This document shows positions 1-64,000 of a DNA stretch of 64,000 nucleotides, piece after piece; within the stretch, counting starts at the first letter, position 1, and every line of letters starts with the position of its first letter. The stretch comes from Granulicella sp. Lineage in GTDB: Bacteria; Acidobacteriota; Terriglobia; Terriglobales; Acidobacteriaceae. The DNA lies in NCBI GenBank assembly GCA_003132145.1, contig PKWU01000045.1, forward strand, positions 1,099-65,098. Reading direction: 5' to 3'. Below the pieces are notes generated by a model that saw only the letters and a list, made by a program, of their open reading frames with translations, had not been told where the DNA came from and did not search any database. The translations under genes and the position numbers were made by a program.

Positions 1-1369
1 GGGAGTTCTGGAAGGGACGGCTGGTGATGGGGACGCTGTTGAGGATCTCGTTCTGGTGGACGGCGGTGTGGCGGGTGAGGAGGGTCTGGGCGAGAGAGAT
101 TCCGATGGAGCCTCCGATGTTGCGCATGAGGTTGAAGAGGCCACTGGCGCCGCCTATCTGTTCGTTGCGCAGGGTGCCGTAGGCGGCGATGGAGATGGGG
201 ACGAAGACGAAGCTGAGGCCGAAGCCGGTGATCATGATGGGGATGAGCAGCGTGGTGGGGGAGATGTCCAGGGTGACGTTTCCGAAGTAGAGAGTGGTGA
301 GGCCGAAGATGAAGAAGCCGAAGGTGAGGAGATAGCGGGGATCGACCTTGTTGGAGAGGTAGCCGATGGCGGGCAGTCCGCAGATGGTGCCGAGGCCCCG
401 CGGGGCGACGACCAGGCCGGCGGTGAATGCGGTGTAGCCCAGCAGTTCCTGGTAGAAGAGGGGAAGGACGACGATGGTGGAGTAGATGGCGATGCCGAAG
501 AAGAAGATGAGCAGACATCCGACGCCGAAGTTGCGGTTTTTAAGGAGTTTGAGATCGACCATTGGTTCGTGCTTGCGCCAGGAGTGCCAGATGAAGAGAG
601 CAAAGCTGGTGACGAGGAAGAAGAAGGCCCAGCGGATCCAAGTGGCGCCGAACCAGTCTGACTCCTGTCCCTTGTCGAGGATGATCTGAAGCAGGCCTGT
701 CCATACGACGAGTGCTCCGAAGCCGAGGTTGTCGAATGCGGGGACGCGGGCGTTCTTGATGTAAGGCGGGTCGTGGACGAAGCGGTTGATCATGTAGAGG
801 GCGAGCAGGCCGACGGGGATGTTGATGTAGAAGGCGTATCGCCAGGAGTAAGTGTCGGTGAGCCATCCGCCGAGGGTGGGGCCGAGGACGGGGGCGACGA
901 CGACGCCGAAGCCGAAGAGCGCCATGGCGGCCCCGCGCTTGCGTGGCGGGAAAGACTCCAGCATGATGGCCTGGGAGAGCGGCTGAAGAGCGCCCCCGCC
1001 GGCGCCCTGGACGATGCGCGCGATCAGGAGGAAGGCGAGGGTGGGCGCGGAGCCGCAGGCGAAGCTGGCGGCGGTGAAGATGGCGACGCAGCTCATGAGG
1101 AAGCGCTTGCGGCCAAACTTGAGGGAGCACCAATTGCTGGCCGGGAGGACGATGGCGTTGGCGACCAGATAGCTGGTGAGCACCCAGGTTGCCTCGTCAG
1201 TGGTGGCGGAGAGCGAACCGGCGATGTAGGGCAGGGCGACCGAGGCGATGGCGGTGTCCAGCACCTCCATGAAGGTGGCGAGCATGACGGCCGCGGCGAT
1301 GAGCCAGGGATTGACCCCGGCGGTGACCTCGGCTGAGAGGTCGGGCGGTGCTGTAGCGGTTTCAGCCAT
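1..1369 (-). CDS. DHA2 (EmrB/QacA) family MFS efflux transporter, 3' end outside window
   Basis: Manual translation from ATG 1369: MAETATAPPDLSAEVTAGVNPWLIAAAVMLATFMEVLDTAIASVALPYIAGSLSATTDEATWVLTSYLVANAIV, the typical DHA2 N-terminus. Frame stays open to the window edge. Confidence 0.93.
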   Translation of the reverse strand, partial: MAETATAPPDLSAEVTAGVNPWLIAAAVMLATFMEVLDTAIASVALPYIAGSLSATTDEATWVLTSYLVANAIVLPASNWCSLKFGRKRFLMSCVAIFTAASFACGSAPTLAFLLIARIVQGAGGGALQPLSQAIMLESFPPRKRGAAMALFGFGVVVAPVLGPTLGGWLTDTYSWRYAFYINIPVGLLALYMINRFVHDPPYIKNARVPAFDNLGFGALVVWTGLLQIILDKGQESDWFGATWIRWAFFFLVTSFALFIWHSWRKHEPMVDLKLLKNRNFGVGCLLIFFFGIAIYSTIVVLPLFYQELLGYTAFTAGLVVAPRGLGTICGLPAIGYLSNKVDPRYLLTFGFFIFGLTTLYFGNVTLDISPTTLLIPIMITGFGLSFVFVPISIAAYGTLRNEQIGGASGLFNLMRNIGGSIGISLAQTLLTRHTAVHQNEILNSVPITSRPFQNS

Positions 1370-1592
1370 GCGGGGCGGGAGACTCCTTGGTTCAGAGGAT
1401 GCGATTTGGTTGAGTTGGATGGTTCAGTTTGATGCTTCGGACAATTTGATGCGTCACTCTAAGGATATAGAGAAGTGAGGTGGACGTGGGGATGCAATTT
1501 GACGTGGGGGGTGGGGCGGAAGGTGCTGCTGGAGATGCGGCGGAGGGGGGGTGCGGCTGGCGTGGGGCGGGATCTGGGATTTTGAGGCAGGA

Positions 1593-2414
1593 CTATTGGA
1601 GGGTGAGTGTGCCGGTGAATGTAACGATGTCAGATGCCGTCACGGCAAAGGCCAGATTGCTGACGGTGATCTGCGTGGCGGCTGGATTGGTTGAGGCCGT
1701 GAGCGAGACGACGGGGACGATGCCGGGGGTGGGATCGTAGAGGGTGATGCCTTCTCCGCTGATCGTGCCGCTGAGGGTGTCGGTGCTGAGGCCGCTGTTG
1801 CTGGGGAAGGTGACGGTGCCGGTGAGGGAGAATGAGCCGTCGGCGTTGGGGGTGGTGGACTGGGTGAGGGTCAGGCTGCCTGTGCCGCTCATGTTGGGCG
1901 AGGCGCTGTCGGTGAGGGTTCCGGTGTAGGTGCCGTTGAGGGGTGCGATCTCTGCGCCGGCGGCCGGTAATAGTGCGATAACGTTACAGCTGGCCCCACC
2001 CGCAGGTGGAGGTTGGCACCCAACAGTCATATTTCCAGTTGCCAGGTTGGTGGGGTTGGCGGGAAGTGTGAGTTGAACTCCGAGATAGGCTGGCGTGGAG
2101 CTGAGGGCGAGGACCGATGTGGTGGAGTCGAAGGAGCCAGAGAAGTTTACGATACCGGCACCACCGCTAGCAGCGTTGGTTTGGAAGAGGCCGGTAACCT
2201 GAGAGCCCTGGAGCTGCATTGCGCCGACGAGATAGGTGCCTGTGGGCGGGGATGTAAGCGCAGTTGGCGGGACGATGGTGGAGGTACCGGTTTGGATCTG
2301 CCAGTTGCTCCAGTTGCCGGAGAGGGGCGAGGAGGCGTGGGGAGTGTTTGGCAGAGTGCAGCCGAGGAGACAGGCGAGGGGAAGGAGGAGCGCAATGGAA
2401 GCCCGGGTGCGCAT
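1593..2414 (-). CDS. Putative lipoprotein, Thr/Ser/Gly-rich
   Basis: MRTRASIALLLPLACLLGC has a signal peptide with a lipobox-like LLGC. No family recognised. Confidence 0.7.
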   Translation of the reverse strand: MRTRASIALLLPLACLLGCTLPNTPHASSPLSGNWSNWQIQTGTSTIVPPTALTSPPTGTYLVGAMQLQGSQVTGLFQTNAASGGAGIVNFSGSFDSTTSVLALSSTPAYLGVQLTLPANPTNLATGNMTVGCQPPPAGGASCNVIALLPAAGAEIAPLNGTYTGTLTDSASPNMSGTGSLTLTQSTTPNADGSFSLTGTVTFPSNSGLSTDTLSGTISGEGITLYDPTPGIVPVVSLTASTNPAATQITVSNLAFAVTASDIVTFTGTLTLQ

Positions 2415-2503
2415 GGAGGGATGGTACTCCTGGGGGGGTGCTGGGGCAACGTGAAACATCTGTGCGAGTGCGAATCCGAGGCGATATGGAGTGCATCATA
2501 TAA

Positions 2504-2545
2504 GTTGACAATAAGCCACTCATATGTGAGACTGAATGAGTCGAT
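2504..2545 (+). promoter_or_regulatory. dnaK promoter (TTGACA-17-GAGACT) overlapped by two HAIR-like HspR operators
   Basis: gTTGAca-N7-ACTCAta (2504-2524) and tgTGAGa-N7-AgTCgAt (2525-2545) versus HAIR CTTGAGT-N7-ACTCAAG. hspR lies downstream. Confidence 0.5.
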
Positions 2546-2688
2546 AGATGGATTGAGAGCGCGAACCGGCGGGTTTTGAGGGATTTGCGCATCTAACGGA
2601 ATACAGAGATTCTGGCTGCGCCAGAATGACGAGTTTGGGCAGATTTTTAGAGTTTAGAAGTCAATTTGAATTTCAGGAGCGGAAGACA

Positions 2689-4614
2689 ATGGGAAAGACG
2701 ATTGGAATCGATCTGGGAACGACGAACAGCTGCGTTGCGGTGATGGAGGGCGGCGAGCCGAAGGTGATCCCGAATGAAGAGGGCGGACGGACGACGCCGT
2801 CGATTGTGGCGTTTACCAAGAGCGGCGAGCGGCTGGTGGGGGCCGTGGCCAAGCGGCAGGCGATCACCAACCCGGAGAACACGGTCTATTCGATCAAACG
2901 GTTCATGGGGCGGCGGCTGAACGAGGTGGGCGACGAGCTGAAGATGGTGCCGTACAAGGTGGTCGCGAAGGGCGACAACGTGGCCGTGGTGGCGCAGGGC
3001 AAGGAGTACACGGCGCCGGAGATCTCGGCGATGATTTTGCAGAAGCTGAAGAAGGCCGCGGAGGACTATCTGGGCGGCGCGGTGACGGATGCGGTGATTA
3101 CGGTCCCCGCTTACTTCAACGACGCGCAGCGGCAGGCGACCAAGGATGCAGGCAAGATTGCCGGACTTGATGTGAAGCGGATTGTGAATGAGCCGACCGC
3201 GGCGGCGCTGGCCTATGGGCTGGACAGGAAGAAGGACGAGACGATTGCGGTGTACGACTTCGGCGGGGGGACTTTTGATATTTCCATTCTCGAAGTCGGC
3301 GAAGGCGTGATCGAGGTGAAGTCGACCAACGGCGATACGCATTTGGGTGGGGACAATCTTGATCAGCGGATTGTGGACTGGCTGATTGGGGAGTTCAAGA
3401 CGGACACGGGGCTTGACCTGCACGCCAAGGGCAACGAGATGGCGCTGCAACGGCTGCGCGACGCGGCGGAGAAGGCGAAGATCGAGCTTTCGACGGCGCA
3501 GGAGAGCGAGATCAACCTGCCGTTCATTACGGCGGACGCGAGCGGGCCGAAGCATCTGGTGCGGACGCTGAAGCGGCCACAGTTGGAGCAGATGGTCGAT
3601 GATCTGCTGCAGAAGTCGGTTGGGCCATGCAAGCAGGCGCTGAAGGACGCGGGGATCGATGCGTCGAAGATCGACGAGGTGGTTCTGGTTGGTGGACAGA
3701 CGCGAATGCCTGCGATCCAGGAGCTGGTGAAGAAGCTCTTCGGCAAAGAGCCGCACAAGGGTGTGAACCCGGACGAGGTGGTGGCGATCGGCGCGGCGGT
3801 GCAGGCGGGTGTGCTGGCGGGCGATGTGAAGGACCTGCTGCTGCTGGACGTGACTCCGCTGACTCTGTCGATTGAGACGATGGGCGGCGTGGCGACGAGC
3901 ATGATTGCACGCAACACGACGATTCCGACCAAGAAGACGGAGACGTTCTCGACGGCGGCGGACAGCCAGACCGAGGTTGAGGTGCATGTGATGCAGGGCG
4001 AACGGCCGATGGCGGCGCAGAACCGGACGCTGGGCAAGTTCAAGCTGGGCGGGATTCCGCTGGCCCCGCGTGGCGTGCCGCAGATCGAGGTGACGTTCGA
4101 CATCGATGCCAACGGGATCCTGAACGTGACGGCGAAGGACAAGGCCACGGGCAAGGACGCGAAGATCGCGATTACGAGTTCTTCGGGGTTGAGCAAGGAC
4201 GAGATCGAGCGGATGGCGAAGGACGCCGAGGCCCACGCGTCGGAGGACAAGGAGCAGCGCGAGAAGGTGGAGGCACGCAACGGGCTGGACTCGCTGGTGT
4301 ACAACGTGGAGAAGATGATCAAGGACGGCGGCGAGAAGGTAGCGGCGGCGGACAAGGTCGACGTGGAAGCTGCGCTGGCAGAGGCAAAAAAGACCCTGGA
4401 AGGCGAAGCGAGCGCGGCGGAGCTGAACGGCGCGAAGGAGAAGCTGACGGCGGCAAGCCACAAGCTGGCCGAGGCGCTGTACAAGGCGGCGGCAGAGGCC
4501 CCGGCTGCGGGCGCAACCGGCGCAACCGGCGCGGAGGGCGCTCCGGGAACGCAGGAAGAGAAGAAAAAAGACGAAGGTGTTATAGACGCGGAGTATGTGG
4601 ACGTGGATAAGTAA
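2689..4614 (+). CDS. dnaK: Molecular chaperone DnaK
   Basis: [40 protein letters not shown]; RBS CAGGAG upstream of ATG 2689. Confidence 0.99.
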
Positions 4615-4811
4615 AGAACGGCCACGGATGGATGTGGATCGCTGTAGACCGATTCGGCATCCAATCAAGAAGAGAAGCAGGGAAGGGCGCTCTGGTTGAG
4701 TTCGGCTAACTGGCCGGATCGGTTGGGGCGCTCTTCTAGTAGAGGCAGGGAACAGGGGTCAGGGAACAGGGAACAGGAAAGACACATGCTGCGTTGCGGA
4801 GGTGGGTGCGT

Positions 4812-4985
4812 ATGACTGAGTTGACGGTTTGGAAGTGCGAGCAGTGGGTTGGGGGAATTATCAAGGAGCAGAACCTCTTCCGTAGCGAGGAGGCTGCGCG
4901 GGAGTTTGCGCGCGCGCTGGCCGGGGTCTCTCCGGACCTGGTGTTCAAGATTGAGCCGATGCCATTGCAGCATGTGTGGAACTGA
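4812..4985 (+). CDS. 57-aa hypothetical protein (VWN-tail paralog 1)
   Basis: RBS GGAGG; MTELTVWKCEQWVGGIIKEQNLFRSEEAAREFARALAGVSPDLVFKIEPMPLQHVWN; aligns with 5400-5570. Confidence 0.8.
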   Translation: MTELTVWKCEQWVGGIIKEQNLFRSEEAAREFARALAGVSPDLVFKIEPMPLQHVWN

Positions 4986-5002
4986 GGCTGCGCATTGAAA
5001 AA

Positions 5003-5034
5003 GCAGATTCCTCCGCTGCGCTGCGGAATGACAA
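5003..5034. repeat. Palindromic REP-like repeat family A (gcagattcctccgctgcgctgcggaatgacaa)
   Basis: Near-identical copies at 13305, 16950, 17010, 22144, 22200, 46791 and 63630; variants near 2604, 12788, 14057, 16880 and 22258. Hairpin with a TGTC/CGTC tag on the minus strand. Confidence 0.9.
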
Positions 5035-5399
5035 GCAACAGGGCTGCGGAGTGACAAGAGGGAAAGTGCAGGGGGGGATTCAGGATGGTTCCCCACAGGA
5101 ATTTGGCGGGTTGGGCTGTTGCGCGGGGCGAGGACGTGAGACATTGGAGGAGACAAAAGGACGCATGAAGCGGTGGAGATGAAATTTCTGTACAACTGAA
5201 GTGCTGCTGGAAGGTCTGATCTTCTCAAGAAGGAGCAGGGACGCGAACCGGTATGGCTGAGCGGCTGAGCACGAAGAGCGGCACGAATGCTGGACGGAGA
5301 GTTGAACGACAAGGCTAAACAACAAGGCTGGACAACAGGGCTGAACAACAGAGCGGGACAACAGAACCTGGAACTCAATCGGAGCTTGGAGGGTAGGCT

Positions 5400-5570
5400 A
5401 TGACGGAGACCATGTGGCGGTGTGACCAGGTTCGGGCCGGACAGTTGTACAACCGGGTGATGTTCAACACGCGCGAAGAGGCCGAGGAGTTTATGACCCG
5501 GATGCGGCAGATGGAGCCGGACCAGGCGATCTCGGTGGAAGAGATTGAGGCGCGGAAGGTGTGGAACTGA
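5400..5570 (+). CDS. 56-aa hypothetical protein (VWN-tail paralog 2), absent from ORF track
   Basis: RBS GGAGGG; MTETMWRCDQVRAGQLYNRVMFNTREEAEEFMTRMRQMEPDQAISVEEIEARKVWN. Confidence 0.8.
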   Translation: MTETMWRCDQVRAGQLYNRVMFNTREEAEEFMTRMRQMEPDQAISVEEIEARKVWN

Positions 5571-5609
5571 AGGGCTGGCAGGGCCGGAAGCTGAGCTTGA
5601 AGCAAAGGT

Positions 5610-5643
5610 AAAAAAAGGCGCGGCTTCGGCCGCGCTTTTTTTT
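5610..5643. terminator. Intrinsic terminator, possibly bidirectional
   Basis: A-tract, 7-bp stem GCGCGGC/GCCGCGC with TTCG loop, then T8. Confidence 0.88.
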
Positions 5644-5665
5644 GAGCATGAGCAAGGAGAGGATG

Positions 5666-5980
5666 ATGGCTATACCAAGAGACCCGAACCGCATGCCTCC
5701 GCCGATGCATCCCGGAGAGATTCTTCGCGAGGAGTTCATGGTGCCGATGGGCTTATCAGCGAATGCGCTGGCGATGGCGTTGCGCGTTCCGGCGACGCGC
5801 ATCTCGCAGATCGTACATGAGCGGCGCGGGATCACGGCGGACACCGCGTACCGGCTTGCAACCTACTTTGGTACTTCGGCGGAGCTGTGGATGAATCTGC
5901 AGACGACGTATGAGCTATCGACGCTGCAACGCACGACGCTTCCCTCCATACGGAGAGAGGTGCAACGCCAGGTGGCGTAG
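5666..5980 (+). CDS. higA: HigA-family antitoxin (XRE HTH), no adjacent toxin
   Basis: MHPGEILREEF...RISQIVHERRGITADTAYRLATYFGTSAELWMNLQ; RBS AAGGAG. Confidence 0.9.
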   Translation: MAIPRDPNRMPPPMHPGEILREEFMVPMGLSANALAMALRVPATRISQIVHERRGITADTAYRLATYFGTSAELWMNLQTTYELSTLQRTTLPSIRREVQRQVA

Positions 5981-6068
5981 CGGTCGATAGCTTGCAGGGA
6001 GAGACCGTCGTGCGGATGAGGTCCGACGGGAGCATTGAAGGTTGCGCGAAGGCCAGAAGGGTTTCTAG

Positions 6069-7328
6069 ATGGCGACACAGACGAAGGACTACTACAGCAC
6101 GCTGGGAGTGAAGCGGGGGGCGACGGCGGAGGAGATCCGCAAGGCGTTCCGCAAGCTGGCGCGCCGGTACCACCCGGACGTGAACCCGAACGACAAGCGG
6201 GCGGAGGAGAAGTTCAAGGAGATCTCCCAGGCCAACGACGTGTTGAGCGACGAGAAGAAGCGGAAGATCTACGATCAGGTGGGATTTTATTCGGACAATA
6301 TCGATCCGGCGGCGGCGGAGGCGGCGGCGCGGGGAGGGTACGGCGGGGGATTTGCGGGGGGTGGATTTCCGGGCGGAGCGCGGGCCGGCGGTCGAGGCGG
6401 GCAGGAGGTTCCGTTCGACTTTGGGGGATTCGATTTTTCGGACTTTCAGGGCAGCGGTGGACACGCGCGCCCTGGAACTCAGGAGCAGGCGGGCGGCGGG
6501 TTTGGCGGGAGCTTCAAGGACATCTTTGGCGGGATGTTCAGCGGTGGACACAAGGCGGCGCGCGGGCCGCGGCCGGGGACCGACCTGGAATATCAGGTGA
6601 GCGTGGACTTCTGGTCGGCGGTGCGCGGCGGAGTGGCGCGGCTGGAGATTCAGAGGCAGGAGACGTGCCCGGCGTGCAAGGGCAAGTCGGCGACGGGCGG
6701 CGGCAGTGAGTGCCCGGAGTGCCACGGCACGGGCCAGGTGACGCAGATGGGCGGGCGGATGAAGTTCAACATCCAGTGCCCGCGATGCGGCGGGACGGGC
6801 AAGCAGCAGAGCGGCTGCCCGACGTGCAATGGCGAGGGTGTGATGGCGCGACGCGAGCCGCTGGAGTTCCGCATCAAGGCGGGAACGCGCGATGGGCAGA
6901 GGATAAGGCTGGCGGGCAGAGGGAACGCAGGGACGGACGGCGGCGCGGCGGGAGATTTGTTCCTGATTGTGAAGGTGGGGACGCACCCGGTGTTTACGCG
7001 GGTGGCGGACGACATTTATGTGACGGTGCCGGTGACGATGACGGAGGCTGCGCTGGGGGCGAAGATCGACGTGCCGACGATCGATACACATGACGGCGGC
7101 GGGCGGACTCAGTTGAAGATTCCGCCGGGGACGCAGACCGGGCAGAAGCTGCGGTTGAGGGAGAAGGGCGTGCCCAGCGCGTCGCACGAGGGGATGCGCG
7201 GCGACGAGATTGTGGAGGTGAAGATCGTGGTGCCGCATGTGCAGGACGAGCGGTCGAAGGAGATATTGAGGGAGCTGGCGAAGCTGAATCCGGAGGACCC
7301 AAGGGCGGAGCTGCTGGGCGAGGTGTAG
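6069..7328 (+). CDS. dnaJ: Molecular chaperone DnaJ
   Basis: J domain with HPD, G/F-rich linker, four CxxCxGxG-type repeats, C-terminal domain. Confidence 0.97.
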
Positions 7329-7351
7329 AACAAGGCAAAGGCTTAACACCG

Positions 7352-7630
7352 ATGACACCGATGAAACCGATCAATACGAATAAAGCGATGGAAGAAGAAG
7401 ACGACTGCATGAGGGCTGAGTACGACTTCAGCAATGGTGTGCGCGGCAATCACGCGGCGGCTTATGCTAAGGGCATTGAGGTGAGGGTTGACGGCGAGCC
7501 TCGCGTTGTTATGGTGACCCTCGATCCCGATGTGGCTGGCGTTTTTTCTAATTCTCAATCAGTCAACGAGGCTCTGCGGTTACTGATTCAGGTAGCGAAG
7601 AGGGCGCTGGATTTTCAGAAGGCGAGTTAA
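7352..7630 (+). CDS. BrnA-like antitoxin, no adjacent toxin; start uncertain
   Basis: MRAEYDFSNGVRG...VTLDPDVAGVFSNSQSVNEALRLLI resembles BrnA-type antitoxins. Confidence 0.7.
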   Translation: MTPMKPINTNKAMEEEDDCMRAEYDFSNGVRGNHAAAYAKGIEVRVDGEPRVVMVTLDPDVAGVFSNSQSVNEALRLLIQVAKRALDFQKAS

Positions 7631-7638
7631 GGGCGGCG

Positions 7639-8127
7639 ATGGCGACGAAGCGGAAGAAGCAAGGCGCGTACATGATCTCGGCGGTGGCGGAGATGTATGA
7701 GATCCATCCGCAGACGCTGCGGCTGTATGAGCGCGAGGGGCTGCTGCTGCCCAGCCGGAGCGAGGGCAACACGCGGCTGTATACCGACGAGGACCTGGAA
7801 CGGCTGGAGTTCATCCTGAACCTGGCGCGCGACCTGGGTGTGAATATCGCGGGGATCGCGATTGTGCTGCAGATGCGAGAGCGGATGGAGGAGATGAACC
7901 GGCAGATGCAGGGGTTCGTGGACTACGTGCGGACGGAGATGCTGAGCCGGATCCAACAGCAGCAGCCCAGCGCAGGGCTGGTTCCGATGCCGCGGCCGGT
8001 AATTGTGCCGCAGCGAGCGGCGGCGGGGAAGGTTGTGGCTTTGCCGGGGAAGGCCGCGGCGCTGAAGGGCGCGATTGTGGGTGGGAAGAGCGCGGGGAAA
8101 GCGGCGAAGGGGAAGACGAAGGAATAG
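7639..8127 (+). CDS. hspR: HspR, MerR-family heat-shock repressor
   Basis: YMISAVAEMYEIHPQTLRLYEREGLLLPSRSEGNTRLY...GVNIAGI; lies downstream of dnaJ. Confidence 0.9.
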   Translation: MATKRKKQGAYMISAVAEMYEIHPQTLRLYEREGLLLPSRSEGNTRLYTDEDLERLEFILNLARDLGVNIAGIAIVLQMRERMEEMNRQMQGFVDYVRTEMLSRIQQQQPSAGLVPMPRPVIVPQRAAAGKVVALPGKAAALKGAIVGGKSAGKAAKGKTKE

Positions 8128-8129
8128 GC

Positions 8130-8215
8130 CGGGCTTTCAGCCCTCTGTGATTTGTCCGGGCCGTATACCTGGGGCTGCGCCCCAGGCTGGTATTGGTCGC
8201 GCCGTTGGCGCTATT
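8130..8215. repeat. Intergenic composite palindromic repeat
   Basis: gggctttcagccc, cctggggctgcgccccagg and gcgccgttggcgc hairpins in series. Confidence 0.55.
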
Positions 8216-8309
8216 TTTTGATCGGCGGACCTGAAGTTGGCCGTCATCTTTTTCCGCTATGCGGGACGCACTACACTGGATGCGCGGGTGAATACGCCTG
8301 AAGGGTGCG

Positions 8310-9488
8310 ATGAGTTTGTTTTTGCGAATTTTGTACTACGGTGCGCTGGCGGGGACGGGGACGTCGGCGATCTACTGCGCGATGGTGCTGGTGGGGACGC
8401 TGCGATTTGCACGGAGGAAGCGGCGGGAGGAGCGGACGCCGGTGGAGTACATGCCACCGGTGAGCGTGCTGAAGCCGCTGCACGGCGCGGAGCCGGACCT
8501 GGAAGAAAATCTGCGGGGATTTTTCGCGCTGGACTATCCAGAGTATGAGTTGCTGTTCTGCGCGCGACACGCGGACGATGCGGGATTGCAGATGGCGCGG
8601 CGGATTGCTGCGGAGCATCCGGAGGTTCGGGCGCGTTTCCTGACCTGCGGCGAGCCGCAGTTTCCCAATGCGAAGATGTGGTCGATGGCCATGCTGGCGC
8701 GGGCGGCGAGCTACGAGACGCTGGTGACGAGCGATGCGGATGCGCGCGTGTCGCCGGATTACCTGCGGCGGATGGTGCAGGAGCTGGCCGATCCGGGCCG
8801 CGAACTGGCTTCGTGCCTGTATGTGGGACGGACGACCGGCGGGTTGGCCGCGCAACTGGACGCGGTGGGCAAGAGCGTGGAGATGACGGGCGGAATCCTT
8901 GTCGCCGATATGATCGAGGGCGGGACGCGGTTTGCGCTGGGAGTGAGCATGGTGCTGCGGCGGGGCGCGTTCGAGAAGGCCGGAGGGGTCGAGGACCTGG
9001 GGCAGTACTACGCCGAGGACTTTGTGCTGGGACAGCGGCTGGCGGAGGCGGGGTTCGGCGTGAGAATGGCGAACTATGTGGTGCGGCTGATGGTGCTGCC
9101 ACAGGGGCTGAGGGCGTCGTTCCGCGACCAGTTGCGATGGATGAAGAGCACCCGGCGGTCGCGGCCGGCGGGACACCTGGGAACGGGGCTGACGTATGCG
9201 GTGCCGTTCGGACTGCTGGGGCTGGGGTGGGGGTTGCTGGCGGGGCATCCGTTGGCGGGCGCGCTGTGGCTTCTGGGGACGTGCGTGAATCGCTGGGCGA
9301 TGGCTGCGGGAGTGCTCGCGGCGATTGAGGACGAGCAGGCGGCGTGGCCTACGCTGATCTATCCGCTGAGGGACCTGCTGGGATTTTCGGTTTGGGTGGC
9401 GAGCTACATGGGAAGCACGATGGTGTATCACGGAGGATCGTACTCGCTGGGCGTGGGCGGGCGGTTCGAGCCGGTGGAGCGGAAGTAG
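8310..9488 (+). CDS. GT2 glycosyltransferase, HpnI/ceramide glucosyltransferase-like
   Basis: VSVLKPLHG, SDAD, AED and QLRW motifs; N- and C-terminal TM segments. Confidence 0.85.
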   Translation: MSLFLRILYYGALAGTGTSAIYCAMVLVGTLRFARRKRREERTPVEYMPPVSVLKPLHGAEPDLEENLRGFFALDYPEYELLFCARHADDAGLQMARRIAAEHPEVRARFLTCGEPQFPNAKMWSMAMLARAASYETLVTSDADARVSPDYLRRMVQELADPGRELASCLYVGRTTGGLAAQLDAVGKSVEMTGGILVADMIEGGTRFALGVSMVLRRGAFEKAGGVEDLGQYYAEDFVLGQRLAEAGFGVRMANYVVRLMVLPQGLRASFRDQLRWMKSTRRSRPAGHLGTGLTYAVPFGLLGLGWGLLAGHPLAGALWLLGTCVNRWAMAAGVLAAIEDEQAAWPTLIYPLRDLLGFSVWVASYMGSTMVYHGGSYSLGVGGRFEPVERK

Positions 9489-9569
9489 TTGTCAGTTGCA
9501 GGTTGCAGGTTGTGAGTTGTTTGAATTGCTACGCTTAGACAACTGGCAACTAACAACCTGTAACCGTCT

Positions 9570-11750
9570 TTAACGGTTGGTGAGGATGGATTTGCCGCCG
9601 GCGGAGGCGAGGGTGCGGACCGGGCCGAAGGGGCTGAGGCTCATGATGCGGGCCTCGGGGGTGTAGGTGAGGAGGAAGATTCGGCGGGGGCCAGACCAGA
9701 GGCGGTCGAGCGAGGCGTCGTCGTCGAAGACGGCGGGGGCGTCTGGCCAGAAGCTGCCGTACCAGGTGCCATTGACGCGGCCATTGACGAAGTGGACAGG
9801 CTGGCGGGTGTAGAAGAGCAGGGTGGAGCCGGAGGTGAGCTCGCCGTCGATCATAATGAGGTCGGAGGACGAGTTGCAGGTTGCAGGTTGCAGGTTGCAG
9901 GTTGACCGCTGGGCTTGCAGGATAGCTTCCGCGAGACCTTTGGAACCCATGGTGGGATAGAAGCGGACCAGGCCCTCGTGCATGCAGAGTAGGAGGCAGG
10001 CGGCGGCGGCGGCGACTATGAGGTTGGCGGCGTAGGTGCGGGCCGGACCGTTGCGGCGGGGGCGGCGCAGCAGGTAGGCGAGGGGGCCAAGGACGATGCA
10101 ACTGAGGCCGACGAAGACGAGTGGGGCGCGGAAGAGGCCCATGGCGCGGCCGGTGAGGTCGAAGAGATGGGCAAGGGAGAGGTTGTAGTCGCCGCCCTGA
10201 GAGAGGAGGGTCGCGATGTCGGTGTGGGGATCGGCGTGGGGCGCGGTGATGGCGAAGAAGAGCGCGACGGCGGCGAGGAGCGAGCAGAGCGGGCCGAGAA
10301 GCCAGCGGTGAGCGATGAGGGCGCTGCGCGCGGCGGGGCCGGAGGGGTCGCGGTCGGCGCGGGCGAGGAGGCCACCGGCCATCAGCGCGAGGGCGGGGAG
10401 GGCGGGCAGCGAGTAGTACTCCTGGCGCGCGGAGAAGGTGAAGAAGACGAGGACGAGGCCGGCCCAGAGGAGGAGGGTGAGGGCGGCTTCGCGGTCGATC
10501 CCACCCATGTCGCGATGAGACCGCGCCATGGATGGGGCACCCGGTAGACTCTGGTCTCCCACCCATTGCGATGAAGCTGCGATGGATGGGGCACCCGACC
10601 CCACCTTAGCCGCGATGAGACTGCGGCGAAGATGGGGCACCCGGATCTTCGAGTTTCGGAGGTCGCGGATGTGGCCCCGGATTGCGGCGGGGAGGAAGGC
10701 CGTCCAGGGAAAGAGCCAGAGGGCGGCGAGGAGCCAGAAGAGGAGGACGGGGACCTGACCGTAGTCGTGCGGGATGCGGCGCTGCAGGAAACGGGCGATG
10801 TGCTCGTTGTAGAGATAGAACCAGGCCCAGCCTGCGCGGGCGGGCAGGCCGAGGCCGGCGGGCAGCGCGATGGCTGGATTGCGCAGCGCGGCGAGGATGT
10901 GCCAGGGGGCGGCGATCAGGAGGAAGAGAAGCGTGGATGGGATGAGGTGAAGCTTCAAGAGCAGGCGGAGCTGGCGGGTGAGGGCGAGATAGAGCAGGAC
11001 AAAGGCGATGGGGAATAGGACGCCGATGAGTCCCTTGGTGAGGAGGTTGAGGGCGGTGACGGCGGCGAAGATCAAGCAAGGAACCAGGGCGGATCGGGCC
11101 TCTACGATCCCACCCATGTCGCGATGAGACTGCGCCATGGATGGGGCACCCGGGCCTTCGCGGTTGGCGTGGATGCGGTCGAGGGCGATGAGGAAGGCAT
11201 GGACGGCGAGGGTCATCCAGAGGCAGATGACGATGTCCGGGATGAAGAAGCGGGTGTAGAGGAAGGGGCCGATGCAGGTGGCGAGGGCGAGGGCGGAGTA
11301 GAGAGCGCCGCGGTCGGGGTGAGCGGCGGGAGAGACGGCACTGAAGAGGCGGAGGCCGAGGGCGTAGGTGGCGAGCAGAAGGGCGAGGGTGAGGAGAGCG
11401 AGGGGAAGGCGGGCGGCCCAGTCGTAGGGCCCGAAGAGGTGCATGGAGCCGGCGGCGAGCCAGTACATGAGGGGCGGCTTGTCGAAGAAACGGATGCCGT
11501 CGATATACGGGGTGACGTAGTCGTGGCGCAGGAGCATCTGGCGGGCGATCTCGATGTAGATGGAGTCGACGTCGTCGAGCAGGCCGGGGGTAAAGAGACA
11601 GCCGATGTGCAGGATGAACCATGCGAGGACAATCATCGCGATGGAGCGCGGGCGCCAACGGGTGGGCGCGGGCGGGGCGAGCCGATCTGCTAGCGGCTGG
11701 AGCGGCTGGCCGGGGGATGGATTGGCGGATTGGAGCGGGGGCTGAATCAC
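9570..11750 (-). CDS. ArnT/GT39-like membrane glycosyltransferase (paralog 1)
   Basis: FFDKPPLMYW, ARLP, LLTKG, APWH; GTG start overlaps the upstream TGA (GTGA). Confidence 0.88.
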   Translation of the reverse strand: MIQPPLQSANPSPGQPLQPLADRLAPPAPTRWRPRSIAMIVLAWFILHIGCLFTPGLLDDVDSIYIEIARQMLLRHDYVTPYIDGIRFFDKPPLMYWLAAGSMHLFGPYDWAARLPLALLTLALLLATYALGLRLFSAVSPAAHPDRGALYSALALATCIGPFLYTRFFIPDIVICLWMTLAVHAFLIALDRIHANREGPGAPSMAQSHRDMGGIVEARSALVPCLIFAAVTALNLLTKGLIGVLFPIAFVLLYLALTRQLRLLLKLHLIPSTLLFLLIAAPWHILAALRNPAIALPAGLGLPARAGWAWFYLYNEHIARFLQRRIPHDYGQVPVLLFWLLAALWLFPWTAFLPAAIRGHIRDLRNSKIRVPHLRRSLIAAKVGSGAPSIAASSQWVGDQSLPGAPSMARSHRDMGGIDREAALTLLLWAGLVLVFFTFSARQEYYSLPALPALALMAGGLLARADRDPSGPAARSALIAHRWLLGPLCSLLAAVALFFAITAPHADPHTDIATLLSQGGDYNLSLAHLFDLTGRAMGLFRAPLVFVGLSCIVLGPLAYLLRRPRRNGPARTYAANLIVAAAAACLLLCMHEGLVRFYPTMGSKGLAEAILQAQRSTCNLQPATCNSSSDLIMIDGELTSGSTLLFYTRQPVHFVNGRVNGTWYGSFWPDAPAVFDDDASLDRLWSGPRRIFLLTYTPEARIMSLSPFGPVRTLASAGGKSILTNR
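10499..10642. repeat. Three tandem family-B palindromic repeats (cccacc...gatggggcaccc) inside a CDS
   Basis: Units 10499-10542, 10557-10596 and 10599-10642; further copies at 11108-11151, 13263-13295 and 47593-47624. Confidence 0.88.
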
Positions 11751-13912
11751 GGCTGGCTCGGCGGTTCTTTCTGCGGAGTGAGATTGGTTTCGAGCGGACG
11801 GGCTGAATCGATGAACAAAGGGCGATCGGTGAGGAGGGCCTTGCCGGAGGTCTCCTGGAGGAGGATTGCGCGCGGGCCGAGGAGGCGATCGATGTCGTCG
11901 CGGCGTTCCAGCGGGACGAAGAGGAGTTTGCGCGGGCCGGAGCCCCACTGGGCGAGAAGCTGGGCGGGGGTTAGGAAGAGGGACTGCGCGTCGGGGAAGG
12001 AGGAGCCGAAGAGCATGGAGGAGGAGCGGCCATCGACCAGGAGCGCGGGACGGTCGAGGGGGCGATTCAAGTAGAAGGGGATGGATGAGCCGTAGGCCTG
12101 GTCGCCGTAGAGGAGGAGGGTGTTATCGCGGGAGATGGCGCCGGAGGATTCTAGCTGCTGGATCTTTGCGGCGAAGTTCTGCGAGGAGAGCATGGGGGCG
12201 AAGCGGACCAGCGCGATGTGCGCGGCGATGAGGAAGGCTGCGGAGGTGAGCGCGATGGCGGTGGTGGCGGCGACGTGGCGACGGCGGGCGCGGAGGTTCC
12301 ACGCGATGGCTGGGCCGATGGCAAAGGCGGCGAGGGCGAGCGAGGCGGGCAGGCGGAGCGCGGCGAAGCTGGGGGCGGTCAGGTCGAAGAGCGAGGACAT
12401 GGAGAGGGTGTAGTCGCCGACTCCGCGATGGGCGAGGAGTTCTCCGATGTCTGGCACGAAGGCGAGATGGCGCGAGGTATAGAGGCCGTAGGCGAGGGCC
12501 GCGGCGACGGCGAGGCCGATGGCGGTGAAGGCGGCATGGGCGAAGGTGATCCAGCGGCGGGAGGATTTTTCTGCGTCGTAGGTGAGTTCGGCGCGGGCGA
12601 GGGCGGCGGCGAGGAGCATCAGGAGCGGGAGGTACGCGGGGAAGGTGTAGTACTCCTGATTGGTGGAGAGGGAGAAGAAGAGGAGGACGAGGGCTGAGAA
12701 GAGGGTGAGGAGGAGGGTGGTGCGTAGAGATGGGGTGAGGTCATGAAAGCGTCCGCCAAGTTGGGAGATGCCGCGAGCTGAATACGGAGATTCTGACCCT
12801 TTGACAAGCTCAGGGTCAGAATGACGCTTCCATTTATTTCGGAACTCGGCAACGGCCACGGGGAGGAAGAGGCTCATGGGGAAGAGCCAGACGAGGTGGA
12901 GGCTCCAGTAGAGGTAGCTGGGGAGCTTGTTGTAGTCGCGCGGGATGCGGCGGCCGAGGAAGCGGAGGACGTGCTCGTTGATGAAGTAGAACCAGAAGAA
13001 GCCGTGGCCGTCGGCGGCTCCGGTGTTGCGCAGGCCGGCGAGGATGTGCCATGGGGCGGCGATGGCGAGGAAGAGGAGCGCGCCGGTGAAGGGCTTGAGG
13101 CGGCGCCAGTTGCGTAGTTCGCCGGTGAGGGCGAGGAAGAGGGCGGCGGTGGCGACGAGGAAGACGATGGCGACCAGGCCCTTGGTGAGGACGGCGAGGG
13201 CGAGGGCGGTCCACATAGCGTAGGGGTAGAGACGGGACTGCGCGGAGCTTTGTGGCGCTCCATCCCACATCTCAGAATCGAGATGTGGGGCACCCGCAGG
13301 TGAAGCAGATCCCTCCGCTTCGCTACGGGATGACAAACCTGGGGCGCTGCGGGATGACAAACCTGGGGCGCTACGGGATGACAACGACGGGGAAGCTGGA
13401 TTGAGGGATTGGAGGAGGCAGTAGAGGGATGTGGCGAGGAGGAGGGAGAGGAGGACGTCTGGGATGAAGACGCGGGTGAAGAGGAAGACACCGGCGGAGG
13501 TGAGGAGCCCGAGTCCAGTGTAGAGGGCGGCGCGCTCGCCAAAGGACTGACGCGCCCAGCGGACGCCGAGGAGCATCAGGAAGAGGACGCAGAGGGCCTG
13601 GGGAAGGTGCACGGCGAAGGCGTTAACGCCGAATGCGCGCAGGCTGGCGGCGACGATCCAGTAGGGGAGGGGGGCTTTCTCCAGATAGCGGACGTTGTTG
13701 ACGCGCAGGGTGACCCAGTCGCCGGAGAGGGCCATCTGGCGAGCGGCGTTGGCGTGGGTTCCGTCGGCGTCGTCCAGGACGGGCGGGGCGAAGAGCGAGG
13801 CGAAGAAGAGAATGAGCCAGAGCGCTCCCAGAAGAGAGAGGACGCGGGCGTGGCTGGAGGGGGCGGCGGCGCGGTGGGTGGTTGCGGGTTCGGCGGAGGC
13901 GGTGGTTGACAT
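11747..13912 (-). CDS. ArnT/GT39-like membrane glycosyltransferase (paralog 2)
   Basis: YLEKAPLPYW, VLTKG, APWH, QEYY; aligns colinearly with 9570-11750. Confidence 0.88.
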   Translation of the reverse strand: MSTTASAEPATTHRAAAPSSHARVLSLLGALWLILFFASLFAPPVLDDADGTHANAARQMALSGDWVTLRVNNVRYLEKAPLPYWIVAASLRAFGVNAFAVHLPQALCVLFLMLLGVRWARQSFGERAALYTGLGLLTSAGVFLFTRVFIPDVLLSLLLATSLYCLLQSLNPASPSLSSRSAPGLSSRSAPGLSSRSEAEGSASPAGAPHLDSEMWDGAPQSSAQSRLYPYAMWTALALAVLTKGLVAIVFLVATAALFLALTGELRNWRRLKPFTGALLFLAIAAPWHILAGLRNTGAADGHGFFWFYFINEHVLRFLGRRIPRDYNKLPSYLYWSLHLVWLFPMSLFLPVAVAEFRNKWKRHSDPELVKGSESPYSARGISQLGGRFHDLTPSLRTTLLLTLFSALVLLFFSLSTNQEYYTFPAYLPLLMLLAAALARAELTYDAEKSSRRWITFAHAAFTAIGLAVAAALAYGLYTSRHLAFVPDIGELLAHRGVGDYTLSMSSLFDLTAPSFAALRLPASLALAAFAIGPAIAWNLRARRRHVAATTAIALTSAAFLIAAHIALVRFAPMLSSQNFAAKIQQLESSGAISRDNTLLLYGDQAYGSSIPFYLNRPLDRPALLVDGRSSSMLFGSSFPDAQSLFLTPAQLLAQWGSGPRKLLFVPLERRDDIDRLLGPRAILLQETSGKALLTDRPLFIDSARPLETNLTPQKEPPSQP

Positions 13913-14145
13913 GAGAATTACTTGCTCTAACAGCATACGTTGTGGAATGTTGCGGGTGGGGTATTGTGGCAGGGGAAGAGGAATTTTTATTTTGCGGTTT
14001 GGACGTGAATTTGAGCCGGTGCGTTCTGTTGGAATGAACAGACAAAGGAAAATACAGGGGTCCTTCGCTACGCTCAGGATGACGACCTTAAACTGAATGA
14101 TGAACTGAATCGGAATGAGGATAGGCTTGGGGAGAGGGTTGAAGG

Positions 14146-15705
14146 ATGCTGACGTTTGCGGCGATTGACATTGGTTCCAACTCGGTTCGGCTGAAGATTG
14201 CGTCGGTGGAGCAGCACCGGCTGAGGACGCTGCACGAGGACCGCGAGGTGGTGCGGCTGGGGGAGAGCGTCTTTCAGACAGGGGTGATCTCTCCGGAGGC
14301 GATGGCGAACACGATCCGCGCGCTGAAGCGGTTTCAGAAGGCGGTGCAACTGCATGTGGCGGACCGGGTGCGGGTGGTGGCGACCAGCGCGATGCGGGAC
14401 GCGCGGAATGCGGCGGCGTTTACGGCGTGGGTGAAGTCGGCGACAGGATGGAATGTGGAGGTGATCTCGGGGCTGGAGGAGGGCCGGCTGATTCACCTGG
14501 GAGTGGTGACGCACGAGGTGGGAGCGCGGGGGCGGTGTCTGCTGATCGACCTGGGCGGGGGGAGCTGCGAGATTACATTCTCCGATGAGGGACGCATCCG
14601 CGAGATGGTGAGCCTGCCGCTGGGCGCGGTGCGATTGCAGCAGGAGTTTCTGCACGGCGATCCGCCGGCGAAGGAAGATGTGGCGCGGCTGAAGCAATAT
14701 ATCGGCCGCGAGCTTCGGAAGGCGGAGCGCAGGCTGGGGAATCCGCGGGTGGGGCTGGTGATTGCGACCTCGGGGACGGCGGCGGCGCTGGCCGAGGCGA
14801 GCGTGGCGCTGGCACGCAAGCTGCCAGTGCGGAAGGCGGCGCCGAAGAGATTTGTGCGCATCAAGCCGAGCGTGGCGAAGACGGCGGAGGTGCGCCGGCT
14901 GACGGAGCGGCTGGCGAAGATGAACAACGCGCAGCGGGCGTCGATTCCGGGGATCGGGACGCGGCGGTCGGAGATTGTGATTGGCGGGGCGATGGTCTAC
15001 ACGAGCCTGCTGGAGCGGATGGGGCTGAAGGGGTTTCGCTACTCTCCGCTGGGGCTGAAGGACGGGATCCTGGCGCAGATGCTGGCGGATGTGGACCTGC
15101 GCGCGTCGGTGCACAGGAAGATTGAGAGCGAGCGGTGGGAGGGCGTGCTGGAGGTGTGCAAGCGATACGGCGTGGATACGAAGAAGGCCGAGCCGGTGCG
15201 CCAGCACGCGGTGCAACTTTATGACGAGCTGGCGCGGGTGCATGAGCTTCCGGTGGAGTACAGGCTGTGGCTGGAGTCCGCGGCCATGATGCAGGACGTG
15301 GGCAAGTACATGAACCACCAGGGGCACAACAGGCACACACAGTACATTGTGGCGAACTCGGAGATCTTTGGATTCTCGCCGGAGCAGCGGGCGGTGGTGG
15401 GAGCGATTGCGCGCTATATGGGCAAGAGCCGCCCGGATGCGGTGGATCGCGTGATGCGCGCGGTGCCCATCGAGCAGCATGGCAATGTGATGCGTTCGGT
15501 GGTGTTGCTGCGGCTGGCTCTGGCTCTGAACCAGGACCGCGTCAGCGCGGCGGTGCGGATGCGGGCGCGGGTCTACCCCAAGCGGGTGCTGCTGGAGCTG
15601 GCGCCGGGACGCGGCGGAGCGGAGCTGGAGGCGTGGTCGCTGCGCAAAGAGGCGGACTACTTCCGGGAGGTCTTTCGGCGGGACCTGGCGGTGGAGGTGG
15701 CGTAG
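14146..15705 (+). CDS. ppx: Ppx/GppA exopolyphosphatase
   Basis: AAIDIGSNS, ATSAMRDA, EEGRL, DLGGGSCE; C-terminal HD-like domain. Confidence 0.93.
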   Translation: MLTFAAIDIGSNSVRLKIASVEQHRLRTLHEDREVVRLGESVFQTGVISPEAMANTIRALKRFQKAVQLHVADRVRVVATSAMRDARNAAAFTAWVKSATGWNVEVISGLEEGRLIHLGVVTHEVGARGRCLLIDLGGGSCEITFSDEGRIREMVSLPLGAVRLQQEFLHGDPPAKEDVARLKQYIGRELRKAERRLGNPRVGLVIATSGTAAALAEASVALARKLPVRKAAPKRFVRIKPSVAKTAEVRRLTERLAKMNNAQRASIPGIGTRRSEIVIGGAMVYTSLLERMGLKGFRYSPLGLKDGILAQMLADVDLRASVHRKIESERWEGVLEVCKRYGVDTKKAEPVRQHAVQLYDELARVHELPVEYRLWLESAAMMQDVGKYMNHQGHNRHTQYIVANSEIFGFSPEQRAVVGAIARYMGKSRPDAVDRVMRAVPIEQHGNVMRSVVLLRLALALNQDRVSAAVRMRARVYPKRVLLELAPGRGGAELEAWSLRKEADYFREVFRRDLAVEVA

Positions 15706-16220
15706 AGCGCGCGGACGGTGCGCGGATCGAGCAGCCAGTGCAGCGCGGCCGGGCCTCGGGCCAGGTTGACGCGCGCCAGCGAGCCCTTGCGCAGACGCAC
15801 ACAGGCCGCCCCGGCGCAGGCGTCCAGGCCGCTGGCGGGACAGTTCGCGGCGGGAACGAGGAGCGAGCCGAGGAAGGCGTTGAGGTTGGGATTGTGGCCG
15901 ACGACGAGCAGGTTCTCGTGGCCGGAGAGCTCGCGCAGGAGCTTCTGGAACTGGGCGAAGGTGGCGTCGGGCGCGAGCGCGGCGGAGGAGAGGATTTTGG
16001 CCTCGTAGCCCATCTCGGTGCCGACGAGCGAGGCGGTCTGCATGGAACGCTTCAGCGGGCTGGAGACGATGAGGTCGAACTGGAGCTTCATGGTGTTGAG
16101 GACATGGGCGAGCTGTAGGCAGTGGCGCTTGCCGTCCTTGTCCAGGGGACGCTTGTGGTCGAGGACCGGATTGGCGCGCTTTACGCCGGCGCTGGCGTGA
16201 CGCAGGATGTAGAGGTTCAT
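15657..16220 (-). CDS. sixA: Phosphohistidine phosphatase SixA
   Basis: LYILRHA, SSPLKR, LLVVGHNP. Confidence 0.9.
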   Translation of the reverse strand: MNLYILRHASAGVKRANPVLDHKRPLDKDGKRHCLQLAHVLNTMKLQFDLIVSSPLKRSMQTASLVGTEMGYEAKILSSAALAPDATFAQFQKLLRELSGHENLLVVGHNPNLNAFLGSLLVPAANCPASGLDACAGAACVRLRKGSLARVNLARGPAALHWLLDPRTVRALYATSTARSRRKTSRK

Positions 16221-16387
16221 AGGGCTAGCGATATTGTAGGCCAGGTTCAAGGTTCAAGGTTTGAGGTTCAAGGTTCGAGGGGTGACGGGTGAGGGGTGGT
16301 CTGGCCGGAAGGGCAGGGTGCGCTTTGCGTGGGGAGCCGTGGGGATGAGATTGGGGGGAGGGGAATTGCTGTGACGGATGGAAGGAA

Positions 16388-16464
16388 TGGTGCGCCCGGA
16401 GAGATTCGAACTCCCGACCCTTTGGTTCGTAGCCAAATACTCTATCCAACTGAGCTACGGGCGC
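16388..16464 (-). tRNA. tRNA-Arg(ACG)
   Basis: Reverse complement GCGCCCGTAGCTCAGTTGGATAGAG...TTTGG-CTACGAA-CCAAA...GTTCGAATC...GGGCGCACCA. Confidence 0.97.
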
Positions 16465-16697
16465 ACATTGCGGCGAGGAGATGGTCCGGCTGCAACTCTT
16501 CAAGGATAGAGGATTGCAGGCAGGAGAGCAACCCGGCGATGGAGGTTACGGGCAGAGCGCAATCCGGCGATGGAGGGGTACGGGCGTAGAGCAACCCGGC
16601 AATGGAGGGTTGCAGGCATAGAGCGACCCTGCGGCGAGCGGGCCAGGGCATAGAACGACCCTGCGGCGAGCGCGAGCTGCGGTGGCCGGCTGACGGG

Positions 16698-16832
16698 CTA
16701 GCTGCCCTTCTCGGTCGCTTCCTTGACCATGCGGGTGGCGATCTGGCTGAACTCCTCGTGTCGTGGCGCGGGAGGTGTCTTTGGTTTGGGCTGCTTCTTC
16801 TTTTCTTTTCTGCCTTTGTCTTTGTTTCCCAT
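16698..16832 (-). CDS. 44-aa basic hypothetical protein, absent from ORF track
   Basis: MGNKDKGRKEKKKQPKPKTPPAPRHEEFSQIATRMVKEATEKGS. Confidence 0.55.
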   Translation of the reverse strand: MGNKDKGRKEKKKQPKPKTPPAPRHEEFSQIATRMVKEATEKGS

Positions 16833-16879
16833 GGCGACAGTCTAACGCCGATGCACCTTTAAGCAAAACAGGACAAATG

Positions 16880-17095
16880 CAGGGATTCTTCCCCTTCGCA
16901 AGCTCAGGGTCAGAATGACAATCAAAAACAAACAAAGGCAAAGGAAGAAGCAGATTCCTCCGCTACGCTGCGGAATGACAAGCAAAAACAAACAAAGGCA
17001 AAGGAAGAAGCAGATTCCTCCGCTGCGCTGCGGAATGACAAGCAGAGGGGGCTGCGGAATGACAAGCAGAGGGGGCTGCGGAATGACAAACAGAG
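16880..17095. repeat. Composite cluster of family-A repeats with 60-bp and 24-bp tandem units
   Basis: Two 60-bp units (REP copies at 16950 and 17010), then 24-bp units ending gcggaatgacaa. Confidence 0.85.
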
Positions 17096-17214
17096 CAGAC
17101 AACGGCGGGGAGTGGATTCGGAAGTTGGCCGGCTGACGGCGGGAGATGGATGCGTGTAGGATGGAACGGCTTTGGGGTTGCGCTTGTTACGGAATTCGAC
17201 GGAGGAGAAACGCG

Positions 17215-17769
17215 ATGGATGGGATGAATCAGAGTGAGATGAATCGGGATGGAATGAGCCGGCGGGATTTTGCGGGGCTGGTGGCAGGGCTGCTGGCGGT
17301 TGCGGGCGGGTTTTCGGCGCAGGCCGAGGGGCAGGCTGCCGGGGCGGCTGGGCAGGGGAGCGCAGCGGCTGTGGCTGGCTCTGGGCAAGCTGTGGCGGGG
17401 GCGCGGCCGGCGGTGGCGATGCGGGAGCTGGGGTCGGGGGTCTTCAAGCCGCAGGCGGAACACGGGATGCAGGGCGGGCACGAGTCGCACTCATTTTTGA
17501 CCGGGATGCTGAAGGCGGGCAACATCCGCCTGGAGATGCATGAGTCTGTGCAGCAGGCGGGGGCGCCGCATGAGGCGGTTGGGACGCACAAGCACAGCGA
17601 GATATGGCTGATGCAACGGGGCGTGGCGACGCTTTATCTGAACGGAACCGAGCACAGGATGGAGGCAGGCGATGTAGGGCTGTGCTGCGCGGGCGACGAA
17701 CACTGGATCGCCAACGCCGGGGATTCGGAGCTGGCTTACTTTGTGGTGACTGTGGGATCGCCGGAGTAG
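17215..17769 (+). CDS. Cupin-domain protein with Tat signal
   Basis: SRRDF twin-arginine motif; cupin H-x-H-x-E motif (HKHSE) and distal H; RBS GGAGGAG. Confidence 0.8.
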   Translation: MDGMNQSEMNRDGMSRRDFAGLVAGLLAVAGGFSAQAEGQAAGAAGQGSAAAVAGSGQAVAGARPAVAMRELGSGVFKPQAEHGMQGGHESHSFLTGMLKAGNIRLEMHESVQQAGAPHEAVGTHKHSEIWLMQRGVATLYLNGTEHRMEAGDVGLCCAGDEHWIANAGDSELAYFVVTVGSPE

Positions 17770-17775
17770 AGCGGC

Positions 17776-18072
17776 CTACATCATGGACTGGACGCCTTTG
17801 ACGGCGCCGGAGACGGCTTCGGAGGCTTTGTCGACGGCATCGGCGACCTGGCCGCGGGTGCGCTTGAAGGTCTTCTGTGCTTCCTTGCTGAGGGATTCGG
17901 CCTGCTCCTTGAGGTAGGAGGCGGCGTCCTCGAGATAGTCGACGCCGTCGTCGAAGTTGCGGCGCAACTGGCGGCGGGTCTTGACTCCTGGTTGGGGGGC
18001 GTAGAGAAGCGCGACGGCCGCACCGGCGGCAACGCCCAGGCCAAACGCGATCCAGATTCCTTTTGCACTCAT
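17776..18072 (-). CDS. YtxH-domain protein
   Basis: FGLGVAAGAAVALLYAPQPGVKTR followed by a charged helix. Confidence 0.85.
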   Translation of the reverse strand: MSAKGIWIAFGLGVAAGAAVALLYAPQPGVKTRRQLRRNFDDGVDYLEDAASYLKEQAESLSKEAQKTFKRTRGQVADAVDKASEAVSGAVKGVQSMM

Positions 18073-18310
18073 TGCGGTCTCCTCGGCGGGAAGGTTCCGG
18101 TCGCCTGAGGGTAAGATTCGGTGGGGTGCGGATTGGTTGCGTCTTCAAGACAAATGCTAATTGACCCACGATTATTGAAATTGGGGGATAGACGGAAGTG
18201 GCTGTTGGGTGGATAGAATACATCCAAGAAGAGAGAAAGACGGGGCGGGCGACTTGAACGAGCCACAGATGAGCAAGATGTATCTGGCGATGCTGCAGGA
18301 GTGGTGTGCC

Positions 18311-19567
18311 ATGCAGTTTCACAGGGTGTGGCGCAGGGGCGTGATGCGGTCGGGGATGGTGACGGGGCTGATTCTAGCCGTGCTGGTGGGAGGATTAAGC
18401 TTTGCCTACCGCGAACGGGGACGGGGGAACCTGCACAAACTGGAGGAAAAGATTGCGACCGACCGGCAGATTGTTCCGGTGGCCCTGCCGGGCGGGCAGG
18501 AGGCAATCGAGCTGACGCGGATGCGGCTGATGGGGGGCACGATGCCGGAGTTCCTGTCGGTGACGATGCTGCCGGGCCGGGGGATGAACGTGCTGCAGAT
18601 CGAGGCGTATATCCCGGGCAAGGGCGAGGTGAACCTGCTGGCATCGCCGCCGGTTGAGGGCGCGGAGAGCGCGATGACGGGGACGGGCGAGGATGCGGAC
18701 GGAAAGGCGAGCCTGACGATGGGCGGAGCTTTCGAGGTGCCGTGGGCGGGGCGGATCGAGGGAGTGGCGTCGCAGGTTGCGGGGGGACGGGTGAGCGCGG
18801 TGTGGCGCGGGCATACGATGACGCTGCCCGGCAGCGCGGAAGCGGTGGCGCATGACGGGCTGCTGCTGGCCAACGCGGCGGACTCCGCGGACACGACGGC
18901 GCTACCCGATGGAGGACAGGCGCAGGCGGTCTTCCATGCGGGGGACTTTAGGGCGCACTGGCCGTCGAAGACGGACGTTACGGTGACTGTGCTGCTGGGC
19001 AGCCAGTGGATTGAGTTGACGGTGGTGATGCGCAACACGGGCGATGCAGCCGAGCCGGTGGGCATCGGATGGCATCCCCGGTTTGCAATCTTCGACGGAA
19101 ACCGGGAACAGTTGCGGCTTCGGCTTCCGGGCGAGATGCGGGAGGAGGTGCGCGACCGAGAGAGCGGGTTGCCCACGGGCGTTCTTCTGCCTGTGAACGG
19201 AACGCCGTACGACTTTACCGGGCGCGGCGGGGCGGCGCTGGGGAAGATGGACCTGGATGACAGCTTCGTGGCGCTGCACAGGGACTTGATGGACAACTCG
19301 GCGGTGGCAGAGCTGAGCGACCCGGCGAACGACTACGGAGTGCGGCTGACGGCCCTGAGCCCTACGATCAAGGCGTTTCGGGTGATTGCGCCGGCGGACG
19401 CGGACTATGTGTCGATTGGACCGCAGTTCAACTACGACGATCCTTTCGGGCGGGAGTGGTCGAAGGACACGGACACGGGGATGGTGGTGCTGCAACCGGG
19501 GCAGTCGACGCAGTGGGAGGTGCGGCTTGAGCTGTACTCGCTGGCGGGCAACCAGAACGCGAAGTAG
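18311..19567 (+). CDS. Aldose 1-epimerase family protein with N-terminal membrane anchor
   Basis: PWAGRI, HDG, GWHPRF, DLDDSF, LQPGQS. Confidence 0.8.
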   Translation: MQFHRVWRRGVMRSGMVTGLILAVLVGGLSFAYRERGRGNLHKLEEKIATDRQIVPVALPGGQEAIELTRMRLMGGTMPEFLSVTMLPGRGMNVLQIEAYIPGKGEVNLLASPPVEGAESAMTGTGEDADGKASLTMGGAFEVPWAGRIEGVASQVAGGRVSAVWRGHTMTLPGSAEAVAHDGLLLANAADSADTTALPDGGQAQAVFHAGDFRAHWPSKTDVTVTVLLGSQWIELTVVMRNTGDAAEPVGIGWHPRFAIFDGNREQLRLRLPGEMREEVRDRESGLPTGVLLPVNGTPYDFTGRGGAALGKMDLDDSFVALHRDLMDNSAVAELSDPANDYGVRLTALSPTIKAFRVIAPADADYVSIGPQFNYDDPFGREWSKDTDTGMVVLQPGQSTQWEVRLELYSLAGNQNAK

Positions 19568-19752
19568 GGGGTGGACGCGCGGGCGATGGAGTGGGCGCGG
19601 CGGTTTGACCCTTCGCAAACAAGACCCGTAGAGTGGAAGAGGGGCGCCTGCGCTTGCGTGATAGCGGGTGCGGTGAAACTGATCGAGTGGAAGGGATTGA
19701 ATTGAATTCGACTGAGAGTGCGGGAACGAACGAGACCGAGACAAAAGAGACG

Positions 19753-21231
19753 GTGACAGACCAGACGGCGCCGGAGAAGACGGCAGCGGAGAATGCTGGG
19801 GACGGGCAGACGGAGGCCGGAGTTGTTGCGGGCCATACGCATGAGCACGAGCACGATCATGAACACGAGCATGATCATGAACACGAGCATGATCATGAAC
19901 ACGAGCACAGCCATGAGCACGGGCCATCGCTGAATCCGCTGTTAACGCGCGAGATTGCGGTGGAGGTTCCGGCGGACGAGGTCTCGAAGGCCTACCGGAC
20001 ATCGATCAAGCGGTATCAGAAGCTGGCGAGGGTTCCGGGCTTCCGCGCGGGCAAGGTGCCGGAGTCACTGGTGCGGTCGAAGTTCGCGCGGGAGCTGCGC
20101 GAGGAGGTGCTGCAGGCGCTGGTGTCGGAGCGCTTCCGGAAGGCGATTACGGAGCAGAAGCTGCGGCCGATCTCGGAGCCGCAACTGCTGGACCTGCAAC
20201 TGAATGATGGCGAGCCGCTGCGCTTCAAGGCGGCGTTCGAGGTGCTGCCGGAGTTCGACGTGGCGGGATACGAGACGGTGCGCGTGGAGCGGCCCAAGAG
20301 CGAGCTGACGGAGGAGGAGTACGAGGGCGAGCTGGATTACATCCTGGACAGCCAGGCAACGGTGGAGACGGTGGAGGAGGAGCGCGCGCTGGTGGAAGGG
20401 GACTGGGCGGAGATCCAATTCCGCGGCGAGATCAAGCCACTGGCCGAGACGGTGACCGAGGAGGGCGTGACGGCGACCACTCCGGCGGAAGCGCCGATCA
20501 CGGGCGAGGACGTGCTGATCGAGATTGGCGGCAAGAACACGCTGGCGGCGTTCAACGATGCGTTGCGCGGGTCGAAGGTTGGGCAGGAGCTGAAGTTCGA
20601 GGTGGAGTATCCCGCGGATTTCGACGAGAAGAAGCTGGCGGGGCAGACCGTGGGCTACGACGTGACGGTGAAGGCGATCAAGCGCAAGACGTATCCGGAG
20701 CGCGACGCGGAGCTGGCCAAGCAGCTCGGCAACAGCGAGAGCTGGGAGGAGTTCGAGCGGCAGTTGCGGGAGCGCGTGGGGCGGCGCAAGCGCGAGTCGA
20801 TGGAGACGGGCGCGAGGAACAAGATGATCGATGAGGTGATTGCGCGAACCAGCTTCCCGGTGCCGGAGTCGCTTGTGCAGCAGCGGGTGGACGCGCGGCT
20901 GGAGCGCGGATTGCGCGCGCTGGCACAGCAGGGGATGAAGGCGGAAGACATGCGCAAGCTGGACTTTGTGCGCCTGCGCGCGGCGCAGCGGGACGAAGCG
21001 GAGCGCGAGGTGAGGGCTTCGCTGATTGTGGACCGGATCGCCGAGGCAGAGAATGTCTCGGTGAGCGATGAGGAGCTGAACGGCGAGGTGATGGCGCTCG
21101 CGATGCAGACGCGCGAGCCGTACGAGACGCTGCGCGAGCGGCTGGCGAAGGACGGCGGGATAGAGCGGCTGCGCGAGGAGATGCGGCGGGAGAAGACGAG
21201 CCGCGTGCTCTACGAAAAGCTGGCGAGCTGA
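19753..21231 (+). CDS. tig: Trigger factor with His-rich N-terminal extension; start uncertain
   Basis: VPGFRAGKVP ribosome-binding motif, FKBP-type domain, C-terminal domain. Confidence 0.95.
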   Translation: MTDQTAPEKTAAENAGDGQTEAGVVAGHTHEHEHDHEHEHDHEHEHDHEHEHSHEHGPSLNPLLTREIAVEVPADEVSKAYRTSIKRYQKLARVPGFRAGKVPESLVRSKFARELREEVLQALVSERFRKAITEQKLRPISEPQLLDLQLNDGEPLRFKAAFEVLPEFDVAGYETVRVERPKSELTEEEYEGELDYILDSQATVETVEEERALVEGDWAEIQFRGEIKPLAETVTEEGVTATTPAEAPITGEDVLIEIGGKNTLAAFNDALRGSKVGQELKFEVEYPADFDEKKLAGQTVGYDVTVKAIKRKTYPERDAELAKQLGNSESWEEFERQLRERVGRRKRESMETGARNKMIDEVIARTSFPVPESLVQQRVDARLERGLRALAQQGMKAEDMRKLDFVRLRAAQRDEAEREVRASLIVDRIAEAENVSVSDEELNGEVMALAMQTREPYETLRERLAKDGGIERLREEMRREKTSRVLYEKLAS

Positions 21232-21257
21232 GCAATCCGGTGGCGAGGTAGTTCGGG

Positions 21258-22106
21258 ATGAAGCTGGTGACGTTTGTGGAGGGCGGCAAGGAACCGAGGC
21301 CGGGGTTGGTGGTCGAGGGCGGAGTCGTCGATCTGGGCGCGGAGGGGTTCGAGGACGCGATTGCGTTTCTTGGCGCTTCGAGGAGCGTGCAGGCGGATGT
21401 GGCGCGGGCTGCCGTTCAATCGAGAGCGAGGATTGCGCTGGATGGGGTGCGGCTGCTGGCTCCGGTGCCGAATCCGCCTCGCATCTTCGGCATTGGGGTG
21501 AACTACGCCGAGCACGCGGCCGAATCGGGGACAAAGATGCGCGATGTGCCGACGGTGTTTATTGTGCTGTCGTCGGCAGTAGTGGGGCCGGGCGCGGATG
21601 TGGTGTTGCCGCCGAACAGCTCGATGGTGGACTACGAGGCGGAGCTGGCGGTGGTGATCGGGAAGGCGGGGCACAGGATCGCGGCGAGCCAGTGGGAGGA
21701 ACACGTCTTCGGGTACACGATGATGAACGATGTGAGCGCGCGCGACGTGCAGCGGGCGACGAGTCAGTGGTCGCTGGGAAAGAGCTTCCCGACGTTTGCG
21801 CCGATGGGGCCGTGGGTGGTGAGCAGAGACGAGATTACCGATCCGCATCGGTTGGGGATTTCGTTGACGATTGGCGGGGAGCGGTTGCAGGACTCGAACA
21901 CGAGCCAGATGATCTACAAGATTCCGGCGCTGATCGAGTACCTGTCGGGGATTGTGCCGCTCGAGGTTGGGGACGTGATCAGCACGGGAACGCCCGCCGG
22001 GGTGGGGATGGGACGGACACCGCAGCGCTGGCTGAAGGCTGGGGAAGAGATGATACTTGCGATTGATGGGATTGGGGAGCTGCGGAATCCGGTGGTGGGG
22101 GAGTAG
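21258..22106 (+). CDS. Fumarylacetoacetate hydrolase family protein
   Basis: GVNYAEH, DYEAEL, NDVSARD, GKSF, GDVISTGTPAGVG. Confidence 0.93.
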   Translation: MKLVTFVEGGKEPRPGLVVEGGVVDLGAEGFEDAIAFLGASRSVQADVARAAVQSRARIALDGVRLLAPVPNPPRIFGIGVNYAEHAAESGTKMRDVPTVFIVLSSAVVGPGADVVLPPNSSMVDYEAELAVVIGKAGHRIAASQWEEHVFGYTMMNDVSARDVQRATSQWSLGKSFPTFAPMGPWVVSRDEITDPHRLGISLTIGGERLQDSNTSQMIYKIPALIEYLSGIVPLEVGDVISTGTPAGVGMGRTPQRWLKAGEEMILAIDGIGELRNPVVGE

Positions 22107-22329
22107 AGGGCTCGGCGTTGGGGTAGAACAGACAACGGCAGAAGCAGATTCCTCCGCTGCGCTGCGGAATGACAAACAAGAGAGCAGACAGCGGCAGAAG
22201 CAGATTCCTCCGCTGCGCTGCGGAATGACAAACAAGAGAACAGACAGCGGCGAAATACGGAGATTCTGGGTGCGCCAGAATGACGACTCCTGGGGTTTCG
22301 CCGGGACGACGAACTTCAGTGGATTGCGT

Positions 22330-23604
22330 TCAGGACGATGGGCGCGTGCGCGGCCAGCGGGTGGCGAGTTGGGTGACGGCGTAGGCGGCCAGGAGGGTGA
22401 GGAGCGGATCGATGTTGAGTCGGTAACGGAACTCGGCGTGGGTGATGTAGTAGGGAAGCGGGAAGAGAAGCAGGGGGAGGGCCATGAGGACGGCAAAGGC
22501 CCTCATGCGGTTGCGGTAGAGGAAGACAAGGCCGGTGAAGCCGAGGATGGTGGTGAGGAGCGCGTGAAGTTCATAGATGCGCGGGCCGCCCACGCTGCCC
22601 GTTCCCGACCAGAAGCGGAAACAGCGGCGGAGGCTGAGACGAAGGAAGACTGCGGGGTGGGTGCGTATGTATTGCAAGGCCTGGGCGGATTTATCGCGGG
22701 TGTAGGCGACCTCACCCTTGGCGACGTAGCTGGCCAATTCGGACTTGTTGTACATGGGGAAGAGCGACTCGTCGAGGAAGCCGGTTGCGCCGGGGCGATT
22801 TCCCATCCATAGCTCAAAGCCGGCGGTGCTGCGCAGGGGAATGAATGCGTGGAAGCGGCAGGCGTTGCGGATGGGCCAGACAGAAAAGAGCAGAAGAAGC
22901 GCGAGCAGGCCGACGAGCGGAGCTACGCGAGCGACGCGGCGCGTCTGCCAGGCTGCCCATGCCATGATGGCCAGGAGCGTGGGCAGAAGGGCGGGATTGA
23001 TGAGGGCGATGATTGCGGCGGACGATCCGAGGAGGAGCCAGGCGGCGATGGTGGGGCTGCGGCGGCAGCGGAGCGCGAGCAGGATGATGGCGGGAAGCGC
23101 GCAGGCGGAGAGGCTGGTCTCCCAGAAGATGGCGGGAATCCAGAGCAGGGGAAGCGAGACGGCCCAGAATGCGCCGGCGAGGATGGCTGTGCGGTCGTCG
23201 AGCGACTGGCGACAGATGCGCATCATCAGCCAGATGGTGACGAGGCTGACGAGAATCTGCAGGGCGATGATGGCGATCTCGGAGGCGAAGGAGTATGTGC
23301 CGAAGACGAAAAATACGGCGGCGATGAGGAGGGGATAGCCGGGCGCGACCAATGCCGTGGGGCCGGTGGGGACGCCGAAGGGAGAGCTGAAGCCGTGGCC
23401 GTGGAGGAGCGAGCTGGCCAGCAGGCCCATCTCGTAGGGGTGGGAGAAGAGCCAGTTGTGGGGACGGGTGAAGGCGACATTCGCCAGAACCAGGAGGCGG
23501 CCAAGCAACGCCACGCAAAGGATGACAATGAGGGAACGGAGGCGCGCGCGCGAGTCTGGAGTGGAAGATGCTGCGCGGAGGTTCAGAGGCGGGTGATCTG
23601 TCAT
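22330..23604 (-). CDS. Polytopic membrane protein, GT39-like
   Basis: APGYP motif, multiple TM helices, C-terminal RYR. Confidence 0.65.
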   Translation of the reverse strand: MTDHPPLNLRAASSTPDSRARLRSLIVILCVALLGRLLVLANVAFTRPHNWLFSHPYEMGLLASSLLHGHGFSSPFGVPTGPTALVAPGYPLLIAAVFFVFGTYSFASEIAIIALQILVSLVTIWLMMRICRQSLDDRTAILAGAFWAVSLPLLWIPAIFWETSLSACALPAIILLALRCRRSPTIAAWLLLGSSAAIIALINPALLPTLLAIMAWAAWQTRRVARVAPLVGLLALLLLFSVWPIRNACRFHAFIPLRSTAGFELWMGNRPGATGFLDESLFPMYNKSELASYVAKGEVAYTRDKSAQALQYIRTHPAVFLRLSLRRCFRFWSGTGSVGGPRIYELHALLTTILGFTGLVFLYRNRMRAFAVLMALPLLLFPLPYYITHAEFRYRLNIDPLLTLLAAYAVTQLATRWPRTRPSS

Positions 23605-23738
23605 GGCATGGAGGGGCGCTGGAGCGACAGAGCGATGGTATCAGACAGAAACTCTCCCAGGACCTAGGATGCGGGCCTGGGAGAGTCGATGGAGGTTGAC
23701 GCGACGATTTGTGAGCCGGGTTCCCGGCGATCTGGCTG

Positions 23739-25232
23739 TCAGGTGGTGCTGTTGGAGATGAGGTGGGCGACGGTGAGGTCGCCAGCGATTATGGTGAAGA
23801 TCTGGGCGATGCTGCTGGTTGGCCGCGAGGCAGAGACGCAGGCGCTGGTGCCGCCGGTCGCGGTGTAGTCGGAGAAGAAGTTCTGCGGCGCGGATGCGAT
23901 GCCCTGCATGGTCTGGCATGGGGTGATGGTTGGGCTGGTGTCCTGGCCGCAACCCGACGACTCCGCGCCATAGGCGACCGAGTAGACCCTGGTTGGAATG
24001 GCCCCATTGCCATACAAATTGGCCGTCGCCACATTCTTGCCGGCGGTGACTGCCTGGGCGCATTGCTGCTTGGTGGAAGGGTAGGTCCCGCCAGTCCCAG
24101 CCGAGCCCATTGCTCCGCTGTCCGTGGTTCCTGCATCGCCATCGCTGATGATGATCAGCACGTTCTGGGAGCCGGGAAAGGCAGCCTGTTCGGCGACGAG
24201 CGCGGACTGCGCGGCATAGATTGCGCCAGCGTAGTAGGTTCCCTCGCCGCCCGGGTCGCCCATCGCGGTGCAACCGCTCTTGCCGCCCACGGCCTTTACC
24301 AAGTTGTTGTTGGTGGAGGAGGTGTTCAAGGTCGTCGCGGTGTCGGAGGTCTTGTAATCGCTGGAGAAGCCCACGTCCTCATAGGTAGAGCTGGACAATG
24401 GGGTGTATGTGGTCGCGCCCGCGGTGGGGAAGGTGTAGGGTTCTTTTGTGGCGTTGGTGCTGCTGCAGTCGTAAGCATCCGCGACGTTAGATGTTGACAC
24501 GTTTGGGAACTGGAAGAGTGCGATCCTGTCCACCGAGCCGGCCACGTTGCCGGCGCCGAGGGTGCCGGCGGTGACCGTGCCGCAGGATGACAAGGCGCCG
24601 CTGCATGGCGAGAGGGCCTGAATGAGGACGCGGACGCCTTGCAAGGCGCAGGCCATTCTTGAGGTGCTGCATTGACTGTCGGAGTCGGTATCGGTCATGG
24701 ATGACGTGGCGTCGACGATGATGGCGACATTATATGGGGAGACCGAGGAGCCTGTACCCCTGGCGGCGGCGGTGGCGGTTGCGGTGAGAGTCGTCGACGA
24801 CTTACCGCCGAAGAGCCCGCCGAAGAGGATGGGCACGGTGATCTGCTGCTTGACCTGGATGGCGTTCGCGTTGGCAGGAGCGACACACACGATCCCCTCG
24901 TTAGTCAGGGTGGTGAGGCACTCCAGCTTGGGCCAGCCGGAGACCATGGACACGTTTTTCAAAGTGCCATTGATGTTCTCATCTCCGGACGATGAGGCGT
25001 AGCTTGCCGCGGCGGTTGCCGCAGTGGCGTTGGGCAGGGCCTGGGCCCCGGCCAGCGCGGCCGCATTGGTGGCAGACTGGAGCGCGTGTTGCTGAGAATA
25101 GGTACTGCCCACACTGAGCGCGAGCGCGACTATCCCCATGAAGACGATCACCATGAGAGCCATGACCGGGAGCATCTGCGCGCGTTGGTCCTGAATCAAG
25201 CGGACGATAAAAGAATGGTTGTTGCGTTTCAT
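23739..25232 (-). CDS. TadG-like pilus protein with VWA domain
   Basis: Pseudopilin N-terminus, LQSATNAAALAGA, MIDAS-like DATSS. Confidence 0.8.
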   Translation of the reverse strand: MKRNNHSFIVRLIQDQRAQMLPVMALMVIVFMGIVALALSVGSTYSQQHALQSATNAAALAGAQALPNATAATAAASYASSSGDENINGTLKNVSMVSGWPKLECLTTLTNEGIVCVAPANANAIQVKQQITVPILFGGLFGGKSSTTLTATATAAARGTGSSVSPYNVAIIVDATSSMTDTDSDSQCSTSRMACALQGVRVLIQALSPCSGALSSCGTVTAGTLGAGNVAGSVDRIALFQFPNVSTSNVADAYDCSSTNATKEPYTFPTAGATTYTPLSSSTYEDVGFSSDYKTSDTATTLNTSSTNNNLVKAVGGKSGCTAMGDPGGEGTYYAGAIYAAQSALVAEQAAFPGSQNVLIIISDGDAGTTDSGAMGSAGTGGTYPSTKQQCAQAVTAGKNVATANLYGNGAIPTRVYSVAYGAESSGCGQDTSPTITPCQTMQGIASAPQNFFSDYTATGGTSACVSASRPTSSIAQIFTIIAGDLTVAHLISNSTT

Positions 25233-25792
25233 TGGACAACCTCCGTCATGGATGCGGTGAGGGTACAGTTGAGAAGGGCGTTGGACCCGTAAAACTTAGC
25301 CGTGAGCTCACAGGGATATGTGAGGGTGACCGTAACGGGTTTGGTAAAAGCAGTCGCCAGAGAACCAGCCGCCCCGGTGGATTGCGAGGTGCTGGAGCAG
25401 GACGTTCCTGAATATGTGGTGCCATTGATCACCGTGGAGAAGGTCAGGCTGGCCGGCTTGAGGGTGGGCGCCGTTGCTTCCACCTGCGTGACCACCAGGG
25501 CGCAGGGGTCGTAGTTGGGAGCGGCGAGCGCCGCCCTGCTGAGGGAGAGCAGCGTGGATGCGCTGTTGGCAGCATTGTTCAACTGGTTATAGTTGATGAA
25601 GGCGATCCCTAAGGCAACGAAGCCGGTCAATAAGATAAACAGCGGCGGCAGACACAGGGCGAACTCGACGAGCGACTGGCCACCCTCGTTGCCGAAGCGA
25701 AGGCGGACGCGGATGCGCCTGCGTTTGGAGCAGGCATCCTGCGCGACTTCCGGCGACGCTGCGGAATGGTTGGATAACTGCAAACAGACCAC
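25229..25792 (-). CDS. TadE-like pseudopilin; start uncertain
   Basis: GQSLVEFAL cleavage motif plus TM helix. Confidence 0.82.
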   Translation of the reverse strand: MVCLQLSNHSAASPEVAQDACSKRRRIRVRLRFGNEGGQSLVEFALCLPPLFILLTGFVALGIAFINYNQLNNAANSASTLLSLSRAALAAPNYDPCALVVTQVEATAPTLKPASLTFSTVINGTTYSGTSCSSTSQSTGAAGSLATAFTKPVTVTLTYPCELTAKFYGSNALLNCTLTASMTEVVQ

Positions 25793-25897
25793 CTCGTTAG
25801 GGGCATCATACGAAGGGGGTATGGCCCCGATAATCCCTATTTAGTGTTATTAACCAAACGGTCAACATGGCCGTGCGGATGCAGATGCGGCCTGAGC

Positions 25898-26034
25898 GGC
25901 TGCGAAAAAAATTGGTTTTGGCATGACGAGCAAAAGGCCCGGGGCTAAAGCCCCTTGATTCTACGAGACTTATTCAGGGGGGCTGAAGCCCCCTGCTCCC
26001 TCCGAAAAGCAAAAACGGGAGTTTTTCCGCAGCC
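25898..26034. mobile_element. MITE-like element with nested palindromes
   Basis: Imperfect terminal inverted repeats ggctgcgaaaaaa / tttttccgcagcc enclosing ggggctaaagcccc and ggggggctgaagccccc. Confidence 0.55.
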
Positions 26035-26250
26035 TGCTATGCGGGAGATTTCTTTGGTGGAAGGAGTCTTCCTGGCAGGGCAAACGCCCGATATAGTGTG
26101 TGGGGCCTTGTGCGAAGCGGCGCATCCATCCCGCTGAGCGCGGGAGCGAGGAGGCGGGCTGCGTTCGGGGGCGCACTGCCGGTCCGCCGACCGACGATGC
26201 GGCGAAGAGCGGGCGATGAGCGTGGAACCCAAGGGGAGAGCGAGACGAGG

Positions 26251-27558
26251 ATGAAGAACCTGAGAGACGAGAGCGGACAGACGGTGGTGTTCGTTGCCTT
26301 CTTCATGGCGGCGCTTGCGCTGGGCTTCGTTGCGTTCGCTCTGGACGTGGGGGCGTTGTTCCGGGAGAAGAGGATGGCGCAGTCGGCGGCGCAGGCGGCC
26401 GCAGTGGCCGCGGCGGAAGAGGCCGGCTACGGCAATACCACGAATGAACAGGCTGTGGCCAATGCGATGGCCACGCTGAACGGCTTCAACACGACGCTGG
26501 CGACGAATCCCGCGACGGTGACGCTGACGAAACCGACGACGGGGAACTTTACCGGGAGCTATGTGCAGGCAACGGTCAGAATGCCGATCCATACCACCTT
26601 TCTGGGCGCGATCTCTCACGGGATGATTACGGTGCCGGTGTCCGCCACGGCGATCGCGGGCGGTGGAATATCCACACAGACGTGTGTATGCGTAACAGGC
26701 AATTTCAGCATTTCAGGCGGCTCGACGCTGAGCGCGCCGGGCTGCGGGGTCTTCGACAACTCATCCAGCTCCAGCTCGATTGAGATGAGCGGCGGCTCGA
26801 CGCTGAATGCTTCATCGCTGGGCGGCGCGGCGACAGGGTGGTACCCCTGCAACCTCGGCATCAGCGGCGGCTGCGACGATAGCGGCGACACCATCAATGT
26901 GCCAACAGCCGGCATTGTGCAGGGGGTCAGCACGTCCTGCACTCCGACGCTGCCTGCGGCACCCAGCTATTCCAGTTGCGCGACGGACCCCGGCGGCAGT
27001 TACGGCACCTTTACCTGGGGCCCAGCGACGGCCAGCAGCACGATCTGTTACAAGGCGCTGACGGTGGGGGCGAACGGCTCGACGTGCACGCTGAAGCCAG
27101 GCATCTACGTGATCACGACCGGGGCGTTGCACTTTGAAAGCGGGGCCGGCGGCTATTCCAACCAGGGAGGGAACGGGGTTTTTTTCTATCTGACGGGGAC
27201 GGCGTCGCTGGTGATCGACAACGGTGCGAATGTGAACCTGGTATCGGGCGGGGCCACGGAGAGCGGAGGAGGGACGGCGCCGGTGGTCGGAGCGTACGAC
27301 GGGGTGGTGGTGTTTCAGGACCCGAGCGACACGTCGGCGATGACGCTCTCCGGAGGATCCAGCTCCTACATGAACGGGGCAGTCATCGCGCCCAGTGCGG
27401 CGCTGACGATCAGCGGAGGAAGTGGCGTGACGGTGATGCAAGGGGGAATCTCGGCGAGTTCGCTGACCATCAGCGGAGGCGGGACGGTGAAAGCGATTCT
27501 GGACACGAATGAGGGCAGTTTGGCGGTGTACTCGTCAAAGCCCAAGTTGGTGCAGTAA
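26251..27558 (+). CDS. TadG-like pilus protein with Gly/Ser/Thr-rich beta domain
   Basis: MKNLRDESGQTVVFVA, ALDVG, AQSAAQAAAVAAA. Confidence 0.8.
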   Translation: MKNLRDESGQTVVFVAFFMAALALGFVAFALDVGALFREKRMAQSAAQAAAVAAAEEAGYGNTTNEQAVANAMATLNGFNTTLATNPATVTLTKPTTGNFTGSYVQATVRMPIHTTFLGAISHGMITVPVSATAIAGGGISTQTCVCVTGNFSISGGSTLSAPGCGVFDNSSSSSSIEMSGGSTLNASSLGGAATGWYPCNLGISGGCDDSGDTINVPTAGIVQGVSTSCTPTLPAAPSYSSCATDPGGSYGTFTWGPATASSTICYKALTVGANGSTCTLKPGIYVITTGALHFESGAGGYSNQGGNGVFFYLTGTASLVIDNGANVNLVSGGATESGGGTAPVVGAYDGVVVFQDPSDTSAMTLSGGSSSYMNGAVIAPSAALTISGGSGVTVMQGGISASSLTISGGGTVKAILDTNEGSLAVYSSKPKLVQ

Positions 27559-27561
27559 GAG

Positions 27562-28107
27562 ATGAGAGAGATGAGCCAAGCCAAAGCAGGCTGTTTGCGG
27601 GGACGGTGGAGACCGATGGCGGCGCGATGCCGCGGCCTGGGCGGCGAGAGCGGAAACGCACTGGTGGAACTGGCCCTTGTGTTTGCGCTGCTCGGGATCC
27701 CGATGCTGCTGGGGACCGTCGAGATGGGATATGTGGTTTACGATTCGATGGAGATATCCAATGCAGCGAACGCAGGCGCACTCTACGGGATGCAGAACGC
27801 AACCGACGCGGCGAGCAGCGCCGGGATCACAACGGCAGCGCAGGCCGAAGCGCCGGAGTTCGGCAGCAGCCTGACGGTGACTCCGACGACGTTTTATGTG
27901 TGCACCAGCGCGGTGGGCGGGATCGAATACAGCACCGGCAGTTATACCCAGGCGCAGGCTTCGGCGAAGTGCACCGGGACGGGTAATCACGCTCTGGAGT
28001 TCATCCAGGTGCTGACCAGCGCCGCGGCGACGCCTCCGGTGCATTGCCCTGGACTGGCCAAGACATTCACGCTGGGCGGGACGTCGGTGATGGAAGTGGA
28101 GCAGTAG
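27562..28107 (+). CDS. TadE-like pseudopilin
   Basis: GNALVELAL; AANAGALYG. Confidence 0.82.
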   Translation: MREMSQAKAGCLRGRWRPMAARCRGLGGESGNALVELALVFALLGIPMLLGTVEMGYVVYDSMEISNAANAGALYGMQNATDAASSAGITTAAQAEAPEFGSSLTVTPTTFYVCTSAVGGIEYSTGSYTQAQASAKCTGTGNHALEFIQVLTSAAATPPVHCPGLAKTFTLGGTSVMEVEQ

Positions 28108-28109
28108 CC

Positions 28110-28667
28110 ATGGTCATCAAGAATGCATTTCGGCGGCAGGCGAATGAGGCAGGGAGACGCTGTGCCGCGCGATTGCGAACCTTGTTGCGGCGCGGCCGTC
28201 AACTGCCCGCGGCGGAGGACGGAAGCAGAGACGCGGCGGGAGGCGCGGAGGGGTCGGCGTTGATTGAGACGGCAGCGAGCCTTCCAGTGCTGTTCGTGTT
28301 CCTCTTCTGCTTCATGGAACTCTGCATGGCGTTTTACTCGTACGACACAATCAGCGAATCGGCGCGGGAAGGGACGCGCTATGCGATGCTGCTGAGTTCC
28401 ACCTGCACAAACTCCAGCGGGGCCTCCTGCACGGCCACGGCAGCACAGATCAATACCTATGTGTCTGGGCTTGGCTGGCCGAACCTGGCAGGCGGAACGA
28501 TGACCGTGAGTACAACCTATAAGACACCCGCCGGCGGGGTGGGCACGAACATTGTGAGCGACTTCGTGGTGGTGCAGATCACGTATGTCTTCCCGATCAC
28601 GATGCCGTTCGTGCCGAAGAACTCCATCACCCTGAAGAGCGCATCACAGATGCCGATCATCCAATAG
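28110..28667 (+). CDS. TadE-like pseudopilin
   Basis: GSALIETA; AREGTRYA. Confidence 0.82.
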   Translation: MVIKNAFRRQANEAGRRCAARLRTLLRRGRQLPAAEDGSRDAAGGAEGSALIETAASLPVLFVFLFCFMELCMAFYSYDTISESAREGTRYAMLLSSTCTNSSGASCTATAAQINTYVSGLGWPNLAGGTMTVSTTYKTPAGGVGTNIVSDFVVVQITYVFPITMPFVPKNSITLKSASQMPIIQ

Positions 28668-28779
28668 AGCATTTCTCCTGATCCTACCCCCCGGATGAGT
28701 TCCTCGAAAGCCGTTTTTCTTGAGGAAAAACGGCACAAGATGCTCGTCTTCGGCGTACACCATCAGGAGAAATGCTCTA
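28665..28779. mobile_element. 115-bp TA-flanked MITE, copy 1
   Basis: TA-GAGCATTTCTCCTGA...TCAGGAGAAATGCTC-TA; internal ccgtttttcttgaggaaaaacgg. Confidence 0.85.
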
Positions 28780-29124
28780 GGCGCGACAAGACCGTGCGGT
28801 CTACCGCGCCTCCATAAGCAACCAGACAAACCATCCAGTGCAGTGACTGCTGCGTTCCTTTCTGTTTGAGAAAGGAAGCGGCGGGATTGCGCGCGGTGGA
28901 CGGGGATGCAATGGCGCAGGACGGGGGGGGATTTGTTTTCATCTCGACGGTTTAGATAAATGCCCTAGATACAAATAGATACGAAGATGCCTGGCGAACT
29001 TAAGTGTTACCTGATGACACTTCTTGGGGATTTCATATCTTGCATGACGGCCCTACTCTCGGCTTATCCCCAGGGACTCGCAAGGCCGGAGTGCCGCGGA
29101 AAACCGAACGAGGAGAAAGAACGA

Positions 29125-29310
29125 ATGACGAACATGAAGCAGCTTCTGAAGAACCTGATGACGGAAGATTCGGGTCAGGATCTGATTGAGTATGCGTTGG
29201 TCGCGGCCCTGGTAGGACTGGGTGCTGTTGCCTCCATCACTGCTCTGAAGAACTCGATCTCGAACACGTTCAACAGCGTGGGCAGCCAGCTGACGAACGC
29301 CACCGCCTAA
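29125..29310 (+). CDS. flp: Flp family pilin 1
   Basis: EDSG/QDLIEYALVAALV prepilin motif; RBS GAGGAG. Confidence 0.95.
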   Translation: MTNMKQLLKNLMTEDSGQDLIEYALVAALVGLGAVASITALKNSISNTFNSVGSQLTNATA

Positions 29311-29471
29311 AACCGGACAGGGCTTATGTGAGCGTTAGACGTCGACGCTCACATAAGCTGCTTTCCACCAAAAAAACGGTTTCCGTCAGACAGGCGAAAC
29401 GAAATCAACCGGCGATGGACGCCGCCTTCGCAAGCCGGAAGTTCGACGGAACACAAACTGAAAGGGAAAAA

Positions 29472-29657
29472 ATGAAAAACATCAAACAGCTTCTGAAGAA
29501 CTTGATGACGGAAGATTCGGGCCAGGACCTGATCGAGTACGCGTTGGTAGCGGCCTTGGTCGGATTGGGCGCGGTCGCCTCCATCACCGCCCTCAAGAAC
29601 TCGATTTCAAACACCTTCAACAGCGTGGGCAGCCAACTCACCAACGCCACCGCTTAA
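29472..29657 (+). CDS. flp: Flp family pilin 2
   Basis: Same motif; mature peptide identical to pilin 1. Confidence 0.95.
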   Translation: MKNIKQLLKNLMTEDSGQDLIEYALVAALVGLGAVASITALKNSISNTFNSVGSQLTNATA

Positions 29658-29814
29658 CCGGACACAGCTTGTGAGAGTGTTTGACGTCGACGCTCCAACA
29701 AGCAACCTCACACGCAATAGGACCCGTCGTCAGATTGGCTCAACGAGATTGTCCTGCGATTGGCGTCGCACTCGCAGGAAAGAGATCGACAAAATAAACA
29801 GAAAGGGCAAAAAC

Positions 29815-30000
29815 ATGGCAAACGTAAAGCAGCTTATCAAAGAGCTGGTGAAGGAGGATTCAGGACAGGACTTGATCGAGTACGCGTTGGTATCGGCCCT
29901 GGTCGGGCTTGGCTCGGTCGCCGCAATCAGCGGACTCGACAACTCCCTGAAGAACACCTTCAACGGGATCGGCAGCGCGCTCACCAACTCCACCGCCTAA
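29815..30000 (+). CDS. flp: Flp family pilin 3
   Basis: EDSG/QDLIEYALVSALV. Confidence 0.95.
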   Translation: MANVKQLIKELVKEDSGQDLIEYALVSALVGLGSVAAISGLDNSLKNTFNGIGSALTNSTA

Positions 30001-30179
30001 ACCTGGAGCCGGCTTATGTGAGCGGTCGATGCCGAGTGCTCACATAAGCTGCTTCCGACTCAATCGGGCCTGCCATCCGATTGACACAACGATCATGTAT
30101 TGCGAGTCCATTGGGAACGCCGCACTCGCAGCAATAAAGAGAAAGCCAACAGAGAACCGGGCAAAGAGGGGAAAAACAG

Positions 30180-30365
30180 ATGAAGAATGTGAAGCAGTTG
30201 CTCATGAGGCTGGTTGCAGAGGACTCCGGTCAGGACCTGATCGAGTACGCGTTGGTAGCGGCCCTGGTCGGACTTGGATCCGTGGCCTCGATCGGCAGTC
30301 TCACCAATTCTCTGCAGAACACGTTTAACGGGATTGGCAGCGCGCTGACCAACGCGGTCGCCTAA
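30180..30365 (+). CDS. flp: Flp family pilin 4
   Basis: EDSG/QDLIEYALVAALV. Confidence 0.95.
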   Translation: MKNVKQLLMRLVAEDSGQDLIEYALVAALVGLGSVASIGSLTNSLQNTFNGIGSALTNAVA

Positions 30366-30515
30366 GCTCGGCAACGCAAAGGGGAATGCGCCGGGAAAGC
30401 CGGAATCGAAGGAATGCACGGTACCAACGAAACTTAGCGCATGACCCATAACGAATTTTGCAGTTGGATATTGAACCGATCTGGACCTATTCAGGGACGA
30501 CTTATTCAGGAACGC

Positions 30516-31055
30516 ATGATGACACTTTTTCAATCGGGACTGACATATCCGGCAACCGCCAGCGCTTGCGCCATCGTGGGCTCCGTCTTCGATGTGAAGA
30601 GCCGGCGTGTGCCCAACGTTGTCACGTTCCCGGCATTCCTGATTGGACTATTTCTTCATCTGCTATTGGGCGGATGGCGGCAGATGCTGAGCGCCCTGGC
30701 CGCGGGAGTGATCTGCGGGCTGGTGTTTCTGGTGTTCTATCTGGCGGGCGGCATGGGCGCCGGGGACGTGAAGCTGATCATGGCGGTGGGATGCATCGCG
30801 GGCATGACGCACATTGCGACCATCCTGGCGCTGACGGCGATCTCCGGAGGAGTGATGGCGGTTTGCCTGGCCCTGTACCGCGGAAAGCTGCAAGAGACTC
30901 TATTGAATGTTGGCGAGCTGTTTACGCACCACCGGAGCAAGGGGTTGCAACCGCATCCGGACCTCAACATCTCGAATGCGCAGACCCTGCGGCTGCCCTA
31001 TGCGTTGGCGATCGCCGGCGGGTGCATATTAACGCTGTATTTTCAGGTTGCATAA
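30516..31055 (+). CDS. cpaA: A24 prepilin peptidase (CpaA/TadV)
   Basis: FDVKSRRVPN, GMGAGDVKL, LPYALAI. Confidence 0.92.
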   Translation: MMTLFQSGLTYPATASACAIVGSVFDVKSRRVPNVVTFPAFLIGLFLHLLLGGWRQMLSALAAGVICGLVFLVFYLAGGMGAGDVKLIMAVGCIAGMTHIATILALTAISGGVMAVCLALYRGKLQETLLNVGELFTHHRSKGLQPHPDLNISNAQTLRLPYALAIAGGCILTLYFQVA

Positions 31056-31070
31056 GAGGGATGCAGTGAA

Positions 31071-31880
31071 ATGAACCGTCGACTCACGTCCGCATTCATC
31101 ATCGCGCTACTGGTCTCGGGCGTCTTTACGCTGTGGTTGAGCGCGAAGTTCTCGAAGAAAAGCGGACCTGCGCCCCCGCCGGCGAAGAGCCAGTATGTAG
31201 CGGCGGCGGCGAACCTGGAGGCGGACCAGGTGATACGCGCGGAGAACCTGCGTTTGATCGACTGGCCGGTATCGGTGCCGTTGAACGGTGCATTCACCGC
31301 GCCAAGCTCTCTGATTGGGCGCATCGTGCTGTATCCGCTGTCGGAAGGGGAACCGATACTGGAGCGGCAGTTGTCCAGTCCCGGATCCGGCATCGGCATC
31401 ACGGCGAAGATCCCGAACGGGATGCGGCTGATCGCTCTGCGCACCGACGAGGTAGTTGGGGTGGCGGGATTTCTGCTTCCCGGCACGCACGTCGACGTTC
31501 TGGTGACGCTGCACACGACCAGCTCGCCGGACCCATTGACGTTCACGGTGCTGCAGGACGCGGAGGTGCTGTCGGCCGGGCAGAAGACCGAGCCCGATCC
31601 CGAAGGCAAAGCGACCGTTTCGACGGTGGTGACACTGCTAGTAAAGCCGGAAGACGCGGAACGCGTGGTACTGGCAAGCAACCAGGGCACGGTGCATTTT
31701 GTGCTGAGAAACGGGGTTGACCGCGAGGAGTTCAAGGGGCCACCTGCGCTGCTGGCGCAACTGTCCGGAATCGCGCCCCCAGTGGTGAAGGAAGCCCCCA
31801 AGCCGGAACTACTGGTGGTGAAGACGTATTCGGTTGAGACGATTATGGGCAAATCACAGAGGATGGACGATTTCCAGTGA
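31071..31880 (+). CDS. cpaB: Flp pilus assembly protein CpaB/RcpC
   Basis: SAF domain; GVAGFLLPGTHVDVL. Confidence 0.93.
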   Translation: MNRRLTSAFIIALLVSGVFTLWLSAKFSKKSGPAPPPAKSQYVAAAANLEADQVIRAENLRLIDWPVSVPLNGAFTAPSSLIGRIVLYPLSEGEPILERQLSSPGSGIGITAKIPNGMRLIALRTDEVVGVAGFLLPGTHVDVLVTLHTTSSPDPLTFTVLQDAEVLSAGQKTEPDPEGKATVSTVVTLLVKPEDAERVVLASNQGTVHFVLRNGVDREEFKGPPALLAQLSGIAPPVVKEAPKPELLVVKTYSVETIMGKSQRMDDFQ

Positions 31881-33952
31881 GACTGCAAATGTTCAAGGAC
31901 AAAAAAAATCCGGCATTCTGGATTGCGCGAGCAGGAGTTGCGGCGGCGGTCGCACTGTCGACGGTGGCGCTGTCTGCGGTCTGCGGCGCGCAATCCGCGA
32001 CGGTCTCCGAGGTGGCTGCTGTCTCCAACATCGCGGGGTCGCCCATTCCGGGCGCGTCGGGCAGCATCAGCCGGGTCACGTCCGGGGCCGAGATGCTTCA
32101 TGTGACGGTGGGGCACTCCCTGTTTCTGAATACAAAGAGCCGGCTGCGCCGGGTGTATGTTTCCGATCCCAGCATACTGAACTCGGTGACGCTGAGTCCG
32201 AACCAGATTGTAGTGACGGCGATGACCTCCGGGACCAGTTCGCTGGTGATTCTCGACGAGGTAGGTCAGGCTCAGTCCTATGTTGTCTCCTCCGACCTGG
32301 ATGTCGCGGGGCTGCGCACAGCCATGTCCGAGGCGATGCACGGCGACACGGTGAACATCGAGGGAAGCGGGGACCGCGTAACCCTGAGCGGCAAGGTGGG
32401 CAGCGACGCGCAAGCCGATACTGCGTACAAGCTGGCCGGGCTGTATTCAAAAGAAGTGGCGAATGCGCTGACGGTAGCGCCCGAGCATCCGAAACAGGTG
32501 CGGCTGAAGGTGCGGATCCTGGAAGTGGACCGCAGCAAGGCCAACCAATACGGCATCAATCTATTCAACCCTGGCGGCAACACCAGCTTCCTGGCATCGA
32601 CAACGACAACGCAGTACGCCTCGACCGCAACGTATGCCGCAAATGGCACCAGCAGCGGCGTGCTGACGACCTCGAATCCGCTGAATTTCATGCTGTATAG
32701 CACAAAATTAAACCTCGGCGCGACCGTGCAGGACCTCGAAAGCAAACAGATACTGCAGATACTCGCTGAACCCACGATCACAACCATCAGCGGCGTGAAG
32801 GCCGATTTTCTCTCCGGCGGCGAGTTCCCCTTCCCGGTCATACAGCCCGGCGGAGCCGGCAGCTCGCCCGTCGTCACGATCATGTTCCGTGAGTACGGGG
32901 TGAAGGTGGAATTCACGCCTACCGTGAACGCCGACGGAACAATTCGACTGAAGGTGGCCCCGGAAGTCAGTTCTCTGGACTATACCAACTCCGTTACGAT
33001 CGGCGGATTCACGATACCGGCACTGGCCACGCGCAGGGCCGAGACCGAGGTGGAGCTGCACAGCGACCAGAGCTTTGCCATCTCCGGGCTGCTGGACCAG
33101 CGGACCACGGACATCATGAGCAAGACGCCGGGTGCTGCCAACATACCTATTCTGGGAGCTCTCTTCAAATCGAAGAATGTCAGCCACTCAAACACTGAGC
33201 TGGTGGTGATCGTTACACCAACACTGGTGAACCCGCTGACCGACACGGTGGAACCCATCCAGCCGGACCTTCCGATACCGCCCCTGAATTCGGGTAAATT
33301 CGACAAGTCGCTGGGGAAGGACCTGAATCATCATCCAACGGCGCCGCCGATCAATCCAGAGCAGCCCGCTGTGAGCTACCCGGCGCCGGCAGCTACTCCA
33401 TCGCCGGCACCAGCAGCAACACCATCGCCCGCTGCGGTAGCGGCGCCCGTGGCCGATACGGCCCAGAATGCCCCGCCAACGCAGGCCCCGCACGGACCAG
33501 CAGCGTCCCCTGCGGCCAAACCGGCGAATGGCAGTGCAGGGAGCACGGCATCGAAGGGTGCTAGCGGGCAACCTGCCACGCGTGAGAGTGGCGTCGGCGT
33601 TGCAGGCGCGCCAGCCTCCGGCCTTGCCGCGCCGCCGGTGGTCGCCTCCTCCGAGATGCCTCGGAGATATGTCTTCGACAACCCCGCAGCAATACCGTCA
33701 ACAAGCGGGAAGCCGGCTGCGGCGCCGGATGCAGTGTCGCGGTCGATGGTGCAGGTGATGACGCTTTCAAACACGGACGACGCTGAATCCATGGCTGCCG
33801 CACTGAAGCGCCACGGATATAACGTCGCAGTCAATCACGATCCCCAGGACTCACTTCTGCACCTGGAAGTGGGGCCCTTCACAAGCAGGAGCGATGCCGA
33901 AGCAATGCGTCAACGGCTACTGAGCGACGGCTACAATGCGACGGTGCGATAG
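31877..33952 (+). CDS. cpaC: CpaC/RcpA secretin with Pro/Ala linker and C-terminal SPOR domain
   Basis: QVRLKVRILEV, FLSGGEFP, IPILGALFKS, ELVVIVTP; C-terminal LEVGPFTSRSDAEAMRQRL. Confidence 0.9.
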   Translation: MRLQMFKDKKNPAFWIARAGVAAAVALSTVALSAVCGAQSATVSEVAAVSNIAGSPIPGASGSISRVTSGAEMLHVTVGHSLFLNTKSRLRRVYVSDPSILNSVTLSPNQIVVTAMTSGTSSLVILDEVGQAQSYVVSSDLDVAGLRTAMSEAMHGDTVNIEGSGDRVTLSGKVGSDAQADTAYKLAGLYSKEVANALTVAPEHPKQVRLKVRILEVDRSKANQYGINLFNPGGNTSFLASTTTTQYASTATYAANGTSSGVLTTSNPLNFMLYSTKLNLGATVQDLESKQILQILAEPTITTISGVKADFLSGGEFPFPVIQPGGAGSSPVVTIMFREYGVKVEFTPTVNADGTIRLKVAPEVSSLDYTNSVTIGGFTIPALATRRAETEVELHSDQSFAISGLLDQRTTDIMSKTPGAANIPILGALFKSKNVSHSNTELVVIVTPTLVNPLTDTVEPIQPDLPIPPLNSGKFDKSLGKDLNHHPTAPPINPEQPAVSYPAPAATPSPAPAATPSPAAVAAPVADTAQNAPPTQAPHGPAASPAAKPANGSAGSTASKGASGQPATRESGVGVAGAPASGLAAPPVVASSEMPRRYVFDNPAAIPSTSGKPAAAPDAVSRSMVQVMTLSNTDDAESMAAALKRHGYNVAVNHDPQDSLLHLEVGPFTSRSDAEAMRQRLLSDGYNATVR

Positions 33953-34009
33953 GTTGCAACGGCAGTAATTCGCGGCACTTTGTCGCGCAAACAGAAGTAC
34001 CGAACGGCA

Positions 34010-35254
34010 ATGAGGAACCAGGCAGTGACACCAGTTCAATACAATTCCGGGCTACTGAGCGTAGCGCTGATCAGCGTCAGTCTCGACACGCAACTGGCCG
34101 ATGAGATTGCCGAATCCGTATTGAAGATGTCGTGGGCCGTGCATCGCGCGGATTGCGAGGGGTACATCTCGGCGGTGAAGCGCCCACCGTTTTCGCAGCA
34201 AGTGAAGTCTTCACCTGCCTGCATCGCGGTGATCGACTTCGACAAGGACGTCGAACAGGCGGTCGCGTCCGCGGCGTATATACAGGAAATATTCTCAGGC
34301 AAGGCGGCGATCGTGGCCCTGTCGGAAAGCCGGGACCCGGATTTACTGTTGCGCGCGATGCGCGCCGGGTGCGGCGAATTCATTGACGGGGAATTCGACG
34401 AAGCTACATTTTCCGAGATGCTGGTGCGACTGTATCAGCAGTGGTCCGCGAAGTCCGCGCGGAACACCGTGCAGGGAGACGTTGTGACATTTTTCGGGGC
34501 CAAAGGCGGAGTGGGGACGACTACGCTGGCCGTGCATCTGGCCATGTATCTGGTGCTGTGCCATCAGAAGAAGACCTTATTGATCGACAACCATCCGCAG
34601 CTTGGCCACGCATGCATCTATCTAGGCATCGATGGCAGCCGGTACCACTTCAATGAGCTGGTGCGGAACCTGAGCCGGTTGGACAGCGATCTGTTGCGCG
34701 GCTACATTGCGACCCATTCCAGCGGCCTCGAGGTGCTGGCCTCGCCCGACGTATGCGGCGGCCAGAAGACACTGGACCCCAGCTCGATCGCCCAAACGCT
34801 CGACTTTCTGCGCGGGGAATACGACTACGTCATCGTGGACGGCCCGTCATTGCTGGACGAAACAAATCTCGCGGTGATCGACGCCTCCAACCATCTCTAC
34901 CTGGTGGCCACGCCTGAGATCGCAGCGATCCGCGACCTGTCGCGATATGTGGACAGCCTGTCGCAGGGCGAGCACGACATAGATAAGGTGAAGGTGGTGA
35001 TCAACCGGTTCTCCGCCCAGCACGCGTTGACGGTGGAGCAGATCGAGAAAGCGATCCGTCTGCCGGTCACCATCAAGCTGCCCAACGGTTACGCGGAGGT
35101 GACGCGGTCGGCGATTCTGGGCGAGCCGATCAACCCGAAGCAGAAGTCAGACTTTTCGGGGCAGATCGTGAAGTGGGCCAATACCCTGGTGGGCAGTGAC
35201 ATGCCGGTGGAAGAAGCCGCGCCCAAGAAGTCCATGTTCTCTCTTTGGAAGTGA
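34010..35254 (+). CDS. cpaE: CpaE/TadZ receiver-like plus MinD-like ATPase
   Basis: GAKGGVGTTT deviant Walker A; N-terminal pseudo-receiver domain. Confidence 0.9.
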   Translation: MRNQAVTPVQYNSGLLSVALISVSLDTQLADEIAESVLKMSWAVHRADCEGYISAVKRPPFSQQVKSSPACIAVIDFDKDVEQAVASAAYIQEIFSGKAAIVALSESRDPDLLLRAMRAGCGEFIDGEFDEATFSEMLVRLYQQWSAKSARNTVQGDVVTFFGAKGGVGTTTLAVHLAMYLVLCHQKKTLLIDNHPQLGHACIYLGIDGSRYHFNELVRNLSRLDSDLLRGYIATHSSGLEVLASPDVCGGQKTLDPSSIAQTLDFLRGEYDYVIVDGPSLLDETNLAVIDASNHLYLVATPEIAAIRDLSRYVDSLSQGEHDIDKVKVVINRFSAQHALTVEQIEKAIRLPVTIKLPNGYAEVTRSAILGEPINPKQKSDFSGQIVKWANTLVGSDMPVEEAAPKKSMFSLWK

Positions 35255-35295
35255 TTGTCAACCAGCGTTCCACGTAGAACCAGGGTGTAGCCGAT

Positions 35296-36648
35296 ATGTC
35301 CGATGCAAATGCAGTTTCGTCGAGTTCGAGCCAATCCAATGAGCGCACAGGGCGCATTGTGCGAACGGTGGGCGACAGCGTACAGCAGCAGATCAAGACG
35401 TCGGTCCACAAGGAACTGATCAAGCGAGTCGACCTGGACAAACTGGCCGGGATGCAGGAGACGCTGGCCGCGCAGCAACAGTTATTCCTCGTCATCCAGC
35501 AGATCATCGGCGAGCAGGGCGTACCGCTCAGCGCCAGCGAGCGGGACCACCTGGCGCAGGAGGTGGTGGACGAAGTATTCGGGCTGGGGCCACTGGAACC
35601 GCTTCTGAAGGACGACAGCATCAGCGATATTCTGGTGAACACCTATAACTCGATCTACGTCGAGCGGCGCGGAGTGCTGGAGAAGACGACCCTCACATTC
35701 CAGGACGACCGGCATCTGTTACATATCATCGACAAGATCGTGTCCGCGGTGGGGCGCCGGGTGGACGAATCGTCACCCATGGTGGATGCGCGCCTGCCCG
35801 ATGGGTCCCGCGTGAACGCAATCATTCCTCCGCTGGCTGTGGACGGGCCGATCCTGTCCATCCGGCGTTTTGGCAGCCACCCCCTGGAAGCGGAGGACCT
35901 TCTGCGCAACCAGATGTTGACCCCGCCCATGCTGGAGCTGCTGCGCGGGGCGGTGAAAGCCAGAATGAATATCGTGGTTTCTGGAGGGACGGGCTCTGGC
36001 AAGACGACGCTGCTGAATGTACTCTCCGGGTTCATCTCCGATCGGGAACGGATCATCACCATCGAAGACTCGGCTGAATTGCAGATGAAGCAGGACCATG
36101 TGGTGCGGCTGGAGACCAAGCCACCCAACGTCGAGGGGAAGGGCGGGGTGAAGCAGAGAGAGCTGGTGATCAACGCGTTGCGCATGCGTCCCGACCGGGT
36201 GGTGATCGGCGAGGTGCGCGGGGCCGAGGCTCTGGACATGCTGCAGGCGATGAATACCGGCCACGACGGATCGCTCACAACGATCCACGCAAACACGCCA
36301 CGGGACGCGCTGGCCCGTCTTGAGACGATGGCCATGATGAGCGAAGTGCGACTGGCGGAGAAGGCGGTGCGGTCTCAGATCGCCTCGGCCGTGCACCTGA
36401 TTGTGCAGGCGTCGCGCATGAGCGACGGCACGCGGCGGATCACACATATTACGGAGCTGACGGGATCGTTCTCCGACGTCATCAGCATGCAGGACATCTT
36501 TCTCTTCGAGAAAAAAGGGATCGGCCCGAACGGAAAGGTCAAGGGGCGGTTTATCTCGACGGGAATCGTTCCCAAGTGCGTCGAGAAGATGACCGCCGCA
36601 GGAATACCCGCACCCACAGGCATGAACGATCATTTAGTTGAAATCTAG
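35296..36648 (+). CDS. cpaF: CpaF/TadA secretion ATPase
   Basis: [32 protein letters not shown]. Confidence 0.96.
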
Positions 36649-36687
36649 AGTGGGAGGGCCGTTGAGCAATAGAGAGGAAGGAGGCCA

Positions 36688-37659
36688 ATGATTCTATTTA
36701 TCGCATTTGTTGTGATGTTGACGATCAGTTTTGCAGTCATGGCCGTCCTTTCGGGCTCTTCGCAGAGCGAGAAAGCGGCCGAGAAGCGGCTTGCAACTAT
36801 CACTGCGCCCAAAGCTGGAGCAAGTGCAAACGAGGTGCAGATGCAAGAGATTCTGAAGGCGAACCCGGCGAACAAGTTTGGCTGGCTGGATGACATTCTG
36901 GAAAAATACCCGATCGTGCACAAACTGGAAGCCAGGATCGTTCAATCGAACAGCACGATGTCCGTGGGCACGCTTCTGGTGACCAGCGTGGGCATGGCCG
37001 TCGTGGGATTTATCGTTGCCTGCCTGATTTTTTCCCTTTTTGCCATTCAGGTTCTGGCGGCATTAGTGATTGGCTATATCCCGTTTGCGGTGATCTCGAT
37101 CAAGCGCTCGCGCCGGATGGCTGCGTTCAATGCGGGGCTGCCGGATGCGATCGACATGATGGGGCGCGCGCTGCGCGCGGGACACTCGATGGTGGCATCC
37201 ATCAACACGGTCGCCGAGCAAAGCGCGGAACCGGTAAAAACGGAGTTTCGCGAGGTCTTCAAGCAGCAGAACTTCGGAATGCCATTACGCGATGCATTGA
37301 ACCAGATGCTGGACCACGTGCCCTCGCAAGATCTGAAGGTGCTGGTCACCGGCATCCTGGTGCAGAAGGAGACGGGCGGAAATCTGGCGGAAATCCTGGA
37401 CCGCACGGCATCCGTGATCCGCGAGCGACTGCGCATCCAGGGCGAGATCCGAACGCATACCGCGCAGGGCCGGCTGACGGGATGGATTCTGTGCTCGCTT
37501 CCGATTGTGATGCTGTTCATGATCAATTTCATCAATCCGGGCTACTCGAACATTCTGATCGACACACCCATCGGTCATAAGCTGATTTATCTGGGAGTGG
37601 GGCTACTGTTCACCGGAGCCATGGCGATTCGACAGATCATCAACGGGATTGAGGTATAG
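36688..37659 (+). CDS. tadB: TadB inner-membrane platform protein
   Basis: LPDAIDMMGRALRAGHS, GGNLAEIL. Confidence 0.92.
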   Translation: MILFIAFVVMLTISFAVMAVLSGSSQSEKAAEKRLATITAPKAGASANEVQMQEILKANPANKFGWLDDILEKYPIVHKLEARIVQSNSTMSVGTLLVTSVGMAVVGFIVACLIFSLFAIQVLAALVIGYIPFAVISIKRSRRMAAFNAGLPDAIDMMGRALRAGHSMVASINTVAEQSAEPVKTEFREVFKQQNFGMPLRDALNQMLDHVPSQDLKVLVTGILVQKETGGNLAEILDRTASVIRERLRIQGEIRTHTAQGRLTGWILCSLPIVMLFMINFINPGYSNILIDTPIGHKLIYLGVGLLFTGAMAIRQIINGIEV

Positions 37660-37664
37660 GGACA

Positions 37665-38576
37665 ATGAATGTCATCCTCTATGTACTGTTGGCGCTGATC
37701 ACGTTTTGCGTGGTTGCGCTTCTGCTGACTCCGGATCTGTTCCGTCCGTCGCCCGAGGCGCAGCGCATCCTGGACATTGTGACGAGCACGCGGGAGGATC
37801 GGCGCACGATCGGCGACAAAGAGCGGATCCAGGACAAACTGGTCGGGATCGCGACCAAATTGCGTGTTCGCGTGGGGCTGGCCGAAGACCCAAAGCTGAA
37901 GGAAAGGCTGGTTGCGGCCGGCATCCACTCCAGCAACAGTGTCGACATATTTTTTGCGGCCCAGTTTCTAGTGCCTCTGGTTGGAGCGGTACTGGGCAGT
38001 CTTCTGCACTCTGCCTCGCTCTTTTGGGTTGTGGCGCTCGGAGCGGTGGGCTATCTGGTGCCGGACATGTGGCTGAAGCGGAAGACGGCGAGCCGGAGAA
38101 ACCGCATCCGCAAGAGCCTTCCGGACGCGCTGGACCTGATGGTGATCTGTGTCGATGCGGGGCTGGGACTGGACCAGGCGCTGCTTCGTATCGGGGAGGA
38201 GCTAGGCGCGAGCCATCCGGACATCGCCGAGGAGTTCGTGCAGGTGAACCTGGAACAGCGAGCCGGCCGGCCGAGGCTGGAAGCCTGGAAGAACCTGGCC
38301 GACCGGTCGGAGATCGAGGAGTTTACCTCCTTTGTGAGCATGCTTACGCAGACGGACCGGTTCGGTACGCCGATCATCCGTGCGTTGAGCCGCTTCTCCG
38401 AAGACATACGATCGAAGCGGAGGCAGCGGGCGGAAGAGGCCGCGGCCAAGACCAAGATCAAGATCATATTTCCGCTGGTGTTGTGTATCTTCCCCTGCAT
38501 CTTTATCGTGCTGCTGGCCCCGGCTCTGTTGAGCATCTCGAGCGGACTGGGCGGGGGCGCAGGGATTGGCCAATAA
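37665..38576 (+). CDS. tadC: TadC inner-membrane platform protein
   Basis: LPDALDLMVICVDAGLGL, AEEAAAKTKIKIIFPL. Confidence 0.92.
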   Translation: MNVILYVLLALITFCVVALLLTPDLFRPSPEAQRILDIVTSTREDRRTIGDKERIQDKLVGIATKLRVRVGLAEDPKLKERLVAAGIHSSNSVDIFFAAQFLVPLVGAVLGSLLHSASLFWVVALGAVGYLVPDMWLKRKTASRRNRIRKSLPDALDLMVICVDAGLGLDQALLRIGEELGASHPDIAEEFVQVNLEQRAGRPRLEAWKNLADRSEIEEFTSFVSMLTQTDRFGTPIIRALSRFSEDIRSKRRQRAEEAAAKTKIKIIFPLVLCIFPCIFIVLLAPALLSISSGLGGGAGIGQ

Positions 38577-38874
38577 CCCAGAATGAATCCCCATTCCTTT
38601 CCGTCATGAACTGATGGAGGAGCTGGTTCTTATGGAAGCGAAGACCTGCGTTGGAGGGGCGGTCCGCATACGGAAACAATGTGCCGGGGGAGGGTTTGAG
38701 ACGATGGCTTCCGGCGTAGCCAGAGTAGTAAACACGATTGTGGTTGATTGGGAACATGGTAAGTCGTAGAGTTTTCTAGGAACGGCGGGATTATTCTGTC
38801 GGGATACAGCGTGCATGGATCGAGACATTGCGGTGCGCCTGGGATGCCGAAGGTCAACGGAAAGGAGGAACTGT

Positions 38875-38961
38875 ATGAATCCGATTCAAATCGCAGCTAT
38901 CGTGCTGGCGGTCATCGTATTGGGAATCATTATCTACCGCAGGAAGAAGAGATCCAGCTAG
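38875..38961 (+). CDS. 28-aa single-pass membrane microprotein, absent from ORF track
   Basis: RBS AAGGAGG; MNPIQIAAIVLAVIVLGIIIYRRKKRSS. Confidence 0.65.
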   Translation: MNPIQIAAIVLAVIVLGIIIYRRKKRSS

Positions 38962-39104
38962 TTGACGACCGGCGAGGCCGTACGATTTCTAGAACCGGTC
39001 TCATAAACTATCTGCATCACCACACAGAGTTCATGAGCCTCGCCTTGTTGGCGGGTCTCCTATTCGGCTCAATAAGCTCGTGGGCACATTATGAGACCAG
39101 TTCC

Positions 39105-39491
39105 ATGCTCAGAGTGATGAATACAACTCGGAGCTGCATAGTGGGCGATGCCGTCGAGCTGGCGGACACAAGCTTGAAGCGGATGTTCGGCCTTCTGGGA
39201 AGGCGCGGACTGGACGCTGGGGGGGGGTTGTGGATCAAACCCTCTTCCGGTGTTCATACTTTTGGCATGGCCTTCACAATCGATGTGGTGGGTTTGGACA
39301 GCGATCTGCGGGTGATCAAGCTGTGGCGCAGCCTGGCGCCTTTCCGGCTGACCTCGGTGAGCTTCAAGCTGAGGAGCGTGCTGGAGTTGCCGAGCGGAGT
39401 GATCTCGCATTCGCAGATGCAACTGGGCGATCAACTGCAATTTTCTTCCTCCTCCGAAGCAGTCTCCGCGGTGGGCAACGAAATAACCTAG
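39105..39491 (+). CDS. DUF192-family protein; start uncertain
   Basis: RMFGLLGR, GGLWIKPSSGVHTFGMAFTIDVV, SVLELP. Confidence 0.8.
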   Translation: MLRVMNTTRSCIVGDAVELADTSLKRMFGLLGRRGLDAGGGLWIKPSSGVHTFGMAFTIDVVGLDSDLRVIKLWRSLAPFRLTSVSFKLRSVLELPSGVISHSQMQLGDQLQFSSSSEAVSAVGNEIT

Positions 39492-39677
39492 GAAAAACCT
39501 TCCGTAGAGCATTCAGCAAAATCAAAATATCCTCAGGAACGAAAGCCTCTTTTATGCAGGGCGCGCTTTCGGCATCCATTCGTCTACGCTCGGGACAGGC
39601 TCTGAAGCCGTGCCTTCAATCAAGGCAAGCGGGATACGGAGATCCCGATTGCGCCAGGATGAGATGCGAGCGGGAGA

Positions 39678-39718
39678 TCTGCATATAGATGCAGCCTGGA
39701 TCTGCATGAATATGCAAC
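39678..39718. promoter_or_regulatory. Two ARG-box-like palindromes upstream of rocD
   Basis: TGCAT-atag-ATGCA (39680-39693) and TGCAT-gaat-ATGCA (39703-39716). Confidence 0.6.
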
Positions 39719-39805
39719 CTTGTAGCATGGATAGGTGAGTTGGTCTTCGATGGGTCTGCGTATGGTACGCGGCCAGGCCAACAACTGCTTGCCAAGGTGT
39801 TTGCG

Positions 39806-41056
39806 ATGCTACCCGCTGAACTGATTTCTCTTGAAGACCGTTATGGCGCCCACAACTATGCACCGCTGGACGTGGTGATCGAGCGCGCCTCTGGGGCCTG
39901 GGTGTACGACACAGAAGGCCGCCGCTACCTGGATTTTCTGGCTGCCTACTCCGCGGTGAACCAGGGACACTGCCATCCTGCGATCTTTGCGGCGATGCTT
40001 GCGCAGGCGAAGAAGGTGACGCTGACCTCGCGCGCGTTCCGCAACGACCAGCTTCCACTGCTCTATCGCGACCTGCATGAGATGACCGGCTACGAGATGG
40101 CGCTGCCGATGAACTCCGGCGCGGAGGCGGTGGAGACGGCGCTGAAGGCCGCGCGCAAGTGGGGCGAGGTGGTGAAAGGCATTGCGGCGGGCGAGGCGGA
40201 GATCGTGGTTGCCGCCAACAACTTTCATGGGCGCACGATCGCCATCGTCGGATTCTCATCCGACGAGCAGTATCGCCGCGGCTTTGGGCCGTTCCCGGCG
40301 GGCTTCCGCGAGGTGCCGTTCGGCGACATCGAGGCGCTGCGGGGCGCGATTACGGCGAATACCTGCGCATTTCTGGTGGAGCCGATCCAGGGCGAGGCGG
40401 GGATTCTTGTTCCGCCGGAGGGCTACCTGAGGGAGGCTGCGGCGATCTGCCGCGAGCGGAATGTGCTGCTGATGGCCGACGAGATCCAGTCCGGCCTGGG
40501 GCGCACGGGCAAGCTGTTCGCCTCGATGCACGAGGGAGTCACGCCCGACGTTATGATCATCGGCAAGGCGCTCTCCGGCGGCTTCTATCCGGTGTCGGCG
40601 GTGCTCAGCTCGCGTGAGGTGCTGGGCGTCTTCTCTCCCGGCGACCACGGAAGCACCTTCGGGGGCAACCCACTGGCCTGCGCCATTGCGCGCGCCGCAT
40701 TGCGCGTGATCGTCGATGAGGACCTGCCCGGGCGCTCGGCTGAGCTGGGCGAGTTCGCGCTGAATTATATGAGAGGGCTGCGCAGCCCGTACATCGTCGA
40801 GGTGCGCGGCAAAGGGCTATGGATCGGGATCGAACTGAACCGCCCGGCGCGTCCATTCTGCGAGGCGCTGAAGCAGCGCGGCGTGCTGTGCAAGGAGACG
40901 CACGAATGCGTCATTCGCCTGGCGCCGCCGCTGATCATCTCGAAGGCGGACCTGGAATGGGGACTGGAACAGATTCGCGCAGTTCTGGAAGAGGGCACGG
41001 ATGCGCACAGCGAAGCGGTCGCTGAACTGGCCGGGACAACTGCATCGGGCAAATAG
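39806..41056 (+). CDS. rocD: Ornithine--oxo-acid transaminase
   Basis: GAHNYAPL, AYSAVNQGHCHP, DEIQSGLGRTG, GKALSGG, HGSTFGGNPLA. Confidence 0.95.
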   Translation: MLPAELISLEDRYGAHNYAPLDVVIERASGAWVYDTEGRRYLDFLAAYSAVNQGHCHPAIFAAMLAQAKKVTLTSRAFRNDQLPLLYRDLHEMTGYEMALPMNSGAEAVETALKAARKWGEVVKGIAAGEAEIVVAANNFHGRTIAIVGFSSDEQYRRGFGPFPAGFREVPFGDIEALRGAITANTCAFLVEPIQGEAGILVPPEGYLREAAAICRERNVLLMADEIQSGLGRTGKLFASMHEGVTPDVMIIGKALSGGFYPVSAVLSSREVLGVFSPGDHGSTFGGNPLACAIARAALRVIVDEDLPGRSAELGEFALNYMRGLRSPYIVEVRGKGLWIGIELNRPARPFCEALKQRGVLCKETHECVIRLAPPLIISKADLEWGLEQIRAVLEEGTDAHSEAVAELAGTTASGK

Positions 41057-41168
41057 AGCATTTCTCCTGACACTACGCATCGGGGATGTTCTATGAGTTC
41101 CGTTTTTCTTGAGGAAAAACGGCGCGATCCGTTCGGCTTCGCTATGCCTCATCAGGAGAAATGCTCTA
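41054..41168. mobile_element. 115-bp TA-flanked MITE, copy 2
   Basis: Same terminal inverted repeats, length and internal palindrome as 28665-28779. Confidence 0.85.
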
Positions 41169-41285
41169 ACGCGACCGGGCGCGCAGCCCGCGGCCGTTGA
41201 CCCCGCGCAGCGCGCACAAGTACACTCTAAAAGGCAGTCAGCGGAACACTCCGCCGGCTCGCGCCGGGTGAGCGTGCATCGCCGC

Positions 41286-41359
41286 TGCCCCCTCGTTCAA
41301 TGGTAGGACAGTCGGCTCTGAACCGATCAATCGGGGTTCGAATCCCTGGGGGGCAACCA
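41286..41359 (+). tRNA. tRNA-Gln(CTG)
   Basis: TGCCCCC acceptor stem, GTCGG-CTCTGAA-CCGAT anticodon arm, GTTCGAATC, ACCA. Confidence 0.96.
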
Positions 41360-41523
41360 ATCTGAAGGGATAGCTGAATGGGTTGGGTTGCGGGACGGGT
41401 GCGTGCGGTGGTGGTGGGGCGGGGGACTTTGGCGGGCAGTTCCCATGGAACGAGAGCCTGTGTGGCGCATTGCGCGGCGCAGCCCGGTTGAGGCTATATC
41501 TTTTGCGGGAACAAAAAAAATTG

Positions 41524-41557
41524 TTGACGCGTCGAGTGTACTAGCTGTTATAGTACA
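41524..41557 (+). promoter_or_regulatory. Promoter with YtrA-type operator
   Basis: TTGACG, TGn-TATAGT, and palindrome TGTACTA-N7-TAGTACA directly before the gntR start. Confidence 0.7.
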
Positions 41558-41560
41558 GGT

Positions 41561-41992
41561 GTGATTCCGTTCCGAGTCCAGTTTCGCGGTGGCATTTCGC
41601 TGTTCGAGCAGATCGTCTACGCCTCGAAGAAGGCGATGGTCTCTGGACAGATGCGTCCGGGCGATGCGTTTCCCTCGGTGCGCACGCTGAGCAAAGAGCT
41701 GAAGATCAATCCCAACACAGCGCACAAGATAGTGGCGCACCTGGTGAGCGAGGGACTGCTGGAGACGCGGCCGGGAATCGGGACGGTGGTGGCTGCGCTG
41801 CCGGATTCGACGAGGAAAGAGCGCGCGAAACTGTTGGGGCACGAGATTGAAGAACTGGTGGTGGAGGCCAAGCGGCTGGGAATCGGGAGCGAAGAGATGC
41901 TGGCGTCGATCTCCGCGCATTGGCAACGACTGAGCGGCAAGGACACGGAAACAGCAGGCAGGCCCACCGATGGAGGACGCAGAGAGCGATGA
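41561..41992 (+). CDS. GntR-family regulator, YtrA subfamily
   Basis: LFEQIV, FPSVRTLSKELKINPNT; short protein directly upstream of an ABC ATPase. Confidence 0.92.
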   Translation: MIPFRVQFRGGISLFEQIVYASKKAMVSGQMRPGDAFPSVRTLSKELKINPNTAHKIVAHLVSEGLLETRPGIGTVVAALPDSTRKERAKLLGHEIEELVVEAKRLGIGSEEMLASISAHWQRLSGKDTETAGRPTDGGRRER

Positions 41993-42930
41993 GCACAACG
42001 ATCCAGACGCACGATCTCTCGATGAGATATGGCCAGACCGAGGCTCTGCACGAGATCAACCTCACGGTGCCGGAGGGAGCGATCTACGCGCTGGTCGGGC
42101 CCAACGGCGCGGGCAAGACCACGATGATTAAGCTGCTGATGAACATTCTTCGTCCCACGGTGGGAGGCGCAGAGGCGCTGGGCGTCGACACGCAGAGGCT
42201 GGCGGGCGAGGTCTTCAATCGCATTGGATACGTCTCGGAGAACCAGGAGATGCCCGACGCAATGACGGTCGAGGCGCTGATGGATTTCATGCGGCCGTTC
42301 TATCCGCGGTGGGACCGCGAGCTGGAGCGACAACTGGTGCGGCAGTTCGATCTACCGATGAAGCGCAAGCTCAAGCATCTGTCGCGCGGGATGCGGATGA
42401 AGGCGGCGTTCGCAAGCTCGCTGGCCTACCGGCCGGAGCTGATTGTGCTGGATGAGCCGTTCACGGGGCTCGATCCGCTGGTTCGCGATGAGCTGATCGA
42501 GAGCCTGCTGGAGCGCGCGCCGGAGACGACGATTTTTTTGTCGTCCCATGATTTGGCGGAGATTGAGAGCTTCGCCAGCCATGTGGGCTACCTGGAAGAC
42601 GGGCGAATGCTTTTTTCGGAGGAGATGACGGTGCTTGCGGGGCGGTTTCGCGAGGTGACGATTACGCTGTCCGCTCCGGCGCCGCTGCCGCCGAAGCTGC
42701 CGAGCGCGTGGCTGCTGGCGGAGACGGTGGATTGCGTGGTGCGGTTTGTACACAGCGAATACTGGGGCGAGGCCAGCGAACGCGAGGTGGCGGACTTGTT
42801 CCCCGGGGCGCGCGATGTGGAGTGGGAGTCGATGCCGCTGAGGTCGATCTTCCTGGCGATTGCGAAGACGGGACGAACACAGAACCACGCGGCGCAGACG
42901 ACGGCAGGCGATGGGAGGCCGAAGGCATGA
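41989..42930 (+). CDS. ABC transporter ATP-binding protein
   Basis: GPNGAGKTT, LSRGM, LDEP, SSH. Confidence 0.95.
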   Translation: MSTTIQTHDLSMRYGQTEALHEINLTVPEGAIYALVGPNGAGKTTMIKLLMNILRPTVGGAEALGVDTQRLAGEVFNRIGYVSENQEMPDAMTVEALMDFMRPFYPRWDRELERQLVRQFDLPMKRKLKHLSRGMRMKAAFASSLAYRPELIVLDEPFTGLDPLVRDELIESLLERAPETTIFLSSHDLAEIESFASHVGYLEDGRMLFSEEMTVLAGRFREVTITLSAPAPLPPKLPSAWLLAETVDCVVRFVHSEYWGEASEREVADLFPGARDVEWESMPLRSIFLAIAKTGRTQNHAAQTTAGDGRPKA

Positions 42931-44528
42931 AGCAGATTCTGCATATATTTCGCAAGGACACGCGGCGGTTCTGGCTGGAGATTCTTCTCTCGCTGGCCAT
43001 AATGACGGCGTTGGTTTGCGTGTATCCACTGCAATGGTCGGGGCCGCCAGTCACGGTCTGGGCATCGGACAATGCGCGCAACATAGAGCTTGAAGTGCTG
43101 GTACGCGGTCTGGTTGCGCTTGTCATGGCGAGTTGGGCGATTCTGATCGCGCGCGTCATTCACGCGGAGAGTCTGGTGGGCGAACGCCAGTTCTGGCTCA
43201 CGCGTCCGTATGAATGGAAGAAGCTGCTTGCGGCGAAGCTGCTATTTTTGCTGATGTTTCTTTATCTTCCTCTGCTAGCGGCGCAGTACGTTCTGCTTGC
43301 AGAGGCTGGATTGGCTTCGTTTGCTTCGCTGTCTGGGCTGTTCTTCAATCTGTTTCTGATCACGGGAATTATCGTACTGCCGCTGATTGCGATTGCCACG
43401 GTTACGGCCAACTTCTTCGCCATGGCAATCACGCTCTTCGGTGTCGTTCTTGCTCTGTTCGGGGCGATCGTCGCTCTGTTTATTCACACTGAATTCGGCA
43501 ATACTGCCTGGGCACTGATGTTTCTCGCAATCGGCGATCCGTTCTCCTCCAGGCAGGCAGCGACGATTGGCTCGCATCACGCGCAGCCGTGGATTGCACT
43601 GCTGTTGCTGACGATCTGCGGTGCGGTCGTGATGCTGCAGTACTCTCTGCGCCGGACGAGAGTGAGCCGAGCGATTCTGCTTGCGCTACCTGTCGTGCTG
43701 GGAGTTGCCGCAGTGGTTGCGCATCAGCGAACACTCTCGGGTCAGGCTTTGATGGATCGCATGTATCCGGCGTTGGCCGCTGGGAATATGGCTCCGGTGC
43801 AGTTTTCATTTGCGCCGATTGAGAACCATACATTCTATGTATCGCGTGGAGAGAACCCGGTGGGGATAACACTCCCGATTCGCGTATCTGGTATTGCGGA
43901 TGGGGTTGCGGTCTTTGCCGAGAACGAGCGGGTCACAATCGAGGCTGTCGACGGATATAGCTGGAGCACAGAGGTGACCGATTACAACCCGCAGAGGCTC
44001 GGTGCTGCCAATAGGGGAATGCGCGTCGGATTCTTCATGCCACACACAATCTATGACCGGTTCAAGAGCAGCCCGGTGACGCTGCGAGTGACGTTCGGGA
44101 TTACGCAGTTGCAGGCGACGGGGTCTGAGCACATAGCGATGCCGACGCATGACGTTGCGGTGCCCGGCTTCGGCGTCTGTGGCGGGCCTTATGTCGGATA
44201 CGGCTTGATCAAATGCAGATCCGCTCTGCGTAAGCCACCGCTGACCTACGTCAGTGCAGACTGGTCGTCTACGCCCTGCCCCGCGTCGCAGACTGCGATG
44301 GAAGAGGTGCGAGGCGAATTCTGGGTGGGGGAGATTGGGCGGAATGCGGCTGAGTTTGGGGTCTCTCCCATCGCGTTTTCGGGAGTCACTTTCATGCCGG
44401 ATCTGAACAATGCGACTGGGGGAAAGTACCTGTGCCCGGGCGCGCCGATCACGTTTACGCAGTACAGACTCGCAGGTCGAATGCAGACGAGCCTTGTCGT
44501 TGCGAATCTGCAATTGCCTGAAGATTAG
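42927..44528 (+). CDS. ABC-2-type permease with large extracytoplasmic C-terminal domain
   Basis: About seven TM helices, FWLTRP; translationally coupled to the ATPase. Confidence 0.7.
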   Translation: MKQILHIFRKDTRRFWLEILLSLAIMTALVCVYPLQWSGPPVTVWASDNARNIELEVLVRGLVALVMASWAILIARVIHAESLVGERQFWLTRPYEWKKLLAAKLLFLLMFLYLPLLAAQYVLLAEAGLASFASLSGLFFNLFLITGIIVLPLIAIATVTANFFAMAITLFGVVLALFGAIVALFIHTEFGNTAWALMFLAIGDPFSSRQAATIGSHHAQPWIALLLLTICGAVVMLQYSLRRTRVSRAILLALPVVLGVAAVVAHQRTLSGQALMDRMYPALAAGNMAPVQFSFAPIENHTFYVSRGENPVGITLPIRVSGIADGVAVFAENERVTIEAVDGYSWSTEVTDYNPQRLGAANRGMRVGFFMPHTIYDRFKSSPVTLRVTFGITQLQATGSEHIAMPTHDVAVPGFGVCGGPYVGYGLIKCRSALRKPPLTYVSADWSSTPCPASQTAMEEVRGEFWVGEIGRNAAEFGVSPIAFSGVTFMPDLNNATGGKYLCPGAPITFTQYRLAGRMQTSLVVANLQLPED

Positions 44529-44562
44529 GATTCATTCGGGATTGGCGAAGGAAATTATAACT

Positions 44563-45567
44563 ATGTCTGTTGCAAAGGATGAAATCATGTTGAAGCGTAT
44601 CCATATTGAAGAGGCGCTCGTCTTCGCCGCAAAACCGAATCGCCGCAGCAAGCTTCTGCTGCTAGCCGTTGCATGCGCGTGTGCATGGATGACTTTCGTT
44701 CCCACAGTGCTTGCGCAGGCCGGCGCGCCAACCCCGCCGCCAACGGCTACGGACCACAACGCGGCGCCGGGCAGAGTTCTGGCGTTCGATGTGGTTTCCA
44801 TCAAGCCGATTGCGCCGGGCGGGCGTCCCACCCACGGGATTATAGGCGTTATGAACCATCCCGACGGACTTGAGGCCGACTATGTGGGCTTGCGCAGCCT
44901 CATCCAGTATGCCTACGGGTACAAGCGCTTTCCCCATCCAGATGACCAGATAACGGGGGTGCCGGATTGGGCAAAATCGCAGGTCTACGACATCAACGCG
45001 AAGATGAGCGCAGACGATTTTGCCGAGTTCCAAAAGCTGGATAAGGACGGGCAGGAGCAGTGGCTAAAGGCAATGATGCAGGCGATGCTGGCCGACCGCT
45101 TCCAACTCAAGATTCACCAGGGGACCAAGCAGGCCCCCATCTTCAATCTGGTCGTCGCCAAGAGCAGCTCGAAACTGAGAGACGCAGCCACCGACTCGAG
45201 TACCGAACTGGAGAAGGACAAAGACGGCAAGCCAAGGACCGGCTTGCACTGGTTGAAAGACACCAGCGTAGCGCAGAGCTATTCCATGGCGTCGCTGGCG
45301 GACCTTCTGTCCGAGCCCTTTGCCGGGATCGGACGGCCCGTGGTGGACAAAACCGGACTGACCGGCACCTACAACTTCACGCTCAACTGGTCGGTCTATT
45401 CGGCCCGGCCGCCGATGCCAAGTCCGGCATCCGGGGAAGCGGCCGCGCCGGACGACTCACCCTCCATCTTCACCGCGTTGGGAGAGCTTGGGCTGAAGCT
45501 CCAGCCGGCTACGGGCATGGTCGACACGATCGTAATCGACCACGTCGAAAAGCCTTCGGAGAATTAA
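44563..45567 (+). CDS. TIGR03435-like exported protein
   Basis: AFDVVSIKP, QAMLADRFQLK, GRPVVDKTGLTGTYNFTL, SIFTAL, VIDHVEKPSEN. Confidence 0.88.
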   Translation: MSVAKDEIMLKRIHIEEALVFAAKPNRRSKLLLLAVACACAWMTFVPTVLAQAGAPTPPPTATDHNAAPGRVLAFDVVSIKPIAPGGRPTHGIIGVMNHPDGLEADYVGLRSLIQYAYGYKRFPHPDDQITGVPDWAKSQVYDINAKMSADDFAEFQKLDKDGQEQWLKAMMQAMLADRFQLKIHQGTKQAPIFNLVVAKSSSKLRDAATDSSTELEKDKDGKPRTGLHWLKDTSVAQSYSMASLADLLSEPFAGIGRPVVDKTGLTGTYNFTLNWSVYSARPPMPSPASGEAAAPDDSPSIFTALGELGLKLQPATGMVDTIVIDHVEKPSEN

Positions 45568-45812
45568 GGAGATGGTTGCGATGGAGAGAGGACGCGATGC
45601 GGAGCGCGGGCTTGCACTGGTTGTCTGCGGGAAGGATTGTTGACGTACGATGTCCATCGTACTAAGGTGTTGGAGTGACGGAAAGAAAAAATATATGCGA
45701 TGTAGACCTATCCATTTGCTGGGGTTGAACGTCTCAACTGAGGATCTTCCTTCGAGTCCAAAGAATGGACAAATTGCATTGCCGACAGTCAGCAAGATAG
45801 AGAAAGCACAAA

Positions 45813-46778
45813 ATGGCGAACGGGAACCGCGTAGTCAGACTGAATTGTTGTAGGGAGTTGGCGCTGCTCACGGTTGCATGGGGGACGCTGGGCGTGCCGA
45901 TGGCTTTCTCGCAGACGAGTGCGTCTCCATCCCCCGCCACCCTACCTGCCACACCCCCTACGTCAGCCACACCAGCCGCAGCCGATCCCACGCTGGGCAT
46001 TACTTTTGATGTTGTCTCCATCAAGCACACAGAGCAAGGACCTAGCCGCGTCACGAATCCTGGCGATGGAGATGGCATCACCATCACAAACTCCACTCTC
46101 TTGGAGATTATTCGCTGGAACTTCAATGTAGGCACGCTGCGTGGTGACCAGATTCAAGGCGCTCCCGGATGGTTTTCCAGCCCCGACGAAAACTACGAGA
46201 TCCAGGCCAAGATCGCCGAGTCCGACATCGCCACTTGGCAGAAGCTCGACGACGAAGCCCGCCGGCTGGTCTTCCGCAAGGTGCTGGCCGATCGCTTCAA
46301 GTTCGCCAGCCACTTTGTGGATGTAGAGGTGCCCGTCTACAACCTGGTGATCGCCAAAGGCGGACTGAAGATGAAGGAGGCCAAGCCGGGCGAGATCAGC
46401 CCCTGGAAGTTCCATGAAGCCGGCGACCCCAGCACGCCCTACTCGGGTCGCGGCATGACGCAGCGCCAGACACCGGACGGCTGGATCACCGTCTATCAGC
46501 GGTTTGACATGGAGACCTTCGCAACATCCGACACATTCGCCTACACGGTCGGTCGCCCGGTGATCAACAAGACCGGCCTTACCGGGGTCTACAACTTTTC
46601 GCTGGATTTCTCTTACCAGCCGCTCTCCGCCTCTCCCTCAGCAGAGGGTGGCGCACCCGAACCGAGCAGCCCCGACATCTTCACCGCGCTGAAGACGATC
46701 GGGCTCAAGCTCGAACCCGGCCGAGGTAAGGTAAGCCATCTCGTTGTCGATCACCTCGAGCGGCCTTCGGAGGATTGA
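45813..46778 (+). CDS. TIGR03435-like exported protein
   Basis: FDVVSIK, LADRFK, GRPVINKTGLTGVYNFSL, DIFTAL, VVDHLERPSED. Confidence 0.88.
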   Translation: MANGNRVVRLNCCRELALLTVAWGTLGVPMAFSQTSASPSPATLPATPPTSATPAAADPTLGITFDVVSIKHTEQGPSRVTNPGDGDGITITNSTLLEIIRWNFNVGTLRGDQIQGAPGWFSSPDENYEIQAKIAESDIATWQKLDDEARRLVFRKVLADRFKFASHFVDVEVPVYNLVIAKGGLKMKEAKPGEISPWKFHEAGDPSTPYSGRGMTQRQTPDGWITVYQRFDMETFATSDTFAYTVGRPVINKTGLTGVYNFSLDFSYQPLSASPSAEGGAPEPSSPDIFTALKTIGLKLEPGRGKVSHLVVDHLERPSED

Positions 46779-46790
46779 GCAAAGAGAGAA

Positions 46791-46926
46791 GCAGATTCCT
46801 CCGCTGCGCTGCGGAATGACAAACAAAAAAGCGGAATGACAAACAAAAAAGCGGAATGACAAACAAAAAAACGGAATGACAAACAAAAAAACAGAATGAT
46901 AAACAAAAAAGCGTAATGGCAACAAA
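46791..46926. repeat. Family-A repeat followed by a 20-bp tandem array
   Basis: gcggaatgacaaacaaaaaa x3, then progressively degenerate units. Confidence 0.88.
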
Positions 46927-47060
46927 GGGAGCTGCAGGGCGCAGAGAACGAAGACGACGAGGAATAAATCAGTATCGATTCAAACGAAGCTGGATTGGCA
47001 AACGTCTGAGAATAGAACTCTAACTTTCACCGTGATTTTTCTTTCATAACGAACTTTTGT

Positions 47061-47086
47061 GGAACCTTCCGGGCTGTCTGTGCGTA
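47061..47086 (+). promoter_or_regulatory. Possible ECF sigma promoter
   Basis: GGAACC-N16-CGTA upstream of the receptor gene. Confidence 0.3.
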
Positions 47087-47153
47087 CTTGCAGAGAGCGA
47101 TCTCAATACAACAACTCAATACAACAACTCAATACAGCGACTCTGGACAAGGA

Positions 47154-50100
47154 ATGGTGCGAGCAATGACCGAGCGCAAACCGCGCAGGCCTGGAACCGG
47201 TGGAAGACTACTGCTTTTCTGCGCGATCGCGTGGCTGAGCGGACTGGCTCTGGCGATGGTTTCGGAGTACCACGGACAGGTCACCTTCGGAGGGCTGCCG
47301 CTTCCAGGCTCGACGGTGACGGTGACAGCCACGCAGGGAGACAAGACGGCGGTTGCGATCACGGACTCGCAGGGCTTCTATTCCTTTCCCGACCTCGCCG
47401 ATGGGAAGTGGACAATCGCGATCGAGATGACGGGGTTTGCGCCGGTGAAGCAGGAGGTGACGGTGGCGCCCAATGCGGCGGCCGGCGCGTTCGAGATGAA
47501 GCTGCTGTCGCTGGAGCAGATGCGGGCATCGGCCAAGCCGGTGAAGGAAGAGGGGGCGCCGGCGGCGAGCACGAGTGTCGCGGCGTCGTCAACCCAGGTC
47601 TCAGAATCGAGACCTGGGGCACCCGCGAGCCAGAGCGCGCCAACAGCGAATACGGCTGCGGCCGCGGCCGCGGGTACGGCGGCAACGACGAAGAAGAAGG
47701 GTGCGGCTGCAACGACGCAGGAGGCGAATGCGGATGCACCGGCGGCCCCGATGGCGTCTCCCGAGCCGGACGCTACTGCGCAACAGGCCAACGATGGGTT
47801 GCTCATCAATGGAAGCCAGAGCAATGCGGCCACATCGCAGTACTCGATGTCGCAGGCATTCGGCAATAACCGCAACGGCGGACGGTCGCTGTACAACGGC
47901 GGACTGAGCCTGGTGCTGAGCAACTCGGCGCTGGATGCCAAGCCATACTCCCTGACCGGGCTGGACATGCCGCAGCAGTCGTTCAACAACTTCACGGCGG
48001 GGGCGAGCTTTGGCGGGCCGCTGAATATTAAACACCTGATGCCGCGCGGGCCCTACTTCAACATCTTGTACAGCCGGACGCAGAACAGCACGAATACGGC
48101 GCAGCCAGCGCTGGTGCCGACCGCGGCCGAGCGGGCGGGGAATTTTTCCGGTTTGGCGATCTTCAATCCGGCCACGGGAACTCAATACACGGGCAATGTG
48201 CCGATCAGCGCGCAGGCGCAGGCGCTGCTGAATTTCTATCCGCTTCCACTGCCCAGCCTGGCGGGAAATACGCAGTACAACTACCAGGTCCCGCTGACCA
48301 GCGACAGCCATCAGGATACGGTGCAGACCACCCTGAGCAGGTCGATCGGAAATAAGAATTACATATATGGAGGGTTCAACTTCACAAGCTCCAGGTCTGG
48401 CAACACAAACCTGTTCGGCTTTCACGATTCGACCGACCTGCTGAACCTCGGCGTCAATGCCACTTGGTACCATCGCTTCACGCAGCGGGTGTGGATGACT
48501 ACTACCTATTCGTTCAGCCGATCGCGGAGCCAGGTGACTCCCTTCTTTGCCAACCGGGAGAATGTGGAGGGCAATGCCGGGATTGCGAATGGTGCGAACA
48601 ACACTGCGACGAATTGGGGGCCACCGAGTCTGAGCTTTTCCAGCAGCATTGCGGGCCTGTCCGATGCGACGAGTTCCTACAATCGCCCTGAGACGAATTC
48701 ACTCTCCTACAACGTGGAGTGGTACCACCAGCGCCACGACATCAAGTTCGGCGGGGACTTTCGCAGGCAGGAGTTTAATTACCTGATGCAGGCGAACCCG
48801 GAGGGATCGCTTGGCTTTACCGGAACGGCGACGCAGTCGAGCACAGGCGCGGGCGGCTCCGATTTTGCGGACTTCCTGTTGGGGATTCCCGACACCAGCA
48901 ACATCGCGTATGGCAACGCGGACAAGTACCTTCGCCAATCGGTCTACGATCTATATGCGCGCGACGACTTCCGTGTGAACTCGGAGTTCAGCGTGAACTG
49001 GGGGATTCGCTGGGAGTATGGAGCGCCGGTTACGGAGTTGAAGGGACGGCTGGTGAATCTGGACATTGGGCCGGGATTTACCGCGGAGCAGGCGGTGTTG
49101 GGCAGCAGTCCGACAGGTCCGCTGACCGGGCAAAGCTATCCAACCTCGCTGGTCCGTCCAGACAAGACAGGAGTCGCGCCGAATATCGGGATTGCGTGGC
49201 GGCCAATCTCTGGGTCGTCGTTGCTGGTGCGAGCGGGCTACCAGATCAACCACGACACGTCGGTGTATCAGTCAGCCGCGTTGTTGATGGCGGAGCAGCA
49301 CGGTACCACGCAGACGCCTCTTTCGACCAGCCTGAGCGTCTCCAACAGCGCAGCCTGCCGGTTTACGATGGCTAACCCGTTTTCCGTTCCGTGTTCCACC
49401 ACGACGCCGGACACGTTTGCGATGGACCCGAACATCCGCGTGGGCTATGTGCAGATCTGGAACCTGTCGGTGCAGCGCGACCTGCCGGGCTCGCTGCAGA
49501 TGGTGGCGAGCTATCTGGGCAACAAGGGGACGCGGGGCGTGCAGGAGTTTATGCCGAATACGGCCCCGGCTGGGGGAACGGACCCGTACGCTGCGTATCC
49601 ATCGGGCTATCTCTATCGCACGTCCAATGGAAACTCGACGCGCGAGGCGGGGAGCATCGAGCTGCGGCGGCGACTGCGCAGCGGGCTGCAGGCGGGCGTG
49701 CGATACACCTATTCAAAGTCGCTGGATGACGTTTACTCGCTGGGCGGGCAGGGAGGCGTTGGCGGAGGGGCCGGCGTGGCGCAGAACTGGCTCGACCTGA
49801 GCGGTCAGCGGGGGTTGTCGAGCAGCGACCAGCGCCATGTGCTGAACGCGAATGTGCAGTACACCACAGGCATGGGGCTGGGCGGAAAGACGCTGATGAG
49901 CGGATGGAAGGGGCTGGCCTACAAAGAATGGACGGTGAGCACGACGATCACGTTGGCCAGCGGGTTGCCGGAGACGCCGATCTACGGTGGAGCGGTTGTG
50001 TCCGGTACGGGATTTACCGGGTCTATCCGGCCAAATGTCACCGGGGTGTCGCCTTATGCGGGCCTGCTTCCGGGCTACCATTTGAATCCAACTGCGTACT

Positions 50101-50366
50101 CTGTACCATCCGGGCAATGGGGAGATGCGCGGAGAGACTCGATCACCGGGCCAAACCAGTTCAGCCTGAATGCGACGATGGCGCGCACGTTCCGGCTGAC
50201 GAAACGGTACAACCTGTCTGCGCAGATCGATGCCACGAATATACTCAACCACGTTACATATACCGGATGGAACACGACCTACATTCCCGGCAGCACGCAA
50301 TTCGGCGAGCCGCTGAATACCAATTTAATGCGACAAATGTCCATCACGATGCGACTGAGGTTCTGA
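47154..50366 (+). CDS. TonB-dependent-receptor-like outer-membrane protein with carboxypeptidase-regulatory-like domain
   Basis: N-terminal beta-sandwich (GFYSFPDLADGKWTI), barrel-type repeats, C-terminal aromatic residue (LRF). Confidence 0.8.
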   Translation: MVRAMTERKPRRPGTGGRLLLFCAIAWLSGLALAMVSEYHGQVTFGGLPLPGSTVTVTATQGDKTAVAITDSQGFYSFPDLADGKWTIAIEMTGFAPVKQEVTVAPNAAAGAFEMKLLSLEQMRASAKPVKEEGAPAASTSVAASSTQVSESRPGAPASQSAPTANTAAAAAAGTAATTKKKGAAATTQEANADAPAAPMASPEPDATAQQANDGLLINGSQSNAATSQYSMSQAFGNNRNGGRSLYNGGLSLVLSNSALDAKPYSLTGLDMPQQSFNNFTAGASFGGPLNIKHLMPRGPYFNILYSRTQNSTNTAQPALVPTAAERAGNFSGLAIFNPATGTQYTGNVPISAQAQALLNFYPLPLPSLAGNTQYNYQVPLTSDSHQDTVQTTLSRSIGNKNYIYGGFNFTSSRSGNTNLFGFHDSTDLLNLGVNATWYHRFTQRVWMTTTYSFSRSRSQVTPFFANRENVEGNAGIANGANNTATNWGPPSLSFSSSIAGLSDATSSYNRPETNSLSYNVEWYHQRHDIKFGGDFRRQEFNYLMQANPEGSLGFTGTATQSSTGAGGSDFADFLLGIPDTSNIAYGNADKYLRQSVYDLYARDDFRVNSEFSVNWGIRWEYGAPVTELKGRLVNLDIGPGFTAEQAVLGSSPTGPLTGQSYPTSLVRPDKTGVAPNIGIAWRPISGSSLLVRAGYQINHDTSVYQSAALLMAEQHGTTQTPLSTSLSVSNSAACRFTMANPFSVPCSTTTPDTFAMDPNIRVGYVQIWNLSVQRDLPGSLQMVASYLGNKGTRGVQEFMPNTAPAGGTDPYAAYPSGYLYRTSNGNSTREAGSIELRRRLRSGLQAGVRYTYSKSLDDVYSLGGQGGVGGGAGVAQNWLDLSGQRGLSSSDQRHVLNANVQYTTGMGLGGKTLMSGWKGLAYKEWTVSTTITLASGLPETPIYGGAVVSGTGFTGSIRPNVTGVSPYAGLLPGYHLNPTAYSVPSGQWGDARRDSITGPNQFSLNATMARTFRLTKRYNLSAQIDATNILNHVTYTGWNTTYIPGSTQFGEPLNTNLMRQMSITMRLRF

Positions 50367-50369
50367 AGA

Positions 50370-52526
50370 ATGCGAATGCTCTATTCCAAGCTGCTCCGAT
50401 CGACTCTCGCCATTTGCTCTGTTGCACTGGCCGCGGGGGCTGGAACGCTATGTTGCGGTGCGCAGTTGACGGGGCAGAACAAGCCGGTCGGCAGCGCGGA
50501 CCAGGCAGCCACAATCAAGGTGACGTCGCGGCTGATCATCGAGACCGTGGGGGTGAAGGACAAGAAGGGGAATCCCATCGGCGGGTTGAGCGCGAAGGAC
50601 TTCTCGATCACCGAAGACGGCGTGGCGCAGAAGATCAGCTTCTGCGAACACCAGGTGTTGACGGAGGATGCCACGCCGCTGGGGGTAACTCCTGCCGGCG
50701 AAGAGAACGTCAAGATCTACAACCGGCTGGCGCGGACCCAGATTGCGCCGGAGTCGGCGGGGGAGATCCGATACAAGGACCACCGACTGCTGGCGCTGTA
50801 CTTCGATATGACGACGATGCCACAGTCGGACCAGATGCGCGCGCTGGAGGCCGCGCAGAAGTTCATCCGGACGCAGATGACATCGGCGGACCTTGTGGCT
50901 ATATTGCGATACTCCGGAAGCTCCGTCGATATACTGCAGGACTTCACAGCCGACCGAAACCATTTGCTGAGCATTCTGGAGACGATGGTGGTGGGAGAAG
51001 GCCAGGAGGGCGCGGAGGTGGCCAACGACGACAGCTCCTCCGATACCGGCGCGGCCTTCGGGCAGGACGACAGCGAGTTCAACATCTTTACCACGGACCG
51101 CCAACTGGCCGCGTTGCAGACGGCTGCCGAGGCGCTGGGACGGTTGAATGAGAAGAAGTCGCTGATCTACTTTGCCAGCGGCCTGAACCTGAATGGGCTG
51201 GACAACCAGGCGCAACTGGTGGCCACCGAGCAGGCGGCGATCCGCGCAGGCGTGTCGTTCTGGCCGATCGACGCTCGCGGGCTGGTGGCGTCGGGGCCGC
51301 TGGGCGATGCGACGCAAGGCTCGCAGGGCGGCTCGGCGATGTATACCGGGGGAGCCGCGTCGGCGATGATGAGCCGCTTTGCGCGCTCGCAGGACACGCT
51401 GTTTGCGCTGGCCGGAGATACCGGGGGAAAGGCGCTGCTGGACAACAACGACCTGGGCCGGGGGATTGTGAATGCGCAGCACGCGCAATCGGATTACTAC
51501 ATTCTGGGCTACTACACGAGCAATACGGCGGTGAACGGGAAGTTCCGCAAGGTGAAGGTTACGTTGAACTCGGAGATGGCCGCCAATCTGGACTTCCGGC
51601 AGGGGTACTTCGGAGAGAAGGAGTGGGGCAAGTTTACGACCGCGGACAAAGAGCGCCAACTGGAGGATGCGCTGATGCAGGGTGATCCGTGGACGGAACT
51701 CACGATTGCGGTGGAGATCAATTACTTCCAGTTGAACAAAGCGGAGTATTTCGTTCCGGTGTTTGTGAAGGTTCCCGGGCGTGAGCTTGCGCTGGCGAAA
51801 CGAGGGGGCGCCGACCGGACGCATATCGACCTTGTGGGGGAGATCAAGGACGACTACGGCGGGACGACGCAGACCAATATCCGCGACCACTTCGATGCAA
51901 AGCTGAGCGACGCCACGGCGACGGAGTGGGCCAAGCGCCCGGTTGTGTTCTCGTCCGGATATACGCTGTTGCCGGGCAAGTACACGATCAAAGTGCTTGC
52001 GCGGGATGACGAGACGGGCAGGATTGGGACGTTCCAGACCAGCTTTGTGGTTCCCAACCTGAGTAAGGAGACGAAGCGTGTGCCGATCAGCTCGGTTGTG
52101 CTGTCGGGCCAGCGGCAGCCGTATGCAAACGCGATTTATAACGTTGCCAATGGGAAGGAGCAAGCCAAGCAGACAGCCGTGGACCCGCTGGTGCAGAACG
52201 GGCAGCAGCTGGTGCCGAGCGTGACCCGTGTGTTCAGCAAGGGGCGCAGCCTGTATGTGTTCCTGCAGGCCTACGAGCAAGGGGCGGCGACCGCTCAGCC
52301 GCTGATGGGTTATGTGAGCTTCTATCAGGGGCAGACGAAGGTGTACGAGACGCAGCTCGTGGAGGTGTCGCCCAATCCGAATACACGACTGGAGACTGCG
52401 CCACTCAATTTCACGGTTGATCTGAGCCAGCTTCAGCCGGGCAAGTACGACTGTCAGGTGACCGTACTCGATCCAACCGGAGCGAAGGGAGCATTCTGGC
52501 AGGCGCCGATCCTGCTGGTGCCGTAA
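50370..52526 (+). CDS. Acidobacterial VWA-related domain protein
   Basis: LYFDMTTM, KKSLIYFASG, WPIDARGL, LAGDTGGKA, YYILGYY, R.GY. Confidence 0.88.
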   Translation: MRMLYSKLLRSTLAICSVALAAGAGTLCCGAQLTGQNKPVGSADQAATIKVTSRLIIETVGVKDKKGNPIGGLSAKDFSITEDGVAQKISFCEHQVLTEDATPLGVTPAGEENVKIYNRLARTQIAPESAGEIRYKDHRLLALYFDMTTMPQSDQMRALEAAQKFIRTQMTSADLVAILRYSGSSVDILQDFTADRNHLLSILETMVVGEGQEGAEVANDDSSSDTGAAFGQDDSEFNIFTTDRQLAALQTAAEALGRLNEKKSLIYFASGLNLNGLDNQAQLVATEQAAIRAGVSFWPIDARGLVASGPLGDATQGSQGGSAMYTGGAASAMMSRFARSQDTLFALAGDTGGKALLDNNDLGRGIVNAQHAQSDYYILGYYTSNTAVNGKFRKVKVTLNSEMAANLDFRQGYFGEKEWGKFTTADKERQLEDALMQGDPWTELTIAVEINYFQLNKAEYFVPVFVKVPGRELALAKRGGADRTHIDLVGEIKDDYGGTTQTNIRDHFDAKLSDATATEWAKRPVVFSSGYTLLPGKYTIKVLARDDETGRIGTFQTSFVVPNLSKETKRVPISSVVLSGQRQPYANAIYNVANGKEQAKQTAVDPLVQNGQQLVPSVTRVFSKGRSLYVFLQAYEQGAATAQPLMGYVSFYQGQTKVYETQLVEVSPNPNTRLETAPLNFTVDLSQLQPGKYDCQVTVLDPTGAKGAFWQAPILLVP

Positions 52527-53095
52527 TGCCATATCTACTTGCGCTGTAAGCCCGACCCCATAAAACTGCGCTGGGCCCTTGCTCTGGATCTGCTAGGCGT
52601 ACTCTGTGGCGTCAGCGGATAGAGCAGGGCGGGAACCATCCTGCTGGCAACGAGCGCCGTTGCGATTGTGCTCGCGCTGCACCTTGCGCAGCGGTCACAC
52701 GGCCTCGCTAAAGTTCAGGGCATTCACCCCAGCTTTCCGTCGTTCATCCGAATCGCTTACGCATGGCTGGCGGTAGCAGGTGGCATGGGCATCTGGGCGG
52801 CCTTTGCGGACCAACATGGCGGAATCTGGGGCGCATCGCGCCATGCCCTAACGGTCGGCTTCGCAGCGACCATGGTTTTCTCCATCGGGCCACGCATCCT
52901 GCCCCACTTTGCCGGTGTCCGCGCCATCTTCAGCAATACGAAGGCATCCTTCCGTTTGCGTGGAAGGTGCTGCCCCTCTCCGGCATCTTGGAACTCAGCG
53001 CCGTTCTCTTATTCGCGGCCAATATCACTCTCGCCCTCCTGCTCGGCCACTCCGTATTTGCAGCAGATGGTCCGCACGAACATGTTGTGGCGTAG
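52527..53095 (+). pseudogene. NnrS-like membrane protein remnant
   Basis: GASRHALTVGF...RILP. No start codon, in-frame TAG at 52620, frame switch between ...AIFS and YEGILPFAW near 52935. Confidence 0.7.
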
Positions 53096-53208
53096 CGCCA
53101 TCCAGAAATCTACAGCCAGAAAGCAACTTTCACTGCACCAGATGTGTAATTCTCAATCCGAACAGAGTTTCCAGCTTGACCGTGCATATTGACTGGCAAA
53201 TCCATTCG

Positions 53209-53223
53209 TATCGTGTCACGATA
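53209..53223. promoter_or_regulatory. Putative MarR operator TATCGT-N3-ACGATA
   Basis: Matches the palindrome in front of the marR start (58731-58749). Confidence 0.55.
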
Positions 53224-53303
53224 TAGTTGAATCAGGATTTGCCGAGCGTGTCGCGTGCCAAGCATTGCAGATCTATAAATAAGTCGATGAGGCAGGATCT
53301 TTC

Positions 53304-53319
53304 TGTGACTAAAGTCCCT
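53304..53319 (+). promoter_or_regulatory. CRP-type box upstream of qNor
   Basis: TGTGA-ctaaag-TCCCT; -10 TATCTT at 53341. Confidence 0.8.
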
Positions 53320-53411
53320 GCATTGCTTTTGACAGCACGCTATCTTGGTTCTGCCGCATCTCCCCAATGGGATCGATCAATGCACTTCACCTTCTTCAAC
53401 GAGGACAAATT

Positions 53412-55691
53412 ATGAACTACAAGCGGTATTGGTGGGCGCTGGCGATTGTCATCGTCGGTTCGTTTATGGTTCTGGGCGGCGAGGGCCGCAAGATGATCGG
53501 CGGAGCGCCGCCCCTTGCCGATGTCTACACCACGGACGGACAGCTTCTCTTCACCGGCAGTTCCATCACGGATGGACAGGGCGTGTGGCAGTCCATCGGC
53601 GGGCAGGAGATCGGCACCGTCTGGGGCCATGGGGCGTACGTTGCTCCCGACTGGAGCGCCGATTGGCTGCATCGCGAATCCGAGTTCCTACTCAACAGAT
53701 GGGCGATCCGCGACGGCGCGCCCGACTTTGCCGCGCTCAATCTGGATCAGCAGGCCATACTCAAGGCGCGGCTGATTCGCGATATGCGAACCAATACCTA
53801 CGACGCATCGACCAATCGCGTCACCATCGACGCCGATCGCGCGGCTTCTTTCACGCAGCTTGCAGCCTATTATTCCAATGTCTTCGCCAGCGGACGCTCC
53901 GAGTATGCCATTCCGCGCGGCGCTTTGACCAACCTTCAGAAGCAGCGCCAGCTTGCGGCATTCTTCTGGTGGACATCATGGGCGGCCAGCACCCAGCGGC
54001 CCGACTCGACCACCACCTATACCAACAACTGGCCACATGAGCCACTGATTGCCAATGAACTCACCTCTGGCGCGTTGCTCTGGAGCATTCTTAGCATTGT
54101 CGGTCTGCTGGCCGGAATCGGCGGCATGGTCTGGTGGTACGCATCGCAGGAGAAGGCCCTTGTTCACGGCCCCTATCCGGCAACAGATCCCTTCCTGGCA
54201 GTGAAGGCGACACCCTCGCAACGCGCCACGATGAAGTACTTCTTCGTGGTCGTGATCCTGTGGGGCGTGCAGATTGCGATGGGCATCCTGACCGCTCACT
54301 ATGCAGTTGAAGGGAGCGGATTTTATGGCTTCCCACTGGACCGCTATCTGCCCTATGCAGTGACCCGAACGTGGCATCTACAACTCGCTATCTTTTGGAT
54401 CGCCACATCGTGGCTGGCAACGGGCCTCTATGTTGGTCCGGCAGTGACCGGACACGAGCCGAAGTATCAACGGCTCGGCGTCAATGTGCTCTTTGGCGCA
54501 TTGATTCTTGTAGTCGGCGGCTCACTCGCCGGCGAGTGGATGGGCATCCAGCAGCGACTGGGCAATATGTGGTTCTGGTTCGGAAGCCAGGGGTACGAAT
54601 ACGTCGATCTTGGAAGATTCTGGCAGATATTACTCTTCATCGGTCTGGTTCTCTGGCTGGCGTTGATGGTGGCTGCGCTCAAGCCTGCGCTGGTTCGCAA
54701 GAGCGAGGACCGCGCCCTGCTCACACTCTTTCTCATCTCCAGCATCGCGATCCCGCTCTTCTATGCCGCTGGCCTCATGTACGGGCAACGCAGCAATCTC
54801 GTCACCGCCGAGTACTGGCGCTGGTGGGTTGTTCATCTCTGGGTCGAAGGCTTCTTTGAAGTATTTGCAACCGTGGTGATCGCGTTTCTCTTCACGCGAC
54901 TCAAGCTGATCGAGATTCGCACTGCAACCAAGGCCGCTCTTTTTTCGACGACGATATTCCTTTCCGGCGGAATCATCGGCACCTTCCATCACCTGTACTT
55001 TGCAGGCGCAACTCCGGCGGTGATCGCTCTGGGCGCAATCTTCAGCGCGTTCGAGGTTGTGCCGCTCACGCTGGTCGGGTACGAGGCGTGGGAGAACATT
55101 CGTCTTGCACAGCCGATGCAGAAGGCGCCATGGATCGCGAACTACAAGTGGCCGATCTATTTCTTCGTCTCGGTCGCCTTCTGGAACCTGGTTGGAGCGG
55201 GCCTCTTCGGCTTCCTCATCAATCCACCGGTCGCGCTTTACTATGTGCAGGGGTTGAACCTCACTCCCCTTCACGGGCACACTGCGCTCTTCGGCGTGTA
55301 CGGAATGCTCGGGCTGGGGCTCACGCTCTTCTGCATGAGGGCGATGGGGCCGGAACGACCGTGGAAGGAGGGGGCGCTCAAGTTTTCCTTCTGGTCTCTC
55401 AATATCGGCTTGAGCCTCATGGTTCTCCTCAGCCTGTTGCCGGTCGGCCTTCTCCAGGCGTGGGCATCGATCCAGTACGGCACCTGGTACGCGCGTTCTG
55501 CGGAGTTTCTGCAAACGGGACACATGCAGGCTCTACGCTGGATGCGTGTCCCCGGCGATGTTCTGTTTGCCGCTGGAGCCGCGCTCTTCGCTTGGTTCAT
55601 CCTCGGCTTGCTGACCGGCCATTCCTACGACGATACAAAGTCCACTGAAGGAGATACATCGTTGCACGATATGAACAATCGGCTCGCGTAG
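53412..55691 (+). CDS. norB: Quinol-dependent nitric oxide reductase (qNor)
   Basis: GTVWGHGAYVAPDW, RTWHLQ, WVVHLWVEGFFE, GTFHH, HGHTALFGVYG, WMRVPGD. Confidence 0.96.
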   Translation: MNYKRYWWALAIVIVGSFMVLGGEGRKMIGGAPPLADVYTTDGQLLFTGSSITDGQGVWQSIGGQEIGTVWGHGAYVAPDWSADWLHRESEFLLNRWAIRDGAPDFAALNLDQQAILKARLIRDMRTNTYDASTNRVTIDADRAASFTQLAAYYSNVFASGRSEYAIPRGALTNLQKQRQLAAFFWWTSWAASTQRPDSTTTYTNNWPHEPLIANELTSGALLWSILSIVGLLAGIGGMVWWYASQEKALVHGPYPATDPFLAVKATPSQRATMKYFFVVVILWGVQIAMGILTAHYAVEGSGFYGFPLDRYLPYAVTRTWHLQLAIFWIATSWLATGLYVGPAVTGHEPKYQRLGVNVLFGALILVVGGSLAGEWMGIQQRLGNMWFWFGSQGYEYVDLGRFWQILLFIGLVLWLALMVAALKPALVRKSEDRALLTLFLISSIAIPLFYAAGLMYGQRSNLVTAEYWRWWVVHLWVEGFFEVFATVVIAFLFTRLKLIEIRTATKAALFSTTIFLSGGIIGTFHHLYFAGATPAVIALGAIFSAFEVVPLTLVGYEAWENIRLAQPMQKAPWIANYKWPIYFFVSVAFWNLVGAGLFGFLINPPVALYYVQGLNLTPLHGHTALFGVYGMLGLGLTLFCMRAMGPERPWKEGALKFSFWSLNIGLSLMVLLSLLPVGLLQAWASIQYGTWYARSAEFLQTGHMQALRWMRVPGDVLFAAGAALFAWFILGLLTGHSYDDTKSTEGDTSLHDMNNRLA

Positions 55692-55790
55692 GCAGCATAT
55701 AGCCGTAATGCACCTGTACCAGCGCGGCGCCTTTCATGGAACACTCCCCACGAAGGCGCCGCGTGCAACCGCATCGACAAGGAGAGCCAA

Positions 55791-56213
55791 ATGAAACGCT
55801 ACTATAGTGAAGGTGAGGCACTTACCAGGCTTCCCGAATTGGATCAGCCATTGCTTCAATCCAATCTACCCGCAGAGATCGAGAATCTACGACTCGCAGA
55901 CTCGTGGCAACGAGGGACAGGGCGGAGCTCCAAGACACTGTTGAATTCTCCAGCTTGTGGCATTTTGCTAATCGCCATGAAGCAGAACACGGAGACGAAA
56001 GAACATCGCGTAGATGGAAGGATCACGATTCACACCCTCGTCGGCCATATAAGGTTGAGGTTGCCCAATCAAATGGTTGAACTTCCTGCAGGCCATCTGC
56101 TGATGCTCGATCGCGGTATTGCGCATGACGTTCAGGCGGTGGATGAGAGTGTCTTCCTGCTCACTATGTGCTGGCATGGTGGCGCCGCCAGAACAGCTCC
56201 TGACAACGTATAG
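55791..56213 (+). CDS. Cupin-fold protein
   Basis: EHRVDGRITIHTLVG, HDVQAVDESVFLLT. Confidence 0.75.
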   Translation: MKRYYSEGEALTRLPELDQPLLQSNLPAEIENLRLADSWQRGTGRSSKTLLNSPACGILLIAMKQNTETKEHRVDGRITIHTLVGHIRLRLPNQMVELPAGHLLMLDRGIAHDVQAVDESVFLLTMCWHGGAARTAPDNV

Positions 56214-56283
56214 GAGGCGCGCGCATTGCGGCTTGCCGCGTGCAACAGAATCCAACAAGTAGCTTCACTCAAAGGAGAAGTTC

Positions 56284-56607
56284 ATGGACTACACATTCCT
56301 GGCCAACCTGCAGACGGAGTTTGCGCTGCCTGAAAAAGGCATCCTGAGCCGCGTGCTGCACAAGGACGAACACGCCAACGTCACGCTCTTCGGATTCTCC
56401 GCTGGAGAGGAACTCTCTGGGCACTCATCGCCGACTCCGGCTGTTCTCTACTTCATCGAAGGAGAGGCAGAAGTCCAGTTGGGAGAGGATAAGGTCAACG
56501 CCCAGCCAGGCTCATTCGTCTACATGCCTCCCATGCTACCTCACGGCATCTCCGCTAAAACGGCGGTTCGAATGCTGCTCGTTCAGATGAAGGCTCCTGC
56601 GCGCTAA
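56284..56607 (+). CDS. Cupin-domain protein
   Basis: FSAGEELSGH, LPHGISA. Confidence 0.8.
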   Translation: MDYTFLANLQTEFALPEKGILSRVLHKDEHANVTLFGFSAGEELSGHSSPTPAVLYFIEGEAEVQLGEDKVNAQPGSFVYMPPMLPHGISAKTAVRMLLVQMKAPAR

Positions 56608-56631
56608 CCTGAGCGCGTCGTTCGCCGCGCC

Positions 56632-58275
56632 TCACGAGTCTTGCCGTGGCGCGCGTTGAAAGCTGCGGCTCCGCTCCGATTCTCGCTCGACCGCACGCCT
56701 CCGTCCCGACAATAACTCCTGCGCGCTGATGCTCCCGCAGATGCGTCCGCTCTCGCGATCGATCACAGGCATGTTCATCACCCGCGTGGTTGCCATCTCC
56801 TCTGCAACGGCGCGGCAGGTCTCATCCGCATAGGCGAAGATGTCGGGCAGCGTCGCTTGCAGGAGGCTCATCGCGAAGTCTTCGATGGACCCTGGCAGTT
56901 CCGTCATCACCTCCGCAACGATCACCGTTTCTAACGGGTCAACACCATACTCGCGCGACAGGTGATAGCCACGACGGCTGAGCTTTTCCGTCAGGATCGA
57001 TCGCGGCATAATCAGCGACGTCACAAGATAGGACGCAGTACACGCAAGCGCCAGCGGCAGCAGGGCCGGCAAAGCATGGGTCAACTCCAGCGAGAACAGA
57101 ATTGCCGTCAGCGGCACGCCCAGCGAGCCGGAGAGCATCGCCCCCATCGCCATCAACGCCCACAGAGCCTGTGTCTCGCCCGACATGTGCGCCAGCCGCG
57201 CCAGCGTCTCGCCAATGGCCGCGCCGATCATCAGCAACGGTGCCAGCACGCCGCCCGACGTTCCCGAACTCAGCGAAAAGGCCCACATCAGCGACTTGGC
57301 TACCAACAGTCCGAGTAGTAGACCCAGTGGCGCATTTCCGCGCAGCAGTTCTGCGATATTGTCGTACCCAACGCCGAGTCCGCGCGGAAAGAAGAATCCC
57401 CCCACTCCGATCCCGATCCCACCGATCGCAGGCCACCACATCCAATGCACACGCAGCCGACCGCAGAGATGCTCGAATGCGTCCTCGAAGCCATACATCA
57501 TGCGGCTCAGCCCAGCCGCCGCGAAGCCGACCAGTATCCCCAATGGGCCAGCAACCAGCATCGTCGGCCATAAGTGAATCGCCGTGTGCATCTCCACCGG
57601 GAAGAGCGGGCCAGCTCCAAGCCAACTGATGCGCAACGCGCCCGCCATGATGCTGGCCACCGCCACCGGAATCAGCGAGCGCGGTCGCCACTCGAAGAGC
57701 AGCAGCTCGACGGCCAGAAGAATTGCAGCCATCGGTGCCGCAAACGTCGCCGACATTCCCGCCGCCGCGCCTGCTACCAGTAGCGTAGTTCGTTCTGCAT
57801 CGGTCAGATGAAGCCACTGCGCCACCAGCGAGCCGAACGCTCCGCCGGTCATAATGATCGGCCCTTCCGCGCCAAACGGACCACCTGAGCCAATCGCGAT
57901 CGCGGCCGAAAGAGGCTTTAATATCGCGACCAAGGGGTCTATACGCGCGCCTCGTAGCAGGATCGCCTCAATTGCCTCTGGGATTCCGTGACCGCGAATC
58001 TTGTCCGATCCATAGTGCGCGATGAATCCCACCAGAAGCCCGCCAATAATGGGAACCAGCGGCATGATCCATGGAGAGAGGGGCGAACCGGCAGGCCCAA
58101 CCATCGCCAGGCTCAGCCGATGGTAGTAGAACAGGTTTGTCATGAGAGCAATCGCCCTCAGGAGCAGGACAGCCAAAGCTGCCGCGCCTATACCAATAAA
58201 GAGCGCTACCCCACTCAGCAGCCATACCCTGCGATTCACCGTAAAGTCGCACAGTGCGGATGGTTGTGATCTCAT
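56632..58275 (-). CDS. CLC-family chloride/proton channel with CBS-like tail
   Basis: GHGIPE, GSGGPFGAEGP, FEW, GTSGGVLAP. Confidence 0.92.
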   Translation of the reverse strand: MRSQPSALCDFTVNRRVWLLSGVALFIGIGAAALAVLLLRAIALMTNLFYYHRLSLAMVGPAGSPLSPWIMPLVPIIGGLLVGFIAHYGSDKIRGHGIPEAIEAILLRGARIDPLVAILKPLSAAIAIGSGGPFGAEGPIIMTGGAFGSLVAQWLHLTDAERTTLLVAGAAAGMSATFAAPMAAILLAVELLLFEWRPRSLIPVAVASIMAGALRISWLGAGPLFPVEMHTAIHLWPTMLVAGPLGILVGFAAAGLSRMMYGFEDAFEHLCGRLRVHWMWWPAIGGIGIGVGGFFFPRGLGVGYDNIAELLRGNAPLGLLLGLLVAKSLMWAFSLSSGTSGGVLAPLLMIGAAIGETLARLAHMSGETQALWALMAMGAMLSGSLGVPLTAILFSLELTHALPALLPLALACTASYLVTSLIMPRSILTEKLSRRGYHLSREYGVDPLETVIVAEVMTELPGSIEDFAMSLLQATLPDIFAYADETCRAVAEEMATTRVMNMPVIDRESGRICGSISAQELLSGRRRAVERESERSRSFQRAPRQDS

Positions 58276-58727
58276 CGAGTCTTCGAACCAGCAGAATCTT
58301 GCGCGGACATCCCGATGCGCTTCAACGCCTTCGCTAGGCGCGGTGCCATCTCTTTCAGCTCCCGTGCATGATCTCCAGCAAGCCTGTCCAGAAGCCGCTC
58401 GCCCTTGCGCGTCACTTGTAATATTGCCCGTCGCCGGTCTCTCGTATCCACAGTTCGTGTCAGCAGCCCTTCGCGTTCCGACCGGTTGACCAGCTCCACC
58501 ACGCTGTGGTGCCGCAGACTGAGCCGTTCTGCTGCATACGCGATCGTCACAGCCTCGCCCTCTGGCGCGCCCGCCACTTGCAACAGGAGCTGGTGCTGCT
58601 GCGGCTGTAGTCCTACAGCTACCGCCGCGCGTTCGCTGAAGTGAAGAAACTGACGCAATTCATAACGAAACTCAGCCAGAGTCCTAAACAGCAATTGCGG
58701 ATCGGGTGCCTTTGATCGGGTCCTCAT
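58272..58727 (-). CDS. MarR-family regulator
   Basis: LAEFRYELRQF, LRHHSVVELVNR, DRRR. Confidence 0.9.
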   Translation of the reverse strand: MRTRSKAPDPQLLFRTLAEFRYELRQFLHFSERAAVAVGLQPQQHQLLLQVAGAPEGEAVTIAYAAERLSLRHHSVVELVNRSEREGLLTRTVDTRDRRRAILQVTRKGERLLDRLAGDHARELKEMAPRLAKALKRIGMSAQDSAGSKTR

Positions 58728-58730
58728 ATA

Positions 58731-58749
58731 TATATCGTTACACGATATA
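58731..58749. promoter_or_regulatory. Perfect palindrome TATATCGT-N3-ACGATATA, probable MarR autoregulatory operator
   Basis: Located 3 bp upstream of the marR ATG. Confidence 0.7.
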
Positions 58750-58862
58750 GAAGCTCCTGCAAACTCCTTGTACATCCCGATCGCCGGTAAACACCATGAA
58801 CTTCGCTTTCGGTCTACTGCATGTTCGATAGGATGCCTGAGTGGCCATCGCTCTCCGCCCGC

Positions 58863-58878
58863 AGTGACTTAAGTCCTA
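58863..58878 (+). promoter_or_regulatory. CRP-type box upstream of the membrane ferredoxin
   Basis: AGTGA-cttaag-TCCTA; -10 TATCGT at 58901. Confidence 0.78.
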
Positions 58879-58924
58879 CACGGAGCTTCTCTCTTTTGGG
58901 TATCGTGGACAGTAGAAGGATGCC

Positions 58925-60055
58925 ATGTCTACCGGAACCGCGTTTCCACTCGCAGCAACCACATCCGAAAGACTCCCCGCGAAACAGAGAAAGCCTCTCG
59001 TACGCCGCATTTTGCGTGACCGCTCGCAGCAGGTCCGCCGCTCGGTGCAGCTCGCGTTTCTTATGTTGAATGCGTGGATCGCGGTGGAGTTCCTGATGTG
59101 GGTGCGCTACTTTGAGAGTCAGGGCCAGACTCGCTATGTTGAACGCCCGGCGGGGGTGGATGGATGGCTTCCCATTGCAGGCCTGATGAATCTGAAGTAC
59201 TTTATTGTGACCCATCATGTCCCGGCGGTCCATCCCGCGGCGATGGTACTGGTCGCCATATTTCTGCTATCGAGCCTGCTGCTGAAAAAGACGTTCTGCT
59301 CCTGGCTCTGCCCCGTGGGCACGATCTCCGAGGGCCTGTGGAAGCTCGGCCGCAAACTTTTTTACCGCAACTTCACTGTGCCCCGTTGGCTCGATCTCCC
59401 CCTGCGCAGCCTGAAATATCTGCTGATGGCCTTCTTCGTCTTCATTGTGATCAGCATGTCGGCAGAGGCCCTGAACGACTTCCTGATTGCGCCCTTTGGC
59501 ATCATTGCAGACGTCAAGATGCTCAACTTCTTCCGCGAAATTAGCCTGCTTGGGATGGCAGTCCTTGCGTTGCTAATGTTGCTCTCTGTCGTTATCCAGA
59601 ACTTCTGGTGCCGGTTTCTCTGTCCCTATGGGGCGTTGATGGGCATCGTCTCCACGTTGAGTCCGGTGAAGATTCGTCGCGATGCGCAGGCCTGCATCGA
59701 CTGCGGCAAGTGCAATAAGGCCTGCCCATCCAGCCTTCCGGTGGACCAGCTGCTACAGATTCGGTCCGTGGAGTGCACCAGTTGCATGGAGTGCGTCGCG
59801 GTCTGTCCGGCAGAGAACGCGCTGCAGCTCTCCCTGCCGCCGCGCAGGCACAACGACCGCGCTGAGTCTGTGAGAAGTGCATCTGCCGCTCGCTGGCGAT
59901 ATCGCGCGCTCGATCCACGGCAAGTTGCGGCGATTCTGGCGATCATCTTCTTCGGACTGATCGGGATGGCTCGCGCAACCGGACACTGGCAAACCCATGT
60001 TTCGCGCGATATGTATATGCAATTGGTGCCCCATGCGGATGAATACGGCCATTAG
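58925..60055 (+). CDS. Membrane 4Fe-4S binding protein (NapH/MauN-like)
   Basis: FCSWLCPVG, WCRFLCPYG, CIDCGKCNKACP, CTSCMECVAVCP. Confidence 0.9.
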   Translation: MSTGTAFPLAATTSERLPAKQRKPLVRRILRDRSQQVRRSVQLAFLMLNAWIAVEFLMWVRYFESQGQTRYVERPAGVDGWLPIAGLMNLKYFIVTHHVPAVHPAAMVLVAIFLLSSLLLKKTFCSWLCPVGTISEGLWKLGRKLFYRNFTVPRWLDLPLRSLKYLLMAFFVFIVISMSAEALNDFLIAPFGIIADVKMLNFFREISLLGMAVLALLMLLSVVIQNFWCRFLCPYGALMGIVSTLSPVKIRRDAQACIDCGKCNKACPSSLPVDQLLQIRSVECTSCMECVAVCPAENALQLSLPPRRHNDRAESVRSASAARWRYRALDPRQVAAILAIIFFGLIGMARATGHWQTHVSRDMYMQLVPHADEYGH

Positions 60056-60065
60056 ATCCATCCAG

Positions 60066-60770
60066 CTAAGGCATTGGCGTCAGAAGCGCACTGAGACCCT
60101 TCTTGTCCTTCACTACAATTTCGCGGGCATCCACATCCAGCAGGCCTTCAGCCTGCAGCCGCATCAGGTTGCGCGAGATTAGTTCGCGCACGGTTCCAAG
60201 CTGGTTGGCCAACTCCTGGTGGCTGGCGGGCAGCAGGAATTCGATGCCGCGCCCGGTCTGCTTGCCTTCGCTCTCCGCGAGACGCAGCAGGGTAGAAATA
60301 AGCCGCTGACGGATGGTGGTGAATGAAAGCTCCTCGATGATGCCGACCAGCCGCCGCAGGCGAGCACCCACTACGGCCAACACCTTGAGCGCAACTGCGG
60401 GGTGCTCCATGCAGTAAGCCTGAAAGTCGCGCCGCGGGATGAAGGCAATCTCAGCGTCTTCAACGGCCATCGCGGACGCGGGGTATGGCCCGCCGTCAAA
60501 GACTGGCAACTCGGCGACAGACTCGCCGGGATGGTTTATGGCCAACACCTGTTCGCGGCCGCCAAGCGATGTCTTGAAGATGCGAATCTTGCCACGCGCG
60601 ATGATGTGCAGGCCATGGCAGAGCTCACCCTCGGTGAAGAGCAGTTCCCCGGCGCGAAACGGCTTGCGCACGGTGCGGGCAGCCAGCAGTTGTATCTCTG
60701 CCGGGGTCAGGTTTGACAGTAGCGCGGTCTTTCCCAGGACAGCCGCCAGACCCATGCGTTCAGTGCTCAT
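60066..60770 (-). CDS. Crp/Fnr-family regulator (HcpR/DNR-like context)
   Basis: cNMP-binding fold; HTH SHQELANQLGTVRELISR; no FNR Cys cluster. Confidence 0.93.
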   Translation of the reverse strand: MSTERMGLAAVLGKTALLSNLTPAEIQLLAARTVRKPFRAGELLFTEGELCHGLHIIARGKIRIFKTSLGGREQVLAINHPGESVAELPVFDGGPYPASAMAVEDAEIAFIPRRDFQAYCMEHPAVALKVLAVVGARLRRLVGIIEELSFTTIRQRLISTLLRLAESEGKQTGRGIEFLLPASHQELANQLGTVRELISRNLMRLQAEGLLDVDAREIVVKDKKGLSALLTPMP

Positions 60771-60879
60771 GTAGGAAAGTCTAGCAGCGCGCGTTGGTGT
60801 GTGTTGAGACAACGAGGCTAATGACGCGATGCCCGGAGAGGCAATCTACTCCGGGCATCGACGATCATGCATCGCACCA

Positions 60880-62523
60880 TTACGCAAGCATCGCGGCAAG
60901 GTCTGCATCCGCCGTAGTGATGGCCATCAGGTTGAACTTCTCATTCAGCAGCGCAAGCACGCCAGGCGAGAGGAACGCAGGAAGCGTTGGCCCGATGCGC
61001 ATGTTGCGCACGCCCAGGTGGAGCAGCGTAAGCAGCACAGCGACGGCCTTCTGCTCGTACCACGACAGCACCAGCGACAGCGGTAGATCATTCACGCCAC
61101 AATCGAAGGCCTTGGCCAGCGCGAGTGCAATCTGTAGCGCCGAGTAGGTATCGTTGCATTGTCCAACGTCGAGCAGCCGAGGCAGTCCGCCGATCTCGCC
61201 AAAGTCAAGCTTGTTGAAGCGGAACTTGCCGCATGCCAGGGTCAGGATGAGGCAGTCCTTCGGAATCGACTCAGCCAGCTCCGTATAGTAGCTACGCCCG
61301 GGACGTGCCCCGTCGCAACCGCCAATGAGGAAGAAGTGGCGAATCGCACCGGCCTTCACCGCATCGATCACGCGGTTGGCCACGCTGAGCACTGCATTGT
61401 GTCCGAAGCCGACCGTAATCTCCTCGCCAGAGCCGTCTTCCGCGTAGCCCGGAGCAAGCAGGGCCGCCGCAATCACCGCGCTGTAGTCCTGATCCGCGAT
61501 GTGCTGCACCCCCGGCCATGCCACCGCACCCGAAGTAAAGATGCGCTGCTTGTAGGCAATCGCAGGCTGCTGAATGCAGTTGGAGGTCATCAGTATTGCG
61601 CCGGGAAATTCGGCAAACTCATCGGCCTGATCGGTCCATGCACCACCGTAGTTCCCCGCCAGATGCTCATATGCCTTGAGCTTCGGATAGCCGTGTGCGG
61701 GCAGCATCTCGCCGTGCGTGTAAACCTGAATGCCGAGCCCCTTCGTCTGTTCCAGCAACGCATAAAGATCGTGCAGATCGTGCCCCGAGACCAGAATCGC
61801 CTTTCCCTTGCGCGCATGAAGCCGAACCTTCGTTGGCTGTGGATGGCCAAACGTTTCAGTATGCGCCTTGTCCAGAATCTCCATAACGCGGTAGTTCAAT
61901 TCGCCGACAGCGAGCGCAGTGGCAAGAAGCTCTTCGACCGTGGGTGCAGAATGGGTGAGGAAGTCGAGGATCTCGTGAATCTTCGCAAACGTCAGCGGAT
62001 CGCCCGCGCCCAGCGCCAGTGCATGCACTGCGTAAGCCGCCACTCCCTTGATTCCGTAGAGCACCAGTTCCTGCAGGTTGGATATCTCTTTTCCATCTGT
62101 CAGAAACCGCGCGGGAAGAAGAACCTGCTTGCCCTGTGCGAGTAATCCATCCAGCGTTGAAGCAGGGATCCATGCAGCCGCACCACCAAGCTCGACCGGC
62201 ACAACGCCCGCCTCGACCGCCGCGCGCTCATACAGATCGCGCGCCGCATCGCGCGTCGCAATCGCCTTAGCAATCAGCCCCACCAGCCGCTCTGGATCGA
62301 AGTTGACGTTGGTCATCGTAGCGAAGACCGCCTGAATCGTAAACGCATCGATCTCTGGGTCGGATGCGCCCTGCTGTCGCGCGCGATACGCGTACATGGA
62401 GATACCCTTGACGGCATGAATCAACAGATCCTGAAGTGTTGCCGTGGTCTCGTCTTTGCCACAGACACCAATCGTCTGACAGCCTACGCCCTGGGAAGTC
62501 TGTTCACACTGGTAGCAAAACAT
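60880..62523 (-). CDS. hcp: Hybrid cluster protein (hydroxylamine/NO reductase)
   Basis: MFCYQCEQT...C...GVCGK, THGEMLPAH, GQCND, SWYEQKA. Confidence 0.97.
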   Translation of the reverse strand: MFCYQCEQTSQGVGCQTIGVCGKDETTATLQDLLIHAVKGISMYAYRARQQGASDPEIDAFTIQAVFATMTNVNFDPERLVGLIAKAIATRDAARDLYERAAVEAGVVPVELGGAAAWIPASTLDGLLAQGKQVLLPARFLTDGKEISNLQELVLYGIKGVAAYAVHALALGAGDPLTFAKIHEILDFLTHSAPTVEELLATALAVGELNYRVMEILDKAHTETFGHPQPTKVRLHARKGKAILVSGHDLHDLYALLEQTKGLGIQVYTHGEMLPAHGYPKLKAYEHLAGNYGGAWTDQADEFAEFPGAILMTSNCIQQPAIAYKQRIFTSGAVAWPGVQHIADQDYSAVIAAALLAPGYAEDGSGEEITVGFGHNAVLSVANRVIDAVKAGAIRHFFLIGGCDGARPGRSYYTELAESIPKDCLILTLACGKFRFNKLDFGEIGGLPRLLDVGQCNDTYSALQIALALAKAFDCGVNDLPLSLVLSWYEQKAVAVLLTLLHLGVRNMRIGPTLPAFLSPGVLALLNEKFNLMAITTADADLAAMLA

Positions 62524-62588
62524 CGTGTATACCGTCCTGATCTAAATTGAGCAGCAACCCGATCCTATGGACGGCATGGTGCGATTAC

Positions 62589-62604
62589 AGCGACTTAAGT
62601 CACT
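62589..62604 (-). promoter_or_regulatory. CRP-type box upstream of hcp
   Basis: Minus strand AGTGA-cttaag-TCGCT; -10 TAGGAT at 62567-62562. Confidence 0.82.
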
Positions 62605-62645
62605 CGGAAGCATGGGAACAGCGATTCCATTTCAACTTTGCACGG

Positions 62646-62661
62646 AGTGACTAAAGTCGCT
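62646..62661 (+). promoter_or_regulatory. CRP-type box upstream of ric
   Basis: AGTGA-ctaaag-TCGCT; -10 TATGGT at 62683. Confidence 0.82.
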
Positions 62662-62707
62662 GCAATCCAAACCGGTGCTCTCTATGGTGATTACAAGGGA
62701 GACCATC

Positions 62708-63496
62708 ATGACAGACCCCACACAGACCGTTCGCGAGATTGCACTGGAACAACCGACCTCGATCCGGGTATTCGAGCACTATGGGATTGGCTACTGCTGC
62801 GGTGGGCGCAAGCCGCTCGCCGAGGCATGCGCAGCCAGCAATCTTGAAGTGGAGGCGGTGCTTGCCGCATTGGAGAATGCAGCCAAGAGTTCAGTTTCAA
62901 CAACGGAAGAGTGGTCGCAAGTCTCACTGGAGAAGCTGAGCGGGCACATCGTAGCCACGCATCACGCGTACGTGAAGAGCGAACTGCCCCGGCTGGCTGT
63001 TTTGGCACAGAAGGTGGTTCTTCGCCACGGCGATACGCAGGCCGAGCTTCCGCTGATCCAGACCAAACTCGCGCAACTGGACGAGGAACTGAGTCAGCAC
63101 CTGTTGAAGGAAGAGGCCGTTCTGTTTCCCTACGTGGTCAAGCTGGAGCGTGCATTAAAGACCGGCAGCGCGATGCCGCATGGATGCTTTGGCACAGTGG
63201 CCAACCCGATCGCCATGATGACGGCGGAGCACGATGCGGCCCACGCGCTCATCGCCGACATTCACCAGCTCAGCAATCATTACGTCACCCCAGTCGGCGC
63301 ATGCCCCACATATCACGCGTTCTACGACGGCCTGAAGGAGTTCGAGCAGGATCTTTGCCAGCACATTCACCTGGAAAACGACATTCTGTTTCCCCGTGCG
63401 ATTCAACTGGAGACAGGGCCCCCCAAACCAACAGATAGCTGGAAAACCGCCTGTGGTAGTTCGATCCCAGCGGAAGTCGTGAATAAGTTGAGCTAA
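62708..63496 (+). CDS. ric: Iron-sulfur cluster repair di-iron protein (RIC/ScdA/YtfE)
   Basis: YCCGG, HHAY, HLLKEEAVLFP, EH, HIHLENDILFP. Confidence 0.95.
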   Translation: MTDPTQTVREIALEQPTSIRVFEHYGIGYCCGGRKPLAEACAASNLEVEAVLAALENAAKSSVSTTEEWSQVSLEKLSGHIVATHHAYVKSELPRLAVLAQKVVLRHGDTQAELPLIQTKLAQLDEELSQHLLKEEAVLFPYVVKLERALKTGSAMPHGCFGTVANPIAMMTAEHDAAHALIADIHQLSNHYVTPVGACPTYHAFYDGLKEFEQDLCQHIHLENDILFPRAIQLETGPPKPTDSWKTACGSSIPAEVVNKLS

Positions 63497-63583
63497 TAGT
63501 GCAGTGAATCAGCCCCCGAGCGATTTCGCAGGGAATTGAATAAGCTCAGTCCAATACGCGGGAAGAGGCACTGGTGAGACGAT

Positions 63584-63697
63584 TAGAGCATTTTCGGTAA
63601 TGGTGTAGTCCGTTGTGGAGCGAGCAACAGCAGATTCCTCCGCTTCGCTACGGAATGACAAACAAAATTGGTCTATAGCAATTCCGAAAATGCTCTA
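63584..63697. mobile_element. 114-bp TA-flanked MITE variant containing a family-A repeat
   Basis: TA-GAGCATTTTCGG...CCGAAAATGCTC-TA. Confidence 0.75.
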
Positions 63698-63716
63698 GTG
63701 CAAACACGCCAAAAAA

Positions 63717-63776
63717 GGACTTAAAATCCGCAGACCGTAACAGGTCGTGGGAGTTCAAGTCTCCCTCCGGGCACCA
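63717..63776 (+). pseudogene. 3' fragment of tRNA-Leu(TAA), probable att site
   Basis: GGA-CTTAAAA-TCCGC, variable arm GACC/GGTC, T arm GGGAG-TTCAAGT-CTCCC, TCCGGGC-ACCA. No 5' acceptor strand or D arm upstream. Confidence 0.85.
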
Positions 63777-63827
63777 TGGGACCATCGTTCAACGACAGCT
63801 TACTGCCACAAAACAAAACCATCGGGC

Positions 63828-64000
63828 CTAGATCCACTTCTTCCACAGCAGCCAGACCTTCACGGTCTGGGTAAGGCCTGCGTAGGCAAGCAGCGTCAGC
63901 AGCAGGAGGGGCCAGTAGAGCGCAGGCAGGTGTATGAGGCCCAGCGAAGAGGCCAGCGGGGAGAACGGAAGCCACGCTCCGAAGGCCATGATGGCCACTG
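63828..64000 (-). CDS. mgtA: C-terminus of a Mg2+-translocating P-type ATPase, partial
   Basis: VAIMAFGAWLPFSPLASSLGLIHLPALYWPLLLLTLLAYAGLTQTVKVWLLWKKWI*. Confidence 0.8.
   Translation of the reverse strand, partial: VAIMAFGAWLPFSPLASSLGLIHLPALYWPLLLLTLLAYAGLTQTVKVWLLWKKWI

Follow-up and report, generated by a model that had tools for sequence, protein, structure and literature searches.

Palindromic repeats in an acidobacterial genome share one orientation relative to local GC skew, and one family flanks a putative RAYT gene

In proteobacterial REP/RAYT systems (REPtrons, BIMEs, REPINs), hundreds of short, imperfectly palindromic sequences share a conserved tail, and a single-copy Y1 HUH nuclease gene, the RAYT, lies between inverted copies of the REP family to which it belongs. 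One genome can contain several such families, each with its own RAYT, and copies are depleted in divergent spacers. Single-stranded DNA (ssDNA) is the presumed mobile form, but the usual doublet arrangement of the elements masks strand preference. Insertion sequences of the IS200/IS605 type (IS608, ISDra2) use a Y1 HUH enzyme on ssDNA hairpins; both their excision and their insertion take place at the lagging-strand template, and genomic copies are aligned with local GC skew (PMC3971601, PMC6006769). In a survey of IS200 elements, only 25-32% of chromosomes had a significant bias. KOPS and Chi, 8-mers selected for DNA-translocase or recombinase function, are also strand-polar relative to replication and flip at ori and ter. 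The Acido-Lenti-1 RNA motif (RF01687), which is repeated in Acidobacteria and comprises two hairpins, is listed as a small-RNA candidate. Rickettsia palindromic elements (RPEs), alpha-proteobacterial repeats of 100-150 bp, are found in frame in conserved protein genes, where they add surface peptide; to our knowledge they have no known transposase, and no replication polarity has been reported for them.

The repeats described here belong to the genome of a Terracidiphilus (Acidobacteriaceae), a peat-soil acidobacterium, and probably represent REP-type non-autonomous hairpin elements. They resemble REP/RAYT systems in size, tail, copy number, multiplicity of families and depletion in divergent spacers, and also in the single-copy Y1 HUH gene found between inverted copies of one family. 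They differ in that dispersed copies are singlets or same-direction arrays and not the inverted doublets of REPINs and BIMEs, and in tails that are GGGTG/CACCC (family B) or GAC (family A) instead of GT[AG]G. Many copies are intragenic and in frame, family A is without a RAYT and carries tandem right-half copies (36% of its copies), and strand polarity relative to GC skew is nearly absolute. The IS200/IS605 elements provide a parallel for this polarity, with an ssDNA hairpin substrate and a lagging-strand route that we propose here likewise; the bias, however, is about 98%, and the dispersed units are gene-free, 33-45 nt long and have indistinguishable left and right ends. Unlike KOPS and Chi, the repeats are mobile hairpin units of 35-140 nt with a putative cognate transposase.

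The window, i.e. the whole 64-kb stretch of DNA that was analysed, was searched symmetrically on both strands for hairpins and end motifs. The original prediction held that 13 family-A and 6 family-B copies all read in one direction, and they do: the G(A/G)ATGAC end is on the plus strand at 13/13 positions, and the family-B end GGGGCACCC is present six times forward (10534, 10588, 10634, 11143, 13287 and 47616) and never in reverse. Full family-A hairpins number 14 forward vs 0 reverse, forward matches at 491 and 28680 being chance regex matches and that at 39641 a degenerate extra copy. The right-half motif occurs 22 times forward and 0 in reverse. As first described, copies are found in plus genes, minus genes and spacers, and those outside genes occupy tandem, convergent and divergent spacers. 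The view that the plus strand is strongly G-rich holds for 1-24 kb (GC skew +0.26 to +0.33) and fails for 24-64 kb (+0.15 to -0.08). Third-codon GC skew on the plus strand at 1-25 kb is +0.35 to +0.71, in genes of both strands.

All repeat copies that follow are on the plus strand. By motif scan, an A2 hairpin GATTCTGGCTGCGCCAGAATGAC with conserved flanks AAATACrGA and GAc is situated upstream of dnaK (2608..2630) and an A1 hairpin GATTCCTCCGCTGCGCTGCGGAATGAC downstream of it (5006..5032). The repeat at 8168..8212, similar to Acido-Lenti-1, represents a further REP-type family with the polarity of A and B; its RF01687 score of 36.7 bits is close to the gathering score of 37. Two minus-strand paralogs encode PMT_2/ArnT-like membrane glycosyltransferases. 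Paralog 1 (9570..11750) carries four in-frame family-B copies, and its Pfam PMT_2 match is interrupted at the repeat position. These are a B1 copy (CCCACCC...GGATGGGGCACCC; 10498..10542) with antisense translation GAPSMARSHRDMGG, copies at 10557..10596 and 10598..10642, and a B1 copy at 11107..11151 with antisense translation GAPSMAQSHRDMGG. Paralog 2 (11747..13936) contains in-frame copies of both families: a family-A copy whose loop contains an additional inner hairpin (12789..12825), a B2 copy (CCCACATCTCAGAATCGAGATGTGGGGCACCC; 13264..13296) translated as GAPHLDSEMW, and an A1' hairpin with two tandem right-half copies of 24-nt period (13308..13392), translated as LSSRSAPG x2 ...SSRSEAEGSA. 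In four peat metagenomes contigs break at 13263/13296, which defines the ends of the B2 unit.

Further family-A copies are a degenerate one in the divergent spacer ahead of ppx (14057..14083), one with a nested inner hairpin (16884..16919), an A1 copy (16953..16979) and an A1 copy followed by two right-half copies of 24-nt period (17013..17095). A convergent spacer has an A1 copy at 22147..22173; another A1 copy is at 22203..22229 and an A2 copy at 22262..22284. A degenerate A2-like copy (39641..39663) was absent from the first list. At 46794..46915 an A1 copy is followed by about five right-half copies of 20 nt, and a B2 copy (47592..47624) is inside a plus-strand outer-membrane beta-barrel gene (47256-50366). 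A 115-bp MITE (63583..63697), with 19-bp terminal inverted repeats (TIRs; TTAGAGCATTTTCGG...), carries an A1 hairpin at 63633-63659 and has 15 copies in the genome.

Does the polarity extend to the whole genome? In the 3.17-Mb home genome, with copies counted by regex and repeats masked, 175/184 family-A and 149/157 family-B copies agree with the sign of local third-codon GC skew; at |skew| of 0.2 or more the figures are 152/153 and 125/130. Orientation thus flips with GC skew regardless of transcription, the copies nearly always being on the G-rich strand, as had been predicted, and neither a 50:50 distribution nor one that follows transcription is seen. The major-orientation fraction of the repeat cores is 0.97-1.00, that of control G/C-balanced 8-mers of similar abundance has a median of 0.61 and a 95th percentile of 0.79. 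Local GC skew is extreme, up to |0.43| in 5-kb windows, and is arranged as a mosaic of blocks. By comparison, the SkewDB abstract reportedly gives skew as 'typically around 2.5%'.

Relatives show the pattern at the replichore scale. On a 2.4-Mb contig of one of them (G024), 75/77 B and 24/26 A copies match local skew. In a complete relative (G012), a 60-window skew grid gives a best-fit origin at 1.400-1.425 Mb, repeat orientation alone places it at 1.50-1.52 Mb, and dnaA is at 1.434 Mb. Skew grid and repeat orientations both switch at dnaA and its antipode, in keeping with the predicted flip at ori and ter, and 60/83 copies fit dnaA-centred replichores (p = 6e-5). The same pattern is found in G008, where 67/100 copies fit (p = 9e-4) and orientation changes cleanly between + and - at the dnaA antipode. 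Yet in G012 the windows show repeats matching local skew in 24/24 cases vs 60/83 for the present replichore, and overall agreement is 97-100% with local skew and 60-72% with the present replichore. Local skew is by far the better predictor, and the polarity therefore appears to record past events, scrambled since by rearrangements. In blocks whose skew opposes the replichore, no copy was found in the 'replichore-correct' orientation; thus ongoing fork-directed insertion is not visible.

Of interest is the gene associated with family B. The locus C16:121-627 matches the NCBIfam model REP_Tyr_transpos (NF047646) with 114.6 bits (cut-off 80) and PF01797 with 47 bits. The closest solved structure is E. 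coli TnpA-REP (4ER8; E = 2e-11), with HUH (HVH) and YIHRNP motifs aligned. Family-B copies flank this gene in inverted orientation. Among 80 orthologous loci, B is present on both sides within 250 nt in 50; upstream copies are '-' in 87/90 cases and downstream copies '+' in 72/81. RAYT genes of G004, G007 and G024 are likewise flanked by inverted B copies. The home genome (G000) has only two Y1 genes, one flanked by B and the other by a GGCTTTAGCC-type repeat. Judged by these sequence associations, family B is a bona fide REP, cognate to a putative single-copy RAYT. Its hairpin folds at -10.6 to -15.6 kcal/mol. The canonical 5' GT[AG]G at the hairpin foot was not found in B; the tail is CACCC 3' of the stem, or GGGTG 5' on the other strand. 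Atypical tags have been described for some TnpA-Y1 classes (PMC6006769). Inverted doublets are not the dispersed unit of B; inverted pairs are mainly beside RAYT genes.

The expectation of a Y1 or RAYT gene flanked by the repeats is therefore realized for B and fails for A. No Y1, RAYT or GIY-YIG gene is adjacent to family A in about 6 Mb of sequence and 110 RAYT loci. A copies within 250 nt of a RAYT gene number 0 in 80 ortholog loci and 0 in 30 Pfam-selected loci, and no gene between inverted A copies was detected in about 6 Mb. The alternative in the original prediction, a GIY-YIG gene flanked by repeats, did not hold either: a single PF01541 match was found (C83:499-672), with the nearest A regex copies about 17 kb away. 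Orphan status combined with shared polarity points to a putative mobilising activity behind A. The A2 stem is 8 bp long (-7.3 kcal/mol, z -4.2), and the hairpins of A1 and A3 are weak (-4.7 and -3.6 kcal/mol, z -0.35 and -0.5).

What else could A and B represent? DDE-type MITEs are ruled out, as A and B have neither TIRs nor target-site duplications, and conservation stops 3-10 nt beyond the hairpin. They are not IS200/IS605 insertion sequences, since the units are short and gene-free, with indistinguishable left and right ends, and the RAYT genes are single-copy. Intrinsic terminators are rejected because neither strand shows a T-run and the orientation of the repeats bears no relation to that of genes. 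Rfam models, including that of Acido-Lenti-1, gave no match to A or B. In relatives, hairpins similar to Acido-Lenti-1 flank another Y1 gene class.

We favour, at a probability of roughly 0.55, a reading in which REP/RAYT-type elements were inserted into ssDNA at the replication fork and later block inversions moved repeats and skew together. Family B would be mobilized by its RAYT, an enzyme class that binds a folded hairpin and short tail in ssDNA, and such ssDNA would be exposed mainly on the lagging-strand template. Excision from and pasting into this template would leave every copy with the same strand towards the fork. In sequence this template equals the leading strand, which here would be very G-rich via replication-linked mutation, so that repeat orientation and GC skew would co-vary independently of gene direction. 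Subsequent inversion or relocation of 10-100-kb blocks would flip both jointly and give a mosaic with near-perfect agreement with local skew. Copies that enter tolerant protein loops with a stop-free frame may persist there in frame. For family A and the remaining polar families we assume this route or one like it, operating in trans or via another enzyme. As to the predicted replication-polarised spread by ssDNA, the polarity does flip with skew and at ori/ter; the ssDNA insertion step and its HUH chemistry, the substrate strand and the mobilisation of family A are what we infer.

A challenge to this reading stems from the breadth of the polarity. At least five unrelated families are polar: A, B, a T element of about 140 nt (28:0), the Acido-Lenti-1-like family (9/10 genome copies follow skew) and a TIR-type MITE (about 10:0-2). 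A single HUH route is not obviously the explanation for polarity common to a TIR-type MITE and the ~140-nt element. It is conceivable, if unlikely, that polarity is independent of repeat family, i.e. that in these Acidobacteria insertions with a hairpin, of whatever kind, enter or persist in a single fork-relative orientation. Repeats, together with an unusually strong mutation bias linked to replication, would then chart past fork direction as a detailed fossil map, on a chromosome that is a mosaic of often-inverted blocks without gene-strand bias, and A might be moved by an unrecognised enzyme, the replisome or repair machinery. The same breadth agrees with a filter after insertion, which we consider similarly doubtful. 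Either orientation would enter, and one would be removed from any hairpin-bearing family, because the RAYT excises copies whose substrate strand is on the lagging-strand template or because replication deletes or cleaves hairpins there. The B1 hairpin is weaker on the G-rich strand (-11.5 vs -15.6 kcal/mol), and if the B tail is read as a 5' tag like that of canonical REPs, the recognised strand is C-rich, which is not the strand that the fork exposes. But hairpins of A1, A2 and B2 are about equally stable on both strands, and blocks with opposed skew retain a full set of 'wrong-way' copies (about 19/83 in G012, roughly in proportion to how many windows are of this kind), with no sign of a purge.

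An appreciably weaker case can be made for a rule of composition or target, by which insertion takes place beside a strand-asymmetric G-rich motif and orientation reflects the locally G-rich strand, with no direct role of the fork. It would account for agreement with local skew and not replichore, for repeat flanks that are purine/G-rich, and for a copy density that rises about tenfold with |skew| (A from 1.7 to 18.4, B from 1.6 to 14.0 per 100 kb). No conserved target motif is present outside the repeat units of ~36-45 nt, however, and IS200/IS605-type targets are 4-5 nt and expected on both strands even at such skew. Four copies in the low-skew island of the window (39641, 46794, 47592 and 63633) also keep the direction of the flanking high-skew DNA; the genome-wide version of this test gave near-equal counts of 17/23 vs 16/23.

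Transcription signals (terminators, mRNA stabilisers or small RNA genes), whose orientation would follow genes that correlate with skew, are very improbable: copies are somewhat depleted in divergent spacers (23/149), as REPs are elsewhere, but this reading is refuted by the frequent occurrence of all four flanking-gene configurations (+R- 44, +R+ 40, -R- 42, -R+ 23), by intragenic copies in both senses relative to the host gene and an unbiased gene strand (51.3% of genes co-oriented with skew), and neither a T-run nor an Rfam match speaks for it.

Near-absolute polarity is what fork-coupled ssDNA transposition would be expected to leave in a genome. As the elements are singlets, the strand preference becomes visible. 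On this reading the repeats serve as a fossil record, or natural marker, that resolves past replication direction to 10 kb. The chromosome that they mark combines extreme local skew with frequent block inversion and lacks a gene-strand bias.

In-frame copies are found in carB, mnmG, two ArnT-like genes and the outer-membrane protein gene. By description these are similar to RPE inserts, and they illustrate how conserved proteins of a free-living soil bacterium acquire extra peptide segments from repeats. A search of metagenome contigs gave neither empty-site nor excision joints. One carB loop, however, differs between genomes: it is occupied by A3 in G000 and by A1 in G012 and G010, and is empty in 13 relatives, which is evidence of repeat mobility.

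The window lies at positions 1099-65098 of contig C22, in a home genome of 3.17 Mb in 89 contigs; its nearest neighbours in public records are MAGs of Terracidiphilus and Acidobacteriaceae recovered from peat and soil. Two families of short hairpin repeats are found there. Family A is a group of related units of 36-45 nt each: A1 (aagcaGATTCCTCCGCTGCGCTGCGGAATGACaaac), A1', which is as A1 but with GATCCC..GGGATGAC, A2 (aaatacggaGATTCTGGCTGCGCCAGAATGACgac), A3 (aaatgcgggGATTCTTCGCTGCGCTCAGAATGACaa) and A4 (GATTCTGAGCTTCGCTCAGAATGAC). Family B has the layout CCCACCC-stem-loop-stem-GGATGGGGCACCC, with a conserved outer stem and a variable inner part. No Rfam family matches A or B. Copies reside in minus-strand genes (two tandem PMT_2/ArnT-like paralogs), in one plus-strand outer-membrane barrel gene and in intergenic regions, where all spacer types are represented. 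The original observation was that all copies share one orientation, and this stands: the element is on the plus strand at all 13 family A positions named, and a symmetric scan of the window reveals no minus-strand copy of either family.

What do the repeats follow? Genes of the home genome were called with a self-trained codon model, and local skew was taken as the third-codon GC skew within 5 kb of each copy, with repeats masked. Family A orientation agrees with the sign of local skew in 175/184 copies (152/153 where the absolute skew is at least 0.2), and family B in 149/157 (125/130). Gene direction has no bearing, as had been proposed: with the repeat written as plus, the four flanking-gene arrangements number 44, 40, 42 and 23. 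Intragenic copies are sense and antisense in ratios of 10:17 (A) and 22:39 (B), and just 51.3% of genes are co-oriented with the G-rich strand. The major-orientation share of the repeat cores is 0.97-1.00, versus a median of 0.61 (95th percentile 0.79) for G/C-balanced control 8-mers of similar abundance. Copy density is approximately 10 times greater in strongly skewed than in skew-free DNA. Low-skew islands do not separate local composition from fork direction (17/23 against 16/23). In the searchable literature, no report was found of REP orientation following GC skew almost without exception; in Pseudomonas fluorescens SBW25, REP tandem arrays are oppositely oriented on either side of the origin (PMC3116915).

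The plus strand had been described as strongly G-rich. This is the case for 1-24 kb (GC skew about +0.3) but not for 25-66 kb, where there is almost none. Third-codon skew on the plus strand is +0.35 to +0.71 over 1-25 kb, in genes of both strands. Positions 25000-66000 form a stretch of low skew and lower G+C embedded in strongly skewed DNA, with flp/tad pilus genes, outer-membrane barrel genes and an NO-detoxification block that terminates at a tRNA fragment (63717-63776); this stretch is probably acquired DNA. The few repeats within it are oriented as those in the flanks.

Genome-wide, strand asymmetry is extreme: the coding-strand GC3 skew of individual genes spans -0.8 to +0.7, and the skew is a broad mosaic whose sign switches within contigs every few tens of kb, with the repeats flipping along; such sign flips are likewise present in relatives. 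Misassembly of the MAG was rejected as the source, as the same mosaic is seen on a 2.4-Mb contig of the relative G024 and in the complete genome of another, G012. On the G024 contig, orientation accords with local skew for 75/77 copies of B and 24/26 of A. Between G000 (the home genome) and G024, the coding-strand GC3 skew of orthologs is uncorrelated (r = 0.08) and strand status is not conserved; in a syntenic operon of five genes, the skew is reversed from one species to the other, and one of the skew jumps falls at a break in synteny. The sawtooth form of the skew might be read as several origin-like sites. This was dropped, the strong jumps being four up and none down in G024 but four up and five down in G000, one jump coinciding with the break in synteny, and G012 having a single dnaA-centred replichore pair with inverted blocks.

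G012 (4.46 Mb) was sampled in 60 windows of 20 kb. With equal replichores assumed, the best-fit origin by skew is at 1.400-1.425 Mb, with dnaA at 1.434 Mb, and the expected skew sign is found in 31/42 strongly skewed windows; the skew is thus replication-linked, with the G-rich strand leading. About one quarter of the strongly skewed DNA of G012 now lies in the ‘wrong’ direction. All 24 repeat copies in the sampled windows match local skew, and 60/83 copies fit the dnaA-centred replichores (p = 6e-5), repeat orientation alone placing the origin at 1.50-1.52 Mb. In G008, another relative, 67/100 family B copies fit (p = 9e-4), the origin by repeat orientation alone is 0.17 Mb off dnaA, and the change from plus to minus orientation falls at 0.75-0.99 Mb, diametrically opposite dnaA (2.869 Mb). 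Among the copies listed for a third relative, G004, 31/50 fit, which is not significant, and the origin by repeat orientation is about 0.5 Mb off dnaA. The replichore fits in G012 and G008, together with the switch at the dnaA antipode, signify that the predicted orientation flip at ori/ter exists. The repeats and the skew carry one and the same historical record, which is not that of the present fork direction.

A RAYT or Y1 gene flanked by these repeats had also been anticipated, and was found for family B but not for family A. There are two Y1 genes in the home genome, both above the cut-off for the NCBIfam ‘REP-associated tyrosine transposase’. The first (contig C16:121-627) carries HVH and YIHRNP motifs, has E. 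coli TnpA-REP (4ER8) as its nearest solved structure and is situated between inverted family B copies. In 50 of 80 orthologous loci in other genomes, family B is found within 250 nt both upstream and downstream, and across the loci 87/90 upstream copies are in one orientation and 72/81 downstream copies in the opposite one. Such a layout is what defines a REPtron, and family B is therefore a REP with its cognate RAYT. The second gene (contig C2:21280-21813), positioned between carA and carB, has another palindromic repeat, of the GGGGCGCGGCTTTAGCCGCGCC type, on its flanks. A RAYT gene is in the same position beside carB in the relative G010. None of the 110 RAYT loci examined has family A in its flanks, and no gene between inverted A copies was found in about 6 Mb searched. 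As for the suggested GIY-YIG alternative, the single genome match is unrelated.

Other elements are polar as well. An intergenic element of about 140 nt, present in 40 copies (C22:67983, just past the window, and 39 other sites), opens with a terminator-like hairpin (GGCCCGGC..GCCGGGTCTGTTT), includes ACTACTATGCCAACTAT / ACTACTATGCCAACTATTTT and is oriented 28:0 with the skew, whatever the neighbouring genes. A 115-bp MITE with 19-bp terminal inverted repeats is at 63583-63697, with related elements at 28663-28779 and 41052-41168; a MITE subfamily of 15 copies, polar also, has an A1 hairpin mid-element. In one MITE copy, on contig C12, an extra hairpin unit is inside the A1 loop. Acido-Lenti-1-like repeats are skew-oriented in 9/10 copies, and positions 8168-8212 score 36.7 bits against Rfam Acido-Lenti-1, just under the threshold of 37. 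In relatives, hairpins of a similar kind lie on either side of Y1 genes of another class, and so this ‘RNA motif’ looks like a REP.

How might the polarity have arisen? The simplest account is that REP-type units would have been transposed as single strands, coupled to the replication fork, and that block rearrangements would afterwards have moved repeats and skew jointly. Fork-coupled transposition has direct precedent in IS608/IS200 (PMC3971601, PMC6006769), and would explain the polarity, the gene independence, the replichore-scale signal and the RAYT link together. Its weak points are that family A is an orphan, without an enzyme gene, that the polarity is common to unrelated families, and that inverted blocks are without ‘replichore-correct’ copies. 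A strand-specific filter acting after insertion could yield the same picture, as could a strand-asymmetric target. Asymmetry in hairpin strength between strands is rejected as a general cause, as it is seen in B1 alone.

Right-half tandem copies (1-4) trail 66/184 family A hairpins genome-wide (36%). In the window, arrays consisting only of the right half of the hairpin and its tail are at 13321-13392, 17027-17095 and 46808-46915, with a period of 20-24 nt. These arrays suggest that the DNA is cut and rejoined, or that slippage occurs, always at one point of the loop. The A copies at 12789-12825 and 16884-16919 have a second small hairpin (CCCTT..AGGG) within the loop, apparently a nested insertion.

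The repeats have also entered open reading frames. In carB of the home genome an in-frame KYGDSSPAAQNDK is derived from an A3 copy, whereas the in-frame HPTHRDKAAMDGAP of mnmG comes from a B copy; in the ArnT-like paralogs, A and B copies are both present in frame, and the Pfam domain match ends at the insert. Preferred reading frames are DSSAALRND or LSSRSAAEGS for family A and PTHRD..MDGAP or GAPS..GG for family B. The carB loop holds A3 in the home genome and A1 in G012 and G010, and is empty in 13 relatives, a pattern that shows repeated gain. In a search for an empty site upstream of dnaK, relatives align over the coding part only. Clean excision joints were not found in peat metagenome contigs, which break at repeats; these contigs served only to delimit the units and to reveal a very high copy depth in the community. 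At 13238-13504 and 16175-17242, words from the repeat units are 10-40 times as deep as words from the flanks in four independent peat metagenomes, and the same units are thus abundant community-wide.

Two further features of the window are an 18-nt tandem repeat, CATGA(G/A)CACGAGCA(C/T)GAT, at 19840-19929, whose plus strand would encode a His/Glu/Asp-rich run, and four tandem paralogous small genes of about 62-81 aa at 29119-30365, spaced by about 350 bp.

What the first reader, a model, noticed from the sequence alone, without database searches (positions are those of the whole stretch)
4812..5570. Pair of paralogous 56-57 aa proteins ending in VWN between dnaK and dnaJ
Seen: both have good RBSs and align as MTE.T.W.C.Q...G......F...E.A.EF......PD.....E......VWN. 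One is below the ORF-track cutoff. Conserved W-x-C and the terminal VWN despite low identity point to purifying selection. Inference: an uncharacterised microprotein family sitting where grpE lies in actinobacterial dnaK-grpE-dnaJ-hspR operons; it may be heat-induced or a chaperone/protease adaptor.
Basis: partly seen in the sequence, partly recalled or inferred. Interest (0 to 1): 0.7.

Follow-up and report, generated by a model that had tools for sequence, protein, structure and literature searches.

The report
Conserved small proteins tied to dnaK
Two real, related 56-57-residue genes after the heat-shock chaperone gene dnaK belong to an undescribed protein family that one large branch of soil Acidobacteriaceae has kept in exactly that place; its function is not known, and a role alongside the chaperone is my best guess.

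Summary
smA (4812-4985) and smB (5400-5570) are paralogs (BLASTP E 5e-12, 33% identity). Each has about 100 homolog clusters, and nearly all end in VWN.

- **Coding and expression:** smB is under strong purifying selection (dN/dS 0.07) and smA under weaker selection (0.23). Both occur in peat metatranscriptome contigs.
- **No known relatives:** AlphaFold gives a confident beta-beta-alpha-beta fold (pLDDT 87.5). Nothing matched in Pfam, NCBIfam, PHROGs, PADLOC, PDB sequences or Foldseek-PDB.
- **Distribution:** the family is confined to Acidobacteriaceae (118 of 401 genomes, 28 of 116 genera). It is normally single-copy; smA is an extra copy in part of one genus.
- **Position:** the gene lies directly 3' of dnaK on the same strand in 80 of 80 loci and 27 of 27 further genera, while everything between it and dnaJ varies.
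- **Second family:** the sister clade carries an unrelated ~58-residue gene, which I call sm2, in the same slot.
- **Against a grpE replacement:** grpE is present elsewhere in the genome. Most lineages have a terminator between dnaK and smB, and smB has its own conserved upstream element.

I could not test heat induction or any chaperone or protease-adaptor role. My best guess is a small acidic protein that binds a partner in the DnaK system, as DafA does in Thermus. The main rival is a functionally unrelated occupant of a permissive slot.

The parts
2504..2524 (+). Conserved dnaK promoter block GTTGACA-N7-ACTCATA. It is a -35-like hexamer overlapping a degenerate HAIR-like (HspR operator-like) repeat.
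   Evidence: Alignment of 78 dnaK upstream regions. Relatives read TTGACA-GTAAGTG-ACTCAAG.
2689..4614 (+). dnaK (Hsp70)
   Evidence: ORF list. Orthologs are 77-87% identical in all related loci.
4812..4985 (+). smA: the 57-aa A-type paralog, ending in VWN
   Evidence: It has 92 homolog clusters and dN/dS 0.23. It is present in 29 of 80 smB-bearing loci, always between dnaK and smB. RNA contigs cover 4776-5028.
5071..5099 (+). Conserved G-rich hairpin block GGGGGGGATTCAGGATGGTTCCCCACAGG in the smA-smB spacer. It is unique in the genome.
   Evidence: Spacer alignment, regex scan of loci, uniqueness in the genome.
5132..5158 (+). Conserved non-coding block GGACGTGAGACATTGGAGGAGACAAAA upstream of smB. 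It may be a promoter region; no function has been shown.
   Evidence: At least 90% conserved columns in the smA-smB spacer alignment. By eye, without an alignment or score, it resembles the block GATTGACGTGTAGAGTGCGACAT in dnaK-smB spacers of loci without smA.
5366..5381 (+). Near-invariant 16-nt element ACCTGGAACTCAATCG, about 20-35 nt before the smB start. It is not kept in frame with smB and is unique in the genome.
   Evidence: At least 95% conserved in 75 distinct upstream regions, with no consensus RNA fold. Unique in G000. Together with its 5' flank it matches the HAIR consensus at 10-11 of 14 positions in 50 of 80 loci, but only 9 of 14 in the window.
5400..5570 (+). smB: the 56-aa B-type copy, the ortholog kept throughout the clade, ending in VWN
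   Evidence: It has 105 homolog clusters and dN/dS 0.07. AlphaFold pLDDT is 87.5 with strands at 4-12, 15-22 and 43-50 and helices at 25-38 and 51-55. RNA contigs cover 5383-5642.
5610..5643 (+). Intrinsic terminator (A-run, GC stem 5618-5635, T-run) closing the smB unit
   Evidence: The same GGCGCGGCTTCGGCCGYGCC hairpin follows smB in many related loci.
5642..5980 (+). Orphan HigA-like XRE antitoxin gene. It is variable cargo between smB and dnaJ.
   Evidence: Pfam HTH_3, E 9e-7. Related loci carry nei, a full higBA pair or other genes here.
6069..7328 (+). dnaJ
7639..8127 (+). hspR-like MerR-family regulator
   Evidence: Pfam MerR_1, E 6e-19. It is conserved downstream of dnaJ in related loci.

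Best explanation
**Shown**
- smA and smB are real protein-coding genes of an undescribed family specific to Acidobacteriaceae.
- The family is about 56 residues long, acidic, predicted to fold as beta-beta-alpha-beta plus a short C-terminal helix, and ends in an invariant Trp-Asn.
- The ancestor of one of the two major Acidobacteriaceae clades acquired the gene immediately 3' of dnaK.
- It has stayed there, on the same strand and under strong purifying selection, while the DNA between it and dnaJ was repeatedly remodelled.
- The window's genus keeps the orthologous copy (smB). Some of its members also carry a faster-evolving second copy (smA) inserted between dnaK and smB.

**Inferred**
- The product is a soluble protein that works by binding a protein partner.
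- It is made together with, or under the same stress control as, the DnaK-DnaJ-HspR locus.
- It modulates the Hsp70 system, for example DnaK/DnaJ assembly, substrate hand-over or HspR feedback. This is the way the unrelated small protein DafA works in Thermus.
- smB is probably expressed from its own conserved upstream region as well as by read-through from dnaK.
For: **Real coding genes**
- The paralogy is significant.
- Each copy has about 100 homolog clusters.
- dN/dS is 0.07 for smB and 0.23 for smA, at dS of about 1.
- Shine-Dalgarno sequences and start codons are conserved.
- The AlphaFold model is confident.
- Peat metatranscriptome contigs from several studies cover smA, the spacer and smB.

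**Tie to dnaK**
- dnaK lies directly upstream on the same strand in 80 of 80 loci and in 27 of 27 additional genera.
- Cys-less members only 36-55% identical to smB (P0253, P0267, P0265) keep the position.
- The smB-dnaJ gap ranges from 104 to 3841 nt and holds nei, higBA or other genes.
- Extra copies arise inside the same spacer (smA, and the L111 tandem pair).

**The same slot filled twice**
- The sister clade carries an unrelated ~58-aa gene (sm2) in dnaK-sm2-dnaJ order in 25 of 25 loci examined.
- The two families share neither profile similarity nor predicted fold.

**Likely protein binder**
- Both copies are acidic by residue count from the sequences (net charge about -3 for smB and -2 for smA). 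This argues against nucleic-acid binding.
- The beta-hairpin WRCDQVRAGQLYNR is almost invariant within the B subfamily.

**Precedent**
- DafA forms a DnaK3-DnaJ3-DafA3 complex in Thermus thermophilus (PMC3727329).
Against: - No direct evidence of heat induction, translation or binding to DnaK, DnaJ or HspR.
- In 40 of 51 loci without smA, a terminator-like hairpin separates dnaK from smB.
- No RNA contig bridges the dnaK 3' end to smA, so co-transcription with dnaK is not shown.
- On the DnaK tree the gene's presence needs a single gain. The many syntenic genomes therefore amount to one inherited arrangement, not many independent associations.
- Small lineage-specific genes accumulate at dnaK-dnaJ junctions in other phyla without evidence of chaperone function (earlier scan notes).
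- The HAIR-like match of the smB upstream element is weak. It is 9 of 14 in the window, and the canonical HAIR consensus is not enriched in this genome.
Confidence: 0.4

Rival explanations
1. Slot occupant. The dnaK-dnaJ junction is a permissive, well-expressed site where small genes are captured or born. smA/smB (and sm2 in the sister clade) are functional small proteins whose job has nothing to do with Hsp70. Their adjacency to dnaK is simply inherited.
For: - Presence needs only one gain on the DnaK tree.
- The same spacer also collects nei, higBA, glycosyltransferase, SnoaL-like genes and REP-like repeats.
- Most loci have a terminator between dnaK and smB, and smB has its own upstream region.
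- Earlier scan notes describe variable small-gene slots in dnaK operons of other phyla.
Against: - In more than 50 genera the small gene never moved away from the dnaK 3' end, although the neighbouring DNA was rearranged many times.
- Two unrelated families fill exactly the same position and orientation in sister clades.
- Duplicates stay in the slot.
- The constraint is very strong (dN/dS 0.07).
Confidence: 0.33
2. Regulatory leader ORF. Translation of smB, possibly with stalling at the conserved W-N-stop, controls the terminator that follows it. This would set read-through into dnaJ-hspR. The peptide itself would be unimportant.
For: - A conserved terminator lies 40-70 nt after the stop, and dnaJ follows at 104-130 nt in many smA-bearing loci.
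- The last two residues are invariant.
Against: - The whole 56-residue sequence is constrained and predicted to fold with pLDDT 87.5.
- In most lineages 1-3.8 kb of other genes separate smB from dnaJ.
- No alternative RNA structure was predicted.
Confidence: 0.05
3. Tag or precursor. The protein would be a C-terminally activated modifier or a peptide precursor. Candidates are a Pup/UBact-like tag or a microcin-C-like precursor, which uses a terminal Asn.
For: - smB gives weak sub-threshold UBact hits (Pfam E 0.015, NCBIfam E 0.025).
- The terminal Asn is invariant.
- A terminal Asn is also common in sm2: 8 of 8 and 13 of 20 sequences, against a 3.3% background.
Against: - The UBact scores are far below the cut-offs (15.5 vs 27.8 bits).
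- The protein is predicted to be folded, not disordered.
- No ligase, deamidase or ThiF/MccB-like gene lies in any of the loci examined.
Confidence: 0.03
4. Chance ORFs or non-coding RNA rather than proteins.
For: Both are short. Many gene callers either miss them or extend them upstream (lengths of 56-98 aa).
Against: - dN/dS is 0.07-0.23 at saturating dS.
- Start, Shine-Dalgarno and stop positions are conserved.
- There is no Rfam match.
- The fold prediction is confident.
Confidence: 0.01

Closest known systems
DafA (DnaK-DnaJ assembly factor A) of Thermus thermophilus
   Same: A lineage-restricted small protein encoded in the dnaK locus. DafA joins DnaK and DnaJ in a 3:3:3 complex and is displaced by substrate (PMC3727329). 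This is the working model I adopt for smB.
   Different: A profile search of 1.84 billion representatives returned only family members and repeat artefacts, so no sequence relationship was detected. From my own knowledge, not checked here, DafA lies after dnaJ in dnaK-grpE-dnaJ-dafA-clpB. Here the gene lies directly after dnaK, and grpE is elsewhere. Binding has not been tested.
CbpM, the modulator of the DnaJ homolog CbpA in E. coli
   Same: A small protein encoded next to an Hsp70-system gene. It regulates a J-protein by direct binding (PMC4063869, abstract).
   Different: According to that paper, CbpM is related to MerR/HspR-type regulators. smA and smB have no MerR similarity and a different predicted fold.
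GrpE in actinobacterial dnaK-grpE-dnaJ-hspR operons
   Same: The same map position between dnaK and dnaJ, in a locus that ends with an HspR-like MerR regulator.
   Different: There is no GrpE domain. A normal grpE (PF01025, E 2.5e-42) sits on another contig. A 56-residue protein cannot be a GrpE-type dimeric exchange factor.
sm2, the unrelated ~58-aa gene in the same slot in the sister Acidobacteriaceae clade (undescribed, found here)
   Same: It lies directly 3' of dnaK on the same strand, before dnaJ, and has a similar length. It often ends in Asn.
   Different: There is no profile similarity (hhalign probability 0.2%). The predicted fold is all-beta with a disordered tail, at pLDDT 70.7.
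Variable small-gene slots in dnaK operons of Patescibacteria
   Same: Conserved small proteins and fast-turnover genes inserted between dnaK and dnaJ.
   Different: These are different phyla, unrelated sequences and translationally coupled operons. In the present locus the units are bounded by terminators.

Membership tests
DafA-like DnaK-locus accessory protein | Small protein encoded within the dnaK/dnaJ locus | tested here: met
   It lies directly 3' of dnaK in 80 of 80 loci and 27 of 27 further genera.
DafA-like DnaK-locus accessory protein | Sequence homology to Thermus DafA | tested here: not met
   The profile search of 1.84e9 representatives gave 116 hits, all family members or repeat artefacts. 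DafA itself was not fetched for a pairwise test.
DafA-like DnaK-locus accessory protein | Forms a complex with DnaK and DnaJ | not testable with these tools
   This needs pull-down, two-hybrid or multimer modelling. Fused or paired sequences are not accepted by the structure tool.
GrpE (PF01025) | GrpE domain | tested here: not met
   Neither ORF has a Pfam hit to GrpE. The genome's grpE is at G000:C84:28285-28731.
UBact / Pup-like prokaryotic ubiquitin-like tags | Match to PF20513 or NF033388 above the curated cut-off | tested here: not met
   smB scores 15.5 bits against a cut-off of 27.8 and 14.8 against 35. smA gives no hit.
UBact / Pup-like prokaryotic ubiquitin-like tags | Intrinsically disordered peptide with a ligase or deamidase encoded nearby | tested here: not met
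   The protein is predicted to be folded (pLDDT 87.5). The neighbours are dnaK, nei, higBA, dnaJ, hspR and GT2 only.
HspR regulon (HAIR operator CTTGAGT-N7-ACTCAAG) | HAIR-like inverted repeat in the gene's own upstream region | tested here: inconclusive
   The conserved element before smB matches at 10-11 of 14 positions in 50 of 80 loci, but only 9 of 14 in the window, and its left half is not conserved. The canonical HAIR consensus is not enriched genome-wide: 81 hits against about 126 expected.
Microcin-C-type precursors (terminal Asn) | Adjacent MccB/ThiF-like adenylyltransferase | tested here: not met
   None of the queries used (dnaK, smA, smB, higA, dnaJ, orf92, hspR, nei) or the precomputed Pfam calls found such a gene. 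Only L105-L112 carry Pfam calls for all genes; other flanking ORFs were not screened.
Type II toxin-antitoxin pair | Two adjacent small genes matching toxin or antitoxin families | tested here: not met
   There are no Pfam, PADLOC or PHROGs matches. The two genes are paralogs 415 nt apart, and most genomes have one copy.

The most novel reading that the evidence does not exclude
Acidobacteriaceae have a dedicated third component of the Hsp70 machine, encoded in a fixed slot directly after dnaK. Two unrelated ~57-residue proteins fill that slot in the two major clades: the VWN family and sm2. They would be a non-orthologous replacement for the same job. Both would dock on DnaK, DnaJ or HspR through a free C-terminal Asn-containing end, a bacterial counterpart of C-terminal docking motifs such as EEVD. 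smA would be a specialised second isoform.
Probability: 0.12. Interest if true: 0.8.

Novelty: new variant of a known kind. Interest (0 to 1): 0.5.

Why it matters
Acidobacteriaceae (Granulicella, Edaphobacter and relatives) are among the most abundant and active bacteria in acidic soils and peat, yet little of their stress biology has been tested experimentally.

- **What is new.** This is a 56-residue protein under very strong constraint. It is fixed next to dnaK across at least 28 genera, is transcribed in situ, and has no relatives in any library searched.
- **Why a link to Hsp70 is plausible.** An unrelated protein of the same size sits in the same place in the sister clade. Both are therefore candidates for a lineage-specific Hsp70 partner or stress factor.
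- **Value if confirmed.** It would be a second example, after Thermus DafA, of a small accessory subunit of the bacterial DnaK system. It would also be a clean case of non-orthologous replacement.
- **Value if refuted.** It would show that heat-shock operon junctions act as long-lived homes for unrelated small genes.
- **Practical point.** Gene callers often miss these genes or call them too long (56-98 aa versions in the databases).

Tried and rejected
- **Family and structure libraries.** Pfam, NCBIfam, PHROGs, PADLOC, a PDB sequence-profile search and Foldseek-PDB gave nothing significant. The best Foldseek E-value was 0.2. The weak UBact and DUF406/YiiS hits cover a single helix.
- **Rfam.** A scan of 4400-6200 matched only the terminator region, weakly, to unrelated sRNA families.
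- **Profile search artefacts.** Long multi-stretch hits from the profile search (P0274, P0298, P0305) are repeat proteins and not relatives.
- **RNA thermometer or SD-sequestering fold.** RNAalifold found no consensus structure before smB.
- **CsrA-type regulation through the two GGA motifs.** The genome has no CsrA homolog by tblastn with E. coli CsrA.
- **Regulon motif.** The 16-nt element before smB is unique in the genome, so it is not a shared regulon site.
- **Sigma-54, sigma-32 and ECF readings of that element.** I rejected these by eye on spacing. No tool supports any of them.
- **HAIR operator.** This remains only a weak lead.
- **sm2 as a distant homolog.** Rejected on hhalign probability 0.2% and a different predicted fold.
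- **Invariant terminal Asn in sm2.** It held in the first 8 sequences but in only 13 of the next 20.
- **First synteny run.** It used a dnaK query translated one base out of frame. I repeated it with the correct frame.

Full report
**1. The observation**

- smA is at 4812-4985 (+), 57 aa: MTELTVWKCEQWVGGIIKEQNLFRSEEAAREFARALAGVSPDLVFKIEPMPLQHVWN.
- smB is at 5400-5570 (+), 56 aa: MTETMWRCDQVRAGQLYNRVMFNTREEAEEFMTRMRQMEPDQAISVEEIEARKVWN.
- They lie between dnaK (2689-4614) and dnaJ (6069-7328), which is followed by an HspR-like MerR gene at 7639-8127.
- Each has a GGAGG-type ribosome-binding site 6-9 nt before the ATG. An in-frame TAG one codon before the smB ATG fixes its start.
- BLASTP of one against the other gives 33% identity over the full length, E 5e-12.

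**2. They are real genes**

- Each copy retrieves about 100 clusters of homologs at 65-96% identity from public genomes and metagenomes.
- 190 of 197 representatives end in xWN and 173 end in VWN.
- Many database versions are 70-98 aa long only because gene callers extended them upstream.
- Across both subfamilies W6, C8, G14, F22, P40, D41, W55 and N56 are invariant.
- In more divergent members the Cys becomes Tyr or Ala, so it is not essential.
- Pairwise Nei-Gojobori estimates on the DNA of 81 smB and 28 smA orthologs give median dN/dS of 0.069 and 0.228, at dS of about 0.8-1.2.
- Metatranscriptome assemblies from peat, seven runs from several studies, contain contigs over smA (4776-5028), the spacer (5020-5424) and smB (5383-5642; 5426-5776 with no differences).
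- These are assembled contigs, so they show presence of RNA and not its level.
- No contig bridges the dnaK 3' end (about 4660) to 4745. That stretch is variable and repeat-rich.

**3. Structure and similarity**

- AlphaFold2 with the family alignment gives pLDDT 87.5.
- The predicted elements are strands at 4-12, 15-22 and 43-50, a helix at 25-38 and a short helix at 51-55.
- Foldseek against the PDB gives no hit with E at or below 0.001 (best 0.2).
- Pfam, NCBIfam, PHROGs, PADLOC and a PDB sequence-profile search give nothing above noise.
- A profile search of 1.84 billion representative proteins finds 116 hits, all family members or repeat-protein artefacts.
- Both proteins are acidic by residue count (net charge about -3 and -2).

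**4. Distribution**

- In a class-wide sample, hits occur only in the window's own family (30 of 301 genomes).
- In a family-wide sample, 118 of 401 genomes and 28 of 116 genera have the gene. It is almost always single-copy.
- Named carriers include Granulicella and Edaphobacter MAGs, Edaphobacter modestus DSM 18101, Edaphobacter sp. HDX4, and Acidobacteriaceae bacteria KBS 89 and TAA 166.
- Two copies occur only in some members of the window's genus.
- An independent tandem pair occurs in one metagenome contig, where the second copy has lost the VWN end (L111).

**5. Gene order**

- In all 80 loci fetched from species-representative genomes the order is dnaK(+), then smA in 29 of them, then smB, then variable genes, then dnaJ and usually hspR.

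| Gap | Range | Median | Source |
|---|---|---|---|
| dnaK stop to smB, loci without smA | 173-292 nt | 222 | |
| dnaK stop to smA | 96-218 nt | 161 | |
| smB stop to dnaJ | 104-3841 nt | 1066 | |

- The variable part usually holds an Fpg/Nei-family glycosylase gene. It sometimes holds higBA or an orphan higA, as in the window, or other genes.
- One genome from each of 27 further genera shows the small gene directly 3' of dnaK in 27 of 27 cases. In one of them dnaK is frameshifted in the assembly.
- Cys-less members only 36-55% identical to smB keep the arrangement.

**6. Transcription signals**

- In the window I found no terminator between dnaK and smA or between smA and smB.
- A strong bidirectional terminator follows smB at 5610-5643.
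- In loci without smA, 40 of 51 have a conserved hairpin plus T-run (GAGGGGC...GCCCCTC-TTTTTT) right after dnaK.
- A conserved stretch of about 150 nt then leads into smB.
- A 16-nt element, ACCTGGAACTCAATCG (window 5366-5381), is at least 95% conserved in 75 distinct upstream regions. It is not kept in frame with smB and is unique in the genome.
- With its 5' flank, the element matches the HspR operator consensus CTTGAGT-N7-ACTCAAG at 10-11 of 14 positions in 50 of 80 loci, but only 9 of 14 in the window.
- The dnaK promoter has a similar TTGACA-N7-ACTCAAG block.
- The canonical consensus is not enriched in the genome, so I treat the operator reading as a lead only.
- smB therefore looks like a unit with its own control region, bounded by terminators. 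In the window's lineage it may in addition be read through from dnaK.

**7. The grpE analogy**

- The genome has a normal grpE on another contig (PF01025, E 2.5e-42).
- The small proteins therefore do not replace GrpE. The resemblance to actinobacterial dnaK-grpE-dnaJ-hspR operons is one of map position.

**8. An unexpected parallel**

- Acidobacteriaceae genera that lack the family carry a different ~58-aa ORF directly after dnaK. An example is MDFQVNDQTYFLSLAEDDRRWLFFVSTPDGAVSIPVYEDAAEGRPLVVLQEEKQRMPN.
- This family, which I call sm2, is in 191 of 401 genomes and 55 of 116 genera.
- It lies in dnaK-sm2-dnaJ order in 25 of 25 loci examined.
- It has no Pfam match and is absent from the window's genome.
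- It is unrelated to smB by profile comparison (hhalign probability 0.2%).
- It is also unrelated in predicted fold: four strands and a disordered tail, pLDDT 70.7.
- On a DnaK tree of 61 loci, the VWN-bearing genomes form one side of a single branch (weak support, 65). The sm2-bearing ones form the other clade (support 97-99).
- Each small gene was therefore probably fixed once, early, and then kept.
- sm2 also tends to end in Asn: 8 of 8 in the first set and 13 of 20 in the second. The background for long ORFs of this genome is 3.3%. I have no explanation for this.

**9. Origin of the pair**

- On a tree of the small proteins (56 columns, low resolution), smB groups with the single copies of the genera nearest by DnaK. 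It is therefore the ortholog.
- smA sits on a long branch with the single copy of a neighbouring genus (L136).
- smA is therefore either an old duplicate lost from most genomes or a copy imported from a related lineage into the dnaK-smB spacer.
- smA evolves about three times faster than smB.

**10. Interpretation**

- Shown: a new, strongly constrained, transcribed small-protein family held next to dnaK for the whole history of a large acidobacterial clade.
- Inferred (confidence about 0.4): a protein-binding accessory of the DnaK-DnaJ-HspR system, by analogy with Thermus DafA (PMC3727329).
- The inference rests on three things: the unbroken adjacency while its surroundings changed, the retention of duplicates in the slot, and the filling of the same slot by an unrelated protein in the sister clade.
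- Main rival (about 0.33): a functionally unrelated occupant of a permissive junction. The single-gain phylogeny, the terminators and reports of similar slots in other phyla support this reading.
- The leader-peptide, tag or precursor, and non-coding readings are unlikely (section 2 above).

**11. Verdict**

- The family is undescribed but belongs to a known kind of thing: small lineage-specific proteins encoded in Hsp70 loci.
- Interest is moderate. The two-family slot makes it a good, cheap experimental target.

Noticed in passing
L113:2128-3222(-), L114:6477-6680, L119:6277-6477, L154:4451-4681, L155, L156-L175: A second, unrelated ~58-aa family (sm2) lies directly 3' of dnaK and before dnaJ in the Acidobacteriaceae clade that lacks the VWN family. 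It is in 191 of 401 genomes and 55 of 116 genera. It has no Pfam match, a predicted all-beta fold with a disordered tail, and a last residue of Asn in 21 of 28 sequences.
   Followed up: partly
window 5071-5099 and 5132-5158: Two conserved non-coding blocks lie in the smA-smB spacer: a G-rich hairpin (GGGGAATTCRGGCTGGTTCCCCACAGG) and GGACGTGAGACATTGGAnGAGACAAAA. Both are unique in the genome. The spacer is covered by metatranscriptome contigs at depths similar to or above smA and smB. They may be a promoter or an sRNA.
   Followed up: partly
window 2504-2524: The dnaK promoter carries a -35-like TTGACA overlapping a degenerate HAIR-like repeat (GTTGACA-N7-ACTCATA). Relatives have TTGACA-GTAAGTG-ACTCAAG, followed by CTTGAGC 8 nt further on. 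This fits HspR control of dnaK in Acidobacteriaceae.
   Followed up: partly
window 5642-5980; L111:534-1158; L112:6711-7203: The window's HigA-like gene has no toxin partner. Related loci carry a full higB-higA pair at the same place between the small gene and dnaJ. The window copy therefore looks like a remnant of a higBA insertion.
   Followed up: partly
L052:6208-7158, L092:6296-7180, L105:5322-6116: An Fpg/Nei-family DNA glycosylase gene sits between the small gene and dnaJ in many genera. This looks like an ancestral order of dnaK - small gene - nei - dnaJ - hspR. The window's lineage has lost nei from this site.
   Followed up: no
L111:131-486: An independent tandem duplication of the family, with the two copies 5 nt apart. 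The first copy ends in VWN. The second ends in ...EAEEERG and has lost the WN terminus.
   Followed up: no
window 4745-4780 and 4998-5038: Short repeat units (GGGAACAGG runs, and GCAGATTCCTCCGCTGCGCTGCGGAATGACAAG) flank smA. They draw very high summed depth from many unrelated metatranscriptome contigs, up to about 3000. They appear to be REP-like elements common in these peat Acidobacteria.
   Followed up: no
L153 (G508:C8) and L154 (G508:C16): One genome holds both arrangements. One locus has a frameshifted dnaK followed by the VWN gene, higA, dnaJ and hspR. The other has an intact dnaK-sm2-dnaJ. It is either a mixed bin or a real second, decaying locus.
   Followed up: no

What the first reader, a model, noticed from the sequence alone, without database searches (positions are those of the whole stretch)
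9570..13912. Two ArnT paralogs carry different translated palindromic repeats in the same two loops
Seen: in the loop before the TKG helix, paralog 1 has one family-B unit (11108-11151, GAPSMAQSHRDMGGI). Paralog 2 has, in that loop, a family-B variant plus a family-A repeat with 24-bp expansions (13263-13385, LSSRSAPG x2...GAPHLDSEMWD). In the loop before the QEYY helix, paralog 1 has three family-B units (10499-10642) and paralog 2 has a CGTC-tagged hairpin (12788-12826, RHSDPELVKGSES). All keep the frame. Established: Rickettsia palindromic elements insert in frame into proteins. Inference: independent insertions accumulate in two permissive loops, so selfish repeats are adding peptide sequence to envelope enzymes.
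Basis: partly seen in the sequence, partly recalled or inferred. Interest (0 to 1): 0.8.

Follow-up and report, generated by a model that had tools for sequence, protein, structure and literature searches.

The report
Mobile hairpin repeats translated inside glycosyltransferases
Two neighbouring membrane sugar-transferase genes of a peat acidobacterium carry small mobile hairpin repeats (REP elements) in frame in the same two cytoplasmic loops; this selfish-DNA habit is already known in other bacteria, and here the inserts come and go between close strains.

Summary
Two tandem, translationally coupled genes for ArnT-like membrane glycosyltransferases (GT-C fold; P1 9570-11750, P2 11747-13912, minus strand, 33% identical) each carry dispersed hairpin repeats, in frame, in the same two loops.

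- **Repeats are genome-wide.** They fall into two superfamilies, about 326 copies in 3.17 Mb. One REP-associated tyrosine transposase (RAYT) gene elsewhere in the genome is flanked by inverted B-type copies.
- **Loops are cytoplasmic.** Alignment to the ArnT structure 5EZM places them between TM4-TM5 and TM8-TM9, across the membrane from the active site.
- **Inserts turn over fast.** About 100 close homologues show empty sites, one to four units, or other families and frames. Proteins 99.6% identical elsewhere differ by a 40-residue insert.
- **Genes are functional.** dN/dS is 0.19-0.34, and matching metatranscriptome contigs exist.
- **Not special to these enzymes.** 26-54 other copies sit in frame in genes, including ValRS, HisRS, PEP carboxylase, RecJ, MnmG and GlmM.

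"ArnT" is too strong; these are ArnT-like enzymes with unknown substrates. In-frame REPs are a known kind (Rickettsia RPEs, Di Nocera 2013), so this is a new member. One point stands out: B-type copies are read in one frame in 22 of 24 cases.

The parts
9570..11750 (-). P1: ArnT-like GT-C glycosyltransferase, 726 aa. The GTG start at 11750 overlaps the P2 stop by 4 nt.
   Evidence: ORF. Pfam PMT_2, E 2.4e-10. The start matches the database protein P0001 and syntenic loci. Profile hit to ArnT 5EZM, E 3e-20. Foldseek best hit 5EZM, E 5e-15.
11747..13912 (-). P2: paralogous ArnT-like GT-C glycosyltransferase, 721 aa as called in databases. The frame stays open up to 13936.
   Evidence: 33% identity to P1 over the full length; P0121.
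11105..11153 (-). P1 loop 1 (cytoplasmic, TM4-TM5): one family-B REP hairpin, translated as GAPSMAQSHRDMGGI.
   Evidence: Folds at -22.1 kcal/mol. Absent from L054 and from many homologues.
10600..10643 (-). P1 loop 2 (cytoplasmic, TM8-TM9), unit a: B-type REP read as RVPHLRRSLIAAKVG, a different frame from units b and c.
   Evidence: 100% identical copies on C60, C6, C5 and C53. Folds at -26.8 kcal/mol, z -3.96.
10557..10597 (-). P1 loop 2, unit b: B-type REP read as GAPSIAASSQWVG.
   Evidence: E 6e-12.
10499..10543 (-). P1 loop 2, unit c: B-type REP read as GAPSMARSHRDMGG.
   Evidence: This is the only unit that L053 also carries. L054 and L055 have empty sites.
13264..13296 (-). P2 loop 1: B2 hairpin (GGGTGCCCCACATCTCGATTCTGAGATGTGGG) read as GAPHLDSEMWD.
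   Evidence: 55 copies in the genome. Folds at -18.9 kcal/mol, z -3.1.
13302..13338 (-). P2 loop 1: family-A core (GTTTGTCATCCCGTAGCGAAGCGGAGGGATCTGCTTC) read as LSSRSEAEGSAS.
   Evidence: about 102-112 copies. Close relatives carry A-type units in another frame, VILSAAKNPRISP.
13321..13392 (-). P2 loop 1: three tandem 24-nt units (LSSRSAPG x2 plus the start of the A core). This is an in-frame expansion of the tagged end of the A repeat.
   Evidence: family D14: 100%, 96% and 83% identity.
12786..12826 (-). P2 loop 2: family-C hairpin starting CGTCATTCTGACCC, read as RHSDPELVKGSES. It sits where most orthologues have about 60 extra, partly hydrophobic, residues.
   Evidence: 53 copies. Folds at -16.9 kcal/mol, z -3.2. 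The closest clade shares it.

Best explanation
The inserts are copies of small non-autonomous mobile hairpin repeats (REP/REPIN-type elements) that abound in this genus of peat and soil Acidobacteriaceae.

**Inferred mechanism.** The elements spread through the genome, the B superfamily most likely through a REP-associated tyrosine transposase (RAYT) acting on single-stranded hairpin DNA. They then grow locally by tandem duplication.

**Inferred selection filter.** Insertions into genes are removed unless three conditions hold:
- the added length is a multiple of three;
- the frame read has no stop codon;
- the added peptide lands where the protein tolerates it.

**Why these sites.** In these two GT-C enzymes the tolerated sites are the cytoplasmic loops TM4-TM5 and TM8-TM9, across the membrane from the periplasmic active site. 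The inserts there are translated as short, probably disordered, Gly/Ala/Pro/Ser-rich peptides.

**Shown here:**
- the repeats belong to dispersed families;
- a RAYT gene is flanked by inverted B-type copies;
- the loops lie on the cytoplasmic side, by homology to ArnT;
- orthologous sites show presence/absence, copy-number, family and frame differences, down to near-identical strains;
- both host genes are under purifying selection.
For: **Repeat families.** The four families have 116 (B), 55 (B2), 102 (A) and 53 (C) copies after merging overlapping hits. The B core pattern occurs in 18 of 25 genomes of the genus and in none of 16 genomes of the sister family, with zero control hits.

**Transposase link.** The gene at G000:C16:~121-640 scores 114.6 bits against the NCBIfam REP_Tyr_transpos cut-off of 80. 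It is flanked by inverted B-type hairpins at C16:15-51 (+) and 639-676 (-).

**Loop position.** P1 D134 aligns with ArnT D158, and P1 K201 with ArnT K203. Both ArnT residues are periplasmic, so the loop between them is cytoplasmic (PMC7801869). The AF2 model has pLDDT 38-53 in both loops, and its best structural match is ArnT 5EZM.

**Turnover at the orthologous sites:**
- loop 1 ranges from 15 to 85 residues and loop 2 from 17 to 84 among 52 homologues;
- L054 and L055 have empty loop-2 sites, L053 has one unit, and the window has three;
- P0030 and P0034 are 99.6% identical in the core but differ by 40 residues in loop 1;
- the third paralogue, on C6, has short loops with no repeats.

**Host genes are functional.** dN/dS is 0.19-0.34. 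RNA contigs are 100% identical over unique parts of P1. The same sequence occurs in independent peat metagenomes.

**Genome-wide habit.** 54 of 314 testable copies (26 under strict thresholds) lie in open, coding-like frames. All nine hosts checked are real enzymes.

**Copy age.** Intragenic copies fold as well as intergenic ones and are no more diverged.
Against: - No transposition has been observed. No target-site signature was defined.
- The RAYT link is shown only for a B-like subfamily whose loop differs from the loop of the copies in P1. Families A and C have no identified transposase.
- B lacks the GTAG tag typical of RAYT-mobilised REPs.
- Copy numbers of identical tandem units in short-read metagenome assemblies are unreliable.
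- No RNA contig of this strain spans a repeat/unique junction, and there are no proteomic data. Translation of the inserts is therefore inferred from intact frames under purifying selection.
- The genome-wide count of in-gene copies rests on my own crude codon-usage gene caller.
Confidence: 0.85

Rival explanations
1. The repeats arrive and change not by transposition but by ectopic recombination or gene conversion with other REP copies and by replication slippage at hairpins. On this view, once a loop holds one REP it becomes a nest that keeps being remodelled.
For: - Same-family units occur in tandem arrays of one to four.
- The tagged end of the A repeat has expanded in tandem 24-nt units.
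- Different families sit side by side in the same loop.
- REPs cluster elsewhere in the genome.
Against: - A first arrival at an empty site is still needed. Empty sites and singly occupied sites both exist.
- A RAYT flanked by B-type copies is present.
- The two routes do not exclude each other.
Confidence: 0.3
2. The inserts are kept because they are useful. Either the mRNA hairpins tune translation or stability while a polytopic membrane protein is being inserted, or the added cytoplasmic peptides have a regulatory or binding role.
For: - B-type copies are read in one frame in 22 of 24 cases.
- Both paralogues and most homologues carry something in these loops.
- Intragenic hairpins fold as stably as intergenic ones.
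Against: - Content differs in family, frame, copy number and presence between near-identical proteins.
- Fully empty alleles, and a repeat-free third paralogue, exist.
- The same elements sit in unrelated cytosolic enzymes at domain boundaries.
- No peptide or hairpin is conserved at the site.
Confidence: 0.08
3. The inserts are artefacts: repeats misassembled in a metagenome-assembled genome, or the genes are decaying pseudogenes.
For: The genome has 89 contigs, and short-read contigs break at the repeats.
Against: - Independent assemblies from JGI, ENA and NCBI give in-frame inserts at the same loops.
- Contigs from other samples reproduce 10343-10597 exactly.
- The ORFs are full length with conserved catalytic residues and dN/dS of 0.19-0.34.
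- Matching RNA contigs exist.
Confidence: 0.03

Closest known systems
Intragenic GTAG/CGTC REPs (Di Nocera, De Gregorio and Rocco 2013, BMC Genomics 14:522, PMC3733652)
   Same: - Short palindromic repeats of 30-50 nt, dispersed and mostly intergenic, with a minority in frame inside known genes.
- They occur as single units, dimers or clusters that encode 20-80 residues.
- Hosts often include tRNA synthetases and DNA repair genes.
- They are associated with tyrosine transposases.
   Different: - That paper reports no REP families for Acidobacteriaceae. It mentions only transposases flanked by terminal inverted repeats.
- The B superfamily here carries a GGTGCCCCA...GGGTGGG foot rather than GTAG.
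- New here: repeated occupation of the same two loops by at least four families, turnover between strains, and a strong frame bias.
Rickettsia palindromic elements (RPE; Ogata et al. 2000, as summarised in PMC3733652 and PMC10969869)
   Same: Selfish palindromic DNA inserted in frame in functional genes, tolerated because the added peptide sits in a permissive part of the protein.
   Different: - RPEs are about 100-150 bp, are restricted to Rickettsia, and have no known transposase.
- The elements here are 33-49 nt, lie in a free-living peat bacterium, and are linked to a RAYT.
- They are highly polymorphic among close relatives.
REP/REPIN-RAYT systems (REPtrons) of E. coli and Pseudomonas
   Same: A single-copy RAYT gene flanked by inverted copies of a hairpin repeat that is dispersed in about 100 or more copies. 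Stem variation is compensated.
   Different: - Classical REPs are almost entirely extragenic and GTAG-tagged.
- Here 8-17% of recognisable copies are intragenic and translated.
- The units work as single hairpins, not inverted doublets.
ArnT (lipid A 4-amino-4-deoxy-L-arabinose transferase, PDB 5EZM/5F15)
   Same: Closest solved structure and sequence relative of both host proteins. GT-C fold, with counterparts of D55/E56, K85, D158 and K203.
   Different: Far below the NCBIfam ArnT equivalog score, no arn operon nearby, and about 150 extra residues. The substrate is unknown.

Membership tests
REP/REPIN elements mobilised by RAYT | Short imperfect palindrome that folds into a stable hairpin | tested here: met
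   B, B2 and C fold at -17 to -27 kcal/mol with z -1.65 to -3.96. 142 hairpins pair at 10 or more of 12 stem positions, against 15 in a shuffled genome. Family A is only weakly palindromic.
REP/REPIN elements mobilised by RAYT | Many dispersed copies, mostly extragenic | tested here: met
   326 merged copies in 3.17 Mb. 260 of 314 testable copies are not in an open, coding-like frame.
REP/REPIN elements mobilised by RAYT | A RAYT gene flanked by inverted copies of the repeat | tested here: met
   The C16 gene scores 114.6 bits against the REP_Tyr_transpos cut-off of 80. B-type hairpins lie at C16:15-51 (+) and 639-676 (-). This is met for the B superfamily only. A second RAYT on C2 is flanked by unrelated hairpins. 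Nothing was found for A or C.
REP/REPIN elements mobilised by RAYT | GTAG (or CGTC) tetranucleotide tag at one end | tested here: not met
   B copies begin CGGGTGCCCCA and end GGGTGGGAT, with no conserved GTAG. The C unit in P2 begins CGTC, but most A and C copies begin TGTC.
REP/REPIN elements mobilised by RAYT | Mobility: presence/absence at orthologous sites | tested here: met
   Empty, single-unit and triple-unit alleles are seen at DNA level. Near-identical proteins have different loops. The enzymatic mechanism cannot be tested here.
Rickettsia palindromic elements (RPE) | Sequence families of about 100-150 bp specific to Rickettsia | tested here: not met
   Units are 33-49 nt and the B core pattern is restricted to one acidobacterial genus. 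The resemblance is analogy, not membership.
Rickettsia palindromic elements (RPE) | In-frame insertion in functional genes at structurally permissive sites | tested here: met
   The frames are intact with dN/dS of 0.19-0.34. The loops are cytoplasmic and have low pLDDT.
ArnT (lipid A L-Ara4N transferase) | GT-C fold with PMT_2 domain, and closest structure ArnT | tested here: met
   E 3e-20; 5EZM, E 5e-15, TM-score 0.58 normalised to the target.
ArnT (lipid A L-Ara4N transferase) | Counterparts of D55/E56, K85, D158 and K203 | tested here: met
   P1 D21-D22, K53 (FFDKPP), D134 (FIPD) and K201 (LTKG) align to them. They are invariant in 66 homologues.
ArnT (lipid A L-Ara4N transferase) | Score above the NCBIfam ArnT equivalog cut-off | tested here: not met
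   74.6 and 63.4 bits against a cut-off of 567.
ArnT (lipid A L-Ara4N transferase) | arn operon context | tested here: not met
   The neighbours are Ppx-GppA, a GT2 (Glyco_transf_21), MerR and DnaJ.

The most novel reading that the evidence does not exclude
The REP families of this genus may be adapted to being translated, and these loops may be true landing pads.

- **Frame bias.** B-type copies are read almost always in the GAPS frame (22 of 24), although the other two sense frames are also open. This suggests the element has been shaped to encode a harmless flexible peptide.
- **Targeting.** Insertion may be aimed at hairpins already present, so a coding loop becomes a self-renewing nest of REPs, like a BIME cluster, that differs between strains.
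- **Consequence.** Mobile hairpins would then be a routine generator of loop-length variation in acidobacterial proteins, not an occasional accident.
Probability: 0.25. Interest if true: 0.7.

Novelty: new member of a known kind. Interest (0 to 1): 0.45.

Why it matters
- **Scale outside Rickettsia.** A free-living, abundant peat and soil lineage tolerates translated selfish DNA on a scale previously stressed mainly for Rickettsia. About 8-17% of recognisable REP copies lie in genes, including essential ones.
- **Map of permissive sites.** The inserts mark permissive sites in GT-C membrane enzymes (cytoplasmic loops TM4-TM5 and TM8-TM9). This is useful for tagging or engineering them.
- **Annotation and alignment.** Length and loop differences among acidobacterial orthologues can come from repeat turnover, not from functional divergence. 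Repeat-derived peptides (GAPS...GG, VILSAAKNP...) will create spurious similarity between unrelated proteins.
- **A testable question.** The frame bias gives a way to ask whether mobile elements evolve to be harmless when translated.

Tried and rejected
- **First AF2 run.** Using only close homologues (A1), it gave a useless model (pLDDT 45.6). A second run adding the P2 family gave pLDDT 62.5 and pTM 0.60, enough for a fold match but not for loop detail.
- **Rfam.** The scan of 9000-14500 found no RNA family.
- **DNA contigs from peat runs.** Logan contigs break at every repeat, so copy-number variation within the population could not be read from them.
- **RNA contigs.** They cover unique parts of P1 and the P1/P2 junction but do not span a repeat/unique junction in this strain. 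One 255-nt contig of a related allele does reach the loop-1 unit.
- **Motif classification on a tree.** My regex classification of loop states gave false positives on short loops. I replaced it with loop lengths and pairwise comparison.
- **First structure-based regex.** It had a wrong 3' end and matched no better than a shuffle. It was corrected.
- **My first topology count.** Counting hydrophobic helices put D134 on the wrong side of the membrane. The published ArnT assignment corrected it.
- **Literature.** Searches found no report of in-frame REPs in Acidobacteria.
- **Rejected reading: the loops are ancestral sequence and the source of the repeats.** Empty alleles and hundreds of copies elsewhere rule this out.

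Full report
**What is there**

The region holds two tandem genes on the minus strand.
- P1 runs from 9570 to 11750 (726 aa). Its GTG start overlaps the P2 stop by 4 nt, as in database calls and syntenic loci.
- P2 runs from 11747 to 13912 (721 aa as called; the frame is open to 13936).
- Both match Pfam PMT_2 (E 2.4e-10 and 7.6e-13). They are 33% identical over their full length.

The closest solved relative is ArnT of Cupriavidus metallidurans.
- The profile search hits 5EZM at E 3e-20.
- An AF2 model (pLDDT 62.5, pTM 0.60) matches 5EZM and 5F15 at E 5e-15.
- However, the proteins score only 75 and 63 bits against the NCBIfam ArnT equivalog cut-off of 567.
- The neighbours are Ppx, a GT2, MerR and DnaJ, not arn genes.

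I therefore call them ArnT-like GT-C enzymes with unknown substrates.

- **P1 loop 1:** one B unit at 11105-11153.
- **P1 loop 2:** three B units at 10600-10643, 10557-10597 and 10499-10543. The first is read as RVPHLRRSLIAAKVG. The other two are read in the GAPS frame.
- **P2 loop 1:** a B2 hairpin (13264-13296), a family-A core (13302-13338) and three tandem 24-nt units (13321-13392, D14).
- **P2 loop 2:** a hairpin starting with CGTC at 12786-12826.

B, B2 and C fold into stable hairpins of -17 to -27 kcal/mol. A is a weak palindrome. No Rfam family matches.

**The units belong to genome-wide families**

Iterated nhmmer on the window's own genome (3.17 Mb, 89 contigs, 61.8% GC) gave these copy counts after merging overlapping hits, 326 in all:

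| Family | Copies |
|---|---|
| B | 116 |
| B2 | 55 |
| A | 102 |
| C | 53 |

- B and B2 share the foot GGTGCCCCA...(G)TGGG. Their inner stems vary with compensating changes.
- A and C share (T/C)GTCAT(T/C)C...GAATC.
- A structure-based count finds 142 B-type hairpins, against 15 in a shuffled genome.
- The B core pattern occurs in 18 of 25 genomes of the genus, from 0 to 69 copies each. It occurs in none of 16 genomes of the sister family, and the control pattern gave zero hits.

**Link to a transposase**

The genome has two genes that pass the NCBIfam cut-off for REP-associated tyrosine transposase (114.6 and 116.5 bits against 80).
- The gene on contig C16 is flanked by inverted B-type hairpins at C16:15-51 (+) and 639-676 (-). 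This is the classic REPtron layout.
- The gene on C2 is flanked by unrelated hairpins.
- No transposase is linked to families A or C.
- B lacks the GTAG tag of classical RAYT substrates.

**Where the loops lie**

In the alignment to ArnT, P1 D134 (FIPD) matches D158 and P1 K201 (LTKG) matches K203.
- PMC7801869 places D158 in the periplasmic loop before TM4 and K203 in the periplasmic loop after TM5. Loop 1 is therefore the cytoplasmic TM4-TM5 loop.
- Loop 2 follows TM8 and precedes the helix that leads to QEYY, the ArnT Y345 region. It is therefore the cytoplasmic TM8-TM9 loop.
- The same paper notes that eukaryotic relatives also have long insertions in the TM8-TM9 loop.
- Both loops have low confidence in the model (pLDDT 38-53).

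Both loops are thus on the opposite side of the membrane from the active site.

**Comparative test**

The P2-P1 pair is conserved across the genus.

*Sixteen genus-level orthologues.*
- None has the three-unit P1 loop-2 insert, and most have a short loop.
- Loop 1 is empty in four. In others it carries different B-type units (GAPSFASFAKG, GAPHLASEMWE, GAPSIAHSAMGG). Their DNA is plainly GGGTGCCCCA...GGGTGGG.

*Fifty-two closer P1 homologues (73-91% identity).*
- Loop 1 ranges from 15 to 85 residues and loop 2 from 17 to 84.
- Content varies: empty sites, one to four GAPSMAQSHRDMGG units, RVPHLRRSLIAAKVG, GAPHLASEMWDE, and A-type units read as VILSGAKNPRISP or ILSAAKDPDE.

*P2 homologues.* They behave in the same way.

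*DNA level.* L054 and L055 have empty loop-2 sites, L053 has one unit and the window has three.

*Near-identical proteins.*
- P0030 and P0034 are 99.6% identical outside the loops but differ by 40 residues in loop 1.
- P0005 and P0006 differ by one B unit. That second case could be an assembly effect.

*Third paralogue.* The copy on contig C6 has short, repeat-free loops at both sites.

Several families and frames at one site require several independent events.

In P2 loop 2 the C unit is shared by the closest clade. It replaces about 60 partly hydrophobic residues that most orthologues have.

**The genes are alive**

- dN/dS is 0.19-0.24 for P1 and 0.26-0.34 for P2.
- The ligand-binding residues are invariant in 66 homologues.
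- The same sequence is present in at least 20 peat metagenome runs from many different studies. Contigs from two independent studies reproduce 10343-10597 and 10343-10566 exactly.
- Metatranscriptome contigs are 100% identical over unique parts of P1 and over the P1/P2 junction.
- Translation of the inserts themselves is inferred, not shown.

**Not special to these enzymes**

I used a codon-usage score trained on long ORFs.
- 54 of 314 testable copies lie in an open frame with coding-like flanks. 26 pass strict thresholds.
- Nine hosts were checked against Pfam and all are real enzymes: a DegT aminotransferase, MnmG, RecJ, acetolactate synthase, HisRS, GlmM, an S9 peptidase, ValRS and PEP carboxylase. 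Where the position could be compared with the Pfam domain limits, the insert often sits at or near a domain boundary.
- carB carries one as well.
- Intragenic copies fold as well as intergenic ones and are no more diverged. This fits recent arrival and fast turnover.

**Frame bias**

Among intragenic B-type copies lying in the gene's orientation, 22 of 24 are read with GCC of GGTGCCCCA as a codon, the GAPS frame. The other two sense frames of the consensus are also free of stop codons. This is the one feature that goes beyond a routine case. It rests on my own gene caller and needs a proper census.

**Comparison with what is known**

- In-frame palindromic repeats are established for Rickettsia RPEs and for GTAG/CGTC REPs in several phyla. 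Clusters there encode up to 82 residues, often in tRNA synthetases and repair genes (PMC3733652; PMC10969869).
- I found no paper reporting this for Acidobacteria.
- Earlier notes of this scan describe the same habit in other acidobacterial genomes. Those notes are leads, not evidence.

**Verdict**

This is a well-supported new member of a known kind. It shows unusually clear evidence for repeated occupation of two permissive cytoplasmic loops and for turnover between strains.

Noticed in passing
G000 genome-wide (in-frame copies; examples at window 10499-10597 and 11105-11153): Strong reading-frame bias. 22 of 24 intragenic B-type copies in gene orientation are read in the GAPS frame, although all three sense frames of the consensus are open. 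A-type copies favour the LSSRS.AEGSAS frame (8 of 11).
   Followed up: partly
window 9872-9904 and 9487-9519: A tandem heptamer array (CAACCTG x4, period 7) is translated inside the C-terminal part of P1 as STCNLQPATCN. A related array lies in the spacer just downstream of P1. The genome has 14 such arrays. The empty loop 1 of relatives (ATSNQQPATSNSS) is also built from CAACCAG-like heptamers.
   Followed up: partly
G000:C16:1-1200 (outside the window): A REPtron: a RAYT gene (169 aa) flanked by inverted B-type hairpins. The flanking subfamily (8 copies) carries a TAG stop in the GAPS frame, so it could not be read through in the frame that intragenic copies use.
   Followed up: partly
G000:C2:~21300-22300 (outside the window): A second RAYT, flanked by a different hairpin family (GGGGCGCGGCTTTAGCCGCGCC...). 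The carB gene next to it carries an antisense family-A unit in frame (KYGDSSPAAQNDKPG).
   Followed up: no
window 12786-12900 (P2 loop 2): Most P2 orthologues have about 60 extra residues here, including two hydrophobic stretches. The window's clade has the family-C hairpin instead. A repeat may therefore sit at the scar of a deletion.
   Followed up: partly
window 11747-11750: The P2 stop and the P1 GTG start overlap by 4 nt (GTGA). This layout is conserved in syntenic metagenome loci and suggests translational coupling of the two paralogues.
   Followed up: partly
G000:C6:~55500-57300 (outside the window): A third GT-C paralogue (49% identical to P1 in the N-terminal half) has short, repeat-free loops at both sites.
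   Followed up: yes
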